Assembly: GCA_008632985.1 (NCBI GenBank)
Contig: QPGO01000235.1
Span: forward strand, 1 to 64,000
Length of the DNA stretch: 64,000 nucleotides
From: Psammoneis japonica
Taxonomy: Eukaryota
Reading direction: 5' to 3'
The notes beneath the pieces are model-generated. The model did no database searches and was not told where the DNA came from. It worked only from the letters and a program-made list of their open reading frames with translations. The first letter of the stretch is position 1; every line of letters begins with the position of its first letter. Positions 1 to 64,000 of this stretch are shown here, in pieces. The position numbers and the translations under genes were made by a program.

Positions 1-1220
1 TTTCGAGCACAGTGCACTTTGCAGCTGACAACCACTGGTGCAGACCTGATGAGGCACTTCACATTTTTGTTGAAGTTGCCAAATGGAGTTCAATTTGCTG
101 GCACCACACATGCGGCAGCCAGCCATGTTGAAAAAAAGAGCAAAAAAATCTTGCAACAGTGTTGAGCACTCTTCTTCCACACTTTTGTGCCTTGTGCAAA
201 AAGAGAAAGTTGTTCATGAGGTCAAAAGAAAGATCACTTGAAAAAATGATCAAATGAGGCAAACTTTTCCCACACATGGCTTGTGTTTGCCACTTGCTTT
301 GAGGAACTCCACAGCACACTTTTTGAGGTTTTCTGAGACATCTTGTCAGCAGCAGCTTCAAGACATGCATGGTGAAAAGACCCCCCAATCATTTGCCACA
401 GTGCTGCTGTCTGTCCTCTTGTCACAAAGCCTTGTTTGCTTGCTGTGCTTTGCCCGAGATGGAGTTTGAGCTGTCTTCTAATTCCAACATTGATGGTCAT
501 TGAGAGTGTGTGGCTCACAACAACTTTGCTGAGGGAGAGCAAGTGAGTGAGGTGCAGCAAGCAGTGGCAACATCCCCTCAGCTGAGTGTGCATGAGCTGT
601 CCACATCATGTGTGCTTGCAAAATGGGCAAGCAGAGCATGCAATGAAAATGAGTGCAAGCCAGCTTTCTTTGACACCGGTGAATGTTGACCATGCAGTGC
701 AACTTTGTGCTCTAATGATGCAGGTTTGGATGTGAACATTGGCCAGCACATTGAGCTGCTTGTGCAGGTTTTCACTGCCAGGCACTGAGAAGCCCCTCAA
801 CAACCAAGTGCAGGACTTTTTTCCTGGCCAGAGGTGGGAAGTTCATGATCCCCTCCTGTGCTGTGTTTTTCACCAACCTTGTGTCCCTTCTTGTGGCCTC
901 ATTTTTTTGCAGAGCATGAGTTGCTGTCCACAGTGAAGCACAGGCCTTGACCCACCTTTGCTGCCATGACTTGAGTGGCCACATGTGTTTGCGGTCTTTT
1001 TGTGGCATTGATGTTGCGACGTCACTCGGACAATTTGAAGTCATGTCGCCAAGCCACATTCTGGGGGGCACACTGTTCTTTGTGACTCATCTGGTGCAGG
1101 CAGTTCTGCTTCTTCATGCTTTGTTGAATGAGGTCCTCGCATGACGACGACAGCTGGGGACAAGGCGCTGCATGCACTTGGGATTCTTTTCTCTCTCGCA
1201 CCAGTGGTGCTCCAGTTCCA
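1..1220. other. TpA-depleted (hypermutated) block
   Basis: By eye only 2 TA dinucleotides in about 1.2 kb (479 and 713, both in CTAA). CpG is also scarce. TA reappears from about 1223. Confidence 0.85.
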
Positions 1221-1585
1221 TCTACACCCTTGCCATTTATTGTCGCTTTTACGTTGAGGATGGCGATGCAATTGCTGAAAGGCTCAAAGAGAGCGAACAT
1301 TCGAGTCAAAGCAGTTTGAATGTCGATGAGGTGGACTCGAGTGAAGGGAGGAGCACGAGCGAGGACAGGGAAGAAAACGTCTTGTGCGCGGACAAAGAGG
1401 AAAATGAATCATTGTCTCGTCAACGGAGCCACGGAAGGAATCGACGTAAGAGAACTGGGCGGAGCTCGTTGTTCACTACAGAGTCCATGAGAAACGTGCG
1501 TTCGAGTGTTACATCCATTCGCTCAAGCTTGAACCAGTCCGTGCTGGCCATGACAGAAGGGATGAAAGATGCTCTGGATCCATAA
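947..1585 (+). pseudogene. 3' part of a probable membrane-protein gene whose 5' part lies in the hypermutated block
   Basis: ORFs 947-1144 and 1172-1585 are in the same frame, separated by one TGA. Hydrophobic segments (LGGTLFFVTHLVQAVLLLHALL, HLGFFSL, IYTLAIY) precede an acidic/Ser-rich tail. Tyr appears only after about 1223. Confidence 0.35.
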
Positions 1586-1739
1586 TGTCATTCTGAAATT
1601 GTTTCTTGACTATTTTTTAACTCAGAATCAGGTGATCGGGATTTCCCATCCTCGTTCGCTGGCCGGCTCAGCTACCGTAGTCCTGTTGCATTTCTATGGT
1701 TGAGTATTTCACGTTCGCATCATGAGTGTACATTTGTGT

Positions 1740-3706
1740 TTATACATTTTTAAATGGACCAAGTGGTTTTGACAATGAGAGAGAACGCGAAGAATAGCGG
1801 CTCGAAGAAAAGGACTCTGAGCATCTAAGTTCTGAAATGTCATCACTCCATAGATTTTCTTGTTGGATTGGAACCCAAGATGACCGCGTTTCGAAGCTCT
1901 TCTCATTAATTTCCAGTTGGCGCGTCTCCTCGAGAAGCTGTAGCTCTTCCGCTTTAGCAGTAAGGCACTCTGTGCGTTCAACGATCTTGGGACAAAAGCG
2001 AGAAGGTGCCATCAGCCATTCACCATGATCAAGTCCTCGAAACACAAAAACTCCCAAGTCGTCCAATTTATTTGTCTTCGTATCTTCAAAGTCCCACACA
2101 GAAAATCCATGTGATCGCAGGTAGGACTCCTGAATATCCGAAGGGGCCAGGCGGTCGTTGCTACTCAGGAAGATCACGCATGGTTTCTTACCAATGTCCT
2201 CGACGAAGAGGTTGCCTCGTGCCCACGAGAACTGACGCTGGATCGCCCATTTCACCATCATATCTGAGCGAATGATGTATGATACATCACCCGGATTCGG
2301 GAGATGGTAAACGAGACGATGCGTGAGAGCCGCATTGTATAGACAAAAACACACTGGATCAAGAAAAACCAACGCCGCAACAAAACTTGGGGTGTACTTC
2401 ACAACGTACGAGACAATGAAACTCCCATAGGAATGGCACTGAAACGTTGCTTTGTGATGGCCATGATGGGCCAACATTGCAGTTAGAGAAGCGGCAACCT
2501 GCCTGGGAGACTGCACGGAGCTAGGCATGACCCACGGTCGAAACGCAGATACGGTCGCTATTTCGGGAAGGAAGATCGGACGCTTGGTACGAAGAAGCTC
2601 CAAAACAAGAGGAATATACATTACAACACCCAATCCAATGCCGTGAACAAACATGATGGGAGTCTTTTGTTCTTCATCGTCGTTTCCTGGCTTTCTATTT
2701 GGGTTGTAGTAGTATGACGTGGAGCAAATCACGTGTCTGCGAAAGCCAAGCCACCACATCACCAAACGAAGTACAACCTCGGCTGGTACGACAATAAGGA
2801 CGTGTAAAAAAAGAGGAAAAAGCTTGATTCCCAAAAGTGGATCCGAAGTTGGTCGAAGGTATCGTTGGGTATTCGGGGGAGATGAATGACATTCCTCTTG
2901 CTTCTTCTCTTCATTTCCTTCCTCGTGTAGTGCTTGATGACATTCTGTGATTTGTTGCATTAGGTCTGCCAATACAGATGCAGGAATGTCATGCGACTCT
3001 GGTATAAGTTGCTCCAACAGCCTTCTAAATCCTCTAACCCTCAGTAGCTTCCCTTCGTCTCCTTTTCTACCTCCAGAGCCCGCATCGTCGGTGTCGGAAC
3101 CAGGCACTGAGGCGATTTGCGATTCGCGCTTAAGGTCACCCAGGCTCGCCAACGGTGTATTGCTTGGACGATGTGAAACACCATTACCATCCCCTCGATT
3201 GATCTTCTGCAGAACTTGTGTTGTACGAATATGTCGACTTGCTTGTGTTCACGGTCAAGCAGATGTTCTTGGCTCCTCCCATCGAAGAAGCCCCACGCAA
3301 TGAAGTTTCTCAGGTCGTGTAACGTAATACTGTCAATATCTACATTATGAAACCATCGTTGAAAATACTCAGCGACGCTGTTCTTTTCTGCTTTGAGGAC
3401 ACGGTCCCAGAGCAAGATTCGTTCCTCCATTGGCATAATCGGCGCTGCTTGCAACGCAGCTTCCATTGGGCACATCGACTTGAGGTATGCAAATTTCATT
3501 CTCATACAGATGTTAAAGCATACCTCAAGAAGAAGGACAACAACAAGCCACATCGGGACCAACTGAGCAGAGGAAGAGCATACTTCGCTGCCTAATGACT
3601 CGGTGACAAAAACTCCGCAAAGAATAATCCTTTGCAACAAGATGATGGGTAGAGTTGCGTTAAACACAAAAGGCAGAACGCAAACGCAGCGAGTCAACGC
3701 TGCCAT
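1740..3706 (-). CDS. Membrane-associated alpha/beta-hydrolase fold protein (one frameshift near 3220)
   Basis: PIMFVHGIGLG oxyanion region, HSYGS nucleophile elbow, FLDPVCF and C-terminal DHG in ORF 1740-3152. The N-terminal TM part is in ORF 3041-3751. The frames join at DIFVQ/QVLQKINRG. Confidence 0.75.
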
Positions 3707-4158
3707 TACCGTGCTACCACGACCTGAATAAGTGAGACCTTCGGTCGGCAACTGACACGATTGTTAGATTGAACATTCATAACACTTCGTTGTACTGCTG
3801 TCGAGGGAATACATACGTGTCTGCTGCTAATCCTATCCAGCTCTCTGGAGCGTCTGCTTGAAAATCGAAGGCTCATTTTAAATGGGAGACTACCGTACCC
3901 ATAATATCCCTGCTTATTTTTCACGAGCTCTAATTTGCACACGAACCACATGCTGGTTCCTGTGCATTTACGTACATTTTATACCAGTCGCATCGTAGAG
4001 GGGTGTTGTTCGCCGGCCCTGACGAACTCTTTCTCAGACATAAAATACTTTTCACGACGTCCGGCACATGACTGCCGGCTCGGTGGACACTGTTTCGAGT
4101 GCGTTTTCACGTAGATCCTACTGCAGATGTAGGCACTCAGATTTAATTCGGTACAAAT

Positions 4159-4250
4159 CTACGCAGCATTTTGCGTAGGGTGCACTCGAACCACCAGGTG
4201 GTTCGTGTGCACCCAAAAATGCACACGGACCACCAGGTGGTTCGTGTGCA
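4159..4250. repeat. Cluster of hairpins with a duplicated ACCACCAGGTGGTTCGTGTGCA at the edge of a hypermutated block
   Basis: CTACGCA..TGCGTAG, GTGCACTCGAACCACC-A-GGTGGTTCGTGTGCAC, and a second near-identical hairpin follow one another. Confidence 0.7.
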
Positions 4251-4269
4251 TAAGCAGGGACATAACTGG

Positions 4270-6620
4270 CGACACTGAAGACTTCAGCCTGCCATCACCG
4301 TGCTTCGGACATTTTTGACAGGCACTCGGCCGGTGACAGTCGGCTTGAGTCGTCACTCTCGCTAGTTGTTTGCAGGAATGACTTGTGTTGGTTCGTCGTT
4401 TTCGCATCACATGATGTTTGTTGCGTGTGAGATTGGTTGTCTTCTCGGGGCGGTCGTCTTTGTCGCCTTTCGCGTCACCGACCACACCATCATTTTGTGT
4501 CGTTTGCTCGGACTGCAAATCCGATTGGGTCTGTGCCTCTTGTGGCTTGTGGCACATTTCCTGCGGAACCCATCAGTTGTCGGACTGACATTGTTGTTCG
4601 CAGCGCTGTGCATTTGCAACACAGACAAAAAAGCAAACCCACGAAACGACACCGCGATCGAAGAGGCGCCATCACCGTTGACAATGGCATCTTCCAGCGG
4701 TCCCACAACAAGAGTGCATCACCATCCATGCGACCAGCCAGCACGACGACTGCTCTGGCGGCATGCAGACAGTGGTCTGTTGCTCAGTCAGTGCGAGAGC
4801 CATTGAGTGTGCTGTGCATTCACAGATGTGCTCAGGTCTTTCATCTGTGATGTGGGCTCAGGTGCTGTGTGAACAAGTCCATGCTGATGGCAAGGGGCGG
4901 GGTGCAAGGGTGCCGTGCTCAGGGCCCGGCACAAAGCCGCTCCTCTGGGCACCTCCTTTCCATGCTGGAAACAAGTGTGCCATTCATGAGGGCTCATTTC
5001 TTCAAGCTTCAGAGTCAACCACAGCAGATGTGTCCCCCATCTTCATGTTCTTGTGGAGAACCTCATCTTGGCTGTGGGTCGATGCGGGGCACATGTCTGC
5101 ACACCCACGAAAGAAGTCACGATCTTCCAACACAATTTCTCTCCCAACAGAGCCAGCAACAAATGGTGCCTGATTGGAACAACAACAGGGTCCTTTGGTG
5201 CTCACACTCATCTTGCTGCACAGCAACTCTCTGCTGGCTCGAAGCTTCAGAGCGGCGCCCTCGACTGCTGCAGCAATGTGGGTCCAAGACTCTGCAGAAA
5301 TTGCTTGGGTGCCCCTGACTGCTGCCTTGTTTGGTGAGCGCAGCTGCCAAAAAAGCCACCAAAAGCCCAGCAGCACAGGGTTCCTTGTTGGTGGAGAGCC
5401 GCGGGTGGAGATTTGCTCGCTTGCGTCACAAATGTGGCAAATGAAGTAATTTCAGATGCACACAACATTTCGTTTGCGCGATTTTGTTCTGGAACGTGCA
5501 TTCTCACTGAAAATCTGGAGGCACCCTTTTTGCAATTTAGAAAGTTCAGTGTCGACTTTTAACACCGGGTTTTTTGAAAGCTTCATCCATGAACAGAGAG
5601 GAGCTGAATCTCAACCTCTGACAATGAAGTTTGTTGTGAACCACCATCACAAACAGAGAAACAATGCCACACATTGGGGGCAAATCTCTGCCGGTGGAGA
5701 TTTGCTCCCAATGAGCAAATGCACGTGGCACACTTTGCGCAGATTGCACACGATGTGACATTTTTTCACTGTGTTCATTGTGTTGTTGCAAAAGTGCATG
5801 ACACATCACACATCCTCAAGTGGAGCAAATCTCCACCGTGGAGATTTGCTCCCCTGGTGGTTGAAAGGTTGAGAGCCAGGCTGGCAGACTTGGCAAGAAG
5901 CTTTGCGCAATTCTTGCCAACACAAAGAAGAAAATCTTCTGGTGCTTTGATGGCCAAACATCCTCTCCCACTGCCTTTGACAATGTGCTTGAAGCCGCCT
6001 GTCTTTTTTCCGGAACATTGGTCACAAAGCGGCCCTTGCTCAGCTCGGCACACAGCAAACCTCTTTTTGTTGATCACAGTGTGTGTTGGTGGGTGCATCT
6101 GCAGCCAGCGTGCCATTGACTTCAACAGGCAGTTCGACACTCAGAGAAGAAAGCATGTTTGCCAGAGGAAAGGGCTCCTCTGTCTTTTTGTTTGTTCTTG
6201 TGTGGAGGTTTGCCACACGCTGGCTCTGCTCATTTGCAAAACAACGCTGTGAGCTCTGATCAGTCAAGAGCAAAGCAGGTGAGATTTCAAAGCCACTGCA
6301 AACTGTCTTTGTCTTGTTTCGCACTTTGAATTTTCATGGTGTGTTGGGGTGCAGGGAAAGCGGGGAAGTCATGCTTGCTTGGCTGAGAAGGTTGTCCAAG
6401 CAGCAGGATGGCTTGCAAGCATTGGGGCCCCAGGGAGCTGCGTGGTGTGATGTTCTTTTTCGTTTTTTTGTGCAGTGCCTGGAAACACATTGCAGAGCTT
6501 TTGATCAATCATTCAGCGCAGTTCGCGGTTCGTGTTCGCGGATCGTCGCGTCGCATGCTTTTTCTTTTGAGCACCAATGACTCTGTGCGGTCAGTTTGTC
6601 TGTCACTTGGCACCCGCGGG
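4270..6620. other. TpA-depleted block of degenerate repeat-derived sequence
   Basis: Very few TA, essentially those within the MITE (GTAA, TTAG, TTAA). All overlapping ORFs are His/Cys-rich and Tyr-free. Confidence 0.8.
5400..5868 (+). mobile_element. piggyBac-type MITE, 5'-truncated copy
   Basis: Alignable over about 470 bp with 38886-39353. Ends CTGGTGGTTGAAAGG followed by TTGA (5869-5872), interpreted as a mutated TTAA. Confidence 0.8.
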
Positions 6621-7114
6621 CATACTGTAGTGTTGTTTCGAATGTGGAATGAATTCCCGATCTCTACTCTCTAGTAGCTCTGCTACCGTAGATAGAGAGA
6701 GAGAGAGCTGTTAGGCAACAGCAACGAATTTGGTCCCGAGTCTTTTCAGAGTTGTTTTCTCATCACAATGTGTTGGGAGCTGTAACGTCGTGGATGACTT
6801 TTTGCACTCGGGTGAGGAGTCACACCCTTTGCTCTGCAAACAACTTGCTAGAGGTCGAGAAGCATCAATGAGAGCTAGAGAGGGTACATTCATGCATTTG
6901 TTTAGGTCTTTCATGTAAGATATGCGTTCAGGTGTAAATAACTCCGTGACATCGACTACAGATAAGGAATGGAGGGCACATACCTGGATCCATAAACCAT
7001 TTCTATACTGTTTTCTCTCCGCGGTGAACCGGTGCCTTTGGCTCATCCAAGAGGGTAAAGCTTATAATCTGAGTTTCTGGGATACGTGATGGCCCCAAAG
7101 CCAAGAACTCTTTT

Positions 7115-7967
7115 TTAGCAATATAGATCTTCAGCCCACGCCTGCTTGACTCGTGGGTCGAGGTTCGACAATTGGTTCAGTCTCTTTTCGATAAAGTCGA
7201 CATTCCCCTCCTCTTCCGATTTCATTTCAAGTGGCGCTTCGAAACGAACATGCATTGAAGCCACGCTCAATTTCTTACGCATGGCATGTACAATAGGGAC
7301 CAACTGAGCATCGTATGAATCACCTCCTTTATAAGAGGTCCACAGGTTGGCATGTTTGGCCTTGAACGAAAGCGGGCCAAAATGCCAGTCAATGCGTGGA
7401 AGAATGTGCTTGGCATTGTCCATTTCCTCTTGGATACCCGCGTCAAACACAGGCAAGCTGAAATTCAGTTTTGTAAGTTCCTTCTTTGTGACAGCATCTA
7501 AAACAGATTGCCATACATTTCCGAGTGAAATTGTTCACACGGATAAGTCTCCTGAAACAGAGACAAAGACCGATACGGAATAATCACATCTTCGCTTCGT
7601 TCTTGAACGCCACGCCAATGATGCACCATGTTTACTTTCTCGGGTTCTTGCCAGCACAAAATCGTATCTTCTCTGACTCCAAGTAGACCGCTCGCGATCT
7701 CTGCGGCTCTCGCAGAGCCGCGCCCTTTTTCCCCTTTGCCGTCTGGCGTTGAACTAATGCCCCAGAAGACAAGAGCTGATTGTGCACCTCGTCACTGGGA
7801 GAGCCGTCCACCACCACAACTGCAGTCCCATTAGTTCGGCACTCTGCCAGCATGTTCATACACATCTGGAATCGAATGTCGGCGGTAGACTCATAACGTG
7901 TGACGGTGAAAATCAAGTAGCCACGAGACTTAATAAGCTGCTCCAAAGATTCCGGGGTAGTGCTCAT
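7115..7967 (-). CDS. GT-A fold glycosyltransferase-like protein (two 1-nt frameshifts, near 7707 and 7500)
   Basis: Restoring one G and one T in short runs gives a continuous protein with VVVVDGSP, GKKGAALRE, WQEPEK, VIIPYR, YPCEQFHSEMYGN, DWHFGP and KRLNQL. No introns are needed. Confidence 0.6.
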
Positions 7968-8377
7968 GACGATGCAAGTCCGTTGCAATGCTGTAAGGTA
8001 GCTTCAAGACGTCCGAAACGAATGTTTCTCGGGTTGCTGTCATCGCCTCGCTCTCGCTCGCTCCTCTTGGAAATCTTCGATCGGATATCTGGAGGACTTC
8101 CTTTTCCTAGTGTTCTCTCTCTTTCACTAAACGTTTGTATTAACATCTTATAGGAAGACCTCGTTTCTGGAGCTATCACAGAACGCAAAACGACGATAGA
8201 AAAAGCAACATCAATCCTGATGACAGAACCAGCCTGAAACTCCTATTTGCTTCTGTGTTTCTTTTAGGGGATGTGTCAACGGAAGGAAACAGCGTGCACT
8301 GTGGCTTATTGCAGCTATAGTCATCGATTTTGTTCGCCGTTTTTAAAAAAGAAAACGTTGCACCGTAGGACATGAGG

Positions 8378-11300
8378 ATGACACCCACTGGTCACAGTCA
8401 AAGGCGATTGCCTTTGGAAGGACGATTCTTTGCTCGGTCTCATGAGCTCAGCCGAATACGTTCGTGTCTCGATTCCGAGCCTTCAGGGGTAAAAGTTGTG
8501 CTTGTTTCAGGCTGTAGCGGTGTCGGAAAATCTAGATTGCTTCGTGCCGCTCTAACTTCGAGTACCCCTCGATTGATTGGATGCGCAAAGTTTGACTCGC
8601 GGATTGCTCCGTTGGAAGCCATTCAAGACTGTGTTGTCGACATTGTTCGAAAGATCCAAGCGAATGAGGCCCTTTTGCATTTGATTCGTCAGCGACTTGG
8701 AGATAGCATGGAAGATGAGCACAAAGACATGTTGATGTCTGTGATTCCAGAAACGAGGGCTGTGCTTCAGTTCGAAACAGATGAAGAGGAAAAGACGAAT
8801 GAGGAGAGGTCGGTAGCCCATACCGGTACAATGAGCAATAGTAAAGAAAACATGCTGCAGCTTCAAATGGCCCTGAAGGCCTTCTTGTTTGCAGTGGCTG
8901 GATTTGAGAAGGTTGTCCTTTTACTTGACGATCTTCAGTGGTGTGGTCAAGATTCCTTTGATGTTATCTTGTCTGTGTTTACAGAGCCAAATGCCTCCAA
9001 TATGGTGCTTTGTGCGTCGTATCGGGATAACGAAATCAGGAGTGAGCTAATAATGTTTATGAACAAGCTAACAAACTCTCTACCATCACCGGCGATTTGC
9101 TCTGTGAGTCTGAAAGCCTTCGATGCAGCGTCCATCAATGACATGATGGCTTCCCTTCTAAATGCTGACTCTAACGAAGAAACGTCCAACCTTGCCGGGA
9201 TCATTCATCAACGCACCGACGGGAATATTTTTTTTAAGGCAGTTTCTTGAAGAGTTACAAAGAGAAGGGCTTCTCCGGTACAACTTCATTGCTTCTAAAT
9301 GGGAATATGACGTACAACAGATCCAAGACAAAACAGCTCTCTGCGAGAACATTGTTCAGATCGTCACTAAAAGAATCCATCGATTAGACCCGCCCATCCG
9401 GGATATCTTAAAGCTACTTGCCTGCTTTGGATGTCGGAGTAATGCTTCGACCTTGGAAATGTGTCAATCGGTCTTTTCTGAAATCTCGAATACGGGTGAG
9501 CTACTTCAAGTGGCATGTACCCAAGAGCATCTACTGGACGATCTTGGAAATGGATGGTATAAGTTCAGTCACGACAAAATTCTCGAATCTGTCAAGTCCA
9601 TGCTACCTACTGGAGAGGAGCTCAATAAGCTACACTGGGATATCGGGATGTTCCTATTTGGCGCTCTTGATGGTGCAACCACAGATCGCGACCGCCTTCG
9701 TTTCATGTGCGCGGACCAGATCAACTTGGGCGGAGCTCGTTTCGTCAAGGGAGCAAAGCATCGTGTTCAGCTTGCCAAGCTCAACTTGGACGCTGCCAAG
9801 TCGGCGTCGAGGCTATCGGCGTTCCATCCAGCTTGCAGATACTGCCAAGCTGGAATTGACATTCTTGGAGAGAACATGGCCGGTTCTTTGAACGTCGCGC
9901 TCGACTTGTATGTTCACTTTGCCGAAATGCTGTTTTGTTGTGGTGATATGACCCGAGCGAGAGAATATTGTGACAAGATCTTTGCATCTGGGACACTGGA
10001 GCACAAAGTCCGATGCTACGTGACCATGTTGCAAATTCTCTTGTCAGAGGCAAAGAATCATGATGTTGTCGACTTTGGGTTACGGGCTTTGAAAGCACTT
10101 GGCGAAACCGTACCCCCAAAGCCCAACAAACTTCAAGCCCTCTATAGCTACAAGATAATGGCCAAAATGCTGAACGATTCCACTCCTGAAGATATCCTCA
10201 GCTTGCCGATCATGAAAGACCCTGGAAAGGCCGCGCGTACTGAAATTTTGTTGGCTATGGTGATGCCTATCGTTCATCTCGCAATGACCAATTTGTATAC
10301 GGTAGTGGTTGAGCGGATGCTAAGTCTAACCTTTCAGTACGGGTTGACAACCGCAGCCCCTGAGGCCTTCGCCATAGCAGGAGCAGAAGTCATTGCACAC
10401 CGAAATGATCTTAAGCATGCATATCAGCTTGGGAAGCTGGCCGTTTCCTTGGCGGATCGACTGAAAGCAACGAGTGTCAAAGCAAAGGTATATATGTGGA
10501 CTAGCGCCTTCACGCAATGGTGGATGGAGCCGCTTGCTCACTGCCTTGAATCAGCACTGAAAGGCTATCATGCTGGACTTGCTGTTGGCGATCAGCATTA
10601 CGGCTTTCATTGTATTTCAGCGTATGCTCTAACGTACGGATACTCGGGAATTCCGTTGTTACCTCTTCTTGATGATCTTGATAAATATGGTCAGCAGATG
10701 ATTGATTATGGACAGTTCATGGTCTTGTTTTGCATCATTCCCATGTGGCAGTTTGTCTTGATCTTTGTGGGAAATCTGACTCGCCGCTTGATATGTCTCG
10801 AGGCTACGCTCTCGACAAGCAGAAGCTGGCGGGGAACGAAGAGAGGATTGGAGAACAAGCTTGTTGGTCATTTCTGATGCAGTTGTGCTTTTACTTTGAT
10901 GACATCGAGAAGGCTAGTGATCTCTCCCACCGGCTTCAACGTCTAGACATCGGATTTGCGAGAGCCGAAGTGTTTTTCCCTGCCAGAGTATTCTTTTTCT
11001 CCCTAATCGCGATTGAGCAGTTCCGTCGCACAGGAAAGCGAAAGTTCAAGTTGGAAGCGAAGATGCATGTGGAGCTGATAATGAAATGGATAAAGCTCGG
11101 TGCGATAAATTTGGTGCACAAAGGTATGATCCTTCAGGCTGAGATGGACTCGCTTACTTCAAAAGACCCTCATGTCGTTCGATCAAAGTACGATAAGGCA
11201 TTTTCATGCGCCACGAGGAGTGGCTTTTTGCAAGATGGAGCTCTCGCGTGTCAACTTGCGGCTTCTTTTTGCAAGAAGGTGTTACCAGACTGCATGAACC

Positions 11301-11515
11301 AGTATGTTGTAAAAGCGTGGGAGCAGTGGATGGAGTGGGATGCGATTGCAGTGGCAAAGCACCTAGAAAAAAAGTATGCTGGCATTCTTGGTAGCACCAA
11401 ATTGATCCGGTTGGGTGATCAAGGCTCGCTTCTTGGGAGAAATGGATTTCGGAGTCGTTCCCGTTTTTCTGAATCTGCTGCTAAGAAGCATGAGAAGTTG
11501 AACTATGGACCTTAA
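8378..11515 (+). CDS. STAND-like P-loop ATPase (AAA_16/COG3899-type) with helical C-terminal region, copy 1 (frameshifts near 9235 and 10761)
   Basis: Walker A GCSGVGKS, Walker B LLLDDLQW, TDGNIFF and YKFSHDKI. Colinear with the intact paralogue at 12044. Both shifts are short deletions in T or A runs. Confidence 0.85.
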
Positions 11516-12043
11516 GGCTGCTCCTTTTTGGTCGATGTTCCCGAGAGAGACAAACATCCAGTCATAAGGATCTTCTAGTGGTGGATGGCCGCCATCGAGA
11601 CCAAATGTCCAAAACCGCAAAAGAGACAGTCAGCATTTCTTGGTAACGTTGAACCTTTCAGCTTTCACGAGTAGGGAGTGAAGAGCTCTAACTCGGTCCT
11701 GTCCTTTTCCTAGAGTGTTCTCTCTCTTTCACTACTAGTTCTGTATTACCATCTCATAGGAAGACCTCCTTTCTGGAGCTACCTATTACAGCCAGAACAA
11801 CGCGCAACTATCTCGCACGCAACTCGCAACAATCCGCAGAGGTCTCGCAGAAGATCAGATCACCGCGACGACGGTCCTTTGCACCCACATCCTCTAGCTA
11901 GCGGTATTTGCTTCTGTGTTTACTTTTAGGGGATGAGTGAACAGAAGGCAACAGTGTGCACTGTGGCTTATTGCAGCTATGATCATCGATTTCGTTCGCC
12001 GTTTTTAAAAAAGAAAACTTCGCACCGAAAGACCTAATAAAGA

Positions 12044-15000
12044 ATGACACCCGCTGGTCACAGTCAAAGGCGATTGCCTCTGGAAGGACGATTCTTTGCC
12101 CGGTCTCATGAGCTCAGCCGAATACGTTCATGTCTCGAGTCCGAACCTTCAGGCGTAAAAATTGTGCTTGTTTCAGGCTGCAGTGGTGTCGGGAAGTCGA
12201 GATTGCTTCGTGCCGCTCTGACTTCGAGTACCCCTCGATTGATTGGATTCGCAAAATTTGACTCGCGGATTGCTCCGTTGGAAGCCATTCAAGACTGTGT
12301 CGTTGATATTGTTGGAAAGATTCAAGCAAATGAGAATCTTTTGCATTTGGTTCGTCAGCGACTTGGCGATAGCATGGAAGATGAGCAGAAAGACATGTTG
12401 ATGTCTGTCATGCCAGAAACGAGGGCTGTACTTCAGTTCGAAACGGATGACGAAGAAAAGAAGCAAGATGAGAGGTCAATGACGAAGACTATTAGCAGCA
12501 ATAAGCAAAACATGCTACAGCTTCAAATGGCCCTGAAGGCCTTCTTTTTCACGGTAGCTGAATTTGAGAAAGTTGTCCTTTTACTCGACGATCTTCAGTG
12601 GTGTGGTCAAGATTCCTTGGATATTATCTTGTCTGTGTTTACAGAGCCAAAGGCCACCAACATGGTGCTTTGTGGGTCGTATCGGGACAACGAGATCACG
12701 ACTGAACTAAAGACTTTTATGAACAGCATGTCTGACTCTCTAGCATCGCATGTGATATGCTCAGTGACGCTGAAGGCCTTCGATCCAGCAGCCGTCAATG
12801 ACATGCTGGCTTCGCTTTTGAGTGTTGACTTGAAAGGAGAAACGTTCGAGCTAGCGAATGTCATTCATCAGCGCACCGATGGGAATATCTTTTTTGTGAG
12901 GCAGTTTCTTGAAGAGTTACAACGAGAAGGGTTTCTTCGATACAACTTCATGACCTCTCAATGGGAATATGACGTGCAACAGATCCAAAACGAAACGGCA
13001 CTCTGCGAGAACATTGTTCAGATCGTCGCTCAAAGAATCCATCGACTAGACCCGCCCGTCCGGGATATCTTAAAGCTACTTGCCTGCTTTGGATATCGGA
13101 GTAATGAATCGACCTTGGAAATGTGTCAATCGATCTTTCCTGAAATCTCGAATGTGGGCGAGTTACTTCAAGTGGCATGTACCCAAGAGCATCTACTGGA
13201 CGATCTTGGAAATGGATGGTATAAGTTCAGTCACGACAAAATTCTCGAATCTGTCAAGTCCATGCTACCTACTGGAGAGGAGCTTGATAAGCTACACTGG
13301 GATATCGGGATGCTTCTTTTTGGCGCTCTTGATGGTGCAACCATAGATGGTGACCGCCTTCGTTTCATGTGTGCAGACCAGATCAACTTGGGCGGAGCTC
13401 GATTCGTTAAGGGAGAAAAGCATCGTCTTCAGCTTGCCAAGCTCAACTTGGACGCTGCCAAGTCGGCGTCGAGGCTATCGGCGTTCCGTCCAGCTTGTCG
13501 ATACTGCCGAGCTGGAATTGACATTCTTGGAGAGAATGTCGCCGGTTCTTTGCATGTTGCGCTGGACTTGTATGTTCACTTTGCTGAAATGCTGTTTTGT
13601 TGTGGTGATATGACCCGAGCAAGAGAATACTGCGACAAGATCTTCGCGTTTGGAACACTGGAGCACAAAGTCCGATGCTACGTGACCATGTTGCAAATTC
13701 TCTTGTCAGAGGCAAAGAATCGTGATGTTGTCGATTTGGGGTTACGAGCTTTGAAAGCACTTGGCGAAAATGTACCCAAAAAGCCCAACAAGCTTCAAGC
13801 TCTACATAGTTACAAGAGAACAACCAAAAGGCTGAACGATTCCACTATTCAAGATATTCTCCTCGTACCGGTTATGAAGGACTTCGTCAAAGCGGCTTGT
13901 ATTGAAATCATGCTTGCAATGGAGTTACCTATAGTTCATCTCGCAATGATCAATTTGCACACAGTGATTGTTGATCGAATGCTAAGTCTCACTTTCCGTC
14001 ATGGATTGACTACTGCAGCCCCTGAAGCCTTTGCAGTAGCAGGGGCGGACGTCATTGCACAGCGAGACGATCTCAAGAACGGATACCAGCTTGGGAAACT
14101 AGCTGTCTCCTTAGCGGACCGACTAAAAGCGACAAGTGTGAAGGCAAAAGTTCACATGTGGTTCAGTGCTTTCACTCAGTGGTGGGTGGAGCCGCTTGCC
14201 CAGAGTCTCGATTCTGCTTTGAAAGGTTACAATGCCGGACTGGCGGTCGGCGATCAACACTACGCGTTTCACTGCATCACTGCCTACACCACTGCCTACG
14301 TCTATTCGGGCATTCCGCTGTTACCTCTTCTTGATGATCTTGATAAATATGGCCAGCAGATGATTGACTACGGGCAATTTATGGTCTTGTTTTGCGTTAT
14401 TCCAATGTGGCAGTTTGCCTTGAATCTTTGTGGGAAATCTGACGCGCCGCTTGACATGACTCGAGGCTACGCCGTCGACAAACAGAAGCTGGCGGGAAAT
14501 GACGAAAAGATTGGAGAACAAGCTTGTTGGTCATTTCTGATGCAATTGTGCTTTTACTTTGATGACATCAAGAAGGCCAGTGATCTGTCCCAACGGCTTC
14601 AACGCCTTCAAATAGGAATTACACGGGCCGAAGTGTTTTATCCGACAAGAGTGTTCTTTTTTTGCCTTACTGCGATCGAGCAGTTTCGTCGTACAGGAAG
14701 GCGAAAGTTCAAGCTGGAAGCGAAGAAACATATGCGGCAGATTACGAAATGGATAAAGCTCGGTGCGATCAATTTAGTACACAAAGGAATAATTCTTCAA
14801 GCCGAGATAGACTCGCTAACTTCAAAAGACCCTGTTGCCGTTCGATCGAAATACGACAAAGCGATTTCATGTGCCACCCGGAGTGGCTTTTTGCAAGATG
14901 GAGCTCTCGCGTGTCAGCTCGCAGCATCGTTTTGCAGAAAGGTTCTGCCAGACTCTATGGAACAGTACGTATTCAATGCCCACGAAAACTGGATGGCCTG

Positions 15001-15190
15001 GGACGCAATTGCAGTAGCACATCACCTTGAAATGAAGTATTCTGACATCCTTGGCGACAAGGCGAGCTTACGTTTGATGCGATCGGGCAATGAAGCTTCT
15101 CAGAAGCGTGGATGCAGCGGATTCCGAAGTCGCCCCCGCTTTTCCGAATCTGCCGCTAGGAAGCATGACCACTTAGACTACGAGAAGTAG
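12044..15190 (+). CDS. STAND-like P-loop ATPase (AAA_16/COG3899-type), copy 2, intact, 1048 aa
   Basis: Single open ORF with the same motifs. Upstream sequence about 11700-12040 is homologous to about 8095-8370, indicating a tandem duplication. Confidence 0.9.
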   Translation: MTPAGHSQRRLPLEGRFFARSHELSRIRSCLESEPSGVKIVLVSGCSGVGKSRLLRAALTSSTPRLIGFAKFDSRIAPLEAIQDCVVDIVGKIQANENLLHLVRQRLGDSMEDEQKDMLMSVMPETRAVLQFETDDEEKKQDERSMTKTISSNKQNMLQLQMALKAFFFTVAEFEKVVLLLDDLQWCGQDSLDIILSVFTEPKATNMVLCGSYRDNEITTELKTFMNSMSDSLASHVICSVTLKAFDPAAVNDMLASLLSVDLKGETFELANVIHQRTDGNIFFVRQFLEELQREGFLRYNFMTSQWEYDVQQIQNETALCENIVQIVAQRIHRLDPPVRDILKLLACFGYRSNESTLEMCQSIFPEISNVGELLQVACTQEHLLDDLGNGWYKFSHDKILESVKSMLPTGEELDKLHWDIGMLLFGALDGATIDGDRLRFMCADQINLGGARFVKGEKHRLQLAKLNLDAAKSASRLSAFRPACRYCRAGIDILGENVAGSLHVALDLYVHFAEMLFCCGDMTRAREYCDKIFAFGTLEHKVRCYVTMLQILLSEAKNRDVVDLGLRALKALGENVPKKPNKLQALHSYKRTTKRLNDSTIQDILLVPVMKDFVKAACIEIMLAMELPIVHLAMINLHTVIVDRMLSLTFRHGLTTAAPEAFAVAGADVIAQRDDLKNGYQLGKLAVSLADRLKATSVKAKVHMWFSAFTQWWVEPLAQSLDSALKGYNAGLAVGDQHYAFHCITAYTTAYVYSGIPLLPLLDDLDKYGQQMIDYGQFMVLFCVIPMWQFALNLCGKSDAPLDMTRGYAVDKQKLAGNDEKIGEQACWSFLMQLCFYFDDIKKASDLSQRLQRLQIGITRAEVFYPTRVFFFCLTAIEQFRRTGRRKFKLEAKKHMRQITKWIKLGAINLVHKGIILQAEIDSLTSKDPVAVRSKYDKAISCATRSGFLQDGALACQLAASFCRKVLPDSMEQYVFNAHENWMAWDAIAVAHHLEMKYSDILGDKASLRLMRSGNEASQKRGCSGFRSRPRFSESAARKHDHLDYEK

Positions 15191-15468
15191 TGGTTGGCTC
15201 GTTGATCGGAAAAGGTGCCAGATCCTTGTAGTGCTTTAGGAATAGTGCGGGAGTCAGTGTTTTATCGTCGAGGCAACGATGAGGCGCTACAACGTTGCCA
15301 CGTCGTCTCTTTTGCACATCGTCAAGGCACTATATAACTGGCCAGAATCCATCATGCCTGAAAAAGGTTCCTTGCGCCCACATTAATAGACATAATAAGT
15401 AATTGTTTGCTACAATAATGGAAACGATGGAGTGTACACACTCACACAAGACGCATTCTATAGAGCAC

Positions 15469-17775
15469 CTACAGTTGCCCTTTCTTGTATTGAATAAACC
15501 TTGACGCATTCAGCGCGGTCTCCTTCCACTGTTCCTTGTCCTGCGGAGTGCCACCGCCGCCACTGATTCCTTTTTTGAATGGAGGTAAAGTCCGCTGAAA
15601 GTTTCCCAGCACATCCAGCGAGACAAAGACGTCCGCATGAACGTCATCTTCACCATAAATGTCCATGAGAGCATTGAACGCTTCGCTCTGAACCATGGTG
15701 GACGAGGATGCCAAGGATGTCAAAAGAGCAGAACAAACCTTGGTGTTGACTTGTGTGGAATGCGTCTCGGAACCGCACAAGATTCCCAGCATACTCGCTG
15801 CGTCGCGTTGTAGGAATGGATAATTTGCGTTTTGCAGCAAGGACACGAGGAAATCCAAATGGTCTTGTTCGATCTGGGAACGCAACACGGGCCGCGTCCT
15901 TTGTGCCACCACCATGGCGCTGCTGATACCCTCCAAAACTCCGTCAATCGATGCCACGGACGACACCGACAAGAGCGCCTGTAGGCACTGCACAAGTTCG
16001 TTCCACACGGCAATCGGATCCGACGACCGCCACGAGGGCAAATTGGCAATGCAGTTTCCGATGCAACCACCACACTTGGAAATCAAATCGGCGACCTCCT
16101 GCATCACATAAAGCGGGACGATATTATTCTCGTTTGGTTGATGAGGCGAACAGAGATTCTTCAACAAGACGACAAGACCATCGGCGAGTCCCTCTTGTAC
16201 AAGAATGTCCGCAACGGCTTGGTCCAAGGGATGCATCTCGAGTTGCTCTTGTTGTTGGTCCGCCGCGCCTTGTTGCGCCGCCAAGAGTTGCGCCTCTTGT
16301 GTCGGTCCCCAATCGTCTTCCTCCATGGCGTCTTCCATATCCACGGATGCATTGTCAATACTATCTTCTTGTACCAAGCTACCCGTCAAATTTGCCGATA
16401 TCTCTAGTGACAAGTGCAAGGGTAGCAGAGCCGAATGCCACGCCTGTCGAGCCTTGTCCATGCTTTCTCGGCAATCCTTGTTGGATTTTGCTTCGTCTTG
16501 CTGCATGGGTTCGTCGTCCTTGTCAATCTTCATTTCACCACCATTGTCCATATTATTTGCGTCTTGCTGTTTCCCTTCACCTTCTCCAGCAATTGCCATT
16601 TTTTGACTAATTTCCTCCTTGGCTTGTTTTTGACGCCTTGCAATCAATCTCGCAGGTTCTTTGCGCCGATTGACCGTTTCAATCACTTGCTGCTCCAAAG
16701 CGTCGTCGGCCTGTTCCTTTTTATAAGCCTCTCGTGTTTGCACAATATTGGCAATCAATCCTTGTGCCGTCTCCTTATCGTAGGTTAGGTGATTCTTTAA
16801 GAGTGGAACGACAGACGCTTGAATTTGGTTTTGAAGAATTGAAATCAACTCGGATCGAGCAGAGTCGTTTTCATGACTACACAATACCATTTGACGAATC
16901 GACACGAGACATCCCGCGGCATGAAGTTGTGCGGGTGGAGTCAGCTTGTTGTTGCTGCTGGAATGATGACAAGATGACACCAAAATATCAATTCCATGTC
17001 GAAACGTCGAGCCGTCGTTGTGCATCATCCATGCCTCGAGCAGATCCATGTTATCGTCCAAGGCGGAATGCAAGGTTCGAACGGCATACACCGTCACGTC
17101 TTGGGTCCATTCCAACATCATCTCGTCGCTGTCATCATCTTCTTGTTGTTGCTGTACAGCCTTGCTTTGCCTTCCGCTCAATTCCTCTTGTCCCAATACT
17201 AAAAACTTGACAAGCATCGTGACAAATTCTGTAGGCTTGGCCATGATGCGCTCTAAAGCAAGAGGATTGATTTCGACTAGAGCACAGAGTGCGTGTAGGC
17301 ATTGAACCGTGACGGCCCACCAATGATGAAGCCGTTGTTTTGACCGTTTGTTGGATGCAGTATTATCTTTTGCAGACGTAGAAAGCGCCGCCAGACATTG
17401 TTCAAGTCGACTCATCAAGACCACCGTCCATCCGGCCGTCACGTCGTTGTTGCTACTGCTGCTATTGCCGTAGTACGACACATAATTGGCACAACACCCG
17501 GCAGCCGCTTGCGAGCATTCCAAATCGGAATCCATGACGCGTTCCAATACGACTTGAAGAACTTGACTGGATATTTTGTAGTCCTTGGAATGCCCGAGTT
17601 GAATGGGATGAAACAGCGTCGTGGCGAGCGCCGACAGGGCACCGTGACGAACTTGTGCGTTGCCATGACGGAGTTTTTTAATCAAGGATGATGTCGTTGT
17701 TGCAGAATCATTATTGTTGTTTTGTTGTTGTTGTTTGTTATGACGGTTCCTACGACGACGGCCCTGTTTTCCCAT
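15469..17775 (-). CDS. HEAT/ARM-repeat protein, HEATR3/SYO1-like
   Basis: Basic N-terminus MGKQGRRRRNRH, helical repeats, acidic loop, and C-terminal EAFNALMDIYGEDD and NASRFIQYK resembling HEATR3. Confidence 0.7.
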   Translation of the reverse strand: MGKQGRRRRNRHNKQQQQNNNNDSATTTSSLIKKLRHGNAQVRHGALSALATTLFHPIQLGHSKDYKISSQVLQVVLERVMDSDLECSQAAAGCCANYVSYYGNSSSSNNDVTAGWTVVLMSRLEQCLAALSTSAKDNTASNKRSKQRLHHWWAVTVQCLHALCALVEINPLALERIMAKPTEFVTMLVKFLVLGQEELSGRQSKAVQQQQEDDDSDEMMLEWTQDVTVYAVRTLHSALDDNMDLLEAWMMHNDGSTFRHGIDILVSSCHHSSSNNKLTPPAQLHAAGCLVSIRQMVLCSHENDSARSELISILQNQIQASVVPLLKNHLTYDKETAQGLIANIVQTREAYKKEQADDALEQQVIETVNRRKEPARLIARRQKQAKEEISQKMAIAGEGEGKQQDANNMDNGGEMKIDKDDEPMQQDEAKSNKDCRESMDKARQAWHSALLPLHLSLEISANLTGSLVQEDSIDNASVDMEDAMEEDDWGPTQEAQLLAAQQGAADQQQEQLEMHPLDQAVADILVQEGLADGLVVLLKNLCSPHQPNENNIVPLYVMQEVADLISKCGGCIGNCIANLPSWRSSDPIAVWNELVQCLQALLSVSSVASIDGVLEGISSAMVVAQRTRPVLRSQIEQDHLDFLVSLLQNANYPFLQRDAASMLGILCGSETHSTQVNTKVCSALLTSLASSSTMVQSEAFNALMDIYGEDDVHADVFVSLDVLGNFQRTLPPFKKGISGGGGTPQDKEQWKETALNASRFIQYKKGQL

Positions 17776-18205
17776 GGTTGATTTTTTGTTCTCTGGAGTG
17801 AAAAGATCTGGGATAAAAAAAATGAGTGGCGCAAAAAAGTTGTGGCGCAAAGATCGGCAGTCTTTGCGTCGACCGTGTCGGAGGGAATTTTCCGCAATTC
17901 ACTTGTATTCGGATCTATATAACATATTGAATTTTCAATTTTCTGTAGACTTGCAGTATCTTTCGGTTTCAGTACTGAAATCCTGTAGAATCTACGGCCG
18001 CGCATGTCACGGGATGAGAATGAAGAGTCGCGGCCACGAACGAACCTGGAACCTGGATGACCTTCCCGCTGTCATTGCTTGTTAGTGGAAAAGGTCACAC
18101 TCCACGATACACAGGAGTCTCTATTAGGTCGCTCCACGATACATTGGAGTCTCTATTATTGCTTTGTCTCGCGCGCCGCAACAACACAACGCACCACAAC
18201 AACAC

Positions 18206-19477
18206 ATGCAAGCTGCCACCATGATGATGTCTGAAGAGCAAGCCGAAAAAGCCGAAGAGCTTCAGGCTTCTCGGTTCCCCGCATGGACCGCACTCATGAT
18301 TTTCTCGTGTGTCGCCTTGATTGCACACACGACAACCGATTACGTCGATGACAGTTCGTCTGAAAAGTGGGTCACGTCGGTGTGTGCCATTTCACTGGGC
18401 ATTTCCTTTTGTGCCATGGTGGCACACTTTGTACCCTCATCCAACTTTGTGGGAGAACCCGCTGAAGGTGGTGGTAAGGCAGCTTGCAGTCTGAATCGCA
18501 TCATTCACATTCGTTTCTTTTTCATTAGAGTTCGCATCCGCAACACCGACAGCACCAACATTGCTCTCTCACAATTTCACAACATGTCATCTTACCTTGC
18601 CGTTATTCTCTCTTTTGCCAGTCGCCTTCTTCATTATAATTTTCTGGGCAGCTGGTTTGCCCGTCATTATGAATCCCAACAACGACATCGCCGTGAATGG
18701 ATTTGGGATCCGCAACGCCAATCTCTACTTTTTCTCGTGGGCGGCCTTTATTGCCAACTTGTACATTCTGGGAGACTTTGCCAAGGCTTCGGATATTGCG
18801 GATGTTACCATGGCTCCGCCCAAGACTGTAAAGTGGTATGGGTTGTTTGCGTCTTCCATCATTGTGCTCGGATCCAGTGCCAAGGTGAGAAATAGTATTG
18901 AATTGTTTTGCATCGTATGATTTATTGGAACTGTAATTTACAGCTTGAGTTATCATGTAATATCTCACACTTCCTTCATACTCTTTTCAATTGTAGTCTT
19001 TTGATTTGTTGAATTGCAACAAGTTTAGCAACTCGACTTGCAATCGCACAAAGTACGCTATTTCTCTCGGTGCGGTTTCTACCTTTTTCTGCTTGTTGCT
19101 TTGTCTCATGTCGTTACGAGGACGAATGCCCACCATTGTAGTGGAACTGTCGGTTAGCTTTGTCCTCTTTGTCATGTATGTATTTGGAGTGGGATTCATC
19201 ACGTTTGGTGAGTATAGCAAGGATTGATTCCTGCTTTTGTGTATTGACTTTTCTCACAACAAACCACTCGTATTGTACTATCCAAAACATCTCAGGCTCG
19301 GGTCCGGGTACTCAATTGGGCAACTTGTACTTTTCCACCTGGGCCGCCTTTGTCGTGTCCATGTTGCTCTTTGCCGAGTGTCTCAAACAATATCTCGTTG
19401 ATGAAGGTGACGAAGAACAAATGGAGGGAGAAGAAGTACCAGAACCGGTCAACGTCGAAGAAGAGGATCAGATTTAG
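18206..19477 (+). CDS. Uncharacterised multipass membrane protein, paralogue 1 (4 exons)
   Basis: Exons 18206-18473, 18622-18884, 18997-19207 and 19296-19477 with GT-AG introns. Motifs WAAGLPVIM, NANLYFFSW, RTKYAISLG and GNLYFSTW are shared with the paralogues. Confidence 0.85.
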
Positions 19478-19865
19478 AGAGACTGGAAAAAAGAGTTGGA
19501 GTATATGCTTGAGGGAGGGGACGGAGGATTGAATGTGAAATGAATAAAAAATGATGGAGAGCTTTTGCTATCCAGATGATTAGTGTCGACACTGTGTTTT
19601 GAGTAGAATACGATAAGAAAAGCATGTGTGCATACCGTATAGAAAAAAAATCAGGTTCTAAAAGTTGTGATTCTCCATTGTCCGTCTCGCAACTTTGAAA
19701 CTGCTCCTCTCATCGCCGAACTTTTCATTCTCCGTCCAGCGTAATTGCTTGTAGCTCAAATCGATTCTTATGCTTTATTCGAATGGTCATAATTTTTCCT
19801 CGACAGCAGAGTAACGAGACGGCTAGAGCTGCAATAAACACTAAATTACTAGTAATACCTAGAGG

Positions 19866-21203
19866 CTAGCTAGTAGAGGGAGAAGAAGGTGGGGGGTGGC
19901 ATGCGCATGTCACGCAATTTTGAACACTATTTGGATCCGATGGGGCCGTCTCTTTCCCAATGCCATTGTCGGTTTCCTCCGTTTTATGCATGATTTTCGG
20001 CTCAGGAGCTACTGCAGTGACCTCTGCCGCTTCTTGAGTGGCGTTGTCGTTATCCTCCGTTTCTTCTTGATTAGACTGGTTGTCATGCTCATTGTGAAAG
20101 TCCAGGTTCTGTAACAGATCCTTAATCACAGGTCCCATGTCATCTTGCCACAACACTTGCTCTTGGCACGTCTCTCCAATCAAAGGAAGCTCGGCACTAT
20201 CAATGTTATCCCAGTCAATACATCGTCCCTCAGTTGGCACATCGTTCAAAAGGCTTTGATTTCTCTCCTGAAGTTGGTTCCAAAGCGTTGCTGGTACCTT
20301 GTCTTTGAGTTGTCGCAGAAAAAATGCAATCTTCTTTCGGTGAAACTCGTGCAAGGCGCCATATCCCTCCGTCTCATCGCCAATGTTTTTGTTTTCGTAC
20401 CCGGGATTCTCTTCTAGGCACGAGCTGTAGCTGTCACAAGTCTCGCAATCGTCCTGATTGCAGCAGTAACACCAGTCTTTGGAGCAGCTCTCACAATATA
20501 TATGAATGCATTCGTCGTCTTTGATGCCTCTTTGATTGCATGACGGACACACCATACGGGAACCCAAGCTTAAGGCTTCCGTCACGGCTCGCCTCAAGTG
20601 TTCTAGATTGGTTGTGTCATTCCGTGAGAGATTTCTCTGAACTCTCATTGTGGCCTGTGCTTCTTGCTGGTAAAGAGTGACTGCGTTTCGAGCAATGGCG
20701 CGTCGCCACCTTTCGTCCACGGCGTCGGTCAATATGCGACGAAACCTTGAGACGGGAAAAGAGTGGCAAGTGCATTCGTCACTCTTGAAAAAGGGGCACG
20801 GAAGTTCTCCAACGCCACTTTGTTGGTTCGCGTCTTCATTTTTTGATTGAATCGCGCAATAAGATCCACCGACTTTCACCGCATTTGACACGTAATTGTT
20901 GAAGCACTCGATGCAGAACGAATGCCGGGATTTGCCGATGCATTCTACGGTCTCTTGTTTGGGTTGCCTGTCGCCGCAAGTGACACATGCTGTAAAAGAC
21001 ATCTTTGTACACTTACTGTTGTCGTCACTATTTTTGCTACTAGTTGTCTTTTTAATGGATGGAAACGCCTTTAACCCAATAAAGCATTCGGAGCAGAACG
21101 CTTGGTCCCGCCCTCGCGGACCGTGATACGTCACAGCCGCTGGCTCTGAGCAAACGGAGCATAAAGCTGTTGTGACGCTCATCGTCGTAGATATTGCCGT
21201 CAT
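19866..21203 (-). CDS. Cys-rich RING/RBR-like E3 ligase-type protein
   Basis: RING1-like CVTC..C..HSFCIEC..CP and RING2/Rcat-like CPSC..IKDDECIHIYCESCSKDWCYCC. Confidence 0.7.
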   Translation of the reverse strand: MTAISTTMSVTTALCSVCSEPAAVTYHGPRGRDQAFCSECFIGLKAFPSIKKTTSSKNSDDNSKCTKMSFTACVTCGDRQPKQETVECIGKSRHSFCIECFNNYVSNAVKVGGSYCAIQSKNEDANQQSGVGELPCPFFKSDECTCHSFPVSRFRRILTDAVDERWRRAIARNAVTLYQQEAQATMRVQRNLSRNDTTNLEHLRRAVTEALSLGSRMVCPSCNQRGIKDDECIHIYCESCSKDWCYCCNQDDCETCDSYSSCLEENPGYENKNIGDETEGYGALHEFHRKKIAFFLRQLKDKVPATLWNQLQERNQSLLNDVPTEGRCIDWDNIDSAELPLIGETCQEQVLWQDDMGPVIKDLLQNLDFHNEHDNQSNQEETEDNDNATQEAAEVTAVAPEPKIMHKTEETDNGIGKETAPSDPNSVQNCVTCACHPPPSSPSTS

Positions 21204-23176
21204 GATGACTACGATACAAGTCACGTTGTTTAATGGCTGAGTGCTTTTTGTGGCTTTGTAGATGTAAGTTACGCAACGAAACGTGCACTTTTTGTGACGA
21301 GGAGTCAGTCGTACCGGCACATCAGAAGCACGACTCAGAATGATGTCATGTCGGCATTTTTGTGCATGCGGCTCATTACCTTAACTTTTTCCGTACCCAC
21401 GCGGTTTCGCGCGATTGCCCTATTTAAACAAAATTTTCAATTATGAAGAATACCAACATAAATAACAAAACTTTTCTATTCAAATAAATACAAATAAATG
21501 TGTGCTGTTTCGACCGTGACAGTTTTGTCTAATGGCATTACAAGCCCTAGGACAGACTTTGGACCTGTATATTGGACAATTGCGAAGAGATCCGTGCCCG
21601 GAATACATCTGAATGGACTAGGGCAATAGAGTGCAAAAAAGTGACGGACAGACGCATGCATACTGGGGACGTATGTACCGGTAGACACCATGGAAGAGTG
21701 ACTTTTGGCGATAATTTCCGAAATCTTCGGTCCTATTCAAAGTTTTGCATGTTATGCATAGGTTTTGTCAGCAGGGCTGTGCACCCTGCTTCATAAGTGT
21801 CTAAACTAAATGTCTATGGGTCGAAATGTGTTAAGCCGAGTCATTCTTCTGAAGCTGCTGACAAAGAGGAAAGGCAACATTTTCTATTCAAATAATATAA
21901 CACCAGGAAATATGTGATTAAATATATAAATAATAATGAAATAACAATTACACTTGAGTTAATTAGAGAAAATACCGGGACAAAAAATTTTGTCCCGCGG
22001 GCACCTAAAAAGTTAAACTGCCCAGGGCCCTCTCTCTGTTAAAGAGCAGCCAGCGGTGGCCTCTGTCCAAGGTCAGAAATCTCACTTCATCATTGCTGGA
22101 TGAGAACCGAGAACCAAGAAAGTCCAAGCCCCCCATCAGCGGCTGAGCTGTCTTCCATTTTGTGCCGCACAAAGAAGTTTTGACTGGCCTTTCGTGCACA
22201 GCATGAGTGCCATTTGCGTGACCCATGCGTTGTGCGACAACCAAAATGATCACACAGTCAAGCTGGTGCATCGGGGGGGGGGGGGGGCGAATTTGGGAAT
22301 CCCCCACCGGCTGATGAGCAGATCACTGTCTGGGAAAAAGGTGTGTGAGGAGTGTGAGCACGCAAATTTGTTTGTGACAAGTCGGTCCAACTTGTCACAA
22401 ATCACACCTGTTCGTGACAAATGGATGTGATTTGAAACAACAAACGTCTTTTGCTTCCCAATGAACATCCAAGTTTGCAAATCAAGAGCAGGCCAACTTG
22501 GCAAATTTGGCACGAATCAGCAAGTTGATGCCAACAAAGCACTCCATTTGATGTTTGCAGTCAACTGCTGACTGAGAATTGATTGGCTGACTGATGTTTT
22601 TAAATGACTGATTTGTGATGTGCTGCTGCAACTCATTTTCAATCTGTCGTCTAAAATGCAGTTCTACAGTGGGGCACTGCCATGTGATCTGCCATCGAAC
22701 AATGCAGCTGCTGCCATTTGTTTTTTGTCCACTGAGCTGCTGTCAACCACCAAGCTGCCATCAACTCCAGTTTGCGTGTCTTTGCACAGTTTGCCATGTG
22801 GTCTCCCTCATCATCCAGTTCATTGAGTTCTTCTTCCACTTCTTTTCTGTGGTTTTCCAGAGTCATCCTCCCACTGTGCAGCTGTCCTCCCATTGGCCAA
22901 GCCACCCATTCTCAACCTCTTGTTTGATGTCCATGCAATCCTTCCTTGAAGAAGTTGTTTGCCCTTGGTGACCCCCTTTGCTCTTTCTTGGCATCTTTCA
23001 TCACTGCTTCCCACTGCCTGCACCTTCCTCCATTGCATTTGAGTGGCCAAACATGAAGTGCTTGAGCCATCTCATGTGCACTGTCTTTTTTTTATGAGTT
23101 CCTTGCTGGGTGGTCCCCTGTGGTGGTCGAGCTCATTCATGACTTCTGTCAAAGCAAACAGCCAGTCCTTTGTTTT

Positions 23177-23466
23177 CTGGAGGGAGAAGCACCAGAGCCA
23201 GAACTCAATGTCAAAGAAGAGGATCAGACTTGGGGATTCAAAAAGTCTGAGTTGGGAGTGAATGGCTGAGGGTGGGCTGGGGAACAGAGGATTGGCTGTG
23301 AAATGAATCAGGTTGAGGGAGAGCTTTTGCCACCCAGATGATCAGTGTTGATGCCATGTTTTGAGCAGGATGTGATGAGAAAAGCACATCAGTTTCTAAA
23401 AGTTGTGGTTCTCCATTGTCAGTCTTGCAAGTTTGGGGTGCTGCTTTTTCCTCTCTTTGCTGAACC
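23177..23466 (+). pseudogene. Hypermutated copy of the last codons and 3' flank of the membrane-protein gene at 18206
   Basis: Aligns to about 19422-19720. The stop in GATCAGATTTAG reads GATCAGACTTGG, and TA and CG sites are converted to CA/TG. Confidence 0.85.
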
Positions 23467-23546
23467 ATCAACTCTGTGGCACACCCAGTGCAGATGCTGG
23501 CAGCTCAAATTGATTCTCACTTTTGGTTTGAACAGCCCCAATTTTG

Positions 23547-23577
<31 letters not shown>
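23547..23577. repeat. (CT)n microsatellite
   Basis: About 15 CT units. Confidence 0.9.
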
Positions 23578-23579
<2 letters not shown>

Positions 23580-24399
23580 CCAGACAGCAGAGTGATGAGA
23601 AGACTGGAGCTGAAACAAACACTGAACTGCTGCCCAACCTGAAGGGGAAAGAGGGCGGGAGGGTGCTTCAGACAGCCAAGTTGCCTTTCCCACATGATTT
23701 CTCATGGGTGGCATGCCTGCACACACACCCCTCATGGAGGAGTCACCAGCCCATCTCCCCTGCCTCCATTCTCCTCCATTCCAGTTTTGCACAGGTGTGG
23801 CAAGTGGGTGAGGGAGCTTCTCTTCTTGACAAGAAACAGTCTGGCTGTTGTGTGCTGTGTGTCAACAGAATCCAGCAATCTGCTTGGCTCCAGTGCTCTC
23901 ACTGTGTGTGCATGGCAGACAACAGAGTGAGCCACATCCACATCACAGCACCCCACAGAGATCTTGATCTTTTCACCAATGACACATTGCTTGACAGCCA
24001 TCCATTTCCAAGAGGAGTTTCTGGTGAGCCAAAAAAACAAGCTCAGAATCTCCAAACACCCACGCAACCCACGCATTGTGTGATGACCAAAACAACCTTG
24101 TGCAGTCTGGCTGATCCTCTCTGGGGATTCTTCATGCAGGAATGATGCCCTCAGCCAGACTTCATGCACAAAACTGTGTTGTCAACAGTGCTGAAATTTT
24201 GTGGGAACACAATGCAATGCATTGTGGAACCCCAACCCAGAGCAAGCAGATGAGAAACTCTCACCTTTCAGACATTTTCCAGTTCAAAATTTTGCACAAT
24301 GACTTGAGGAAACTTTGGTCTGCTCATTGGCTTGCCATTTTTCTTCCTCTGCTTTTCCAGTTAAATTTGTTGCAAAGCACCAACGGTGAGTCTCGACTT

Positions 24400-26600
24400 A
24401 GAATGTTCAACGTTGCTCTTGTTCTCCTCATGCTCAACATTCTGTCTGCAAAGGCAAAATTTTCACCTGGTTGCAAGAAACCAGAAAACAATCCTTCTGA
24501 GATTTCAACATGCCAAGATTTACAGAGTGTCAACACAAGCAGCCTTGACAAACACTGCATCTTGGTCAATGACATTGTGGTGGATCCCGGGCATGGACTG
24601 CCATTGATTGGCTGCACCACTTCTAGATTCTGCAGAGGCTTTGATGGGAATGGTGGGCATTCAACAAAACAAAACATCATGGTCCACAACCTCATGATTG
24701 ACAACCCAACAGGCAGATTTGCCATGACCACTGATGAGGGAGTCCATCTCTGTGATGTTGCAATCTGCAACTCCATTGTGAAAAGCGCTGGAACGGGAAA
24801 CTCTCCATCATGTGCTCTTGTTGCCGAGTCACACTGGAGCACAATCTCTTGCTGTCATGTCCTTGGGGGCAGCATTGCTGGATGCAGCAACCATGGTGTT
24901 GGTCTTGTTGGTGAAATGAATGGTGGTTCCATTCAAGAGTGCAGTGCAGAGGGTGTCTCAGTCATGGGAGGCAACAACCTGTGGACTGGTGGTTTGGTTG
25001 GAAGTGCTGACAGCAGTGCAAGGATTGCCAAATGCTTTGCAAGGGGCAGTGTCGCTGAAGGCCATGATCATGTTGGGGGGCTTGCAGGGCGGGCAAGCAG
25101 GGATTTCTTGCTCTGTCCAAGACAGTCATGCAATGGGTGGCGTCATTGTTGTGGGTTGCCCTGAAAAATGCAGCATGGGTGGTGGTGGACTCACTGGTTG
25201 CTTGTCATGCTGTGCTTCCATTTAGAACTGTTTTTCTGCTGGCAAGCTCTTTGGTGGCAACAAAATGTGTGCAGTCTGCCTGTCTGACAGAGCCAGCAAT
25301 TGGTTTGGCACTCCTCACCTCAACACCAATTGTCAGTGTTGAGGCAGTTGGAAATTCAAGACATTTTGAAGATCAAGGCAATGAGTCATTGTTGAGTTGG
25401 AGAACAGGGGTGCATGGGTCTTTGGCAAAAACAACTGTCCAACCTTGAAGTGCCTGCAAACAGCTCCCGACACATTGACGCCCATGGTCCGCGCAGTTTG
25501 GATTGTCCCAACCAACCCATCCAACCAAACCAAACCATCACCACAGCAGTTGACAGCTGTTTTTGGAAGCCACACAACAACAAGTGCTTTTCAGAGGTGC
25601 ACAAATCATCTGTTGTTGTTTGCACATGCGCACTTGCACACTCAGGCCAGTGTGCAATGCTCTTTTGCAGACCCAAACATTGTCCTCCCTGTGCTTGTGT
25701 GCAGCAGCCTCAACAAAGCCACGACCACAGTGAGAGCTTGTCTGGTCACCGCCATTGATGAAGGCCAAGTTGAAGACTGCACCGCTGTCATTGCAACATC
25801 AACTCTGTGTGGGACCAGGGCAAGCAATCTTTGCAAGATTTCTTCACACAGAGATCTGAAAGACATTGAGAAGAATGGTCCAGATTTGCACCATGCATTG
25901 ATGAAGGACATTGTGGCTGACAATGATGTTGTTTTCCAGCCTGTTGGCTCTCAGAAGACTCTGTTCATTGTTTCATTTGATGGGAGTTGGCACACCATTT
26001 TGGGGTTTGCACATGGAGAAGGGACAAAGTGGCAAACATGATGTGGGGCTCTTGACAACCATTGGTGGGATTTGTGCAAGCCTCAACATTGCGGTCCACA
26101 ATCTCAGTGTCAAATCCACAACCATGGTTGGTGGTCCCAATGGCTCAGGCACACTGGCCGGAGTCATCTGTGGCAATGGAGTTTGCATCAAAAACATTGC
26201 CATTGCCAGCTCAACTGTGAGAGTTCATGCAGTTGGTGCACTTGTGCTGCAGGAGCAGTTGGAAGTGCTTGGAAAGAGACAGAGACATTGTGCTGCTGCT
26301 CAAATGGTGGAAATCTTGCAGGAAGTCAAGGTGGCCTCATTGGACAGGGGTGTTGTGGAGTTGCAATCCAAAAGTCAAGTGCAGATGACGTCACTTTCAG
26401 AGGTTCTGTCACTTGCAGTGGCTTGATTGGCACCCTTTTTTTTAAAAAAGGGCTGCAGTTGAAAACAGCTTTGCAAGCAGTGGAATCATGGGATGCAAGC
26501 ACTCTGGCGGCCTTGTGGGTTGTTCATTGGGCTGCTCCTTGTTCTTGTTCCCTTGGAAACGGATTGTGAGCAGACCAAGGTTCTTGCTCAGAGCACAAGT
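24400..26600 (+). pseudogene. Degenerate secreted GLUG-motif protein gene with two domain copies
   Basis: Signal-peptide-like MFNVALVLLMLNILSA; EISTCQDLQ..HCILVNDI; FDGNG; GGLVG..GSV..DHVGGLAG. Second copy: ISSHRDLKDI..HHALMKDI..FQPVG..SFDGSWHTI. Frameshifted, with His/Cys at positions where Tyr is expected. Confidence 0.65.
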
Positions 26601-29546
26601 GAGTGTGTTGACAATGCTTTTGCATGCCAACAAACATTGATGGTTGATGGTCTCATCTGCTCAGCACTTCCAGCTGGAGCACCGTGCATGTGCGTGTTGC
26701 TGGATGGTGTTTTCTGTCCTTGGTTGGGACAGCAACTGGTGCACCAGTGACAGCTGCAACGAAAATGCGATGTGTTTCTCTCTCACAATCAGAAGACAAT
26801 CAGGTTCTCATTGACTGCACTGTTTTTGTTGTCATCATCTGTGAGATGTCAGCTTGTTCTGACTGTCACATTGGTGTTCATTGCCTTTGTCAGAACCACA
26901 CCAACCAGGAGCATGCTGATCAAACAAGTGTGCAATGTGGTGGTGCCCTGCCCCACAAATGCTGCTCCTGTTGTCCTGGTTGTGTTTTTGTGTTTGATTG
27001 TGGTGTGGGTTTGCCAGTCACAGGAATGGCACTGGACTGCACATGTGTAAAATCCGCCAAGATTTTGAGGACATGGCGAGCAAAGCTGTGGTGGGTGCTT
27101 GGCACTTGGCTGGCTGGCCTTCCTTTTTCTTCAACAAGTGTGTCAACAACTTCCAGGCCTGGTGCAGTGGCACCAGGATTGTGCAAAAAGAGGTCAACCC
27201 TTTGGTGTGGGCAGCTTTGATCAGGCAGCTGTGGCTGCCATGCATGAGTCAAGAGCACACTCAGAAGGCTGCAGCTGAGCAACATGCAGGTGGTGGCAGC
27301 TGGCAAGGATCAGACTGACAAAGCTCTGCAAGCCAGATGGCATTGATGCGCACAAGGATGCGCTCTTGAATTTGTTGTCACAAAAGCACTTGGTGTTCTG
27401 AAAGAGCCATTGAGGTGCAATGCAAGGAACATGGATGATTTGCTGGCAAAATTTGTTGACACTCAGGAAGAGCACATGTGTCAGCTGCCTTTGGCTGGCA
27501 ATGCAATGCATTTTTGACCATCCCAGGAGACAACAGCCAACACAAGTGTGTCGTGCCTTGAAAGAACATCTTGTTGATGCAACAAGATGGGCATGGACGG
27601 AGCTTTTCAACAAAGTGGAAAGCAGCGAGGCACATTTTGGATGTGGTCAAGTCATTGGAATGGTCAGGGCAACTGTGCTGCACAACCAATGTCAAAATCA
27701 TCTGTGAGAATGTGGGGACATTGAGTTGTGCTCAAGAAGTGCACAGAGAAACTTGCCAGTGCATTCTTTGCAATGTTGGCTTTGGGATCTGGATGATTGC
27801 CTGTCATGCTGTTGTCAGCCAGCAGTGCCCTTGTGACTTCAGGGGGGGCCTTCAATGCCGGAGCAAGTTGGAGGCTTCAGGAGGAGGGGTTGACAAATGG
27901 ACAACCAAATGTGCAGCACTTGCCCCTTCTTGGAGTTGCACAAGCCAGTTCAACAACAAACACCTGTGGTGTGATGTTGTGCTGTTTGGACTGACCTGAA
28001 AACTGCTTGTGAGTGCACCCACTTGTTGGTGGCCAGATGTTGTGGTTCAGTGCATGCTCACATGCAACATTCCATGCTGAGCCTCAATCAGCTGCTCATG
28101 CAAAATGTTTGCATGCATGACAACCCTTGCACACAAGGACACTCAGAATTAATTTGCTTTTTAGACAAACAAAGCTTTCATTCCCCTTAAAGTGTCTTGT
28201 GGGTGGTGGTTGCATCATTTGAGTCTTGTGTTCCAATGGACTGGGAAGAACAAAAATCACCCACTGCTGTTCTTGCAGGTGACACATGGGACCCAACAGG
28301 GGTCAACATGCCAGCTCCTCTGTGTCAACTTTGGAGTGTCATTTCCAGTTGCATGATCCACATGATCACAATGCACACAAACCACACTCACAGAACCAAC
28401 CAGCCTGTCACAGAGCATCCAAAAATGATGAGTTGGGGAACCATGGGTGAGCTCCACTTTAACTTCACCTCATCCACCTGCTGACAATTCTGCCCCTTTT
28501 TGCACCTGAGGTTGCTGAAACCTGCCTCCATGACATTTGAGAAGTTGGCAGCCAAACATTGTGCTGCCAAAAAAAAAAAACGTTCAGTGCAGCCACACAC
28601 AGCACAGAGTTCATGTGAAGACTCAACCTGCATCTGGGAGCTGGGAGAGTGAGAGTGGGTCATCTTGACTTGCAATGAAAGCAATTGGATTCGCTCATGT
28701 CAAAAAAGATGAAGTGTTTGCTTGGGAACACATTTGCCAATGTCTTTGCTCAAGGCAAGTTTGTTGAGGTTGTGCCAACAACAGTGAGATTGGATGCTGG
28801 ACAATCTTTGGTTGACACTTTGCAGATGATGTGGGTGTGCCAGAGCATCTGATTGTGGAGCGGAGCTTGCAGGTCCTGACGCTGAGCTTGTGAAGCATGC
28901 CAGAGGTGCATGAGGAGAAGCCTGAACCATTTGATTGCCACAAATGAGTGGCAAACAAAGATTGACACGTTTTTCTAACTTTTTGACTGTGACAATGAGA
29001 GAAACACGTCAGGGATTGATCAAAACACCATCCAATTGTGCCACTGCCCATGGTCACATGTCTCACTTCATTGTCACTGGATGAGAATCAAGAATTGTGA
29101 CGAGTGTTCAGTCTGCTTGTAAGAAGATTTTATGAGCAGCTGATAAAAGAGCTAGAGCAGCTGAAGTACGAGCGAATGTCGAATGAGCGGCAAGGGTGAC
29201 CACAATGCCAAACGCATCCACAGTCTGCGCCATCGGAGAAAACCGCGGCAAACACAGGGTCATGAAAGAAGAGAGAGTCTCGTAGGGCCCTACGTTGCAA
29301 CAGTCAGACGACGAGGTGCAAGAGCGACATGCAGCGTCCACGAACTCTCGCTAAATGTGTCGCAAAGACTTGCTAACAGTAGCTACTAACTTCTACCGTA
29401 AGTCAGGATAAGTGCTTCTGTCACACTCTTTTTCCAGTAACTTCTACACCTCCGACTTAACTTACTTTCCGTCACTAGTTCTTCGCAGAGATAAGAATAT
29501 TCTCGTCGGCGGCGTTGCGTGCCTCTTGGCAGAACTTTGGCCAGCT

Positions 29547-29850
29547 ATGGCTATCGACAATAATTCACAGCTCCAGAAACTGAAGGCAACGAAGCCGTGC
29601 CAGTAACTTCCATTGGGACACAGCAGATTCGCCATCTTTCTCCTCCTTTATCTGCTGAAACTCCCGAATTTTGTCTGCGATTGTTCGTGCCCCTTCGCAG
29701 ACCTCTGGTCAGGTATCGCTATCGACAATTCACAACTCAAGAAACTGAAGCCAACGAAGCCGTGCCAGTAGCTTCCATTGAGGCACAATAGATTGGCCAT
29801 CTTCCTCCTCCTTAACTGCTGAAACTCTAGAATTGTGTCTGCCATTGTAT
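29547..29850. repeat. Diverged tandem duplication (about 167-bp spacing)
   Basis: GCTATCGACAA..GAAACTGAAG..CAACGAAGCCGTGCCAGTA..CTTCCATTG occurs at about 29550 and about 29718. Confidence 0.75.
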
Positions 29851-30750
29851 CTTAACTTGCCGGAATATGAAACAAAAGCCATATAACCATGCGTCCCGAG
29901 AAATTCACGTTCACAGTGGCCTTGTCGGCTCCCATTGATACAACACCTAGCCTGGTTGCGAATCGGCCAAAGCCAGCGAGCATCTTTTGTTCCCGATCCA
30001 TGACAGAAGTTTGTCTTCGTTGCCTACAACCAAAAATTTGCCAGGTCCATGGAGAGTCTTCCAACATTGTAGGCCCAAACTGGAACCGCAAAGATAACGA
30101 TGATTTCGACAAAGATATGATGACCGGCGGTTTGCCAACTTGCCACACTGAAATAAGCAATCTCTGTGAAGTTCGATTTTTCATAAAGCATTCCATACCG
30201 TACAGAATTCCTGCCGCCAAGGCAAATATCAACAGGATTGTCGCAATGATCCAACCGTACTAGTCAGCAATCGATGTTGTTCCTAGCTCCTGTGCGTGGA
30301 TCGCAGACGCATGCTTCTTTTACAAAAAAAGCCGAATCAATGGCCTTCTCAAAAAGGCCTGGCACAAAGAAGGCAATGGATATTGATCCAAGAAATAAAA
30401 GAAGTATGACGAAGATCTGCATTCCTTTATCATGGAGATTCAGCGCTTCGTGCCCAACGCCAAAACCTGCTTGAATAAAAAAAAGCAAGCGAAGTCCCGT
30501 TGATTTTTCTGAAATAACTTGTTAGCAATTCAACCAAACCCGTTTCTGGGGATTTTTCACGCGGGAAGCGAGTTGTCAATAAGCACGAATGGCGTACGTT
30601 TTGTGCCCCAGAAGATGATTTCGGTCACGGCTCAGCTCCCTGATAATGCTTACTCGATAGTACTCTGGGTTCCTTGAGCACAAAGGCGGCAAAGTCGATG
30701 CGGTTTCAATCCTTTGGGAGCTCAATTCTACAAAAGCTAAAAGCACCATA

Positions 30751-32121
30751 TCACAAGTGTTTGATCCACTTTCGTTTTGCCCTTCGTCTTCCAGTTCCCG
30801 GTTTTTCTGTAGGATCCGCACGTACCCATCCCAGGTTGGCAAAGAGTTGTTGAGACGCCTCGTTTCCATCACGGATAAAAGCAAAGCACTCTTCCTGCCT
30901 TCCTACACTGGCTGCAGCCTCTGTAAGCAGTGCCGTGGCGTAGCCACGTCGCCGATAGGCTTCGTCCACATGTAGCATGCCAATTGAGCCATTGTGATAG
31001 CGCATAATAGACGCACACAGCTTGTTATTGACTTGAATTCCAAAGCAGCCGACACCCGCCTCGATTTGTTTTTCAATCATTTTGAGTGACTTTTTGGAAC
31101 GGTGCGGCCAGCGTGAGTCCACGTATTCTGCATCCGATACTGTCAAGGGACGCAGTATGGCCCCGTCATTAAGTACAATGCATTCTTGTGCGTCGTATGG
31201 CTCACTAGTAGTACCAAATATTTCTTTTTCAATTTCGAGTCGACGTTGTCGCTTCTTGCGTGCATTCTCTCCTCGATTTAAAAACCTCGGATCTGCGTGA
31301 GAACTCGACGAGAACCAAAGATGCTTTTCCACCAGTGTTTGGAGTGCCTCGTGTAAATGCCGAGATGCCTCTTGAGCTGTGGCTTTGTTGGGCTCCAGCA
31401 GTTGCAAAGCTCGGGCACAGGCTTCGAGCGTTGACAGACAGTGCCCCTGTGGCTCTCTTCGAATCGCGTCATAAATCGATTTTGAGTCGCACGAGAATTG
31501 TACTTGTTGACAGCAATCCAACAAAGCTGGAGAGTTTCGAACCATGGCTCGAGCCTGAGTCCAAGTTCCATCAAAGAGAATCAGCATGTTGGGCTTATCA
31601 CTTTCTTTGGTAAGCAGAGATAGCCGACCAACGGTACCAATTTCCTCATCATCATTCGACTCTACAGGCCCGTCATCCAAGGACAATGCGTCGGGCCCAG
31701 GAAATAGCAAAAATAGTTGTTGATTATTTTCAATGGCTTGTCGAATAGCATCGACTTGATCCGGTTCAAAGGTATGCCCGACTCGTACGGTTGCATTCTG
31801 TAACACCAGTGACACCAGAGGAACAGTCGAAAAGGTCCTTCTTCGAAATTCGGCTGGATGTTGGAGAATTAAAATTTGAGTGGCGGTTTGTATTTTTTGT
31901 TTTGGTAACGTAGAACATACGCATTGGACCGGAGGCCGACGGCAGCGACTGCACAAGTCTCGAGTAGGAGTGCGTCGCTCGAGAGCACGGCGTTCTCCCT
32001 TGGCAATGCTTGATGCTACCTTTGATCGTAATCTAGCCTCGTAACTGCTACCGGTACTACTCAAGCCACTGACAATGGCTATGCAGAGAGTCGTGAGTGT
32101 CAGGAACGTTAGTATACTCAT
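30751..32121 (-). CDS. DTW-domain tRNA aminocarboxypropyltransferase (TapT/DTWD2-like) fused to a C-terminal GNAT acetyltransferase, with N-terminal targeting peptide
   Basis: CSRCRRPPVQCVC, ILQHPAE, LLFPG, DGTW and LSTLEA mark the DTW domain. IGMLHVDEAYRRRGYA and NEASQQLFANLGW mark the GNAT domain. Hydrophobic leader MSILTFLTLTTLCIAIVSG. Confidence 0.85.
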   Translation of the reverse strand: MSILTFLTLTTLCIAIVSGLSSTGSSYEARLRSKVASSIAKGERRALERRTPTRDLCSRCRRPPVQCVCSTLPKQKIQTATQILILQHPAEFRRRTFSTVPLVSLVLQNATVRVGHTFEPDQVDAIRQAIENNQQLFLLFPGPDALSLDDGPVESNDDEEIGTVGRLSLLTKESDKPNMLILFDGTWTQARAMVRNSPALLDCCQQVQFSCDSKSIYDAIRREPQGHCLSTLEACARALQLLEPNKATAQEASRHLHEALQTLVEKHLWFSSSSHADPRFLNRGENARKKRQRRLEIEKEIFGTTSEPYDAQECIVLNDGAILRPLTVSDAEYVDSRWPHRSKKSLKMIEKQIEAGVGCFGIQVNNKLCASIMRYHNGSIGMLHVDEAYRRRGYATALLTEAAASVGRQEECFAFIRDGNEASQQLFANLGWVRADPTEKPGTGRRRAKRKWIKHL

Positions 32122-32582
32122 GGTTGATGGAGGTTGAGAGCGCTGCGCCGATGGCGATGATCGATGATGTTCAATGTTGCATGATTGTCGCGTGTCACTA
32201 CAGTATGTACCGGTACTGCGTACGGTAGGGCCCTACCATCAGTGTCGGAGGGAGGAGGGAGTTTGGCGAGTTTGCAGATTCACGGATGATGGACGGACAG
32301 GGACTTTCGCGCGTTGTGATTAGATTTGCGCGCGAAAGTCCTGTGCAGTCTTGGGCGTGACGTGGAACTCAGTACATTTTCTACGGAATCCTGACATCCA
32401 CGAATCAGGCGCCATCTCATGCAATGTCTGGATGGATGAGAACCACAACGAAAAGAACGACAAGACACACATAAACATCACGGAAGAGAGCGAACGGGAA
32501 AGAACTCATTTTGTGTATCCAAGAATAGAAACAAGAGCCTAATCAAACACCTCTTACTGTATTGATCAACAGAAGCATCACC

Positions 32583-33709
32583 ATGGCCCCCGATCCCAAC
32601 AATCGATTCATGTCTTGGTGCGCCTTGGCCGTCTTTTCTGCGGTATGTTTTAGTGTTTTGATTTGTGAATATGATCATGTTCTCGTTTCAAATCTGGTGT
32701 CAAGCACAAGTCGTGTCTGGATCTTTTGCAATCCTGTGAAACTCTTGTCTACTCTGAACCGTTCAGTGCTTCCTCATTCTCTTTATTACAGGTTGCGCTG
32801 ACGGCGTTCCAGACAGACAGTGACTCGGATGACAAGAGCACATCGGACAAGTGGGTCCTCTCCGTGACGGCCATTTCCATGTCGTTTGCCTTTTTCGCCA
32901 TTGTCGCGCACTTTGTGGTACGAGACGGCTTTGAAGGCAAGGCGGCCGAGATTGGCTTTGCCGGCTTACTCATAATTTTCTGGGCGGCTGGTTTGCCAGT
33001 CATTATGGATCCCGATAATGGATTGGCGCAAAGCAAAATTGGAGGAACGTTTTTCATTGAGAATACCAATCTCTACTTTTCATCATGGGGTGCCTTTATT
33101 GCCAATCTCTACATTGTAGCCAGTCTCGCCAAGGATCAGGGTGTGGCGGATGTGTCCAAGGCTTCGAAAAAGACCACAATGTGGGTGGCACTCTTTGCCG
33201 CATCGGTCGTTGTCATGGTGGCCAGCTCGAGGTACTACAAGTCCGTTTGTGACGACGGAACCAACACGTGCAAGAGGACCAAGTATGCCATTAGTCTTGG
33301 TGCGATCGGAACAGTGTTTGCCATGGTTATGTCCTTCATGACAATCAAGGACATGTTAAACCTCATGTGCGAGTCTGTCATGTCGGTGTTGCTTCTCGCC
33401 ATGTATTGCTTTGGTGTCGGCTACGTGACATTTGGAGATGGCCCAGGCACGGCCATTGGCAATTTGTACTTTTCAACATGGGGAGGCTTTATTGTGACCA
33501 TGTTCTTGACTGTTGGTTGCATCAGGGAACAATTCTTTTCCGATGATGAGGATGAAGGTGTCGGTACGTAAATGTGCTTTCTGCGTTGTTGCTCAACGTG
33601 TACGTGCGCTTTTCCTTACATCTCCTTGTTATATTGGTTGATTGATGCTTCAGCACCCCCTGAAACCAACCCAGAATCCCAGCAAGTGGAGGAAGTCCCC
33701 AAGGTCTAA
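32583..33709 (+). CDS. Uncharacterised multipass membrane protein, paralogue 2 (3 exons)
   Basis: Exons 32583-32643, 32792-33564 and 33654-33709 with GT-AG introns. Same motifs as paralogue 1. Confidence 0.85.
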
Positions 33710-34039
33710 GGTTATGGAAAGTACTGTACGGTATTGACATGCATTGGTTGATATATTCACAAGTAGCTCTCGAAACCCTGGGCACGATAATGGATTGATC
33801 TTTATCCCAACACCTAACTACATAGAGTATATATTTCACAATTCCGGTTTCTCTTCAACTGCAATGTAGTAGTAAACGAGATCTTAGGCTTTCGATTACA
33901 AAACCCACCACAATAAGTCGGGACCCGCCAATTTTCCTATTGCCCAACCCTTGATAACTGCGAGGGAACTTGGGGAGAGAGCACTCTTTATGACTATTTT
34001 GTTTCTGATGTATATGAAAAATTAACAACATTGACATGC

Positions 34040-34430
34040 ACGAGATCGAATCTCGGTGTCTTTCATGTCTCTCATTTGATTACCTAACAGCAGCGTAAAT
34101 AGTACACAGCTATGGTTCGATAAAGCGGTCTGAGAAGCCGGTTGGTGGTGTCTACTGGGCGCAGACGAAATCACATCATTGGCTACGAAGCAAACTAGAC
34201 AGCTTCCATTGTCTTGTTGTACCTCTGTGTCAATTCCCGTCTCTTGACAATTGTCAATCGCGGCCGTTGATCAAACTGCATAACCTTTTTAAGACTCTGT
34301 ACGGGGGCCAACATCCACAGCAACGACTTCCGGGAACCTACCAAGAAGTCTGACGCAAGTATCAAAGAGCCGGGTTCCGACAAAATGTCCTCGATTGCAA
34401 ACCGGCAGTTTAGGTATCGTGTTTTTGGCA
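34040..34430 (-). pseudogene. 3' fragment of the gene relic also present at 44700-44940
   Basis: IEDILSEP..MQFDQRPRLTIVKRREL matches 44700-44930. It is part of a segmental duplication (about 32400-34430 versus about 42780-44940). Confidence 0.65.
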
Positions 34431-34859
34431 ATGTCAATTGACTCGAACGACTTGTCAATTCAAAAACTGCAAGGTAAGTGAGTGGTTTCCTCTGCTGCTT
34501 TTGTTTCTGGTGCAATGGCTGGTTGAACCCGGTCAACCGGCAGTCTATAATCACAACCTGGAATAACCACAATTGTTTCCTCTTGTTTTGTCAAATGCGG
34601 TTCAAGTATATTTAAGGAAACCCCCTTGTTTTCGCCTGTTTCAAGCTCTGTTTTTCTCATTTATCAAATTTATTCGCTCAAATAACCCTCTCGATAAATC
34701 ACATTCGATGCCGAAAATGCCCAGAAGAGTCGTCAACATGAGCTCACAGCGACGGCTCACTCATCCATAAAAAGAAAACAACGCCAACCATCATCTGATG
34801 TCGGCATGCGCTTTCAGATTTCCCACAGTGCTTGTTCATTTTGTTACCACCAGCACGTT

Positions 34860-37306
34860 ATGGCTCACTCAAGCAGAAATGAATGCTTTCAGGTGCGGCG
34901 ACACCTGAAAAAGCTGCTGGAAATGTCTGAATTTCCTCCTGAGCACAAGAAGAAGTTCTGGTTGCCGCAACAGCTCCGAAAGGCTCTTGTTTCATGCGGT
35001 GTCGACCCCCGACTTACAGTTGCAGACTTCAGTGCGGTCCTTGGGAGCATGCACAGTGAAGGGCCAGTTGCTTGTGATTCTTGGCATGGAATCAACCACT
35101 TCTGCTTGGATTCGACCGCACATGATGCACCGAGATTTCAGAACCGGGCATCCACACCCGATGCCAACACAGAATTTCTGTTGCTCAACGCAGATTCGCG
35201 CGATGCTGCGAACATGATATTTGAAGAATTTGAAGTCCTCAATGGTGAGGAAAGCAACAAGGAGAACCAAGCTCCTCAAGCGAAATCCGGTGCGCTGCCA
35301 ATTGATTTTCACAGGCACATGCCGGATGGCACGCGGTGCGTTGAAACCCATGCATTGGGACTTCTGCCATTTTGGGCATTTGATCATCACAAGCATTGTA
35401 AATGCAAAAGGCACCTCTGTGCAAATGTCAAGCTGCTTAAATTCAAGAAGGATGGGTTCGGCTCTACAGACACTTGCTGCTGCAGTGTGTGCTGGGAGAA
35501 ACATGAGTTTCACACGGCTGAACATGTAAAAACTGCCACTGTGTCAGAAGGAAGGCATTTCTCGCGAACACAGTCTAGGCTCAATGTGTCTGTGCCAGCA
35601 AGCATCAAGTGTGCTGGACTCAACTCACTGCAAGCTGTTGAATTTCATGGCGAGGCTGGGATCATTGCCCCGACAACAAACAATCTGGGCAAAATGATGA
35701 AGAAAGTGCACACGGCACTGCTGCAGGAAATGGAAGATTCCACAATGGAAAATCGCAAGCAAGTGATCAAGGCAATGCAATCAAGTCCCGACTTTGATGA
35801 GGATCATGACACAATCAAATGGAAGGGTCCCAAGGGCGACGAGCAGCGCACTGCCAAGGTGTCGGCACAAATGGATGGATGCGGGACAACACGATCGTGC
35901 GGGAATCGCTTGACAGGGACCCAAAGTGCCGCTGGCTTGATTTCTAATGTGTTGGATTTGCTCATTGCAATTGGGGTTTCTTGCACGGCATGCATGAAAT
36001 GTTGCCGTGCAATGCATGAAGCATTGAGGAAGGGAGAGAGAGATCTGTCATTGTTTGTTTTGGAAAGCACGACGGTGAGTGTACGAGCAATTCCATGAAT
36101 GCACCAGTGGTTGCTGAGGAGCACATGCTAGAGGAATTTGGAAAATCTTTGCTCCTTGGTGAGGATGGAACACACTTGGGAGATTCTCTCGCCATGCACT
36201 TGTGCCTCACCACCAGCGATGGCGACTCAAAAGGCGACAATCGATTGTGGCAAAAACAAATTGAAATCATGGGGCCGGAAGCCATTGGCAAATCAGAAAA
36301 GTTTCCGTGCTGCACTCATGTGTCAAAGAACTTTTCAAAATCACTGTTCGCAGCAAAGAAACAGGACAAAAGTTTAGATGGTGTCGACGGTCTGGAAAAT
36401 TCTCGCATTGCAGCGGTGACACATGACATCAAGCAGTGCTTGAAAGAATTAAAAAAGGTGTCATGGGACAAAAACAGGAAACCGACCAACCAGCAAATTT
36501 TGATTGTGGAAAAGAAGATTCTCAATGTTTTCCCACACCACGTTGGAGATCACTTGGGTTGCACCGACCCAGACTGCTGCGGCTTTGTTTGAATTAAACT
36601 GGAACGCGGACACGCCTTAAACGACAAACTGAGCAAAGACGAGATCGAGTCACTGCTGGAGGAAATGGTGGAGAAGCAACACAGTCGCTTTGATTGTCAT
36701 CTGGAGCTCAACAAGCAAGGGCTCCTCCGTGTGATGCATGAAGTGACACTGAGATTTAACAAGAAAAGTGTGCCCAAGCTGTCTAAGGCGTTGACTGCCT
36801 GCCAAGTCAAGTCTTTGTGGTCAATGGTGACAAAGTGCTCACAGGGAAAGGGGCTGAATCAGAGCCACTCAAGACTCTGGGAAATTGGCGTTGGTCTTGC
36901 TGTGCTTTCTAAATCCAACCCAACCGAGCACATTAGAACACTCTTTGAGGATCTTGGTTTGGCTGAATGTGGAGTTCAGGCAAAGTTTCGGAAATGGCGT
37001 GATCACATGCGATGGAAGCAAAGAGCGTCAAAGCAGTCGGCCAAGTGCAAATTGACAAAGAGTCATTCTAAGCAGGTGAAGAAAGCAATGGGAAGAAAAC
37101 CCAAAACGGACTGCTTGTACAAACCGGAGAAGGTTGCACCCGGAGAAGATGTCGACATCACTGCAAAAAAGCGAGCACGACCATGCGCCATTTGCTCGGG
37201 GACAGATCATGCCGCTGGCAAATGCAATTTGCCTAAAAAGCGCAAGTTTGATGAGTTCGCTGGTGGTTCCGTCTGGTTTGAAGCTGCCGACGAGGATAAA
37301 TTCTAA
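34860..37306 (+). pseudogene. Kolobok/Mutator-like DDE transposase, degenerate
   Basis: VSAQMDGCGTTRS, CMKC, SDGDSKG, CCTHVSKN, HHVGDHLGC, QVKS (for QVES) and a C-terminal CAIC..H..C knuckle. Frameshift near 36060 and in-frame TGA at 36590. Confidence 0.75.
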
Positions 37307-37374
37307 ACTGCCAGCAGAGAACTTTGCCAGCAATTTGATTGCTTGTGCACCATCGCAATGTCAACGACGTGTCA

Positions 37375-38547
37375 TCAACAACGTCCATGGGATTCTTGGA
37401 ATTCTACATGAGGCTTGTCTGCTTTGTTTGGCCATGAAATGCGAGTGGTGCAAACGAGGCATTCTGGCAACTCCTTTCGGTTGCCGGCGCCCTTTACGAA
37501 GTAAAGATTGGTTGCAAACCAACAATGCAATAGATTGCGTCTTCGTGGATTGTCCATTTTTGCCACTTCACGGTCTACAAAATGGCAATGCTCTGCAAAG
37601 GACTCGAGCAACTCTTCCGACTTGATTTTTGATTCGCACTGCTCGGCCAGACAAAAGTGAAAGCATTGGCCATGCCGAGAACACAGCCTGTGGTTTCGAT
37701 GGCACAGCTTGTCACTCCCCAGCGGAAGCTTTTGCATGTTGGTGTTTTTCTGGAAGTCAATGATCCGTTCATGGAACTTGGTGGCAGGGTTTGAAAGAGC
37801 CTTGACCACTTCAGCATCGAGTTGGGCCACCGACTCTTCGTCCGCCGGCGCTGCTGGAAACGAGGCAATCGACGACATCAGCTCCACATCACAACTTTTG
37901 TTGACAAGCGGGTGGCACAGAAACTCATGCTGCACTGTTGCAATTCCCAATCTTGAGGGAGAAGTGCCACTCTCTGTAGAATCCTTGCATGACGTTGGTG
38001 TGAAGCTTTTCAGACGGATGATCGGTTGTCCACCCGTCAGCTGAACTTTGACAGAGTGCAATGAGTTGCCAACAGGTGCGCCAAGGCAAACGCTGGTGCC
38101 TCCATCCCACAGCAACAGACGCGCCCTCTTAACCTGCTGACAATTCTTGCTGCACCCAGAAACTTCAAATTGGATGTCACACGATAATGCACACACTGCC
38201 GGAGCCTCAAACTCATCGCCAATGACCGATTCTGACAGCAGCGACTGAAAGAAGCCCTCTGACAATTTCGGCATTGACAGGAGAGTTGGAGCAGGATCTT
38301 GGGAATCCACTGATGGTGAATCTGAATTGGCCATCAGAAAATCTGCCTCATGGGACTTGGTGCATGCAACAAAGCTGCGCAGGTCTCTGCAATGTGCAGA
38401 AACCCAGAAGCTCTTGTCAATCTTGGCCTTGCACAAGAAATCTGAAATGTCCTTGAGTCCCTTCTTTTTAATCTTATCTCGAGTTCTCTTCTGCTTTTCA
38501 TCTTGAGATTTGGGCTTGCGCCACTTTGGTGCCTTGGGTTCTGGCAT
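37375..38547 (-). pseudogene. KolX-like accessory protein with a P2X7-ballast-like C-terminus, hypermutated
   Basis: NPRRRNLLHCWFATNLYFVKGAGNRKELPECLVCTTRISWP fits the N-R-Y...G-R-LP-C-V-IR-P pattern if His/Cys are read as former Tyr. Confidence 0.6.
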
Positions 38548-38855
38548 GAGAGACACAAATGAAGAACAGTCGTGAGTGATGACGACGCTGTTGGTGCAAA
38601 CCAGAATTGCTCAAAAACCCGCAGATGAGTCCTCCAACTTTTCACATGAATGAATGCACAAGAGGATTCGACAAGATTGTGCAACAAAAGTTGGAGGCAG
38701 GCACATGTGCACTGCACTTGCTTTCACCGCCGGAAGGCGCCATTGTTGTCATGCTGCAAGTGCGGCGAAAAAAAAATCTGCGGCGAAATTGCGAGTGTCT
38801 GTGGTCAAAAATCGAGCCAAAAAAATGAAGGAGTTCCCACCCTTGAGGGCATTGA

Positions 38856-39353
38856 CCCTTCAACCACCAGCCTTGAGCAAATTTCCACGGGTGGAGATTT
38901 GCTCGCTTACGTCACAAACACAGCAAATGGAGCAATTTCAGATGTGAACAATGTTTGATTCGCGCGATTTTGTTTTGGAGCGCGCATTCGCCGAAAATCT
39001 GGGGGGACCCTTTTTGCAATTTAGAAAGTTCAATGCAGACTTTTAACACCGGGTTTTTTGCAAGCTTCATCCAAGAAGAGAGAGGAACTAACTCTCACCC
39101 CTAAAGAATGAAGATTGTCATGAATTGCTGTCACAAACAGAGCGACAATGCCACCCCCTTGGAGCAAATCTCCACCGGTGGAGATTTGCTCCCAACAAGC
39201 AAATGCACGTGGCATGCTTTACGCAGATCGTAGCTGATTTGACATTTTAACATCATTTTAATTTCATTGTTACAAAGGTGCACGACACGTCACCCATCCT
39301 CAAGCAGAGCAAATCTCCACCCGTGGAGATTTGCTCCCCTGGTGGTTGAAGGG
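38856..39353 (+). mobile_element. piggyBac-type non-autonomous element (MITE), complete
   Basis: 15-bp TIR CCCTTCAACCACCAG/CTGGTGGTTGAAGGG, flanked by TTGA (38852-38855) and TTAA (39354-39357). Three GAGCAAATCTCCAC palindromes inside. Confidence 0.9.
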
Positions 39354-39441
39354 TTAAATTGCTTCGATGAACAAGACAGGTCGAGCCCTGGACGTCGAAC
39401 AAGAACACCATGACTGCATGATGATTCGAATCAACAACTGA

Positions 39442-42132
39442 AGACCTGGACATTTAAAAAACGGGGGACAGCACGGCGCTGCGCGAAAAATTGAAAAACA
39501 CACACAAAACATCAGAAGATCTGACATCAAGCGGTTGCGAGAAAGGCAGTTGAAAAGGTTGTAAGAGACAACAAGACAGTGCAAAACAACTCCTTCATTG
39601 TCAGCACAAAGAAGCAGTTGTTGACATCACATGTTCACATTGAAGGATTGTGCACAAAACCAGCTTGGAACCCAAAGTTTCGACTCGATCATCTGTCAAG
39701 CAATCACATTTGACAATGCAATTCCACCCACTGCTGTTCTACATTGTCTTTGAAAATTCTTTCACTGGTTTGAAATTGACCACTTCTAAGTGTCTGTTGT
39801 GCTCCAGCACTTCCAGCAGTGTGTCTTTGTGATCGCACTTCCATTGCAGAGGATTCAACAGCCTCGATGGCCAGCACCGGCAGTGCACAGGCTCCAACCA
39901 CCACCAGCGCAAGTGACATGCAGGCTCCCACCACCACCAGTGCTGCAGCAGCAGTGCACAGGCACCTGCTGCCACCAATGCCAGTGGCGTGAGGCTCCAA
40001 CCATCTCCAGTGCCTGTGCCGGCATCCCACCGCCACCAGTGCTGCCGGCAGTGGCAACCAGGCTCCCACTGTCACCAGTGCTCCACTCGGAGCAGCAAAA
40101 AAGCCCCAACCACCACCAGTGCCAGCAGCACACAGAGGCACCCACTGCCACCAGACAAAAAGGCTCCAACCGCTTTGATTGCTGGTGGCAGCCTGCACGC
40201 GCTCCAACCACCTCGACCAGTGCCAGCCAGTGGCTGTGCAGGTTCCCACCGCCACAAGTGCCAGTCGCAACCAGGCTCCCACTGTCACCAGTGCCAGTGG
40301 CAGAAACTCTCCAACCACCACTGCCAGTGCCAGCAGCAGACAAAGACAAAAAGGCTGCGACCGCCTTGATTGCTGGCAGCAGCCTGCACACGCTCCAACC
40401 GACTCGACCAGTGCTGGCAGCTGCAAAGGCACCCACCGCCACCAGTGCTGGCAGCAACCAGGGTCTGTTGCAACCAGTGCCAGTGGCAGAAACGCTCCAA
40501 CCAACCACCACTGGTGCCAACAGCAGACAAAGACAAAAAGGCTGCAACCGCCTCGACAGCTGGCAGTGGCCTGCACACGCTCCAACCGACTCGACCAGTG
40601 CCAGCAGCTGCAAAGGCACCCACCGCCACCAGTGCCAGCAGCAACCAGGGTCCATTGCAACCAGCGCCAGTGGCAGAAACGCTCCAAGCAACCACCACCA
40701 GTGCCAGCAGCAGACAAAGACAAAAAGGCTACAACCGCCTCAATGGCTGGCAGCGGCCCACACACGCTCCAACCGACTCGACCAGTGCCAGCAGCTGCAA
40801 AGGTGCCCACCGCCACCAGTGCTGGCAGCAACCAGGTTCCCATTGCCACCAGTGCTGGCAGCAGAAACACTCCAACCACCACCAGTGCCAGCAGCAGACA
40901 AAGACAAAAAGGCTCCAACCACCTTGACAGCTGGCAGCAGCCTGCACACGCTCCAACCAACTCGACCAGTGCCAGCAGCTGCAAAGGCACCCACCGCCAC
41001 CAGTGGTGCCAGCAGCAACCATGTTCCCATTGCCACCAGTGCCAGCAGCAGAAACACTCCAACCACCACCAGTGCCAGCAGCAGACAAAGACAAAAAGGC
41101 TCCAACCGCCTCGATGGCTGGCAGTGGCCCACACACGCTCCAACCGACTCGACCAGTGCTGTCCGCTGCAAAGGTTCCCACCGCCACCAGTGCCAGCAGC
41201 AACCAGGCTCCCATTGCCACCAGTGCCAGCAGCAGAAACGCTCCAACCACCACCAGTGCAAGCAGCAGACAAAGACAAAAAGGCTCCAACCGCCTTGATT
41301 GCTGGCAGCAGCCTGCACACACTCCAGCCGACTCGACCAGTGCTGGCCGCTGCAAAGGTTCCCACCGACACAAGTGCCAGCAGCAACCAGGCTCCCATTG
41401 CCACCAGTGCTGGCAGCAGAAACGCTCCAACCACCACTGGTGCCAGCAGCAGACAAAGACAAAAAGGCTCCAACCGCCTCGATTGCTGGCGGCTCCAACC
41501 TTTCAAGTCACAAGCCACTTTTTGTCCTTGTTCTCCATGCGGGCAGAGGCACCACAATGCCAACCACGGATTTTAACAATTCTTCACGTGTGCGCCTGTG
41601 CCGTTTTGATTGATGATGAGGACAACTCACACGAAACGTGATGGGAGCTTTGTCACACTGACCGGCACCGTCACCATCACGCATGCCTGCAGCCATTCAT
41701 GCCAAGTGCTGTGCCGTCCACAAATCCATCCGCTGCACCGACTGCACACCATCTCCCAATGGCATGGGTCCACTGACAAGATTGACATATTTCCGAGACA
41801 AGCCAATTGGCGTCAACGTACAAACGCAGCGTCTCTCTATCCTCCATCATGCACCGTCGCTCTGTGCCGCAAAACGGCGCATGCTGCAAGTCATCAAACG
41901 ATGTTCCATCCTTCTCGAGAAGGTGACACACCAGTGATCAGCAGCCTTTTATGCCCATAGTGGATTAAATGGGGTTCTGATGTGTCATGCAGCAACAATG
42001 TCAACACAGACCACCGGTGTGAGACGGACGCAAGAAACTGACGGTCATGGTGACGGTTGGTTTTTTTTAATCGGAATTTAGTGATTTCTGTGCGCGTGCG
42101 CGCTGTCCCCCGTTTTTTAAATGTCCAGGTCT
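39442..42132. mobile_element. Non-autonomous TIR element carrying a tandem array
   Basis: Perfect 31-bp inverted repeat AGACCTGGACATTTAAAAAACGGGGGACAGC at 39442-39472 and 42102-42132. No clear TSD. Confidence 0.8.
40150..41500. repeat. Tandem array of 184/187-bp units (about 7.5 copies) built from CCACCAGTGCCAGCAGC sub-repeats
   Basis: Marker AGACAAAGACAAAAAGGCT at 40338, 40525, 40712, 40896, 41083, 41267 and 41451. Confidence 0.92.
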
Positions 42133-42976
42133 CCATTTCGGAAACGCAAGTCGAAACTCCGAACCGCGACCCACCCGCGACCTTACGAATCAAGCACGAA
42201 TCAGCCGCGTACAGTAGTCGTACTTACAGTAGAACGTGCTTTCGCAGTACGCACGGTACATTTTCTGCATCTGATTGACATCCACGACTCACTTCAAATC
42301 TTCTATTTAAGGTATGCGCAGAACGAGCGCACAGCAGCGCAATGTCAGACAGACGACAGTCGTGCATTTTTTGCGATTTGTGCGACAAATTGCCGTCGAC
42401 GCCGACGATGACGATGACACTTTTCAGACGCTCTTGGAGGACGACTCTGCAATAGGCACTTAACGTATTAATCAATAACACTATTACGAACATGTATACG
42501 TCAAGAAAGTCCCCCGGACGAACTCTTAATCGTTCCATAATCGAATGCATCAAACGATGGTCGAAAAATTGAGCTCGGTTTTGGTATGACGTTTTGCTTT
42601 CGAACGGAGGCTTCTCCCGGGGACTTTCATGACTGAATACGTTCTTAAACTTAATAAACTAAATGTCTATAACACCCAAACAGTCGAGGACACGTCGCTG
42701 TTATCGCTGTCGTTACGACAACGCACCATCGTCATGTCGCCGATTTTTAGCGATGATGCGTGTAGCGCGCACGAAGTTTCCAGTACAAAAAAAAATCAGA
42801 AAGTCGAATCGTCTTGTCATCTCGCGCGCGGTTCTGCGATTGCCTTAAAAAAACACGCAACAGTACTAACGAAAATGAAAGACTGCGACGGGAATGAGCA
42901 CATTTCCAAATCCAAGAATAGAAAGAAAAGCCTTATAATACAACACGTAACTATAGCAACCAATAAAAACCGCATC

Positions 42977-44106
42977 ATGTCCCCCGACCCCAACAATCGA
43001 TTCATATCTTGGTGCGCCTTGGCCGTCTCTTCTTCGGTATGTTTTCATGTTTCGCCGTTGGCGCGCGGATCATGCCTTTTTGATTTAGTGTCACTGCAAA
43101 CGTTGTGTCTCAATCTTTTGCAACATCAATTGGTTTGTCAATTCTGAATCATTTTGTGCTTCCTTGTTTCATTAAAGGTCGCCTTGATTGCACACACGAC
43201 AACCGACTACGACTATGTCGATTCCGACATGGAGGGTCATGGTTCGTCCCACAGGTGGGTCACCTCCGTGTGCGCCATTTCCTTGGGTATATCCGTATGT
43301 ACCATTATGATGCATTTTGTTACCTCGTTAAACTTTGTCGGAGGACTCGGAGAACGCGTTGTGGCGTTATTTCTTGTAATAATTTTGGCCGCCGGGCTTC
43401 CCGTGATTATAAACCCCGACAACGATATCGCCGTGAACGATTTCGGGATCCGCAACGACGATCTCTACTTCTCGTCATGGGCTGCCTTTAGTACAGCTTT
43501 CTACATTGCCACAAGTCTTGTGGCGAAGGCTGTGGTGGGTGTCTCGACGGTTCCGAGAAAGACCTGGCTGTGGTTGACGCTCTTTGTGGCGTCTGTGGTT
43601 GTTATGGTGAACAGCTCAAGAGACTTCAATATCTTTTGTTGTGACGGCTGCAATTCCAACGAGTGCGAGCGGATTGTATTTGCCGTTAGCCTTGGAGCAG
43701 TCGGAACCGTGTTTGCCTTGGCCATGTCTCTGTTGACGTTGAAGGACAGAATAGACCTATAATCGGCGAGTCTATAATGTCGGCATTGCTCCTCGCCATG
43801 TACAGCTTTGGTGGCGGTTACTTGGTAGTGCCATGGCTTGGAAATTTGTATTTTGCGACTTGGGGCGGCTTTATTGCGGCCATGCTTTTGACAGCTGGTT
43901 GCATCGAGCAGCACTTTTTTGCAGACGACATTGATGAGAATACGGGTACGTGACTTTTTTTGTGTTCTCGATGCTTTTCTCCAAGTGTACGCCTCTACTT
44001 ACAATGTGTTTCGTGCGCTTTTGAACGATTGATTCTTAGCTCCCCTGAAAACCCACCCGGAATCGCAGCAAGTGCAGTAGGCCTAGACTATATCCCCAAG
44101 GTCTAA
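42977..44106 (+). pseudogene. Multipass membrane protein paralogue 3, probably disabled
   Basis: Same exon layout as paralogue 2, but with a frameshift/stop near 43760, a deletion in the last loop and an early TAG in the last exon. Confidence 0.7.
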
Positions 44107-44699
44107 GACAATGGAAACTGCTGTACGATATTCAAATGCATCGGTTGGTAGATTCACCACTAGCTTTCGCCCCCCCCCCCCCTGCCTACACGATACATCA
44201 AGTTCACAAACTTTAATCTACATAAAGTACGAGTTCATATCTTGGTAGCTTTCGTGTCCCCCATTTACATTATTCCCCCCAGAGTAGCCTTAAAAAAGTA
44301 CACCGTTACGGATCGATAGAGCGTAATGAGTGGTAGTTTAGTGGTGTCTTCTGGCTCGACGTGGTCGAAATCACATTGGTTGCGCCGCAAACTAGCGTCC
44401 ATTGCCCCGTTGTACTACCGTGTACAATTCCCGACTCTTGACAATGATCATTCGCGGTCGTTGATCAAACTGATTCACAAGTAGCTTTCGTGTCCCTCTA
44501 CCGGTAGACACGCTACATGTTCACAACTCTAACCTACATGAAGTACGAGTTCATATATCGGTAGCTTTCGTGTCCTCCATTTATTTACCCCACTGAAGCG
44601 TAAAAGTACACAGTTACGGCTTGATCAAGCAAGGAGTGGCGGCTTAGTGCTGTCTGCTGGACACGGTAGAAATCACATTGGCTCCGCCGCACACTCGCG

Positions 44700-45990
44700 T
44701 CAATTGTCCAGTTGTACCTCCGCGTACAATTCCCGACTCTTGACAATGATCAATCGCGGTCGTTGATGAAACTGCATAATATTTTCGAGACTTCTTGCTA
44801 CGGAAAGCAAGTCTCGATTGCCACCAATGTCCGTTGCAACGACTTCCGGGAACTTACCAAGGAGTCTAACGCAAGTATCAAAGAGCTTGTCGGGTTCAGA
44901 CAAAATGTCCTCGATTGCAAACCGGCAGTTTGGGCAATGCTATCCCTCCTTTGAACGCTTTTAACTAGTCCTTTTACCACCACTTTGCCTTTATCACCAT
45001 TCTCCGTACGCACGATGCACAGGCTTGTAATCCGCTCTGTTGAAGACAACAGTCTAAGCCACCCCATCCTGGATCTCGCGCACGAGCGCTCCCAAGTCGT
45101 TTTCATATTTGTCGGTGTCTAAAAGTTGAATATCAATCTTAAGCTCTTGTGCGGCAAGACCAGAAAGACGTTCGCATAAAATCCATGTGCCTCAAAGAAC
45201 GCTGCGCGTGAGTTGTCATCCTTGCTCCGCTTTCCAAGACTTTGTAAAAGCTTCTTTCCCATTGCCACAGATGCTTTCTGACTAGCGCAGATGGCTGAAA
45301 GTGAAGCTTTAATGCCGACCTCCTCTTCCACAAACAAGACGTCAAATGTGTCGGGAAGATGGTGCTCTCCATTCGAACCTGGAGGGGTGTGGTCAACGAT
45401 TTCATAGACCGCTTCCAAGACAGCATCGACTGATCTATCCATCATTTTCACAACATCCGCATTGTTCGATTGCAAGGTAGACTGCAAGACGTTACGGTCC
45501 TTCTGACAAATCCACAATCATTGTCTGCTTCCAATTCCTTGGCGTTGAGGACAACATCCTTCACCAATTGAAAATTGCCACCTTGCCTGCACAGCTGCAC
45601 CACGAGACGGCAGAGAGCCGGCAGTGCCTCCTTCTGTGAAACAAAAGCTTCCCATGAAATGGACAACACCTGGCTCCACTAGGATGCGTTAAATGAGATT
45701 TCCTGAGCACCTTCAACACCCCCGATGGCAAGCTGCTCCCAAACACGAAACAGCAAGACTTGATCAATGACAACGTCGCCGCCAGCGAGTGGCAATTCGA
45801 GCATCCCTCGAAGCCGATGGACATCTTGTCGTGCTCCGCAAGGGAATCAAAGCTTTTGTTAAACTTCATGTCGGGCACTGTGTCGGTTGGCCGTCTGCCG
45901 AGGAGCTTCCACCAGCGTGGGGGGGCTGGTGACATTGGCGAATCATTGGCCGCATTGCATGAGGCTCTGTGACGTCTTCTCTGCAAGCAA
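44700..45990 (-). pseudogene. Frameshifted unknown gene relic; 5' part hypermutated
   Basis: Consecutive minus-strand ORF pieces (45448-45669, 45119-45517, 44700-44903). The 3' end is locally duplicated at about 44150-44470 and about 44480-44770. Confidence 0.5.
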
Positions 45991-46329
45991 ACGGATCAAG
46001 CAGTGGAGGCCAATTTTGCATCCACAAGGAGCAAGAGTGACAACACGATCCTCCCATTGCTCCTCACTGCATTCGATGCATGCAATCGACGTTCACACTT
46101 GTCTGGGTTGTTGGGGCAAGCCGCTGGAGTGCGGCTTGGATTGGGTGGAGGGAAGAGGATGCATTTCACCTCATCCAACGGAAGTTTCGAAATTTGAATT
46201 TGGCATGTTTTAAAATAGAAGATTGGGGAAGCCCATGTAGAGCGGAAGGTGACAGCAGAGGGAGGCACGGAGGCAGCTGTAGAGACGGTAGAGTAAAAGG
46301 GTCGAAGGACGCAAGACGAAGGGCGTTTT

Positions 46330-46802
46330 GTGGAAGGCATGGGTGAGGAGGGGGCAGGGAGAGAGGAGGTGAATCGGAGGATGTGCATAGAAAGGTGAAG
46401 AACAACGTTGCAGCCAAGAGTTTGGGTGGCCCACTGGGATGGGGTGGCTGCACGGCAGGTGCTTCCAAAGCGATCGGCGGACAGGCGACGCCATGCGGAG
46501 TCAGCAGAGGGAAGGATTGCAGATGGAGACGACAAAGCGTAGAGGAAGGCGGAGCAGGAGGCATCGTGGAAGGTGTGGGTGAGGAGGGGGCAGGGAGAGA
46601 GGAGGTGAATCGGAGGATGTGCGTAGAAAGGTGAAGAACAACATTGCAGCCAAGAGTTTGGGTGGCCCACTGGGATGGGGTGGCTGTACGGCAGGTGCTT
46701 CCAAAGCGATCGGCGGACAGGCGACGCCATGCGGAGTCAGCAGAGGGAAGGATTGCAGACGGAGACGACAAAGCGTAGAGGAAGGCGGAGCAGGAGGCAT
46801 CG
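46330..46802. repeat. Two tandem 236-bp units
   Basis: Units start at about 46331 and 46567 and differ at only five sites. Confidence 0.92.
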
Positions 46803-46946
46803 GAGTGTACGCAGCTTTCTACAGGGTGTCTGTGCAAGTTGAAGTTAGACTGCGCTGGTGCCGAAATCAAAAAGCGTTCGATGGACAGACCATTTGACAG
46901 GTGCATCATTGATTTGATTGATTGGCTGCATCACACCTGTGAGACC

Positions 46947-47070
46947 AGCCGGACTGGACCCGGTCCAGTCCGGCTCCGGACCGGGCCGGTGACGTGGCAC
47001 ACAAGTAATTTTGTATAAAACAATCAGTTGTTTTACAAGATTTGTGTAAATAATTTCAGTTATTTTGCAA
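46947..47070. repeat. Inverted-repeat cluster upstream of the Crypton gene
   Basis: Perfect 14-bp arms AGCCGGACTGGACC-C-GGTCCAGTCCGGCT (46947-46975), then TAAAACAA-tcag-TTGTTTTA and AAATAA-tttcag-TTATTT. Confidence 0.75.
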
Positions 47071-47260
47071 GAACATGTTCGTGACGTCAAGGTGACATTC
47101 CACGTAGTGCCGTCCACAGGGATTCCATCTCAAGATTCCCTTTCAGATGGGTTCGCCGGTTCGCCGGCGTTCACTGCAAGCACACACAAGAACAACCACA
47201 ACAACAACAGCACCGTCATCATCAGCCGATTCTGCATTGCATCACAACGACAAGTCCAAA

Positions 47261-50100
47261 ATGCCGAGAGTCCCTGTTGTCAATGCCACAGCCACATTTG
47301 GGATGGCTGCAATGGGGGCTTCCAATCAGCTCACCTCTGACACTTTTGCTCAGCAGTCAAGATTGGTGCGAGACATGCACGATGACATGGGTGACAAAGA
47401 TGACAACACGAAGAAAGCAATGAAGGTGTAAGTTTTAATTAAACCCTTGTCTCACCTGCATTTGATGATCCGTTTTAATTAAAAATGTGCCTGTGACCCT
47501 CACCTCTGTTTTAATTAAATTTTTTTGGCAGACATGAGAACCAGTTCTGTGCAATGTGTGATTGCAAGTGTGCCGCATTGGGAGACACCAGGTGCTTGAT
47601 TGATGAGCAAAAAGCCTTCATTTGCCTGTTCCGTTGTGCCTTTCACCCGCAAAAGAAGAGGGGCAGGGCAAAGAAGGGAGAGACCAGGCCAATCTTTGAT
47701 TCTGAGCTCTTTGAAACGGCGACAGCTGGCAATCCCTTGACTGCAGCAGACGTTCCAAATGAGACTGAATTGCTTGACCAGACAGAAGCTGGTGTTGGTG
47801 AACCCAACAAGCTCTGCCAGTGGGATGTCATCAACCAGGCTTGTGCATCCCTTCGATGACTGTTTGTTTGTCAGCTTGAAACACATGGCAGAGATCCTGC
47901 TGTGTTGCTTCGTCATGAAAATTCCAGCCGCATCAAATGTCTCAAGCATCTTGTCAAGTCCAGGAAGGCACAAGAGAAATGGAAACGGGTGGATGAGAAG
48001 GTGAGTTTTAATTGAAATGTGTGGTCTCAGTTTCATTCAAAACAGCTGACCTCTGCTGAGTTGTCCACCGTCAGGTTTCTGGTGACGTGTCGCCCCACCT
48101 GGCCCATGAGCGTTTCCCAGAGTTGGAGGAGGCTTGCTGGGAACATTCTTCTGGGACATTGCTCAATGGAACAGTTGCTTTGCACAACCGTTTCTTCATG
48201 CTGTACACCAAGCAAGCCATTTCCCGTGGGGAGTCTCCCCTCAAGGCTGACCTGAGCGATCTTTGCAGTTTCAGTTGTCAGTCAAGGAAGGAGGAACAGG
48301 CCTGCCTGATGCTCATCATGCAGATGTTCACTGGCAAAACCAATGGTGAAAGCACACTGTTTGGCCGTGTCATGCGACACAGAGATGTGAGAATGGACTC
48401 CATTGGTGGATTGGGTCTTTGTCTGCTCGGTGCGACCATCCAACCATGTCTGACTTTATTTGTCATGCCAACCATTTTAATTGAACAATCTGTTGCTTGC
48501 CAACCGTTTTAATCAAACAATCTGTTGCTTCAATCATTTTGAATGCAGGACGCTTCGAGATCAGCAGAGAATGGGAGAAGATTGACCTCAAGAGGAAGGA
48601 AACATGGTGGAATGTCAAGCTCCTTGTGGACGTGAAGAAGGCTGGCACATCCTCTGGAGACAGTGCTGAGTCACCCAACATGCAGCGCATGTCTCCTTCA
48701 TCTTACACTGCTTGGTTTGATCGTTTGAAGGAACGGCTTGACCTGTTCATCAACTGCAGTTTGCACTTTGGATGCATTGGAGGTGCAATCGAGTTAGAAT
48801 TAGAGGAGCTGGAGTCTTGTCTCATCAAAGCTCTTGGAAATTGGGGCCCAAGTGTGTTTGATGCTCGCCACTCTACAAAGCTGCCCTTGAAGGTGAGTTG
48901 ATGCACTTGTGGTGTGGCGGGTTCTGATTTTAATTAAAGCTGACATTTTGTTTCAATTAAATGATGTGAGGCAATGAGGGTTGCAGCTGGCTTTGCAAAG
49001 GAGCCTGGGACCTGCTTTGTTGGACGTGCCCTCTGCCAGCCCCCAGATGAACTGCAGAAGCAGATCTTTCCTTGGCTTGAAGGCATGGCAGAAGGAGTGT
49101 CCTGCAGGGAGCACCCCACATCACATGCCTTTGTGGAACTCTTGAGACAGTTGCGTGTTGTCATCCTCCAAGATGTGGCGGCTTTGATGCTGCTGGGCCG
49201 CACCCACGCCCTGTTCAAGCTTCCTGTTTTCACGTCAGCTAGATTTTTGTCATTCAAGGAAGAAATGAAGGTTTGCTTGGATGGCCCCCCCCCCCTTGCC
49301 CAGATGCTGGAGAAATCCGTGGGGTGTCTGAGCAGATTCAAAACTTGCACCAGGACAACCGACGCAGCCACCAGGAGCTGTTGTCTGCTGTCAATGGGTC
49401 TGTTGACTGCAACAGAAACATGATGAACAATTTTGCCTTTGCCATCAGAAACTCCCTGCGTGCAGCTGGAAATGCATTCAACAACTTGAGCCTGGAGCGG
49501 TCTCCTCCACCGACTGGTCAGCCAACACGCCAGCCAGCAATTGGTGAGTGCTGCATGTCATCTTGCTGTTTTAATTGGGGGTGTTTTAATTGAACATTTT
49601 TCCAACCAAATTGTGCATTTAATTGAAACCATTTGCAAGCCACCGGCACGGTGCCGGCAGCAGAGACACAGTCTCCCAGCACACAGTCTCCCAGTCTCAG
49701 TCCCGGCGTGAGCAGCTTTCGACCCCCCAAGTCAAAGCACACAGATCTTGCCAAGATCTGTGACTGCTTTGAGGGAAATGCTCCTCCTTTCACTGCCGGC
49801 AATGGAGTCAGGCATTTGGAGGCCAAAGGGACATTGTGGCGTTCGGCGTGGGAACCCAAAGACAAAAAGACACTCCGTCGCTGGAAGCAGCCAAAAAAAA
49901 TTGTGGACGAAGTGCTTGGCAAGAACTCCACACACCCCAAAGTTCTTGTCATTGCCAAGTTGAATTCATTTTGTGTTGCAGATTGCAACAATGCATTGAC
50001 AACTGCATTGAAGAAGTTCCCTGAACAGCATTGGCACTTTGCCCTTCCAGCTGGCAGCAATGAAAATCAAGGGGAAGTTGCCAATGTGCAGCTGCAACAA
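47261..50100 (+). mobile_element. Crypton (tyrosine recombinase, NDC10-II-like) gene with about 5 introns, hypermutated
   Basis: GKTNGE..RHRDV, WWNVKLL, HFG(C)IGGA, LGNW, DAR(H)STKLP, MRVAAGF, PPDELQKQIFPWLE and LRVVILQD match Crypton/NDC10 domain II motifs. Confidence 0.85.
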
Positions 50101-50330
50101 AGCAAGTGCACCGGACTGGTCCGGACTGTGTGGTGGGGGGTGACAAAATGGCTGACAAACAATGTAAAAACAAACCATTGGTTCGGCAGTTCAGTGCGGC
50201 TGACTCGGAAAGTGGGGCATTTTTGCTTGAGCAATTGCATGACGCAATGGTGAAGATGACGTCACATGAGAAAAAAATGATGTCCTGGCGACGTCATCTT
50301 CAATGTCTCATCTACAAGTGATGTCAAGTG

Positions 50331-50420
50331 TGTCACATCGCATGACATCACATCACATGACATGATGTGACACAACATCATTCAATGCAACATGATGTGA
50401 CATGACATGAGATGACACAG
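50331..50420. repeat. Decayed pentamer microsatellite, inferred ancestor (TATAA/TATTA)n
   Basis: In-register pentamers catga, tgtga, cacaa, tgcaa, catca and tgtca. Confidence 0.8.
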
Positions 50421-51519
50421 CAGATGACGACATTGCAAACACACCTTTCTTCTTGTGCCTTTTGGCTTTTCCTTTCACTTGGACATTGAGAGCCTCGGGC
50501 AAAACTCGCCAGACATGACAAACAAGGTCGCAATGAAGTTGTTCCCAACTGTTGAAGAGCGCTCCATGCTGTGAAGGAAAAGGTCACAGGAAAGAAGAAG
50601 CATCACGCACACCATGAAAAAGAAAGGATCTGGGATGGCTTTGGAGCTTTGCCGTGTGCGTGACGTTGCACATGTTGAGATGGACAGGACAGCCGTGCGT
50701 GACGTTGCATTTGTTGAGACAGGACAAACCGAGCTTTGGTTCAGCACTGGTTCAGCAAAAATCAATTGCCCTTTGGATGCTGGTTCAGCAAAAAATGTCT
50801 TGGTTCAGCACTTTGTCACTTGTGGTTTTTGAATTGTTGCAATTTTATTCTTTTGTTGTTGAGAGACGCTGTGCTGGACGTAAAACCGCTTGGACTGCCA
50901 CGACTGTATCTCCAGCACAAATTGTACGTGGGTAACAAACGGCATGTCGGTAGAAGTAGAAAGCTGAGAATCTGCTCTTTCAAACGGTGCATCTACTGTT
51001 GTCTCTGGTAGATGTTTAGAGTGAACTAGAACCTTTCAAAGTTGAAGTGATGCACATTTTGCGTAGGTGTTCATATGAAATGACGTGTAAATATATTTAT
51101 ATATGATGTTGAAGATTCAATAAACGGGTTGCATTTCGTGCGTTCAGAGACATGCCAGTAGACTACAGTATAGTTCCTACGGGCGAAAGAGACGAACAAG
51201 AAAATGCTTATTCGAAATCAAATACCTGGATTTTTCCGTCGATAGTTGCACCTATTTGTACTAAAAACAATAAGGAAATGAACTATCGGCGGACCCTTTC
51301 CAAAAAATCGGCAGAATGGGTCAATTTTGAGTTTTCAAAAATCCTGTGTGTCAAAAAATCGACTTTCTGATCGTTTTTCGCAAAGGGTCCGCCGACAGAT
51401 CGAAAGAAAATGATCGATTTTGTTGGTAAAGTGTGCTCAAATTTCTAATTTGACCAATTTTGGGTTTCGAACAAGTGGTGGCAGGTGAAACAGTTTTACG
51501 CGCAGCCCAGCGTACACCA

Positions 51520-54232
51520 TGACTGCCGGGGGTTGCAGGAAAAAACGAAATTTTCATTTTTCCTTGTTTTTGCTAAGTTTTTCCCCTCATTTTCGAACAC
51601 CGCGGTCTTTCGAAGCTTCAGCTGCAATGGGAATCATTCGAAAATGTCGCGTGAGTCACAGTTGGTGTTTTGCACAAGGAAAAACACAAAATCGTGTGGA
51701 AATGTGCACAACGTCATACGAGAGAGTGATTGGAGCTAACAACTTTTCGGGAACTAAATTGAAATGCCATCTGATCGACGTCAGATGGCATTTCAATTGA
51801 TTTCCCGAGAAGTTGACATTCACATGCGGGCTGATGGACAGGGAAGCCCGGGAAAGTGCGAAGCAACCAAAGCGCACAACAGCACAAATGAGTGGACATG
51901 TTTTGTTGGTCATTTTGCTTCAAAAGGAGCTCGGAAAAAGTTTGTCATGTCGTCAAATGACAGAACTGTCCTGAATCCTTCGAAATTTTTAATTGAGGAT
52001 CATTTTGCAAGAGACTTCGAAGTTGCTTCGAAGTCACTTCGAAGAAACTTCGAAGAAACTTCGAAGTGTCTTTTGATGATTTCTGTGCAAAACACAATGT
52101 GGTCATGAACAAATCTGTGGATGCTTCGAAGTTTCTTCGAAGTGTCTTGTGATGACTTCTGTGCAAAATGTGTTGTGGTCGTTGACACATTTGCAGATGC
52201 TTCGAAGAAACTTCGAAGTTTCTTCGAAGGCGAACTGTGACGTAGACATTGGAAAACATCTGTCCCTGAAAGCCTTCATTTCCAACTGTCACAAACGGAT
52301 TTTCGCTGCGTTTCGAAAATGAGCACGGCTCAGCACTGAGCCGAGTCAGCACCCACAAGTGTTGCTTTGAAAGTCGCTGTTGCAATGCCAGCCAAAGGCA
52401 AAGGACTTGAGAAAGGGTCCGATCACTGCAACCTCGTCCAGGAGCAGCACATCGGCGAAGTCGCCATGTGACATTCGATCCCACACCACCGCTCAAGCAT
52501 CGGGAGGTGCAGCATGGTTGGGATCGTGGCACAAGAAATGGCCGGTGGTGGGCCGGGCGGTGGGCGCGGTGATTGAGCGATGTGATGACGTGCGCATGAC
52601 GTTGCGTCATTTGTTGACCATGCTTCAAAGTGACCTTCGAAGAAACTTCGAAGAAACTTCGAAGCATCTTCAATGTTTGATCAAATGACGTCATCTTTGT
52701 TTGACACAAATTCTTCGAAGTGTCTTTGAAGCTTCCACGACTGAATGGAAGTGTTGCGAGCTCCCAAATGAAGTAAATCGTGTTGCGTCACAATGGGAAT
52801 GTGGAATCTTTCTGCATCTTTGCAGTTTCCCGGGATTCCCAGACTGACAACAATTGTTTTTGGTGCTCTTCTACACAATTTCTACGTGATGGCTCTCAGG
52901 ACCGAATGATTCCTGTTGCTCTCGATTTCGCAGAAGTTCTAATTTTTTATTTTTCATTTGAGAAAATGCAACAAATGTCATTGTGAATGGAAAATGGACG
53001 TTTTTCACTAAAGTCCATCATCGCGGTTCTCGCACGGTGCTTTCGCACGATTCTTCGCGCAGCAACGGGTGGCTTCGACCGGGTTCGCTTTGGAAGGCTG
53101 ATGATGAGTTGATGAGAACTCCAATTTGAATCATTGGCAACCCTCTCACCCCTCTGCTTCTTGCGGGATGGTCTGTTTCAAATTCAAATGCCGTCAAATG
53201 ACTCCAACTGCCAAAACCAACAAAGGCCTCTTGGCTGGGGGGGACTGTTTCGACGCAGTGGATTTCAAGATTCCCTTGCAGATCGCACTAAAAACGTTCC
53301 AAGATCATTCCAAAAGCGTTCCGAGAACGTTCTCAAATGCACCAATTCGCGCTGAGAGCCAACTTTGGAGCCTGACAATCAGCCATTGGGACAGATGATG
53401 CACCATCATGACCGCGCCATTGTTCAAACTGTCCCAGCATGACACAGCAATGTAAAATTTAAATGGATTTGATTGGCACATTGCTGAGAGGCACACCTGT
53501 CAAAACCGGTTTTTATTTTCTCCCAAAAAAAGTGCGGTTCTTAGAAGCCTCAACACTTTTCAATTGCAGCAGCTGCAGTTAAACTGTCACAATGTGTTGC
53601 AACTGCTGGGCTGGCTTTACACTGAACATGCTCTACAACAATCACCAACAGCTCCAACATTGAAAAACCATTCGACGAAATGGGCATTTTGTCATTCCCG
53701 CATTTTGACCGTTCTCGGAACGTTCCAAAAGTGTTCCCGAATCGCACCCAAACCGCACCCGAAGGGAATCTTTGAAAAGGCCCATCCACGAAAAACAATT
53801 TTTGACTTCACTCTGAACAGATGAGAACCCCAACAGGTCCGCAGAAACTGAATCCACCTGCTGCGACAAACACTTACTTCTGCCCACCGCCCGCGGTCGC
53901 TGTGGCACGCAGCCAGCATCACTTGGTGAGAATGCAAAGCATCAAGCACACGATGACCACAGAAGCATGCACTCACCATGTCAATGCACCCATCCAAAGC
54001 CACAGTACGTTAAGCCCAGACAGTCATCCAGTGGCTAACATAGCAGGGTCGGAACGGATTTCGGAACAGCAGTGCTGTCGGTTCATTCGCATTCGCATCG
54101 TGCTTCGCTCCGCAAGACGAAGAACAAATAATGGCGCACCTGCCGCGTGACCGCGTGGTGTTCGAAAAAGCGGGAAAAAGCAAGGAAAAATGAAAATTTC
54201 GATTTTTCTTGCATCTCCCCGAGGAACTGCTG
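51520..54232. mobile_element. Non-autonomous element with imperfect ~85-bp terminal inverted repeats and internal CTTCGAAGAAA arrays
   Basis: 51527-51607 (CGAAATTTTCATTTTTCCTTG..TTTTCGAACACCGCGGTC) is inverted at 54149-54225. The interior is TpA-poor but retains CpG. Confidence 0.7.
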
Positions 54233-54382
54233 GATACCATAGGGCCCTAGCCTTCATACTGTAGCTCGTCGCGTGATGATTCCATGCGATTGAATTCCAT
54301 CCGCGAGCATGTATCCGCGAAGACCCCCACAAATGTTCTTTCGAATGCTTGGAGCCACGGCAAAGAAGGAGGCAAACCAAGG

Positions 54383-57300
54383 ATGAGCAGCGCAGCATCA
54401 GTAGACGATGACGAAGAGAGGCAGGGAAAAGCCTTGCGGAAAATCCTCAAGAGCGATGATGTGACGGTAGAAAAAGTGGAGGCATTTCTCCAAAGGAACC
54501 CCGGCGCCCTGGAATCTGTGGAGGGCCGTTTTGCGGCAGTAAACTTTCTTGGGGAGGATCCGATTTCTGTGGTTAAATTACTTTTCGAAAAGCAGCCCAA
54601 TCTGCTCGACATGACATGCATGGGCATGCCGGTGGCGCACAGCGCCGCCGAAGGGTCCCTGGATTGTGCCAAACTCTTTGCCAAATTGCGACCTGGTCTC
54701 CTCCATGAGAAGAGCAATGTGTTGGATATGACACCGATGCATCTCAGCCTTTGCTCGTACTATTCACCACTGGAGAAGTTGCAGTGGATTTATCAAGAGG
54801 ACCCTCGTACACTGGACGCGAAGGGCTTTTTTGATGACAATACCGCCATGCACATTGCCGCATTTTTCTCAGCGAAAGAATGTGTTGAATGGATATACGG
54901 AATCAAGCCTTCCATGATGGACGAAAAGAATAGTCGGGGGGCCTCAGTCTTGCACTACGCTGCAGCCGGTGGGAACTTGGAGCTGGTCCAGTGGATTCAA
55001 GAAAAGAGACCTCAACTTTTGGACAGCGTGACCGACTCAGGTGCGCCCGTTCTCTTTTTTGCCCTAGCACAAGGCGAAATGGATGTGGTGGAATGGATTC
55101 ATGGAGAAAGGCCCGATCAGATCAAGATCTTCATGTCCAACGGTGCAACAGCCATGCATGCGGTTGCGATGTGTGCTTTCACTTCGAACATGGATTGGGT
55201 CCATGAGAGGGAAGCCGACTTATTGGTTTCTCAAACCCATCGTGGTGAAACGGTCTTGCACTATGCCCTCGCATACGGAAGCCTAGGGGTCCTGGAATGG
55301 ATTCACGAAAGAAGGACAGATATTTTGGATCAAAAAGCGGGTCAAGAAAGTTTGCTGAGCTTTGCCGTCAGTGGCGTGGACAGTGATACCATGGAATGGT
55401 TGCTGGAAAGAAAGCCAAACTTGGTTGATAATCAAGGGAGCGACATACTGTGGACCACCGCATTAGGATTGGGGGCGTACAGCCATTTTCCTTTGATGCA
55501 CAAGAAGTGGCCAAACTTGCTTGATGCGGAAACACCTGAACGTGTCTTGAACGCAGCGACGCGGTGGCAAACGCGGACAGAAATTCACGAGGAACGGCTG
55601 TTTCCCATTTCTAGAGGAGCTTTCTACGAGCACAATGTACTGTTCATTGCCCTTCTTTGGGGTCGATTAGAGCTAGCAATGTGGGTCCACGAAAGATTTC
55701 CTAGATTGCTTACGGATTGTACCATCTACGAAAAGGCAAATCTGCTCCACTATGCTCGAAATCTGGACCTTCTTGATCGCGTCGCCGATGTGACAGTTGC
55801 TTCGTCGGACTCGGACACCTCAAGGAATGCATACGCTTCAGAAGTTGACTCGTTTGAGGCATCAGCAATGTTTATTACCCTTCTCTGGGGCCGTACGGAC
55901 TTGTCAAAGCGGATTGAACGTTGGAAACCCGACACTCTCGATGCCGTCGCTTCGAACGGAGGGAATTCTCTCTTCTTTAGTTTGGCAGGCGGGCACTTGA
56001 AAGCGGTCAAGTGGGTGGACCAAAAACGCCCGAGTATGATGGGCTCCTCTGCTAACTATGGGTTGGCAATCGCTCATTACATTTCGAGTGGAAGTCAAAA
56101 TGGCGACCCTGCCGTTCTCGAGTGGCTGCACAAAAGACGACCAGAGTTAGTGAACATAAAGAACGACAATGGCGAGAATCTTTTGCGGATATCCATTGCT
56201 CACGGAAGACTTAAAATTGCAAGCTGGCTTGTTGAAAACGTTCCGAGTCTTGCAAGCGAAGACGTTCCGAAGAGCGGTGACACTGTCCTTCACCTCCTGG
56301 CTGCGCAAGACGAGTCGATACAAACTATGAAGCTGGCGGTCACAATTCTGTCGAGAAACGCTGCGTTCCTCACTTCCCAGAACGCGGGACAGTTGACGCC
56401 GCTTGATATTGCTCGAACGACCGGAAACGTTGAGCTCGAAGACTTCCTTCAGAAGTCTTCCAGCTCATGTCGACAATTGGAGACGATGATAGCTAGAGGC
56501 GACAAAATTGCTGACGTGCGGAAGTTTTTGCGAGTGCATTGTTTTGCCATCGACTTTCGGACCGAGGCAGGTCAGTCAGCGCTCCATGTTTGTGCAAAGC
56601 ACAGTCGCTTAGAGATTGCAAGCTTTCTTCGTCTACTGCAACCCGATCTCATTTCTTCAGTGGATCAACGCGGTGCGACGCCGCTTCATATCGCCGTTGA
56701 AGAGAGACATGTAGCGTTTATAGAATGGCTCTCACGAGAAAGAAAGTCGCTGTTGGAAGTGCATAGCAAAAGCGGCTACACTCCCTTTCTACTTGCCTGC
56801 CAGAAGGGATATAGAAAAGTTGCGTCTATTCTCTCCGATTGCTCTCCAGCAGCTTTGTGCGACACAACAGAAACGGAGTGTTGGACAGGACTTCATGTAG
56901 CTGCAAACAATGGGCACGCAGACGTCATCGACTGGCTGTTGTCGACAGCCACCACCATTGTTGGAAACAAGGATACTATGGGTTTTACGGCTGTCCACCT
57001 AGCGGCGACCCAGGGCAAAGTCGATATCGTCAGACGATTGCATTTCTACGATCAGGCCATAACTGGAGTCCAAACTGCGGACGGCCATACTGTTTTGCAT
57101 TTAGCAGCCAAGGGAAAACACTTGCATCTGGTCAACTGGATTGTCGACGCCAAGCCAGACTTGCTGGCCGCGCCCTTGCCGCATACGAACGAATCGGTTC
57201 TTCATTTGCTATGCAACATATCTCAAGAGTATGAAAACATCGAGTTGGTCAGTAAGTGTATCAAACTCCACCCTCCTTTGTTCTCTTTGTTGGACAATAG

Positions 57301-58303
57301 CAACCGCACTCCACATGACGTGGCACGTGCCCATGGTTTTGAGACTTTGGCTAAATTCATGATGAAAGCTTACACCGAAGCATCTAGTGCCGGGGGAGGT
57401 TCTCCGGTTCATCAAGGAATAGACTCCTTCCACCATTCGATCTCAGCACACATGGAAGCGACAAATGCGGCCTTGATTGACATCCAAAGGGAATCAAGAG
57501 AACAATCCAAAGCCTTGGACGTTTTTTTCGTGGCGCTTTCTTCGAAGCGCGATAGTTTTCGCTTGTGCAACGAGCTCCTCATCGCTTTGCGCGACAAGCT
57601 CGATGGACTGGATCTCTCGGTTACGTCCTTGGCCGAGAACATGGGTGAGGCGCCCCAACAAATCAGTAGCCTCTTGACTCTTGTGAGCCAATTGGAGAAT
57701 GGTTCACATACTCTGGCCCGACTCGACTTGAAGTTCATAAATCCCGTTCCACGCCTCTTTGTTCTGCTACCCGCTAAACGCAAAAAGCGGAACCCGCGAG
57801 CCCAAGTGAGACGCTGGTTTCAAGAAAAAATGTACTTATTTTTTGTCTGCCCCGAGAGTCGCCGTGCTGCTCCCGTGCCCTTTGCTGTTTTTGACAACAA
57901 GGATTGGTTCCAAAGGGCCCTCCCGGCCATTGTGATTAGTCTCGTACTTTTGTCCGCTGCTAGCCGTACCGTGGCAGGCATTTCCATTCCCGGTGGCACT
58001 GAACTGTTGGAACTGAGTACTGAACAATTGACAGATATGCTCCAAGAAGCCAAGAAGATTCTTCGAGAAGCGGACGTGGAATCTAAGCTGCTAAATCAAA
58101 TTGAGAATGGCGCCGCTTTGACAGAAGATCAAGCCAGGCAAATGGACCCCGAATCGTATCAAAGAATTGCCGACATGGTGTTGTCTGACAAGTCAAAGTG
58201 GCAAAAATTAAATTCCGAAATGGTAGCTGTGGTTGGACCGAAAGGTGTTCGTTGGGTACTGAGAGGCATTGCCAAGGAGAAAGGCTACGAGATTTTGACC
58301 TAG
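54383..58303 (+). CDS. Large ankyrin-repeat protein with coiled-coil and C-terminal helical domain
   Basis: Intact ORF (1339 aa from 54284; MSSAAS at 54383 is the likelier start). Many ankyrin repeats such as GASVLHYAAAGGN, GATPLHIAV, GYTPFLLAC and GHTVLHLAA. Confidence 0.9.
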   Translation: MSSAASVDDDEERQGKALRKILKSDDVTVEKVEAFLQRNPGALESVEGRFAAVNFLGEDPISVVKLLFEKQPNLLDMTCMGMPVAHSAAEGSLDCAKLFAKLRPGLLHEKSNVLDMTPMHLSLCSYYSPLEKLQWIYQEDPRTLDAKGFFDDNTAMHIAAFFSAKECVEWIYGIKPSMMDEKNSRGASVLHYAAAGGNLELVQWIQEKRPQLLDSVTDSGAPVLFFALAQGEMDVVEWIHGERPDQIKIFMSNGATAMHAVAMCAFTSNMDWVHEREADLLVSQTHRGETVLHYALAYGSLGVLEWIHERRTDILDQKAGQESLLSFAVSGVDSDTMEWLLERKPNLVDNQGSDILWTTALGLGAYSHFPLMHKKWPNLLDAETPERVLNAATRWQTRTEIHEERLFPISRGAFYEHNVLFIALLWGRLELAMWVHERFPRLLTDCTIYEKANLLHYARNLDLLDRVADVTVASSDSDTSRNAYASEVDSFEASAMFITLLWGRTDLSKRIERWKPDTLDAVASNGGNSLFFSLAGGHLKAVKWVDQKRPSMMGSSANYGLAIAHYISSGSQNGDPAVLEWLHKRRPELVNIKNDNGENLLRISIAHGRLKIASWLVENVPSLASEDVPKSGDTVLHLLAAQDESIQTMKLAVTILSRNAAFLTSQNAGQLTPLDIARTTGNVELEDFLQKSSSSCRQLETMIARGDKIADVRKFLRVHCFAIDFRTEAGQSALHVCAKHSRLEIASFLRLLQPDLISSVDQRGATPLHIAVEERHVAFIEWLSRERKSLLEVHSKSGYTPFLLACQKGYRKVASILSDCSPAALCDTTETECWTGLHVAANNGHADVIDWLLSTATTIVGNKDTMGFTAVHLAATQGKVDIVRRLHFYDQAITGVQTADGHTVLHLAAKGKHLHLVNWIVDAKPDLLAAPLPHTNESVLHLLCNISQEYENIELVSKCIKLHPPLFSLLDNSNRTPHDVARAHGFETLAKFMMKAYTEASSAGGGSPVHQGIDSFHHSISAHMEATNAALIDIQRESREQSKALDVFFVALSSKRDSFRLCNELLIALRDKLDGLDLSVTSLAENMGEAPQQISSLLTLVSQLENGSHTLARLDLKFINPVPRLFVLLPAKRKKRNPRAQVRRWFQEKMYLFFVCPESRRAAPVPFAVFDNKDWFQRALPAIVISLVLLSAASRTVAGISIPGGTELLELSTEQLTDMLQEAKKILREADVESKLLNQIENGAALTEDQARQMDPESYQRIADMVLSDKSKWQKLNSEMVAVVGPKGVRWVLRGIAKEKGYEILT

Positions 58304-59451
58304 TGCGCAACGCCTGTTCGAAGTGAAGACATCATTTCGGGAATGTGCGCTTCTCTATGTTTCATTATTTTAATGCATGTTTACCAACGCGAGTGACATA
58401 CGATTATGCTGTCCCAAGCGGGTCTCGCTGGTGCTCCCCTCCAAGTACATGCATTCGAAGCCCCTGGTAACGAGTATGATTATTGCCTGCTTCACATAAA
58501 TCGATTTTTTCTGCATTTTCCGAGAGTAGCGAGTGGGCTTCTACTAGTGGAATAAGCCATCTGTCCTTCTTGGCCAATCAGCTCTGGCTGCCCAAATCCA
58601 GGTGTCAGCACGCCAATGTTGACCTGCACTGGCAAGCTCACAGACTTGATCTAGGCTACAAGTTGCCAAGCAATGAGATGGGATATCATGCTGTTCAGAC
58701 ATGGCTCCGAATGTGACCATGAGTTTGTCACCAAAATTCGCCTTGTCAGGCGTTTGGTCATTGGTCGCCAGAGGGTCTTGTAAGACGAGAATTTTAGTTT
58801 CTATAGGACACTAAAAGTCCCCGTTACTTTCACTGTTCTGGAGACTGATAGTCTGGTGCTTGCTGCGCCAATGACTGAGATTCCATCGATCTTTCACAAT
58901 GGCGGAATCTCATCGCCTCCGGAGGAATTTTGCATTAAACCTGCAACCGCTCTATTCAGCACAGAATAATCAAAGACAAGCTCACCGACAATGTGGTGAC
59001 TGGATTCATTTGGAGTGTCACGCAAGATTACTTCAATGACTCTGAACTCGAATCCGTGGGGATCGATGTGCTGTTCCATTAGTGATAAGTTGTCTCATTG
59101 TGAGATGCTCATGCCCGGAAGGATAGAAAGTGCCGTATCGCTTTCTGTCGGCATTTCCATCTTCACAAGCTCACGTCACCGTCCTTCAATCCAAGTCCAA
59201 CGCCTATGGAGGAATGGGCGACGAGTCGCTGGCATGACAATCCCCACGACCGCGAGATTCAAGGTCGCCATATCATTTGAAACCTTCCTCTGTTCCTTCT
59301 TTTGCTGTTTCCGTTCCGCTCTAGATTGTATGGTATACGGCTATATCAGAAAAAAGACACAAGAAAATCATTTTGCCAGAAGGAGGTACTGTATTGGAAC
59401 CATCCTAATTCTTTACCAGCGTGAAGCATGCAGAGGCTGAACTCCATATAA

Positions 59452-61525
59452 TTATCCTTCAGCTTCAACAACTGTCAGTTTCGACAGCTTGACCAATCCC
59501 TCAATCGATTGAGCGGCGGTATTTCCAATCAAGGTTTCGACATTGCTGGAAAATTCCTTGTAATCCAGATAGAGTTGAAGCTTTACCTTTTCGCCATCAC
59601 TCGTGCCTCCCGAAGAAACGCCCCGTCTAGCTCGGCGATTCCGAAGGGCAACTTCGGTTCGTTCCACCGTTGCCAGCAACTCCTCCACAGCTACGCTGTA
59701 GCGAAGTGCAACTGTGGAAATAACTGCAACTTTCCAATTGCTCCCGACGTGGGGGGGGTTGTCCGATTGTCAAATTCTGTCACAAACTCCGAGAGCGGTC
59801 TCAGAACCATGGAGACAAACGGGGAAGCTTTGGTTGGCGGAGGACGATTTGTCATGCGGTAAGTAGCACCGACGCCCTTGACAGCGGCCAATGGACCACA
59901 GCATTTGGAGGTTAAAATGTCTACAATGACAGTGTTCAAGCACTTGCCAACAAGTGCACCGATAGGCTCGGCTGCTTCCGTCAATACTTGGGAAACGAGT
60001 TGGCGAATCTCGTCCTTGTTTGCGGAATCGTCCTCCGAGATTGCCTCACACACGGTATCAACATAATCATGCGTGAGACTCGTCCCCAACACAGTCAAGT
60101 CCCACGCAACCACGGCTACATCGCGAGGGTTCTCTGCCCAGTAATAAGGCTCGCGTACGACGGCAGTGGACGAAGAATCCCCATTCATGACACCATTGGC
60201 GGCCCCCCCATCCTCTTGCTCGCTTTCTTCTGCTTCTTGCCCAAACTGGATTTTCTTGTCGAGTCCATCTTGACAAAAGACAATCATGCGTCCCACCAAC
60301 TGGACTGCACCGCGCAAGAATCGATGAGACAAGGGCCGGATAATCACGTCGGGTCTCCATAGACACAAGAGAATATCGTAAAGCTCCATAAAGACTGGCA
60401 GTTCCAGTCCCATGGTGTCACGCATGCGTTCGGCATCACTGGGAGAACCGGTTAACACCATGGACGTTTCCCAGCCTTGCCCAACTTGCACGCTGTCCAT
60501 GGCCGTGTTGAGTCGTTTGCACGTCTCGCCAAAGCGTAGCTGATAGTAAATGGGCAAGTTCCACTTTTTCGAAAAGTCACTGGTAATGGCATGACGATAA
60601 ATGCGTTGCTGAGCTTTCTGAATCATGTCGGGCGTCAAGTTTGGTTGAAAATACAAATCTTGCAAACACGTCACTTGCTTCTTCTCTTGTGGTTGCTCTT
60701 CCTCCTTGGTGGTATCTTGAAGCAACCGTGTGGCTAGTTTCGAGAGGAAGGAATCCAATGCGGAATAGTTTGCCTGCGAAATCGTGTCGGAATGTAATTG
60801 TTAGCCCACTTGATCAAAAAACCTACACATCTTATTCGCCATTTCCAATTTACACACGCACTCACCTGCAAGACACTGGCAATGCCGTGTGAAAATATGA
60901 CCATTTTGATTCCGGGATCTGCCATGAGTGTCGTGGCAATGGGACCCAAACACCCTCGGTGACCAAATCGACACCACTCAGCGCCATGGCCTCGGACAGT
61001 TGTAAAATGGAACCATAACTGGTGGTAATGATTTGGGCCACCTCGTCCAACAAGGCGGGCAAGCCGGCGCATTCGCCCCTTCCGCCTCCTTGGTCCAGCA
61101 TTCCCATGGACACTTTGAAACGAATGCAGGGCCTAATAGCGAATTTGAAAGAACGCTATAGTCAGGAGGCAATAGCGGAAGAGCATCAACAAAAATCAAT
61201 TCAAATCAAAAATGACTTACATGATTGCCACCCGTGCAAAGACGCTCTCGACCTCCTTACCCCGCCCCAATACGGCAAGTCCTCTCATGCAGTGCCCAAA
61301 CATCAAGAGATCCTGAAACAAAGCACGTTGTTGTGTGTAAGGCAAACACTTAGCTTCCACAATTACACAATCGTTGACAGCATATACTAGAGAGACTCAC
61401 CTCTCTGCTCGAGCCCTCCTTGTCATGCACACTTTGCAACAATGTCTCCAATCGATGTGTGAGACACGCAATCACATTGGTTCCAAAGGTGCGAATCCGT
61501 GGAGCGAGTAGAACGCGTGTTGCCA
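59452..61525 (-). CDS. COG2: Conserved oligomeric Golgi complex subunit 2 (multi-exon, frameshifted; N-terminus not found in the window)
   Basis: KWNLPIYYQLRF, YRMTNRPPPTKASPFV..LRPL and SDGEKVKLQLYLD. Frameshift in the G-run at about 59751-59758. Minus-strand donor sites at about 60865 and 61400. Confidence 0.8.
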
Positions 61526-61945
61526 TGCGCGGTCACACGTCCCTAAGTAATCTTGATGGTGCGAACTCCGCCGTTAAAGTATATTTAAGGATATACGTGT
61601 TATAGATGTTTTGTCGCCGTCTGTTATCCCCCCTCCATCACGTTTCGCACCCGTCTGTCTTCCCCCCTCCATCACGTTTCGTCTTCAAGGTATGTATTAT
61701 ATATGTACATGGATATTTATAACAGCAAGGTTCTTTCCGTCAGAAGCCCAACGTAGACCTACGTAATACTCAGTACAAAAAATAACGGTGTTCGTACCAC
61801 GCATGGCAAAAGGCTCGCACGTAGATTTGTACTGGAGCTTGTACATCCTGCCTGATAGACTTATAAATCCTTGTCTTGGCCCGAGCGCGCTAGAGGAGGC
61901 ATAACTCGCACGCACGTACAAACAACAAGCTAAAAAAATCGCACA

Positions 61946-64000
61946 ATGGCAGGCACAAAACGCAGAAGCACCGGCGGAAAGAAAAACACCTCTCCACGCA
62001 AAGGAGACAAAAAGAAAAAGGGTAAAGGACAAACAAATGAAACAACTGAAAGATCTCACAATGAGGAAATGAACAACGAAATCAACGGGTGGAATGCCGC
62101 AAAAAGCAACAAGAACTCTCGCACAAATTCCACGCAAAATTCACGCACCAAGGAAGACAACAACAAGGAGGAAAAACTCACACCTGATGACGAAAAACCC
62201 TTTACACGAAGCAGAAAAAACAAAAAGGAGGAGAACTCAAAAGCAATCGCTCCGGCGAAAATTGCAATCACGGAAGAAGATCACATGCATGAAGAATCCT
62301 CCGATGAAGACATCTTTCAACAACTCACAAGCAAGAATCACTCTACAGAATCCGATGAAGAAAACAAATGAGAAATGAATGAACAGGAGTCGCAGCAAAC
62401 CGACACACTGCAAGATGAAGAAATCGAGGAAGAAGCGAATGACAGGGAGTCGCAGCGAATCGACACACCACAAGAAACTGAAGCCACCGACCAAACTGAA
62501 GGAATTCCTTGGTGTCAGTTACGTCACAATGCATTTCTGACCATTCCACCATCCAAAAAGCCTCTGAAAGCAGTGGCCTCCATCCTGAGAGAATCCTTCG
62601 CAACAATGCAAGAGATGCTTGGACAAGACGTTCGGATCGGCACATGGGACCCTGATCTAGAGGATGCTTTTGGTGAACCAACCTCTCCAGAAGACATTCT
62701 GGAAGGATTGGCAAAGGAAAGAGAAATTCTAAGTGCTTTCCTGGGGGTGGACCTCAGCTTGGTTTTGCCGTGTTTTTGAACAAAATTCCCCGGGATTGCC
62801 ACCTTTTACCCTGTTTTTCTACGGAAAGGGTGAATTCCCGGGGAATCGACACAAATTGCCCTTCGTTGTGCATGCACCAAATGCACGAATAAAAAATTGT
62901 GCATTGGCAATTCCCCGTTCTTCCCCTCTTGTACATTTCTACGTGTTCTGCGTGCCGGCATGCACAGAACCACACATCAGAATTGAAAATCAACAATCGC
63001 AACAAAAATGGGCAACACGCCATGGAGCGGCTCGCATCCCATTTATGACGGCTTTTGTCAAACAATGATGACACCAGTCAATCTAGTGAGTGACATTGCG
63101 ATTGACAGCATAAAATGTGAAATGAACAGATTCTTGATAGATTGTGTTTGGAAAAAAAAAGGTGTGTTGATGGATCGTTGCACTCATTCTTTTGTCGTGC
63201 GGTCACAAGTGCAAGCCACACGGCATCCACAGTAAAGTCCAAAGCAAAAGTAGAACTGTCTGTGGCAAATAAAAATGTGGCGGATTGAATGGCCTTGCTT
63301 GTTTTTCCAGTCGACACATCTTGTGTTCAGAATGAAGCGGATCGTTTAGAATCACTGTTGTCGTGCAGCTACAAATGCAAACCATGAGGCATCTAAAGCA
63401 AAGGCTCAGGCAAAAGTGGAACCTCACAAGGCTAATAAAAAATGTGGCAGATTGAGTGTTCATGCTCATTCTTTCCTTTGAACTGTCTCATTTGCAGAAC
63501 ACAGTGCATCGCGCATTCCTTCTTGTGTCGCGTGGTCACAAATGCAAACCACAAGGGCTCTAGAGCAAAGGACAAGGCAAAAATAGAACCTCACACAAGC
63601 AACATTGACACGGCTGATCCAATGGTAAAGTTTCTTCTTTCCTCACTCTGCCACAAGGGGCCGCTTTGTGTCGATGTGTCGATGCAATCATTGTCATCGT
63701 CGCTCGGTCATGGTGATAAAAGCACACCCGCCTAACTGTAATTACCACACATCACCGCATTCCATTCGTTTTTGTTCCCCTCCCCTGAGCCCTTTCAGGC
63801 ATTCCTTCCCGCAAAATTACCCTCATTTCCCGGGATTCCCCCAAAAGGGCAAGGCAACTTCCCCTCACCCTGGCCATTTTGGGGAATCCCCAAATGGGTG
63901 AAACCAAACCAAGGGGTGGACCATCTCAACCCAAGAGTCAACGCCGAACACACAACATGTTGCCAACTTTGTTTCGTCCAGGTGTCAGAAGATTGCAGTC
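61946..64000 (+). pseudogene. Hypermutated TE-like ORF (possibly non-LTR retrotransposon ORF1), interrupted by an insertion and running off the window
   Basis: Low-complexity charged N-terminus, in-frame TGA at 62369, then LRHNAFLTIPPSKKP..IGTWDP. The frame resumes after the insertion (GVD|HLNPRVNAEH). Confidence 0.5.
62753..63913. mobile_element. Non-autonomous TIR element with target-site duplication
   Basis: TSD GGGTGGAC at 62745-62752 and 63914-63921 (a 6- or 10-bp reading is also possible). TIR CTCAGCTTGGTTT versus CTTGGTTTGGTTT. Removing the element restores the host reading frame. Confidence 0.85.

Follow-up and report, generated by a model that had tools for sequence, protein, structure and literature searches.

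The pattern reported here has its closest described counterpart in the chlorarachniophyte Bigelowiella natans, where viral DNA integrated in the genome undergoes localised TpA to TpG/CpA hypermutation (Mettrop et al., bioRxiv 10.64898/2026.01.13.699255). According to the main text of that preprint, 230 of 231 mutations in two viral regions were A to G or T to C and are stated to fall on TpA, the de novo rate in culture is about 1e-7 to 1e-6 per site per generation, a hypermutable NCLDV region has a Rho(TpA) of 0.45, and DDE endonuclease and reverse transcriptase domains are enriched in TpA-poor coding sequences. An ADAT2/ADAT3-type deaminase is the candidate enzyme that its authors propose. 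A first-pass annotation of the present sequence had stated that no equivalent was described, which the 2026 preprint makes out of date; for diatoms, our literature search did not find the TpA-loss signature reported. RIP in ascomycete fungi likewise consists of dinucleotide-specific transitions; it disables mobile elements, has sharp borders and leaves a pronounced dinucleotide trace, but it acts on duplicates and converts C:G to T:A, mainly CpA to TpA, which makes TA and lowers GC. ADAR and APOBEC would share with the present case a deaminase-driven hypermutation against selfish elements; their target is a single strand of an RNA or cDNA intermediate, and the tracts that result are strand-biased. 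A preference of ADAR for U before the edited A is mentioned in the discussion of the B. natans preprint (bioRxiv 10.64898/2026.01.13.699255).

The DNA studied is a single window of 64,000 nt from Psammoneis japonica (GCA_008632985.1 QPGO01000235.1:1-64000), all runs being from one sample; to judge by its sequence, the window is diatom nuclear genome. Nearly all TA in its mobile-element insertions has been replaced by TG or CA, and the adjoining genes are unchanged. The observed/expected ratio (O/E) of TA is 0.02-0.22 in step-edged blocks of about 23-27 kb in total and about 0.53 elsewhere. The eight near-TA-less blocks of the first-pass annotation, put there at about 27 kb, sum to 27,047 bp, and its counts of two TA in 1-1200 and eight in 9001-9120 were reproduced. 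These blocks hold 168 TA (6.2 per kb), compared to 1427 (38.6 per kb) in the remaining sequence, and all 36 TA-free gaps of at least 200 bp lie inside them, the longest reaching 1220 bp. Random placement of the same 1595 TA, repeated 1000 times, gave no gap longer than 605 bp and on average 10.3 gaps of at least 200 bp. Block calling with a two-state HMM gave six strong blocks with a sum of 22.8 kb (Table 1). The edges are steps, as had been claimed: over 11 edges the outer 300 bp contain 134 TA, a mean of 12.2 where the background predicts 11.6, and the inner 300 bp contain 7 in total, a count that is partly circular because TA positions served to define the edges. Element terminal repeats coincide with block edges.

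Table 1. Features of the 64,000-nt window (O/E, observed/expected ratio)
Coordinates	Strand	Feature	Composition and content
1-1446; 4264-6622; 22041-29119; 34860-41787; 47517-50845; 51756-53452		Strong blocks of the two-state HMM	
1..1446	.	TA-poor, CpG-poor block	HMM: TA O/E 0.05, CG 0.37; TG 168, CA 143; truncated by window start
4264..6622	.	TA-poor block	TA O/E 0.03, CG 0.60; holds a copy (about 470 bp) of the dispersed repeat at 5399-5870
8244..15168	+	Control: tandem duplicate of STAND NTPase genes	Pfam AAA_16/nSTAND1; not hypermutated
19422..19801	+	Normal-composition paralog, direction reference	Aligns to block segment 23178-23550
22041..29119	+	Saturated 7.1-kb block, one element with terminal direct repeats	17 TA in 7079 bp
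34860..39700	+	TA-poor block with decayed Mutator-like (MULE) transposase gene	Pfam Mutator PF20700
38885..39355	+	High-copy dispersed repeat	Palindromic GGAGATTTGCTC / GAGCAAATCTCC hairpin motifs
39701..41787	.	GC-rich tandem satellite, 184-187-bp unit	Repeat families D1-D4; TA-free, all six frames open
45490..46200	.	Partly depleted segment	TA O/E 0.10, CG 0.72
47105..50846	+	TA-poor block with Crypton-like (tyrosine-recombinase-related) remnant	TA O/E 0.08, CG 0.41
51525..54222	.	TIR-bounded DNA transposon, about 2.7 kb	TA-poor, CpG normal
61940..64000	.	Partly depleted block, 166-bp tandem repeats (D12)	TA O/E 0.22; truncated by window end

The depletion is restricted to mobile DNA, the blocks carrying MULE and Crypton-like domains and terminal repeats and the genes and gene duplicates being unaffected. 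The suggestion that the blocks are transposable elements of unrelated classes holds for the MULE, the Crypton-like and the TIR element; the remaining blocks are unclassified. The Mutator family PF20700 was matched by two ORFs, 34698-36095 (E 8e-9) and 36020-36589 (E 3e-9), and the NDC10_II family PF16787 by ORF 48965-49420 (E 3.8e-13; 49.6 bits, cut-off 26.3); we call this second remnant Crypton-like on the assumption that the NDC10 domain is linked to Cryptons. The TIR element is bounded by repeats of 56 bp with 82% identity (51528-51583 / 54219-54164), and the 7.1-kb element by direct repeats of 55 bp with 78% identity (22059-22113 / 29040-29094). In the latter, where TA O/E is 0.04, CG O/E 0.16 and TG+CA O/E 1.85, a Glug motif was the only Pfam match above its family cut-off and the three ORFs gave no PDB sequence match; the ORFs of the block at the window start matched no Pfam family. 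The two copies of the dispersed repeat are 82% identical, and its family has about 50 copies, as estimated from an X1 word depth of 3548 in the bin 38676-39342 versus about 68 nearby. In the satellite GC is 0.60-0.62 and TA numbers 0, 1 and 0 per 500 bp, a shortage for which the satellite's own composition may be a partial cause.

Comparison of the pooled blocks with the sequence outside them shows which dinucleotides were exchanged. TA O/E is 0.07 in blocks versus 0.53 outside and CG 0.45 versus 0.96, while CA is 1.67 versus 1.20 and TG 1.66 versus 1.22; all others shift by 0.12 or less, with AA, AT and TT near-constant. The blocks lack 621 TA and 623 CG and have gained 606 TG and 584 CA (1190 together). 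The combined loss of TA and CpG thus balances the gain, as A:T to G:C transitions at TpA that give TpG or CpA would have it for the TA part, and GC content is unchanged (0.486 versus 0.476). The polarity is not that of RIP, since here, in a diatom host, TA is destroyed and GC is not lowered. The polymerase-eta WA to WG signature comprises A to G changes at TA and also predicts loss of AA. This reading, offered in the first-pass annotation, fails because AA is not depleted, its O/E being 1.27 in blocks and 1.20 outside.

The CpG shortage of the blocks did not figure in the first-pass annotation. Seven of its eight blocks are CpG-poor (CG O/E 0.16-0.72), the exception being 51480-54230 at 0.96, and in five of the six strong HMM blocks CG O/E is 0.16-0.60. 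The CpG loss is accompanied by TpG/CpA gain and covers just half of the TG+CA gain. In the HMM core of the TIR element TA O/E is 0.07 with CG O/E retained at 0.97, which makes TA loss and CpG decay separable. A second, slower process, decay of CpG to TpG/CpA, has removed CpG from most of the TA-poor blocks, presumably through deamination of 5-methylcytosine in methylated elements. In Phaeodactylum tricornutum cytosine methylation has been reported over about 6% of the genome (PMC6604790). Such decay would explain the CpG to TpG/CpA half of the balance (623 CG lost) but cannot remove TA.

Evidence for the direction of change comes from one paralog pair, from differences between contig and window, and from comparisons of proteins. 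The segment at 19422..19801 and its block counterpart are the single normal-versus-block pair in the window, with 352 aligned bp. From the normal to the block copy, 12 of 13 aligned TA became TG or CA and all 13 aligned CG did so, with no reverse change in either case and hence no CA or TG converted to TA as in RIP; the sole TA retained stands in the context TCTAAA. Between the two dispersed-repeat copies, both of them in blocks (5399-5870 and 38885-39355), TG faces CA at 13 sites within 470 aligned bp, from which it follows that the changes arose independently in each copy. In the stretch 39442-39677, beside the dispersed repeat, a contig from the X2 data has TA or CG at CA/TG sites of the window: among the 14 differences listed in 39473-39636, four are TA and four are CG at such sites and four make up two TG/CA double differences. 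The translated MULE ORF has one Tyr in 466 residues, next to 27 His and 21 Cys. At 37 Tyr positions in its four nearest homologs, counted so that one query position stands against several homologs, it has no Tyr and 15 Cys or His.

Both lost dinucleotides could bear modifications, and a consensus of strand-specific miscalls might yield a random pattern of TG and CA, so that modified bases (5mC, modified T) in silenced DNA miscalled on native long reads have to be considered as a source of the signature. Such miscalls are expected to split every site into two word paths and to halve the depth. This was not seen in a 31-mer-based contig of the X1 data, of 6,925 nt and depth 67.8, which lies on 23589-30476, covers about 5.5 kb of the block plus its edge, and shows no difference from the window. 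In X1, 10 of the 11 bins of 22001-29337 have a word depth of about 63-79 (153 in the remaining bin), and the depth is 55-68 outside the block. The block and normal paralogs are moreover separated by indels and 26 transversions. X1 may be the data set from which the window itself was assembled, with the library type not on record; it excludes strand-specific miscalls and does not count as an independent replicate. We give a sequencing or assembly artefact almost no credence, its strand-specific base-calling form being ruled out by the absence of differences and the equal depth inside and outside the block.

TG and CA occur in nearly equal numbers in every block (168/143, 249/237, 862/769, 369/319 and 156/137), including the MULE block with 457 TG and 455 CA. 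Runs tests on their order gave z values from -1.6 to +1.5, indicating random interspersion with no strand-coordinated tracts. The equality, the random mixing and the fact that DNA transposons are affected indicate a process that acts on DNA and on both strands. Editing of an RNA intermediate by an ADAR-type enzyme is rejected on the same grounds. In a broader version of that scenario the elements arrived already free of TA, through ADAR- or APOBEC-like editing of extrachromosomal or RNA intermediates before integration, horizontal transfer from a TA-poor donor or selection against TA. Edges that equal element termini are also expected of a change before insertion. Yet one-strand RNA editing would yield a single product, cut-and-paste DNA transposons have no RNA or free replicative stage, and TG stands against CA 13 times in 470 bp between two copies. 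The transposase, moreover, has lost its Tyr codons and its frame is broken, so that the active form must have had a different sequence, and the blocks are unequal in progress, some being saturated and partial ones having lost RTAY first. Arrival in a TA-free state is therefore very improbable.

Paralog comparisons, mass balance, TG/CA symmetry and Tyr loss in the Mutator-like transposase together uphold the core of what the first-pass annotation had proposed, that is, A:T to G:C change at TpA on both strands in mobile-element blocks with a polarity opposite to RIP. Its 'repeat-targeted' part is not supported, as a 3.3-kb tandem gene duplicate retains its TA with symmetric changes. The copies of this duplicate (8244-11493 / 11905-15168) align over 3244 bp at a present identity of 85%, which need not have been their identity when the duplicate arose; they have retained 68 shared TA, show TA to TG/CA changes in 27 cases versus 25 in reverse, and carry seven TG/CA double differences. 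A second duplicated gene region (32484-34414 / 42879-44934) also has normal TA and a symmetric spectrum. Elsewhere among the encoded proteins, a DTW+GNAT protein had only diatoms among its seven organism-named matches (42-49% identity), and the best other match reached 57%.

The unaffected tandem duplicate indicates that duplication is probably not the trigger. A trigger as in RIP, with repeat copies recognised by homology and only the dinucleotide specificity differing, would suit blocks that are mobile elements, at least one of them from a family of about 50 copies, and homology recognition would fit base-sharp edges at element termini. Against it stand both duplicated gene regions, the random alternation of TG and CA without strand-coordinated tracts, and the word depth over 22001-29337, which equals that of the flanking genes, although old copies would have diverged beyond 31-mers. 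The NCLDV target in B. natans is, per the preprint, single-copy. We regard a duplication trigger as improbable and suggest instead that the element carries a chromatin or small-RNA mark which directs the process. The terms 'silenced DNA' and 'defence' in the first-pass annotation are interpretations.

The survival of TA depends on its flanks. Relative to a background of mostly genic sequence, used as a proxy for the ancestral composition of the elements, survival is 0.02 for RTAY (4 versus 426), 0.09 for mixed contexts (36 versus 781) and 0.43 for YTAR (59 versus 274). RTAY is thus erased and TYTA/TARA is spared, with zero depletion of TTTAAT, TCTACA and TCTAAA in the blocks, and TTAA differs from ATAT at p = 2e-9 (Fisher's test). 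A multiplicative model based on the four palindromic contexts predicts survival in the others. The base 5' of the T has the strongest flank effect, the half-site counts in blocks and background being 10/802 for A, 34/831 for G, 48/638 for C and 106/691 for T. In partly depleted blocks RTAY was lost earliest: it occurs 3 and 2 times per kb across 45001-47000, compared to about 10 per kb in the background, and 1 and 0 times per kb in 61940..64000, where mixed contexts (8/2) and YTAR (14/6) remain. The signature, its direction and strand symmetry, its confinement to elements and this flank rule are established here.

In view of the above we consider it highly probable that mobile-element insertions of this diatom nuclear genome have undergone a DNA-level, TpA-specific A:T to G:C hypermutation. 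Its targets would be the MULE, the Crypton-like element, the TIR transposon, the unclassified 7-kb direct-repeat element, dispersed repeats and satellites. As the data show, each TA was converted to TG or CA, with the choice made independently at successive sites, and the process halted at element ends and spared neighbouring genes and gene duplicates. In the window it has run close to saturation.

Two types of enzyme can be considered. An A to G change on one strand is a T to C change on the other, which makes adenine deamination and thymine modification indistinguishable here. Our leading candidate, advanced tentatively, is an enzyme that converts adenine to inosine by deamination at 5'-TA-3', wherever the DNA bears a mark of mobile or foreign origin, working best with a pyrimidine after the A and worst in TYTA/TARA; the pyrimidine after A would correspond to a purine before T on the opposite strand. 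In the second option the modified base is the thymine of TpA, turned for example by a TET/JBP-type dioxygenase into 5-hydroxymethyl- or 5-formyluracil, and it is then copied as C or misrepaired. The strand-symmetric signature agrees with this equally well, and the strongest flank effect sits directly 5' of the T, so that the rule would then call for a purine immediately before the modified T. In dinoflagellate DNA, 5-hydroxymethyluracil is said to occur preferentially at TpA, and 5-formyluracil is known to form mispairs with G. The sole group that has measured the process, in B. natans, proposes an ADAT2-type adenine deaminase as a candidate, and we hold thymine modification to be unlikely.

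By analogy, the process in Psammoneis appears to be of the same kind as that in B. natans. In both, as far as the main text of the preprint describes it, TpA alone is hit and becomes TpG or CpA depending on the strand, the change is confined to foreign or mobile DNA beside a normal genome, and the long-term trace consists of TA-depleted clusters rich in CA and TG. The hosts differ, B. natans belonging to Rhizaria and the diatom to Stramenopiles, both within SAR. Rho(TpA) is 0.45 in the hypermutable NCLDV region there, whereas TA O/E in the main blocks here is 0.02-0.14, near saturation. Viral DNA is the main target described in the preprint, in contrast to DNA transposons, dispersed repeats and satellites in the diatom; its main text gives no CpG component, whereas CpG decay is present here; and a rate was measured in real time there, whereas the present data are a long-term sequence trace. 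With its viral main target and no CpG component described, the B. natans system may differ from that of the diatom. The flank rule and the separable CpG decay go beyond the first-pass annotation and the main text of the preprint (bioRxiv 10.64898/2026.01.13.699255), from which the flank rule is absent, although contexts might be given in its Table S2.

The pattern has consequences for annotation and for the search for the enzyme. Blocks free of TA lack TAA and TAG and thereby have many open frames, which invites false gene calls, and their proteins lack Tyr, so that word-based homology searches miss them: the MULE ORF gave no matches in a word-index search and 76 relatives with full HMMER. The flank rule is a concrete biochemical prediction against which any candidate enzyme can be matched. 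If the proposed process is confirmed, a mutational defence of polarity opposite to RIP would not be confined to one chlorarachniophyte but would work in diatoms too, a major algal group amenable to genetics, and hypermutation could run to completion on transposons. The enzyme type (adenine deaminase or thymine modifier), the aiming mark and the age of the system would then be testable. With somewhat less assurance than for the deaminase, we suggest that TpA hypermutation may be an old, dedicated genome-defence pathway across SAR, present in diatoms and chlorarachniophytes, with a sequence-reading DNA-modifying enzyme that follows a half-site rule and finds its targets through a mark, not through duplication. 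For DNA transposons, unclassified elements and satellites of diatoms it could be a main route to permanent inactivation.

The TA-poor blocks are real and lie far beyond chance. The whole window holds 1595 TA dinucleotides (O/E 0.37), with CA and TG in excess (1.37 and 1.38). Across the eight segments named in the first-pass annotation, together 27,047 bp, TA has a density of 6.2 per kb (168 in all; O/E 0.02-0.22 in the individual blocks), compared with 38.6 per kb (1427) in the remainder. The spot counts given in the annotation, 2 TA for positions 1-1200 and 8 for 9001-9120, were exact. All 36 TA-free gaps of at least 200 bp fall inside these segments, and the longest measures 1220 bp; when an equal number of TA was placed at random 1000 times, the largest gap was 605 bp. 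A two-state HMM returned six strong blocks with a sum of 22.8 kb; depletion is only partial in two of the eight named segments, 45490-46200 and 61940-64000. The block edges are steps: at 11 edges the inner 300 bp contain 7 TA altogether and the outer 300 bp a mean of 12.2, with 11.6 expected from the background, a count that is partly circular because edges were placed at TA positions. Partly TA-depleted segments also hold short tandem arrays, namely a 236-bp duplication with 97% identity (46330-46801) and three 166-bp units (63193-63595).

Base-calling errors on modified DNA, a possibility raised in the annotation itself, could in principle imitate such blocks. Miscalls at modified bases are strand-specific, so that reads of opposite strands would differ at every site, with a break in the 31-mer graph there and a halved depth. 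Two sequencing runs of one sample, X1 and X2, were compared with the window as 31-mer contigs and word depth. In X1, which probably represents the assembly data and thus gives internal consistency and no independent replicate, a single contig of 6,925 nt (depth 67.8), aligned to 23589-30476, shows 0 differences and spans the right edge of the block, and depth is undiminished, with 63-79 in block bins (one bin 153) and 55-68 in flanking genes. This is contrary to strand-specific miscalls and makes a base-calling origin of the blocks highly improbable.

As had been supposed, unrelated mobile elements, inserted separately, and satellites make up the blocks. Mutator and NDC10_II domains and terminal direct or inverted repeats occur in them; the element class is established for only three blocks. 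In a Pfam scan of 97 block ORFs of at least 100 aa (13 of 110 listed ORFs were excluded as satellite or ankyrin gene), four had a family above the cut-off: two Mutator, one NDC10_II, which we take to be a domain common to Crypton tyrosine-recombinase elements, and one Glug motif. No terminal repeats were found for the blocks at 1-1446 and 47-50.8 kb and no inverted repeats at the ends of the block that holds the Mutator-like (MULE) reading frame. A PDB sequence search with three ORFs of the 7-kb element gave no match at E <= 0.1, and Rfam and tRNA scans of the window gave 0 matches.

Two repeats in the blocks deserve separate description. The ~470-bp repeat, with a second copy at 5399-5870 and about 50 times single-copy depth, contains GGAGATTTGCTC three times; two of these copies pair with their own reverse complement into perfect hairpins, and the repeat is possibly a non-autonomous element. 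A metagenome scan with a 15-base motif of this high-copy repeat returned 119 loci. Only two of the matches ran past the seed, to 21 and 24 bases, no locus had TA depletion of the kind found in the blocks, and all were regarded as chance matches. The satellite has a GC content of 0.60-0.62, a strong strand skew and nested 33-bp sub-repeats. Its six frames are all open, with ORFs of 250-620 aa, which makes it a trap for gene callers.

Mobile elements, repeats and genes located in the window
Feature	Position	Strand	Description
STAND NTPase genes (AAA_16/nSTAND1)	8244-11493 and 11905-15168		tandem pair
SYO1	15469-17898	minus	normal composition
7.1-kb element	22041-29119		55-bp direct repeats at ends, 22059-22113 and 29040-29094
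DTW+GNAT fusion	30751-32232	minus	TA-normal part
Mutator-like transposase	34698-36095 and 36020-36589		split across two ORFs; Pfam
Dispersed repeat, ~470 bp	38885-39355		in block 34.9-41.8 kb; word depth ~3500 vs ~68 nearby
GC-rich satellite	39701-41787		in block 34.9-41.8 kb; unit 184-187 bp
NDC10_II domain	48965-49420		Pfam, E 3.8e-13
TIR element	51.5-54.2 kb		56-bp inverted repeats at ends, 51528-51583 and 54219-54164
Ankyrin protein			1350 aa; TA-normal part
COG2, C-terminal part			TA-normal part

The TA-normal parts contain ordinary genes, largely without introns. The SYO1 protein had 21 matches in a protein search (best identity 42%) and the DTW+GNAT protein 201 relatives in the protein collection (top identity 57%). 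Among the matches listed for the latter, all seven with a named organism are diatoms (Amphora, Entomoneis, Nitzschia, Thalassiosira, Seminavis, Skeletonema and Corethron; 42-49% identity). The window, which is eukaryotic, thus derives from a diatom, one with a proteome outside that collection. The tandem STAND NTPase copies are 85% identical over 3.2 kb, the first consisting of several ORFs and the second of one 1049-aa ORF. A second duplicated gene region (32484-34414 and 42879-44934, also 18311-18826) shows ~70% identity and normal composition; no Pfam family matches it, and X2 covers one copy at high depth. This run, labelled 'DNA?', behaves like cDNA, with contigs on genes and very uneven depth. 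Its contigs are absent over most blocks, which is not taken as a sign of silencing. One X2 contig of depth 1268 omits 149 bases with GT..AG ends at 32642-32790, which are an intron of the gene at 32675-33571.

The direction of change can be read from a stretch of 380 bp in normal DNA, 19422-19801, which is a paralog of 23178-23550 in the 7-kb element (352 bases aligned). The normal copy has 13 TA, of which twelve read TG (4) or CA (8) in the block copy; the only one kept has the context TCTAAA. All 13 CG are changed as well (TG 9, CA 4). Reverse changes, with TA or CG in the block copy and TG or CA in the normal one, number 0. In the STAND duplicate, which served as a control (3244 bp aligned, 85% identity), TA changes are 27 one way and 25 the other, and 68 TA are common to both copies. 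The stretch at 19422-19801, intergenic and 2.2 kb from the block, is the only TA-normal relative of block sequence, and is either a host fragment captured by the 7-kb element or an element fragment spared from mutation. Two block-borne copies of the 470-bp repeat have 13 dinucleotide positions over 470 bp at which one reads TG and the other CA, against 7 over 3244 bp in the control, which is what independent decay of an ancestral TA or CG in each copy predicts. An X2 contig on 39442-39677, adjoining this repeat, has 18 differences from the window. The 14 listed for 39473-39636 include 4 TA and 4 CG where the window has CA or TG, and four further differences that form two double exchanges of TG and CA.

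The same conversion follows from a mass balance, in which dinucleotide counts of the six strong blocks, less the satellite (20.75 kb in all), were set against those expected from the background O/E. Losses of 621 TA and 623 CG (1244) stand against gains of 606 TG and 584 CA (1190), and the remaining dinucleotides shift by at most 0.12 O/E units between blocks and background. Together with the 12 changes against 0 in the paralog, this upholds the core of the first-pass reading, a TpA to TpG/CpA change on both strands that is confined to elements. The GC content is nearly equal inside (0.486) and outside (0.476) the blocks because the TA and CG conversions cancel. GC-biased gene conversion was rejected, since the loss affects TA only and the GC content stays the same, and the earlier idea of a polymerase-eta WA to WG signature fails because AA is kept (O/E 1.27 in blocks vs 1.20 outside).

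The depletion of CG had escaped the annotation. Its O/E is 0.16-0.72 in most blocks and normal (0.96) in 51480-54230, so that near-complete TA loss in all strong blocks is accompanied by CG values from 0.97 in the TIR element, a DNA transposon bounded by inverted repeats, to 0.16 in the 7-kb element. The CpG loss is read as ordinary 5-methylcytosine deamination in methylated elements, which proceeds independently of the TpA conversion and more slowly. For Phaeodactylum, cytosine methylation has been documented (PMC6604790).

TG and CA are about equally frequent in every block, and their order along the blocks is random (runs-test z -1.6 to +1.5, like the background), so both strands are hit, site by site, without strand-coordinated tracts. 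Processive single-strand deamination is rejected by the runs tests, and editing of one RNA strand is excluded by the both-strand, site-wise pattern and by DNA transposons being targets. The surroundings of the TA matter greatly. Measured against the background, which is mostly genic and stands in for the ancestral composition of the elements, survival is 0.02 for RTAY (4 vs 426; R, purine; Y, pyrimidine), 0.09 for mixed contexts (36 vs 781) and 0.43 for YTAR (59 vs 274), effects that are large nonetheless. Palindromic contexts range from 0.73 for TTAA through 0.14 for CTAG and 0.05 for GTAC to 0.02 for ATAT (TTAA vs ATAT, Fisher's test, p = 2e-9). Survival in non-palindromic contexts is well predicted by square-root products of these palindromic values, which indicates a half-site effect of the base 5' of T, equivalent to the base 3' of A, with sensitivity in the order A > G > C > T. 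TTTAAT, TCTACA and TCTAAA are not depleted, with 14, 9 and 9 occurrences in the blocks vs 19, 17 and 12 in a background twice as long. Blocks with partial depletion have already lost RTAY and retain the other contexts.

The consequence for proteins is visible in the MULE ORF, a decayed transposase frame of 466 residues that include a single Tyr, 27 His and 21 Cys. A word-indexed protein search with it gave 0 matches, and full HMMER recovered 76 relatives. The four nearest of these have Tyr at 37 positions, several of which are the same residue of the query compared with different homologs, and there the window protein has 0 Tyr and 15 Cys or His. TA is part of every Tyr codon and of TAA and TAG, so that its conversion wrecks coding capacity and leaves long, misleading open frames. 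Among relatives of at least 140 aa, 5 of 73 have less than 0.6% Tyr and raised Cys/His (P0032, P0033, P0042, P0051 and P0052), one of them having no Tyr at all over 479 aa and another 7 in 1443 aa; Tyr makes up a median of 2.5% in the MULE relative set, and the minimum among 120 DTW relatives is 0.6%. The TpA process may have left traces elsewhere, as TA-free coding DNA in other assemblies or at other loci of the organism. A metagenome scan with the Tyr-free homolog P0032 returned no locus.

The sequence thus shows a conversion of TpA to TpG or CpA that acts on DNA, on both strands and at one site at a time, and is limited to mobile-element insertions up to their terminal repeats, with a half-site preference for flanking bases. 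Tentatively, the responsible enzyme could deaminate adenine at 5'-TA-3', with TAY as the best substrate. A modification of the thymine of TpA, the modified base then being read as C, seems rather unlikely; the two chemistries are inseparable from sequence alone. The target is suggested to be recognised by a chromatin or small-RNA mark that the element bears rather than by duplication, because the 3.3-kb tandem STAND duplicate and the second duplicated gene region are untouched, which removes the ground for the earlier label 'repeat-targeted', and because the NCLDV target in Bigelowiella natans is single-copy (bioRxiv 10.64898/2026.01.13.699255).

The annotation had known of no described equivalent, but this B. 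natans case appeared in a 2026 preprint by Mettrop et al. In mutation-accumulation lines two integrated viral regions mutate ~1000 times as fast as the rest of the genome, and 230 of 231 mutations there are A to G or T to C, located on TpA according to the authors (bioRxiv 10.64898/2026.01.13.699255). The genome further contains 124 clusters that are TpA-depleted and enriched in CpA and TpG, and its TpA-poor CDS are enriched in transposon domains; an ADAT2-type DNA adenine deaminase is proposed there, as yet unproven (bioRxiv 10.64898/2026.01.13.699255). B. natans is a rhizarian, whereas the host here is a diatom, and the main text of the preprint mentions neither CpG, flanking context nor diatoms, although its Table S2 may hold contexts. 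A full-text literature search, in which few subscription journals were covered, found no TpA hypermutation in diatoms. The available text of a Phaeodactylum tricornutum mutation-accumulation paper describes a GC to AT bias and leaves transposable elements unmentioned. The diatom case is accordingly filed with a kind of system first reported in 2026, as a preprint, to which it adds the saturation of DNA transposons, the flank rule and a separable CpG decay.

Follow-up and report, generated by a model that had tools for sequence, protein, structure and literature searches.

The closest described counterpart of the locus analysed here is the TpA-targeted hypermutation of integrated viral DNA reported for the chlorarachniophyte Bigelowiella natans (Mettrop et al. 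2026, bioRxiv 10.64898/2026.01.13.699255). According to the main text of that preprint, 231 of the 302 new nuclear single-nucleotide mutations in mutation-accumulation lines lay within two integrated viral regions, and 230 of these 231 were A>G or T>C changes, all 230 of them at TpA; in the clonal lines, the new mutations arose at ~1000-fold above background (Mettrop et al. 2026). The same text describes 124 clusters that are depleted in TpA, enriched in CpA and TpG, and rich in transposase and reverse-transcriptase domains, gives a Rho of 0.45 for an NCLDV region, and puts forward an ADAT2-like DNA adenine deaminase as the agent, this being the authors' proposal and not the outcome of an assay (Mettrop et al. 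2026). Among the literature on TpA and adenosine deaminases, the B. natans preprint was the only relevant paper that we found. A search of the literature naming diatoms returned no report of a signature in which TA is replaced by CA or TG.

Several other systems leave footprints that invite comparison. RIP, in ascomycete fungi, converts CpA/TpG to TpA, is triggered by duplication, and mutates both copies of the duplicated sequence. In animals, ADAR, and in the sexual-stage mRNA of fungi, ADAT2/ADAT3 (TAD2/TAD3), change A to G in RNA with a strong preference for a 5' U/T, leaving the genome itself unchanged; ADAR, moreover, prefers a G immediately 3' of the edited A. Finally, APOBEC3 editing and the CpG decay of methylated repeats both produce C>T/G>A changes in mobile DNA, and leave TA untouched.

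Here, we describe a stretch of 64,000 nt from Psammoneis japonica (contig QPGO01000235.1; hereafter, the window) that carries what, judged by its dinucleotides and alignments, is a TA-specific hypermutation signature at saturation in a diatom, a signature so far described only in B. natans. The likeness to the main text of the B. natans preprint is close: in both, TpA undergoes transitions to TpG or CpA, both strands are affected, the changes are held within discrete regions, the footprint is one of TpA depletion with CpA and TpG enrichment, and genes for transposases or reverse transcriptases are touched (here, that of a transposase). The two cases also differ, as far as that text goes, in host, degree and target. 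Our host is a diatom, and thus a stramenopile, whereas B. natans is a rhizarian; there, the effect is seen as 124 clusters genome-wide and a Rho of 0.45, whereas here the loss approaches saturation (TA odds of 0.03–0.12) over 39% of the 64-kb window; and, in place of viral targets, we find a DNA transposon, DNA of no assigned kind and a captured fragment of a host gene, with no viral match. Additionally, CpG decay accompanies the TA loss in the window, and CpG does not feature in the main text of the preprint; nor do diatoms, stramenopiles or trinucleotides, and its supplements may hold extended motifs. A further feature of the window, again relative to the main text of the preprint, is a host original paired with its copy, from which the target can be seen to be a place in the genome.

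The tail of a host gene and its copy

The source gene, which we term gene A, lies at 18206–19477 on the forward strand and encodes an intact, MARVEL-like multi-pass membrane protein of 308 residues. Exon chaining guided by an intronless paralogue gave four exons (18206–18473, 18622–18914, 19024–19207 and 19296–19477), separated by GT–AG introns of 148, 109 and 88 nt, and a TAG stop codon at 19475–19477; five environmental homologues (P0001–P0005) are 50–55% identical to the product. Two paralogues are located elsewhere in the window, at 32675–33571 and about 43148–43940. Both were considered as outgroups for the duplicated part of the gene and rejected, since their homology to gene A ends at 19417, just 5' of that part.

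The duplicated part itself, at 19422–19898 on the forward strand, consists of the last 56 nt of the gene A coding sequence and approximately 420 nt of 3' flank, and has a composition typical of the host (22 TA and 15 CG in 431 nt of aligned columns; GC 0.418). Local alignment matches it to a copy at 23178–23665, in the same orientation, with 335 matches, 96 mismatches and 103 gap columns (77.7% identity); relative to the source, the copy has gained a (CT)n microsatellite at ~23548–23577. The original prediction had paired the tail of the gene with 23177–23466, a homology that our alignment bears out and extends. In the same aligned columns, the copy holds one TA and one CG (GC 0.483). It is without the upstream gene body and reads TGG at the position of the gene A stop codon; it is a dead, non-functional fragment of the gene A tail.

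The fates of the dinucleotides differ sharply between these two sequences. Taking the gene side as reference, 1 of 22 TA is kept in the dead copy (eight are replaced by TG, eight by CA and five by other dinucleotides), as compared with 251 of 377 for all dinucleotides other than TA and CG (Fisher test, p = 4.5e-9). For CG, the corresponding figure is 0 of 15, with ten read as TG, three as CA and two as AG (p = 1.3e-7 against the same reference), whereas CA and TG are kept in 12 of 17 and 20 of 27 instances, respectively, much as other dinucleotides are. The enrichment of changes at TA that had been anticipated is therefore confirmed: the TA loss in the copy is real and lies far beyond chance. 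Moreover, the particular differences from which the original prediction had been made are mostly as it described them. Its two quoted strings are both present, that of the copy starting at 23321, as given, and that of the intact gene at 19559, one base away from the 19558 given. Within this 66-nt stretch, all five TA are altered in the copy (three to CA and two to TG), and both CG are represented by TG; upstream, a GTA codon (Val) of the gene corresponds to GCA, and the TAG stop codon corresponds to TGG at 23231–23233.

Across the whole alignment, A>G plus T>C differences from gene to copy number 45, and G>A plus C>T differences 20. If TA and CG are set aside, the gene and the dead copy differ at 57 of 354 sites (16.1%), and here, too, there are some 26 A>G or T>C differences as compared with seven G>A or C>T; the former, for which a strict TA rule does not account, may reflect a lesser activity beyond the TA motif, or changes that arose later on the gene side.

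TA-poor blocks in the window

A two-state segmentation of the window delineates eight TA-poor blocks, which together amount to 24,983 nt. TA odds within the blocks contrast with values of 0.5–0.7 in clearly host DNA, although two short stretches that are also called host by the segmentation give 0.29 and 0.39. The odds of CA and TG are 1.4–1.9 in all blocks except the shortest (CA 1.12, TG 1.55), and those of CG range from 0.16 to 0.90, as compared with about 0.95–1.2 in host DNA. The blocks are found at 1–1446 (TA odds 0.05, CG 0.37), where the block runs off the start of the window; at 4264–6622 (TA 0.03, CG 0.60), where the part from 5399 to 5870 is an 82% identical copy of 38885–39355; at 22041–29119, which contains the copy of the gene A tail; at 34860–41787 (TA 0.12, CG 0.57); at 45494–46210 (TA 0.07, CG 0.69); at 47517–50845 (TA 0.08, CG 0.41); at 51756–54005 (TA 0.11, CG 0.90), where CG is almost normal; and at 61932–62806 (TA 0.11, CG 0.77). 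The signature is confined to these discrete, sharp-edged blocks, with normal DNA lying between them.

The block at 34860–41787 has the most recognizable contents: a Mutator-like transposase ORF on the forward strand (34698–36098; Pfam E = 8e-9), an ORF of an unnamed family on the reverse strand (37378–38610), the ends of high-copy repeats at 38.3–39.7 kb, and a GC-rich tandem array at about 39.9–41.5 kb. In the host DNA, a reverse-strand ORF at 30754–32232 encodes DTW plus GNAT domains, and its best match among public proteins, which is unnamed, is 57% identical; its named relatives are all from diatoms, namely, Amphora (49%), Entomoneis (45%), and Nitzschia, Thalassiosira, Seminavis, Skeletonema and Corethron (42–43%). 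The window is therefore from the nuclear genome of a diatom, one to which none of the named entries in these public proteins is closely related.

In the block that harbours the copy, there are 17 TA in 7079 nt, whereas host DNA has ~38 per kb, and both CA and TG are nearly doubled (odds of 0.04, 0.16, 1.90 and 1.79 for TA, CG, CA and TG, respectively). At its left end, the transition is confined to tens of bases, the TA at 22040 being followed by none until 22601. The zone devoid of TA opens with the very first base of an imperfect terminal direct repeat (22041–22113, forward strand), the partner of which is seen in the same orientation at 29023–29094 (55 nt at 78% without gaps, or 73 nt with one gap). 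Most of this block is unrelated to gene A, yet is without TA and CG, whereas the flank of the gene has the ordinary composition of the host. The frameshifted remains of a GLUG-motif gene are detectable at 24115–25164 and downstream (Pfam Glug, E = 2e-5; read-through translation), and this motif alone passed in a Pfam search with 16 ORFs of the block; with 14 of its ORFs, PHROGs and NCBIfam gave nothing above noise. Neither a transposase nor a viral match was found for the block with Pfam, PHROGs, NCBIfam or viral contigs, the last of these giving 27 pattern matches, none of which was confirmed. Nevertheless, its terminal repeats and sharp edges suggest that it is foreign or mobile DNA. It is contiguous with host DNA and present as a single copy: a 6925-nt contig from run X1 spans 23589–30476 with no differences, at a depth of 67.8 in block and host flank alike. 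Among the runs listed, X1 is the one DNA run that contains the sequence, and it may be the assembly's own source; two other runs of the same sample contain next to none of the sequence words of the window, and no RNA run is listed as containing it. Within 22334–29119, the X1 contigs show no variants other than G>A at 22381 and 22384; since contigs drop rare variants, this result says nothing on ongoing mutation.

Repetition is neither necessary nor sufficient for the loss of TA, which is independent of copy number: the single-copy block is mutated, a MITE-like element adjoining it is TA-rich despite a depth of roughly 10×, and duplicates within host DNA are symmetric. In the case of 8099–11505 and 11702–15180 (85% identity), TA is kept at 74 of 124 and 74 of 119 sites, and in that of 32451–34414 and 42847–44934 (73% identity) at 40 of 76 and 40 of 90. 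Given that the source gene and the host duplicates are untouched, it is a place or domain that is singled out, as opposed to sequence repetition. There is a resemblance to RIP, insofar as saturating, context-specific transitions kill mobile DNA and leave blocks of skewed dinucleotides, but the TA loss in the blocks is not RIP. In RIP, TpA rises and CpA/TpG fall, whereas the blocks have lost TA and have raised CA/TG odds; and RIP acts on both copies of a duplicate, whereas here the source gene and the host duplicates, which show no asymmetry, have been spared and a single-copy block has been mutated.

Both strands are used equally. The TG and CA outcomes stand at 8:8 in the gene/copy pair and at 10:11 in a second pair, formed by the transposase ORF and its environmental relative L001 (see below), and, along the copy, changes of the A>G and T>C types intermingle over distances of tens of bases. 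Counted on the A-bearing strand, A>G changes occur at 19 of 47 sites where the 5' neighbour is T, as compared with 25 of 197 after the other bases (10 of 82 after A, 5 of 43 after C and 10 of 72 after G). Altogether, TA is replaced by TG or CA at 16 of 22 sites in the gene/copy pair and at 21 of 41 relative to L001.

The contexts of the surviving TA are also uneven. Expressed as the density in blocks over that in host DNA, survival is lowest for ATAC (0), ATAG (0.01), ATAT (0.013), GTAC (0.036) and ATAA (0.053), higher for CTAC (0.11), CTAG (0.16), GTAA (0.20) and CTAA (0.35), and highest for TTAA (0.72); the trinucleotides follow in the order TAT (0.02), TAC (0.08), TAG (0.14) and TAA (0.29). 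Of the 17 TA left in the most saturated block, 15 have a 3' A or a 5' T, as against a host share of 567 of 1409. Tentatively, an A directly 3' of the target A may slow the reaction, a rule that is drawn only from the context of the surviving TA. The effect cannot be seen in the two polarised pairs, in which 9 of 31 sites with a 3' A are edited, as are 32 of 95 others (10 of 34 with T, 15 of 37 with C and 7 of 24 with G). A disfavoured 3' A, to which the surviving TA point, would be unlike the 3' G preference of ADAR.

The losses of TA and CG are separable, as is illustrated by 22041–22513, which has no TA but 16 CG, and by the almost normal CG of the block at 51756–54005. The change of CG to TG/CA resembles ordinary decay of 5-methylcytosine, and has the sequence hallmarks of CpG decay in general, with no CG kept out of 15 in the copy and a depletion (odds of 0.16–0.90) that is limited to the blocks. 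In this respect, the window is like the products of APOBEC3 editing or of methylated-repeat decay; it is unlike them in that the loss of TA is primary, and in places occurs without that of CG.

Direction of change

For the gene/copy pair, to which there is no DNA outgroup, polarity is taken from context and from the other blocks. With respect to context, the gene copy has TA and CG at the host equilibrium, a state that, at 22% divergence, would not be reachable from an ancestor free of both. The distant protein homologues, the tails of which are poorly conserved, lean weakly towards the gene state being ancestral: the Val of an 'EVP' motif, which is Ala in the copy, is shared by two of the five and replaced by Ala in one, and one of the five ends in Ile-stop at the end position of gene A.

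The other blocks offer coding sequence that can be polarised more directly. Both Tyr codons include TA, and a single transition converts either to a His or a Cys codon. Tyr accounts for 0–0.7% of residues in block ORFs, as compared with 1.4–3.5% in host ORFs, and both His and Cys are raised in the former. In the reverse-strand ORF at 37378–38610, the 12 alignment columns that have Tyr in at least two of four homologues are occupied by His (five), Cys (four), Trp, Phe and Tyr (one each); additionally, Arg in all four homologues is matched by His in the window (CGN to CAN). The Mutator-like transposase ORF presents a similar picture, its five consensus-Tyr columns being occupied by Cys (two), His, Phe and Thr (one each).

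For the latter ORF, there is also an outgroup at the DNA level. A search of metagenome contigs gave 413 pattern matches, of which one was confirmed; this contig, L001, carries an unmutated environmental relative of the transposase ORF, with TA odds of 0.52–0.81, CG at about 1 and 15 Tyr. Over a codon alignment of 1119 nt, the window ORF keeps 2 of the 41 TA of L001, with 11 read as CA and 10 as TG, as compared with 330 of 1015 for the other dinucleotides (p = 4.5e-5). Of the 14 L001 Tyr codons that could be aligned, five correspond to Cys in the window, five to His, two to Phe, and one each to Trp and Tyr.

Further evidence comes from the repeat copies at 5399–5870 and 38885–39355, which are discordant, with TG in one and CA in the other, at 13 of 99 TG/CA sites; in the two sets of host duplicates, the same discordance is seen at 7 of 496 and 7 of 288 sites (p = 1e-6 and 1.6e-4, respectively, versus the repeat copies). 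This is what would be expected if ancestral TA or CG had been resolved independently after the copies separated. Protein and DNA outgroups, which are comparisons of sequence, thus show the direction of change in the other blocks. For the gene/copy pair, the best-supported direction is likewise from TA to CA/TG and from CG to TG, with the gene as the ancestral state; this agrees with the original prediction, and draws upon the composition of the block, the replacement of Tyr, the comparison with L001 and the repeat copies.

Proposed process, its rivals and its implications

We consider it probable that a region-targeted mutation process acted on the blocks in place, replacing TA by CA or TG. 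In outline, the tail and 3' flank of gene A would have been duplicated, and the copy would have joined a discrete, 7.1-kb unit (22041–29119). This unit and the seven other blocks would then have been driven almost to saturation by mutation confined to these regions, in which 5'-TA-3' became TG or CA through an A-to-G change on either strand; in most blocks, CpG would have been converted to TG/CA by a second, separable process. The target would be a place or domain, presumably one made up of sharply bounded DNA that is mobile, foreign or silenced. We also weighed GC-biased gene conversion, selection against TA and a UV TA-photoproduct, and rejected them, as none of them gives block confinement, TA specificity and coding loss together.

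With regard to the chemistry, a TadA/ADAT-like enzyme may deaminate the adenine of TA in DNA, in line with the proposal made for B. natans; we would put the chances of this mechanism at close to even, and if anything slightly lower. The loss of CpG, in turn, could be due to deamination of 5-methylcytosine in methylated repeats, and the process as a whole may serve as a genome defence. No deaminase gene was found among the window ORFs that were scanned.

The alternative that fares best, although we regard it as unlikely, places the lesion on thymine or a modified base, with either T being oxidised at TpA to 5-hydroxymethyluracil, which mispairs with G, or N6-methyladenine at TpA being deaminated to hypoxanthine; by neither route would an unmodified adenine undergo deamination. 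TA is self-complementary, so T>C and A>G cannot be told apart, and all of our counts fit either. Moreover, in dinoflagellates, 5-hydroxymethyluracil is found preferentially in place of T at TpA. What tells against such a lesion is that nothing in the material covered here points to these modifications in diatoms, and that the main text of the B. natans preprint favours an ADAT2-like deaminase, which is likewise a proposal only.

Somewhat less likely again is hyperediting at the level of RNA, whereby element transcripts would have undergone A-to-I editing (ADAR-like, or ADAT-like as in fungal mRNA) and then been reverse transcribed and re-integrated, the DNA itself never being edited. The preference for a 5' T (U) fits the RNA adenosine deaminases, a likeness that is also drawn in the main text of the B. 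natans preprint, a change from a TAG stop codon to TGG is a typical product of A-to-I editing, and the blocks have element-like, sharp ends. However, the changes in the window affect both strands of the DNA itself: had a single edited strand been retrocopied, it would display one type of change only, whereas A>G and T>C are intermixed in the copy, with TG and CA outcomes balanced in both polarised pairs. Furthermore, those affected include a DNA transposon, as denoted by its Mutator-like transposase, and a single-copy block, and the same sites have been resolved differently in two repeat copies after their separation. As for ADAR itself, its known occurrence is limited to animals. Among the ORFs scanned, no reverse transcriptase was found.

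A reversal of polarity, in which the state free of TA and CG would be ancestral and the 3' end of the gene would have gained both (for instance, through RIP-like C>T change at CpA/TpG), is very improbable: an alignment of two sequences, one of them TA-free, gives no direction by itself, but 22 TA and 15 CG in 431 nt are beyond the reach of such a start at 22% divergence, a gain of CG from TG has no known mechanism, gene A is intact, the block is free of TA and CG over 7 kb that are mostly unrelated to the gene, Val is present in two of the five protein homologues where the copy has Ala, and the independent outgroups in other blocks all give TA to CA/TG. Just as improbable is that the blocks are foreign DNA from a donor that avoids TA and CG, or an artefact of assembly or base-calling at modified bases: the origin of the block at 22–29 kb is without an assignment by Pfam, PHROGs or NCBIfam, and the sole run with the sequence may be the source of the assembly, its platform not being on record, but the piece of host gene inside the block has the same loss, the replacement of conserved Tyr by His/Cys together with broken frames points to decay from coding sequence that contained TA, the k-mer contig matches 6.9 kb spanning the block edge without a difference and at host depth, and 5 of 76 MULE homologues, which are independent public proteins, are free of Tyr.

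Returning to the in-place, TA-directed process, its most specific form is one to which we can subscribe only tentatively, namely, that diatoms possess a DNA-writing defence based upon a nuclear adenine deaminase that is aimed at chromatin domains and not at repeats. Such an enzyme would erase 5'-TA-3' from both strands, with TTAA being largely spared, and thereby, without depending on cytosine methylation, strip mobile or foreign DNA of its Tyr codons and of two of the three stop codons. If this were true, nature would here offer an adenine editor that acts on double-stranded DNA; a DNA adenine deaminase of this kind would be of interest to those who build base editors.

There are also practical consequences for annotation. 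Because TAA and TAG are gone from the blocks, gene finders will call long, false ORFs there; decayed transposons, meanwhile, will be missed by homology searches unless changes from Tyr to His/Cys are allowed.

The window provides a natural before-and-after pair, in which the original, in host DNA, has been left alone and the copy in the block has been converted; it follows that a location or domain is targeted, as opposed to sequence homology, which sets the process apart from RIP. A process that removes TA from selected parts of a genome had been described only once before, in the main text of a 2026 preprint on a chlorarachniophyte, and the present data extend the TA-erasing signature to the diatoms, a main group of ocean primary producers, which suggests that the process is widespread. 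Indeed, should a diatom adenine deaminase prove to be responsible, then, taken together with the B. natans report, TA-directed editing of DNA would be an old trait across the SAR lineages.

Left edge of the hypermutated block and its surviving TA dinucleotides

The first ~470 nt of the block at 22041-29119 (22041-22513), one of the eight TA-poor segments in which TA has been converted to TG or CA, hold no TA at all but retain 16 CG, and a further 49 CG are found in the remaining 6.6 kb; hence, in this block, the loss of TA extends beyond that of CpG, or is faster. Within the same stretch, positions 22381 and 22384 are both G in the window and A in the sole k-mer contig of sequencing run X1 that spans the two sites (depth 69.5).

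Throughout the TA-poor blocks, 22041-29119 included, the TA that survives lies chiefly in TTAA, CTAA or GTAA: the block-to-host density ratio is 0.72 for TTAA, as against 0-0.05 for ATAC, ATAG, ATAT and GTAC. This bias may reflect a rule of the mutation process concerning the 3' neighbour or, alternatively, TTAA-specific insertions at a later date. Adjoining the left edge of the block, yet free of hypermutation, is a MITE-like element (21381-22016) with 21-nt terminal inverted repeats that start with TTAA; it is TA-rich (GC ~0.41), and X1 depth across it is 581-767, compared with ~68 in single-copy DNA.

Tandem repeats, duplications and a neighbouring host gene

A GC-rich tandem array (0.62) occupies ~39850-41500 within a TA-poor block; both of its strands carry open frames of 250-620 codons, TG strongly outnumbers CA (TG odds 2.58), and X1 depth reaches 360-470. 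Additionally, two tandem units of 237 nt (46330-46802; 97.5% identity) lie in a GC-rich stretch flanked by two TA-poor blocks.

The host sequence is itself duplicated in two places. A gene for a STAND/AAA_16 NTPase forms a 3.4 kb tandem duplication (8099-11505 and 11702-15180; 85% identity), both copies of which have an ordinary composition. The segmental duplication of 32451-34414 and 42847-44934 (73% identity) contains both paralogues of gene A, an intact host gene for a MARVEL-like membrane protein, and a TA-poor block lies downstream of each duplicate. When the second paralogue (~43148-43990) is read straight through, in-frame stops appear beyond ~200 codons, so that it must either contain an intron or be a pseudogene. 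In the host ORF at 30754-32232 (-), a GNAT acetyltransferase domain is joined to a DTW domain of the kind found in tRNA-uridine aminocarboxypropyltransferases, a fusion common to most of its diatom and environmental relatives among the matches listed.

Tyrosine-depleted relatives of the block ORFs

Among 76 public proteins related to the Mutator-like transposase that one of the blocks encodes (34698-36098, +), five (P0021, P0022, P0031, P0040 and P0041) combine a Tyr content below 0.6% with raised His plus Cys. In P0021, four of the five consensus-Tyr columns of the alignment are occupied by His or Cys; in P0009, which is related to the second block ORF (37378-38610, -), several Tyr columns hold His, Cys or Trp. 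Judging from these protein sequences, the same decay as in the window's blocks seems to be present in other public sequences too.
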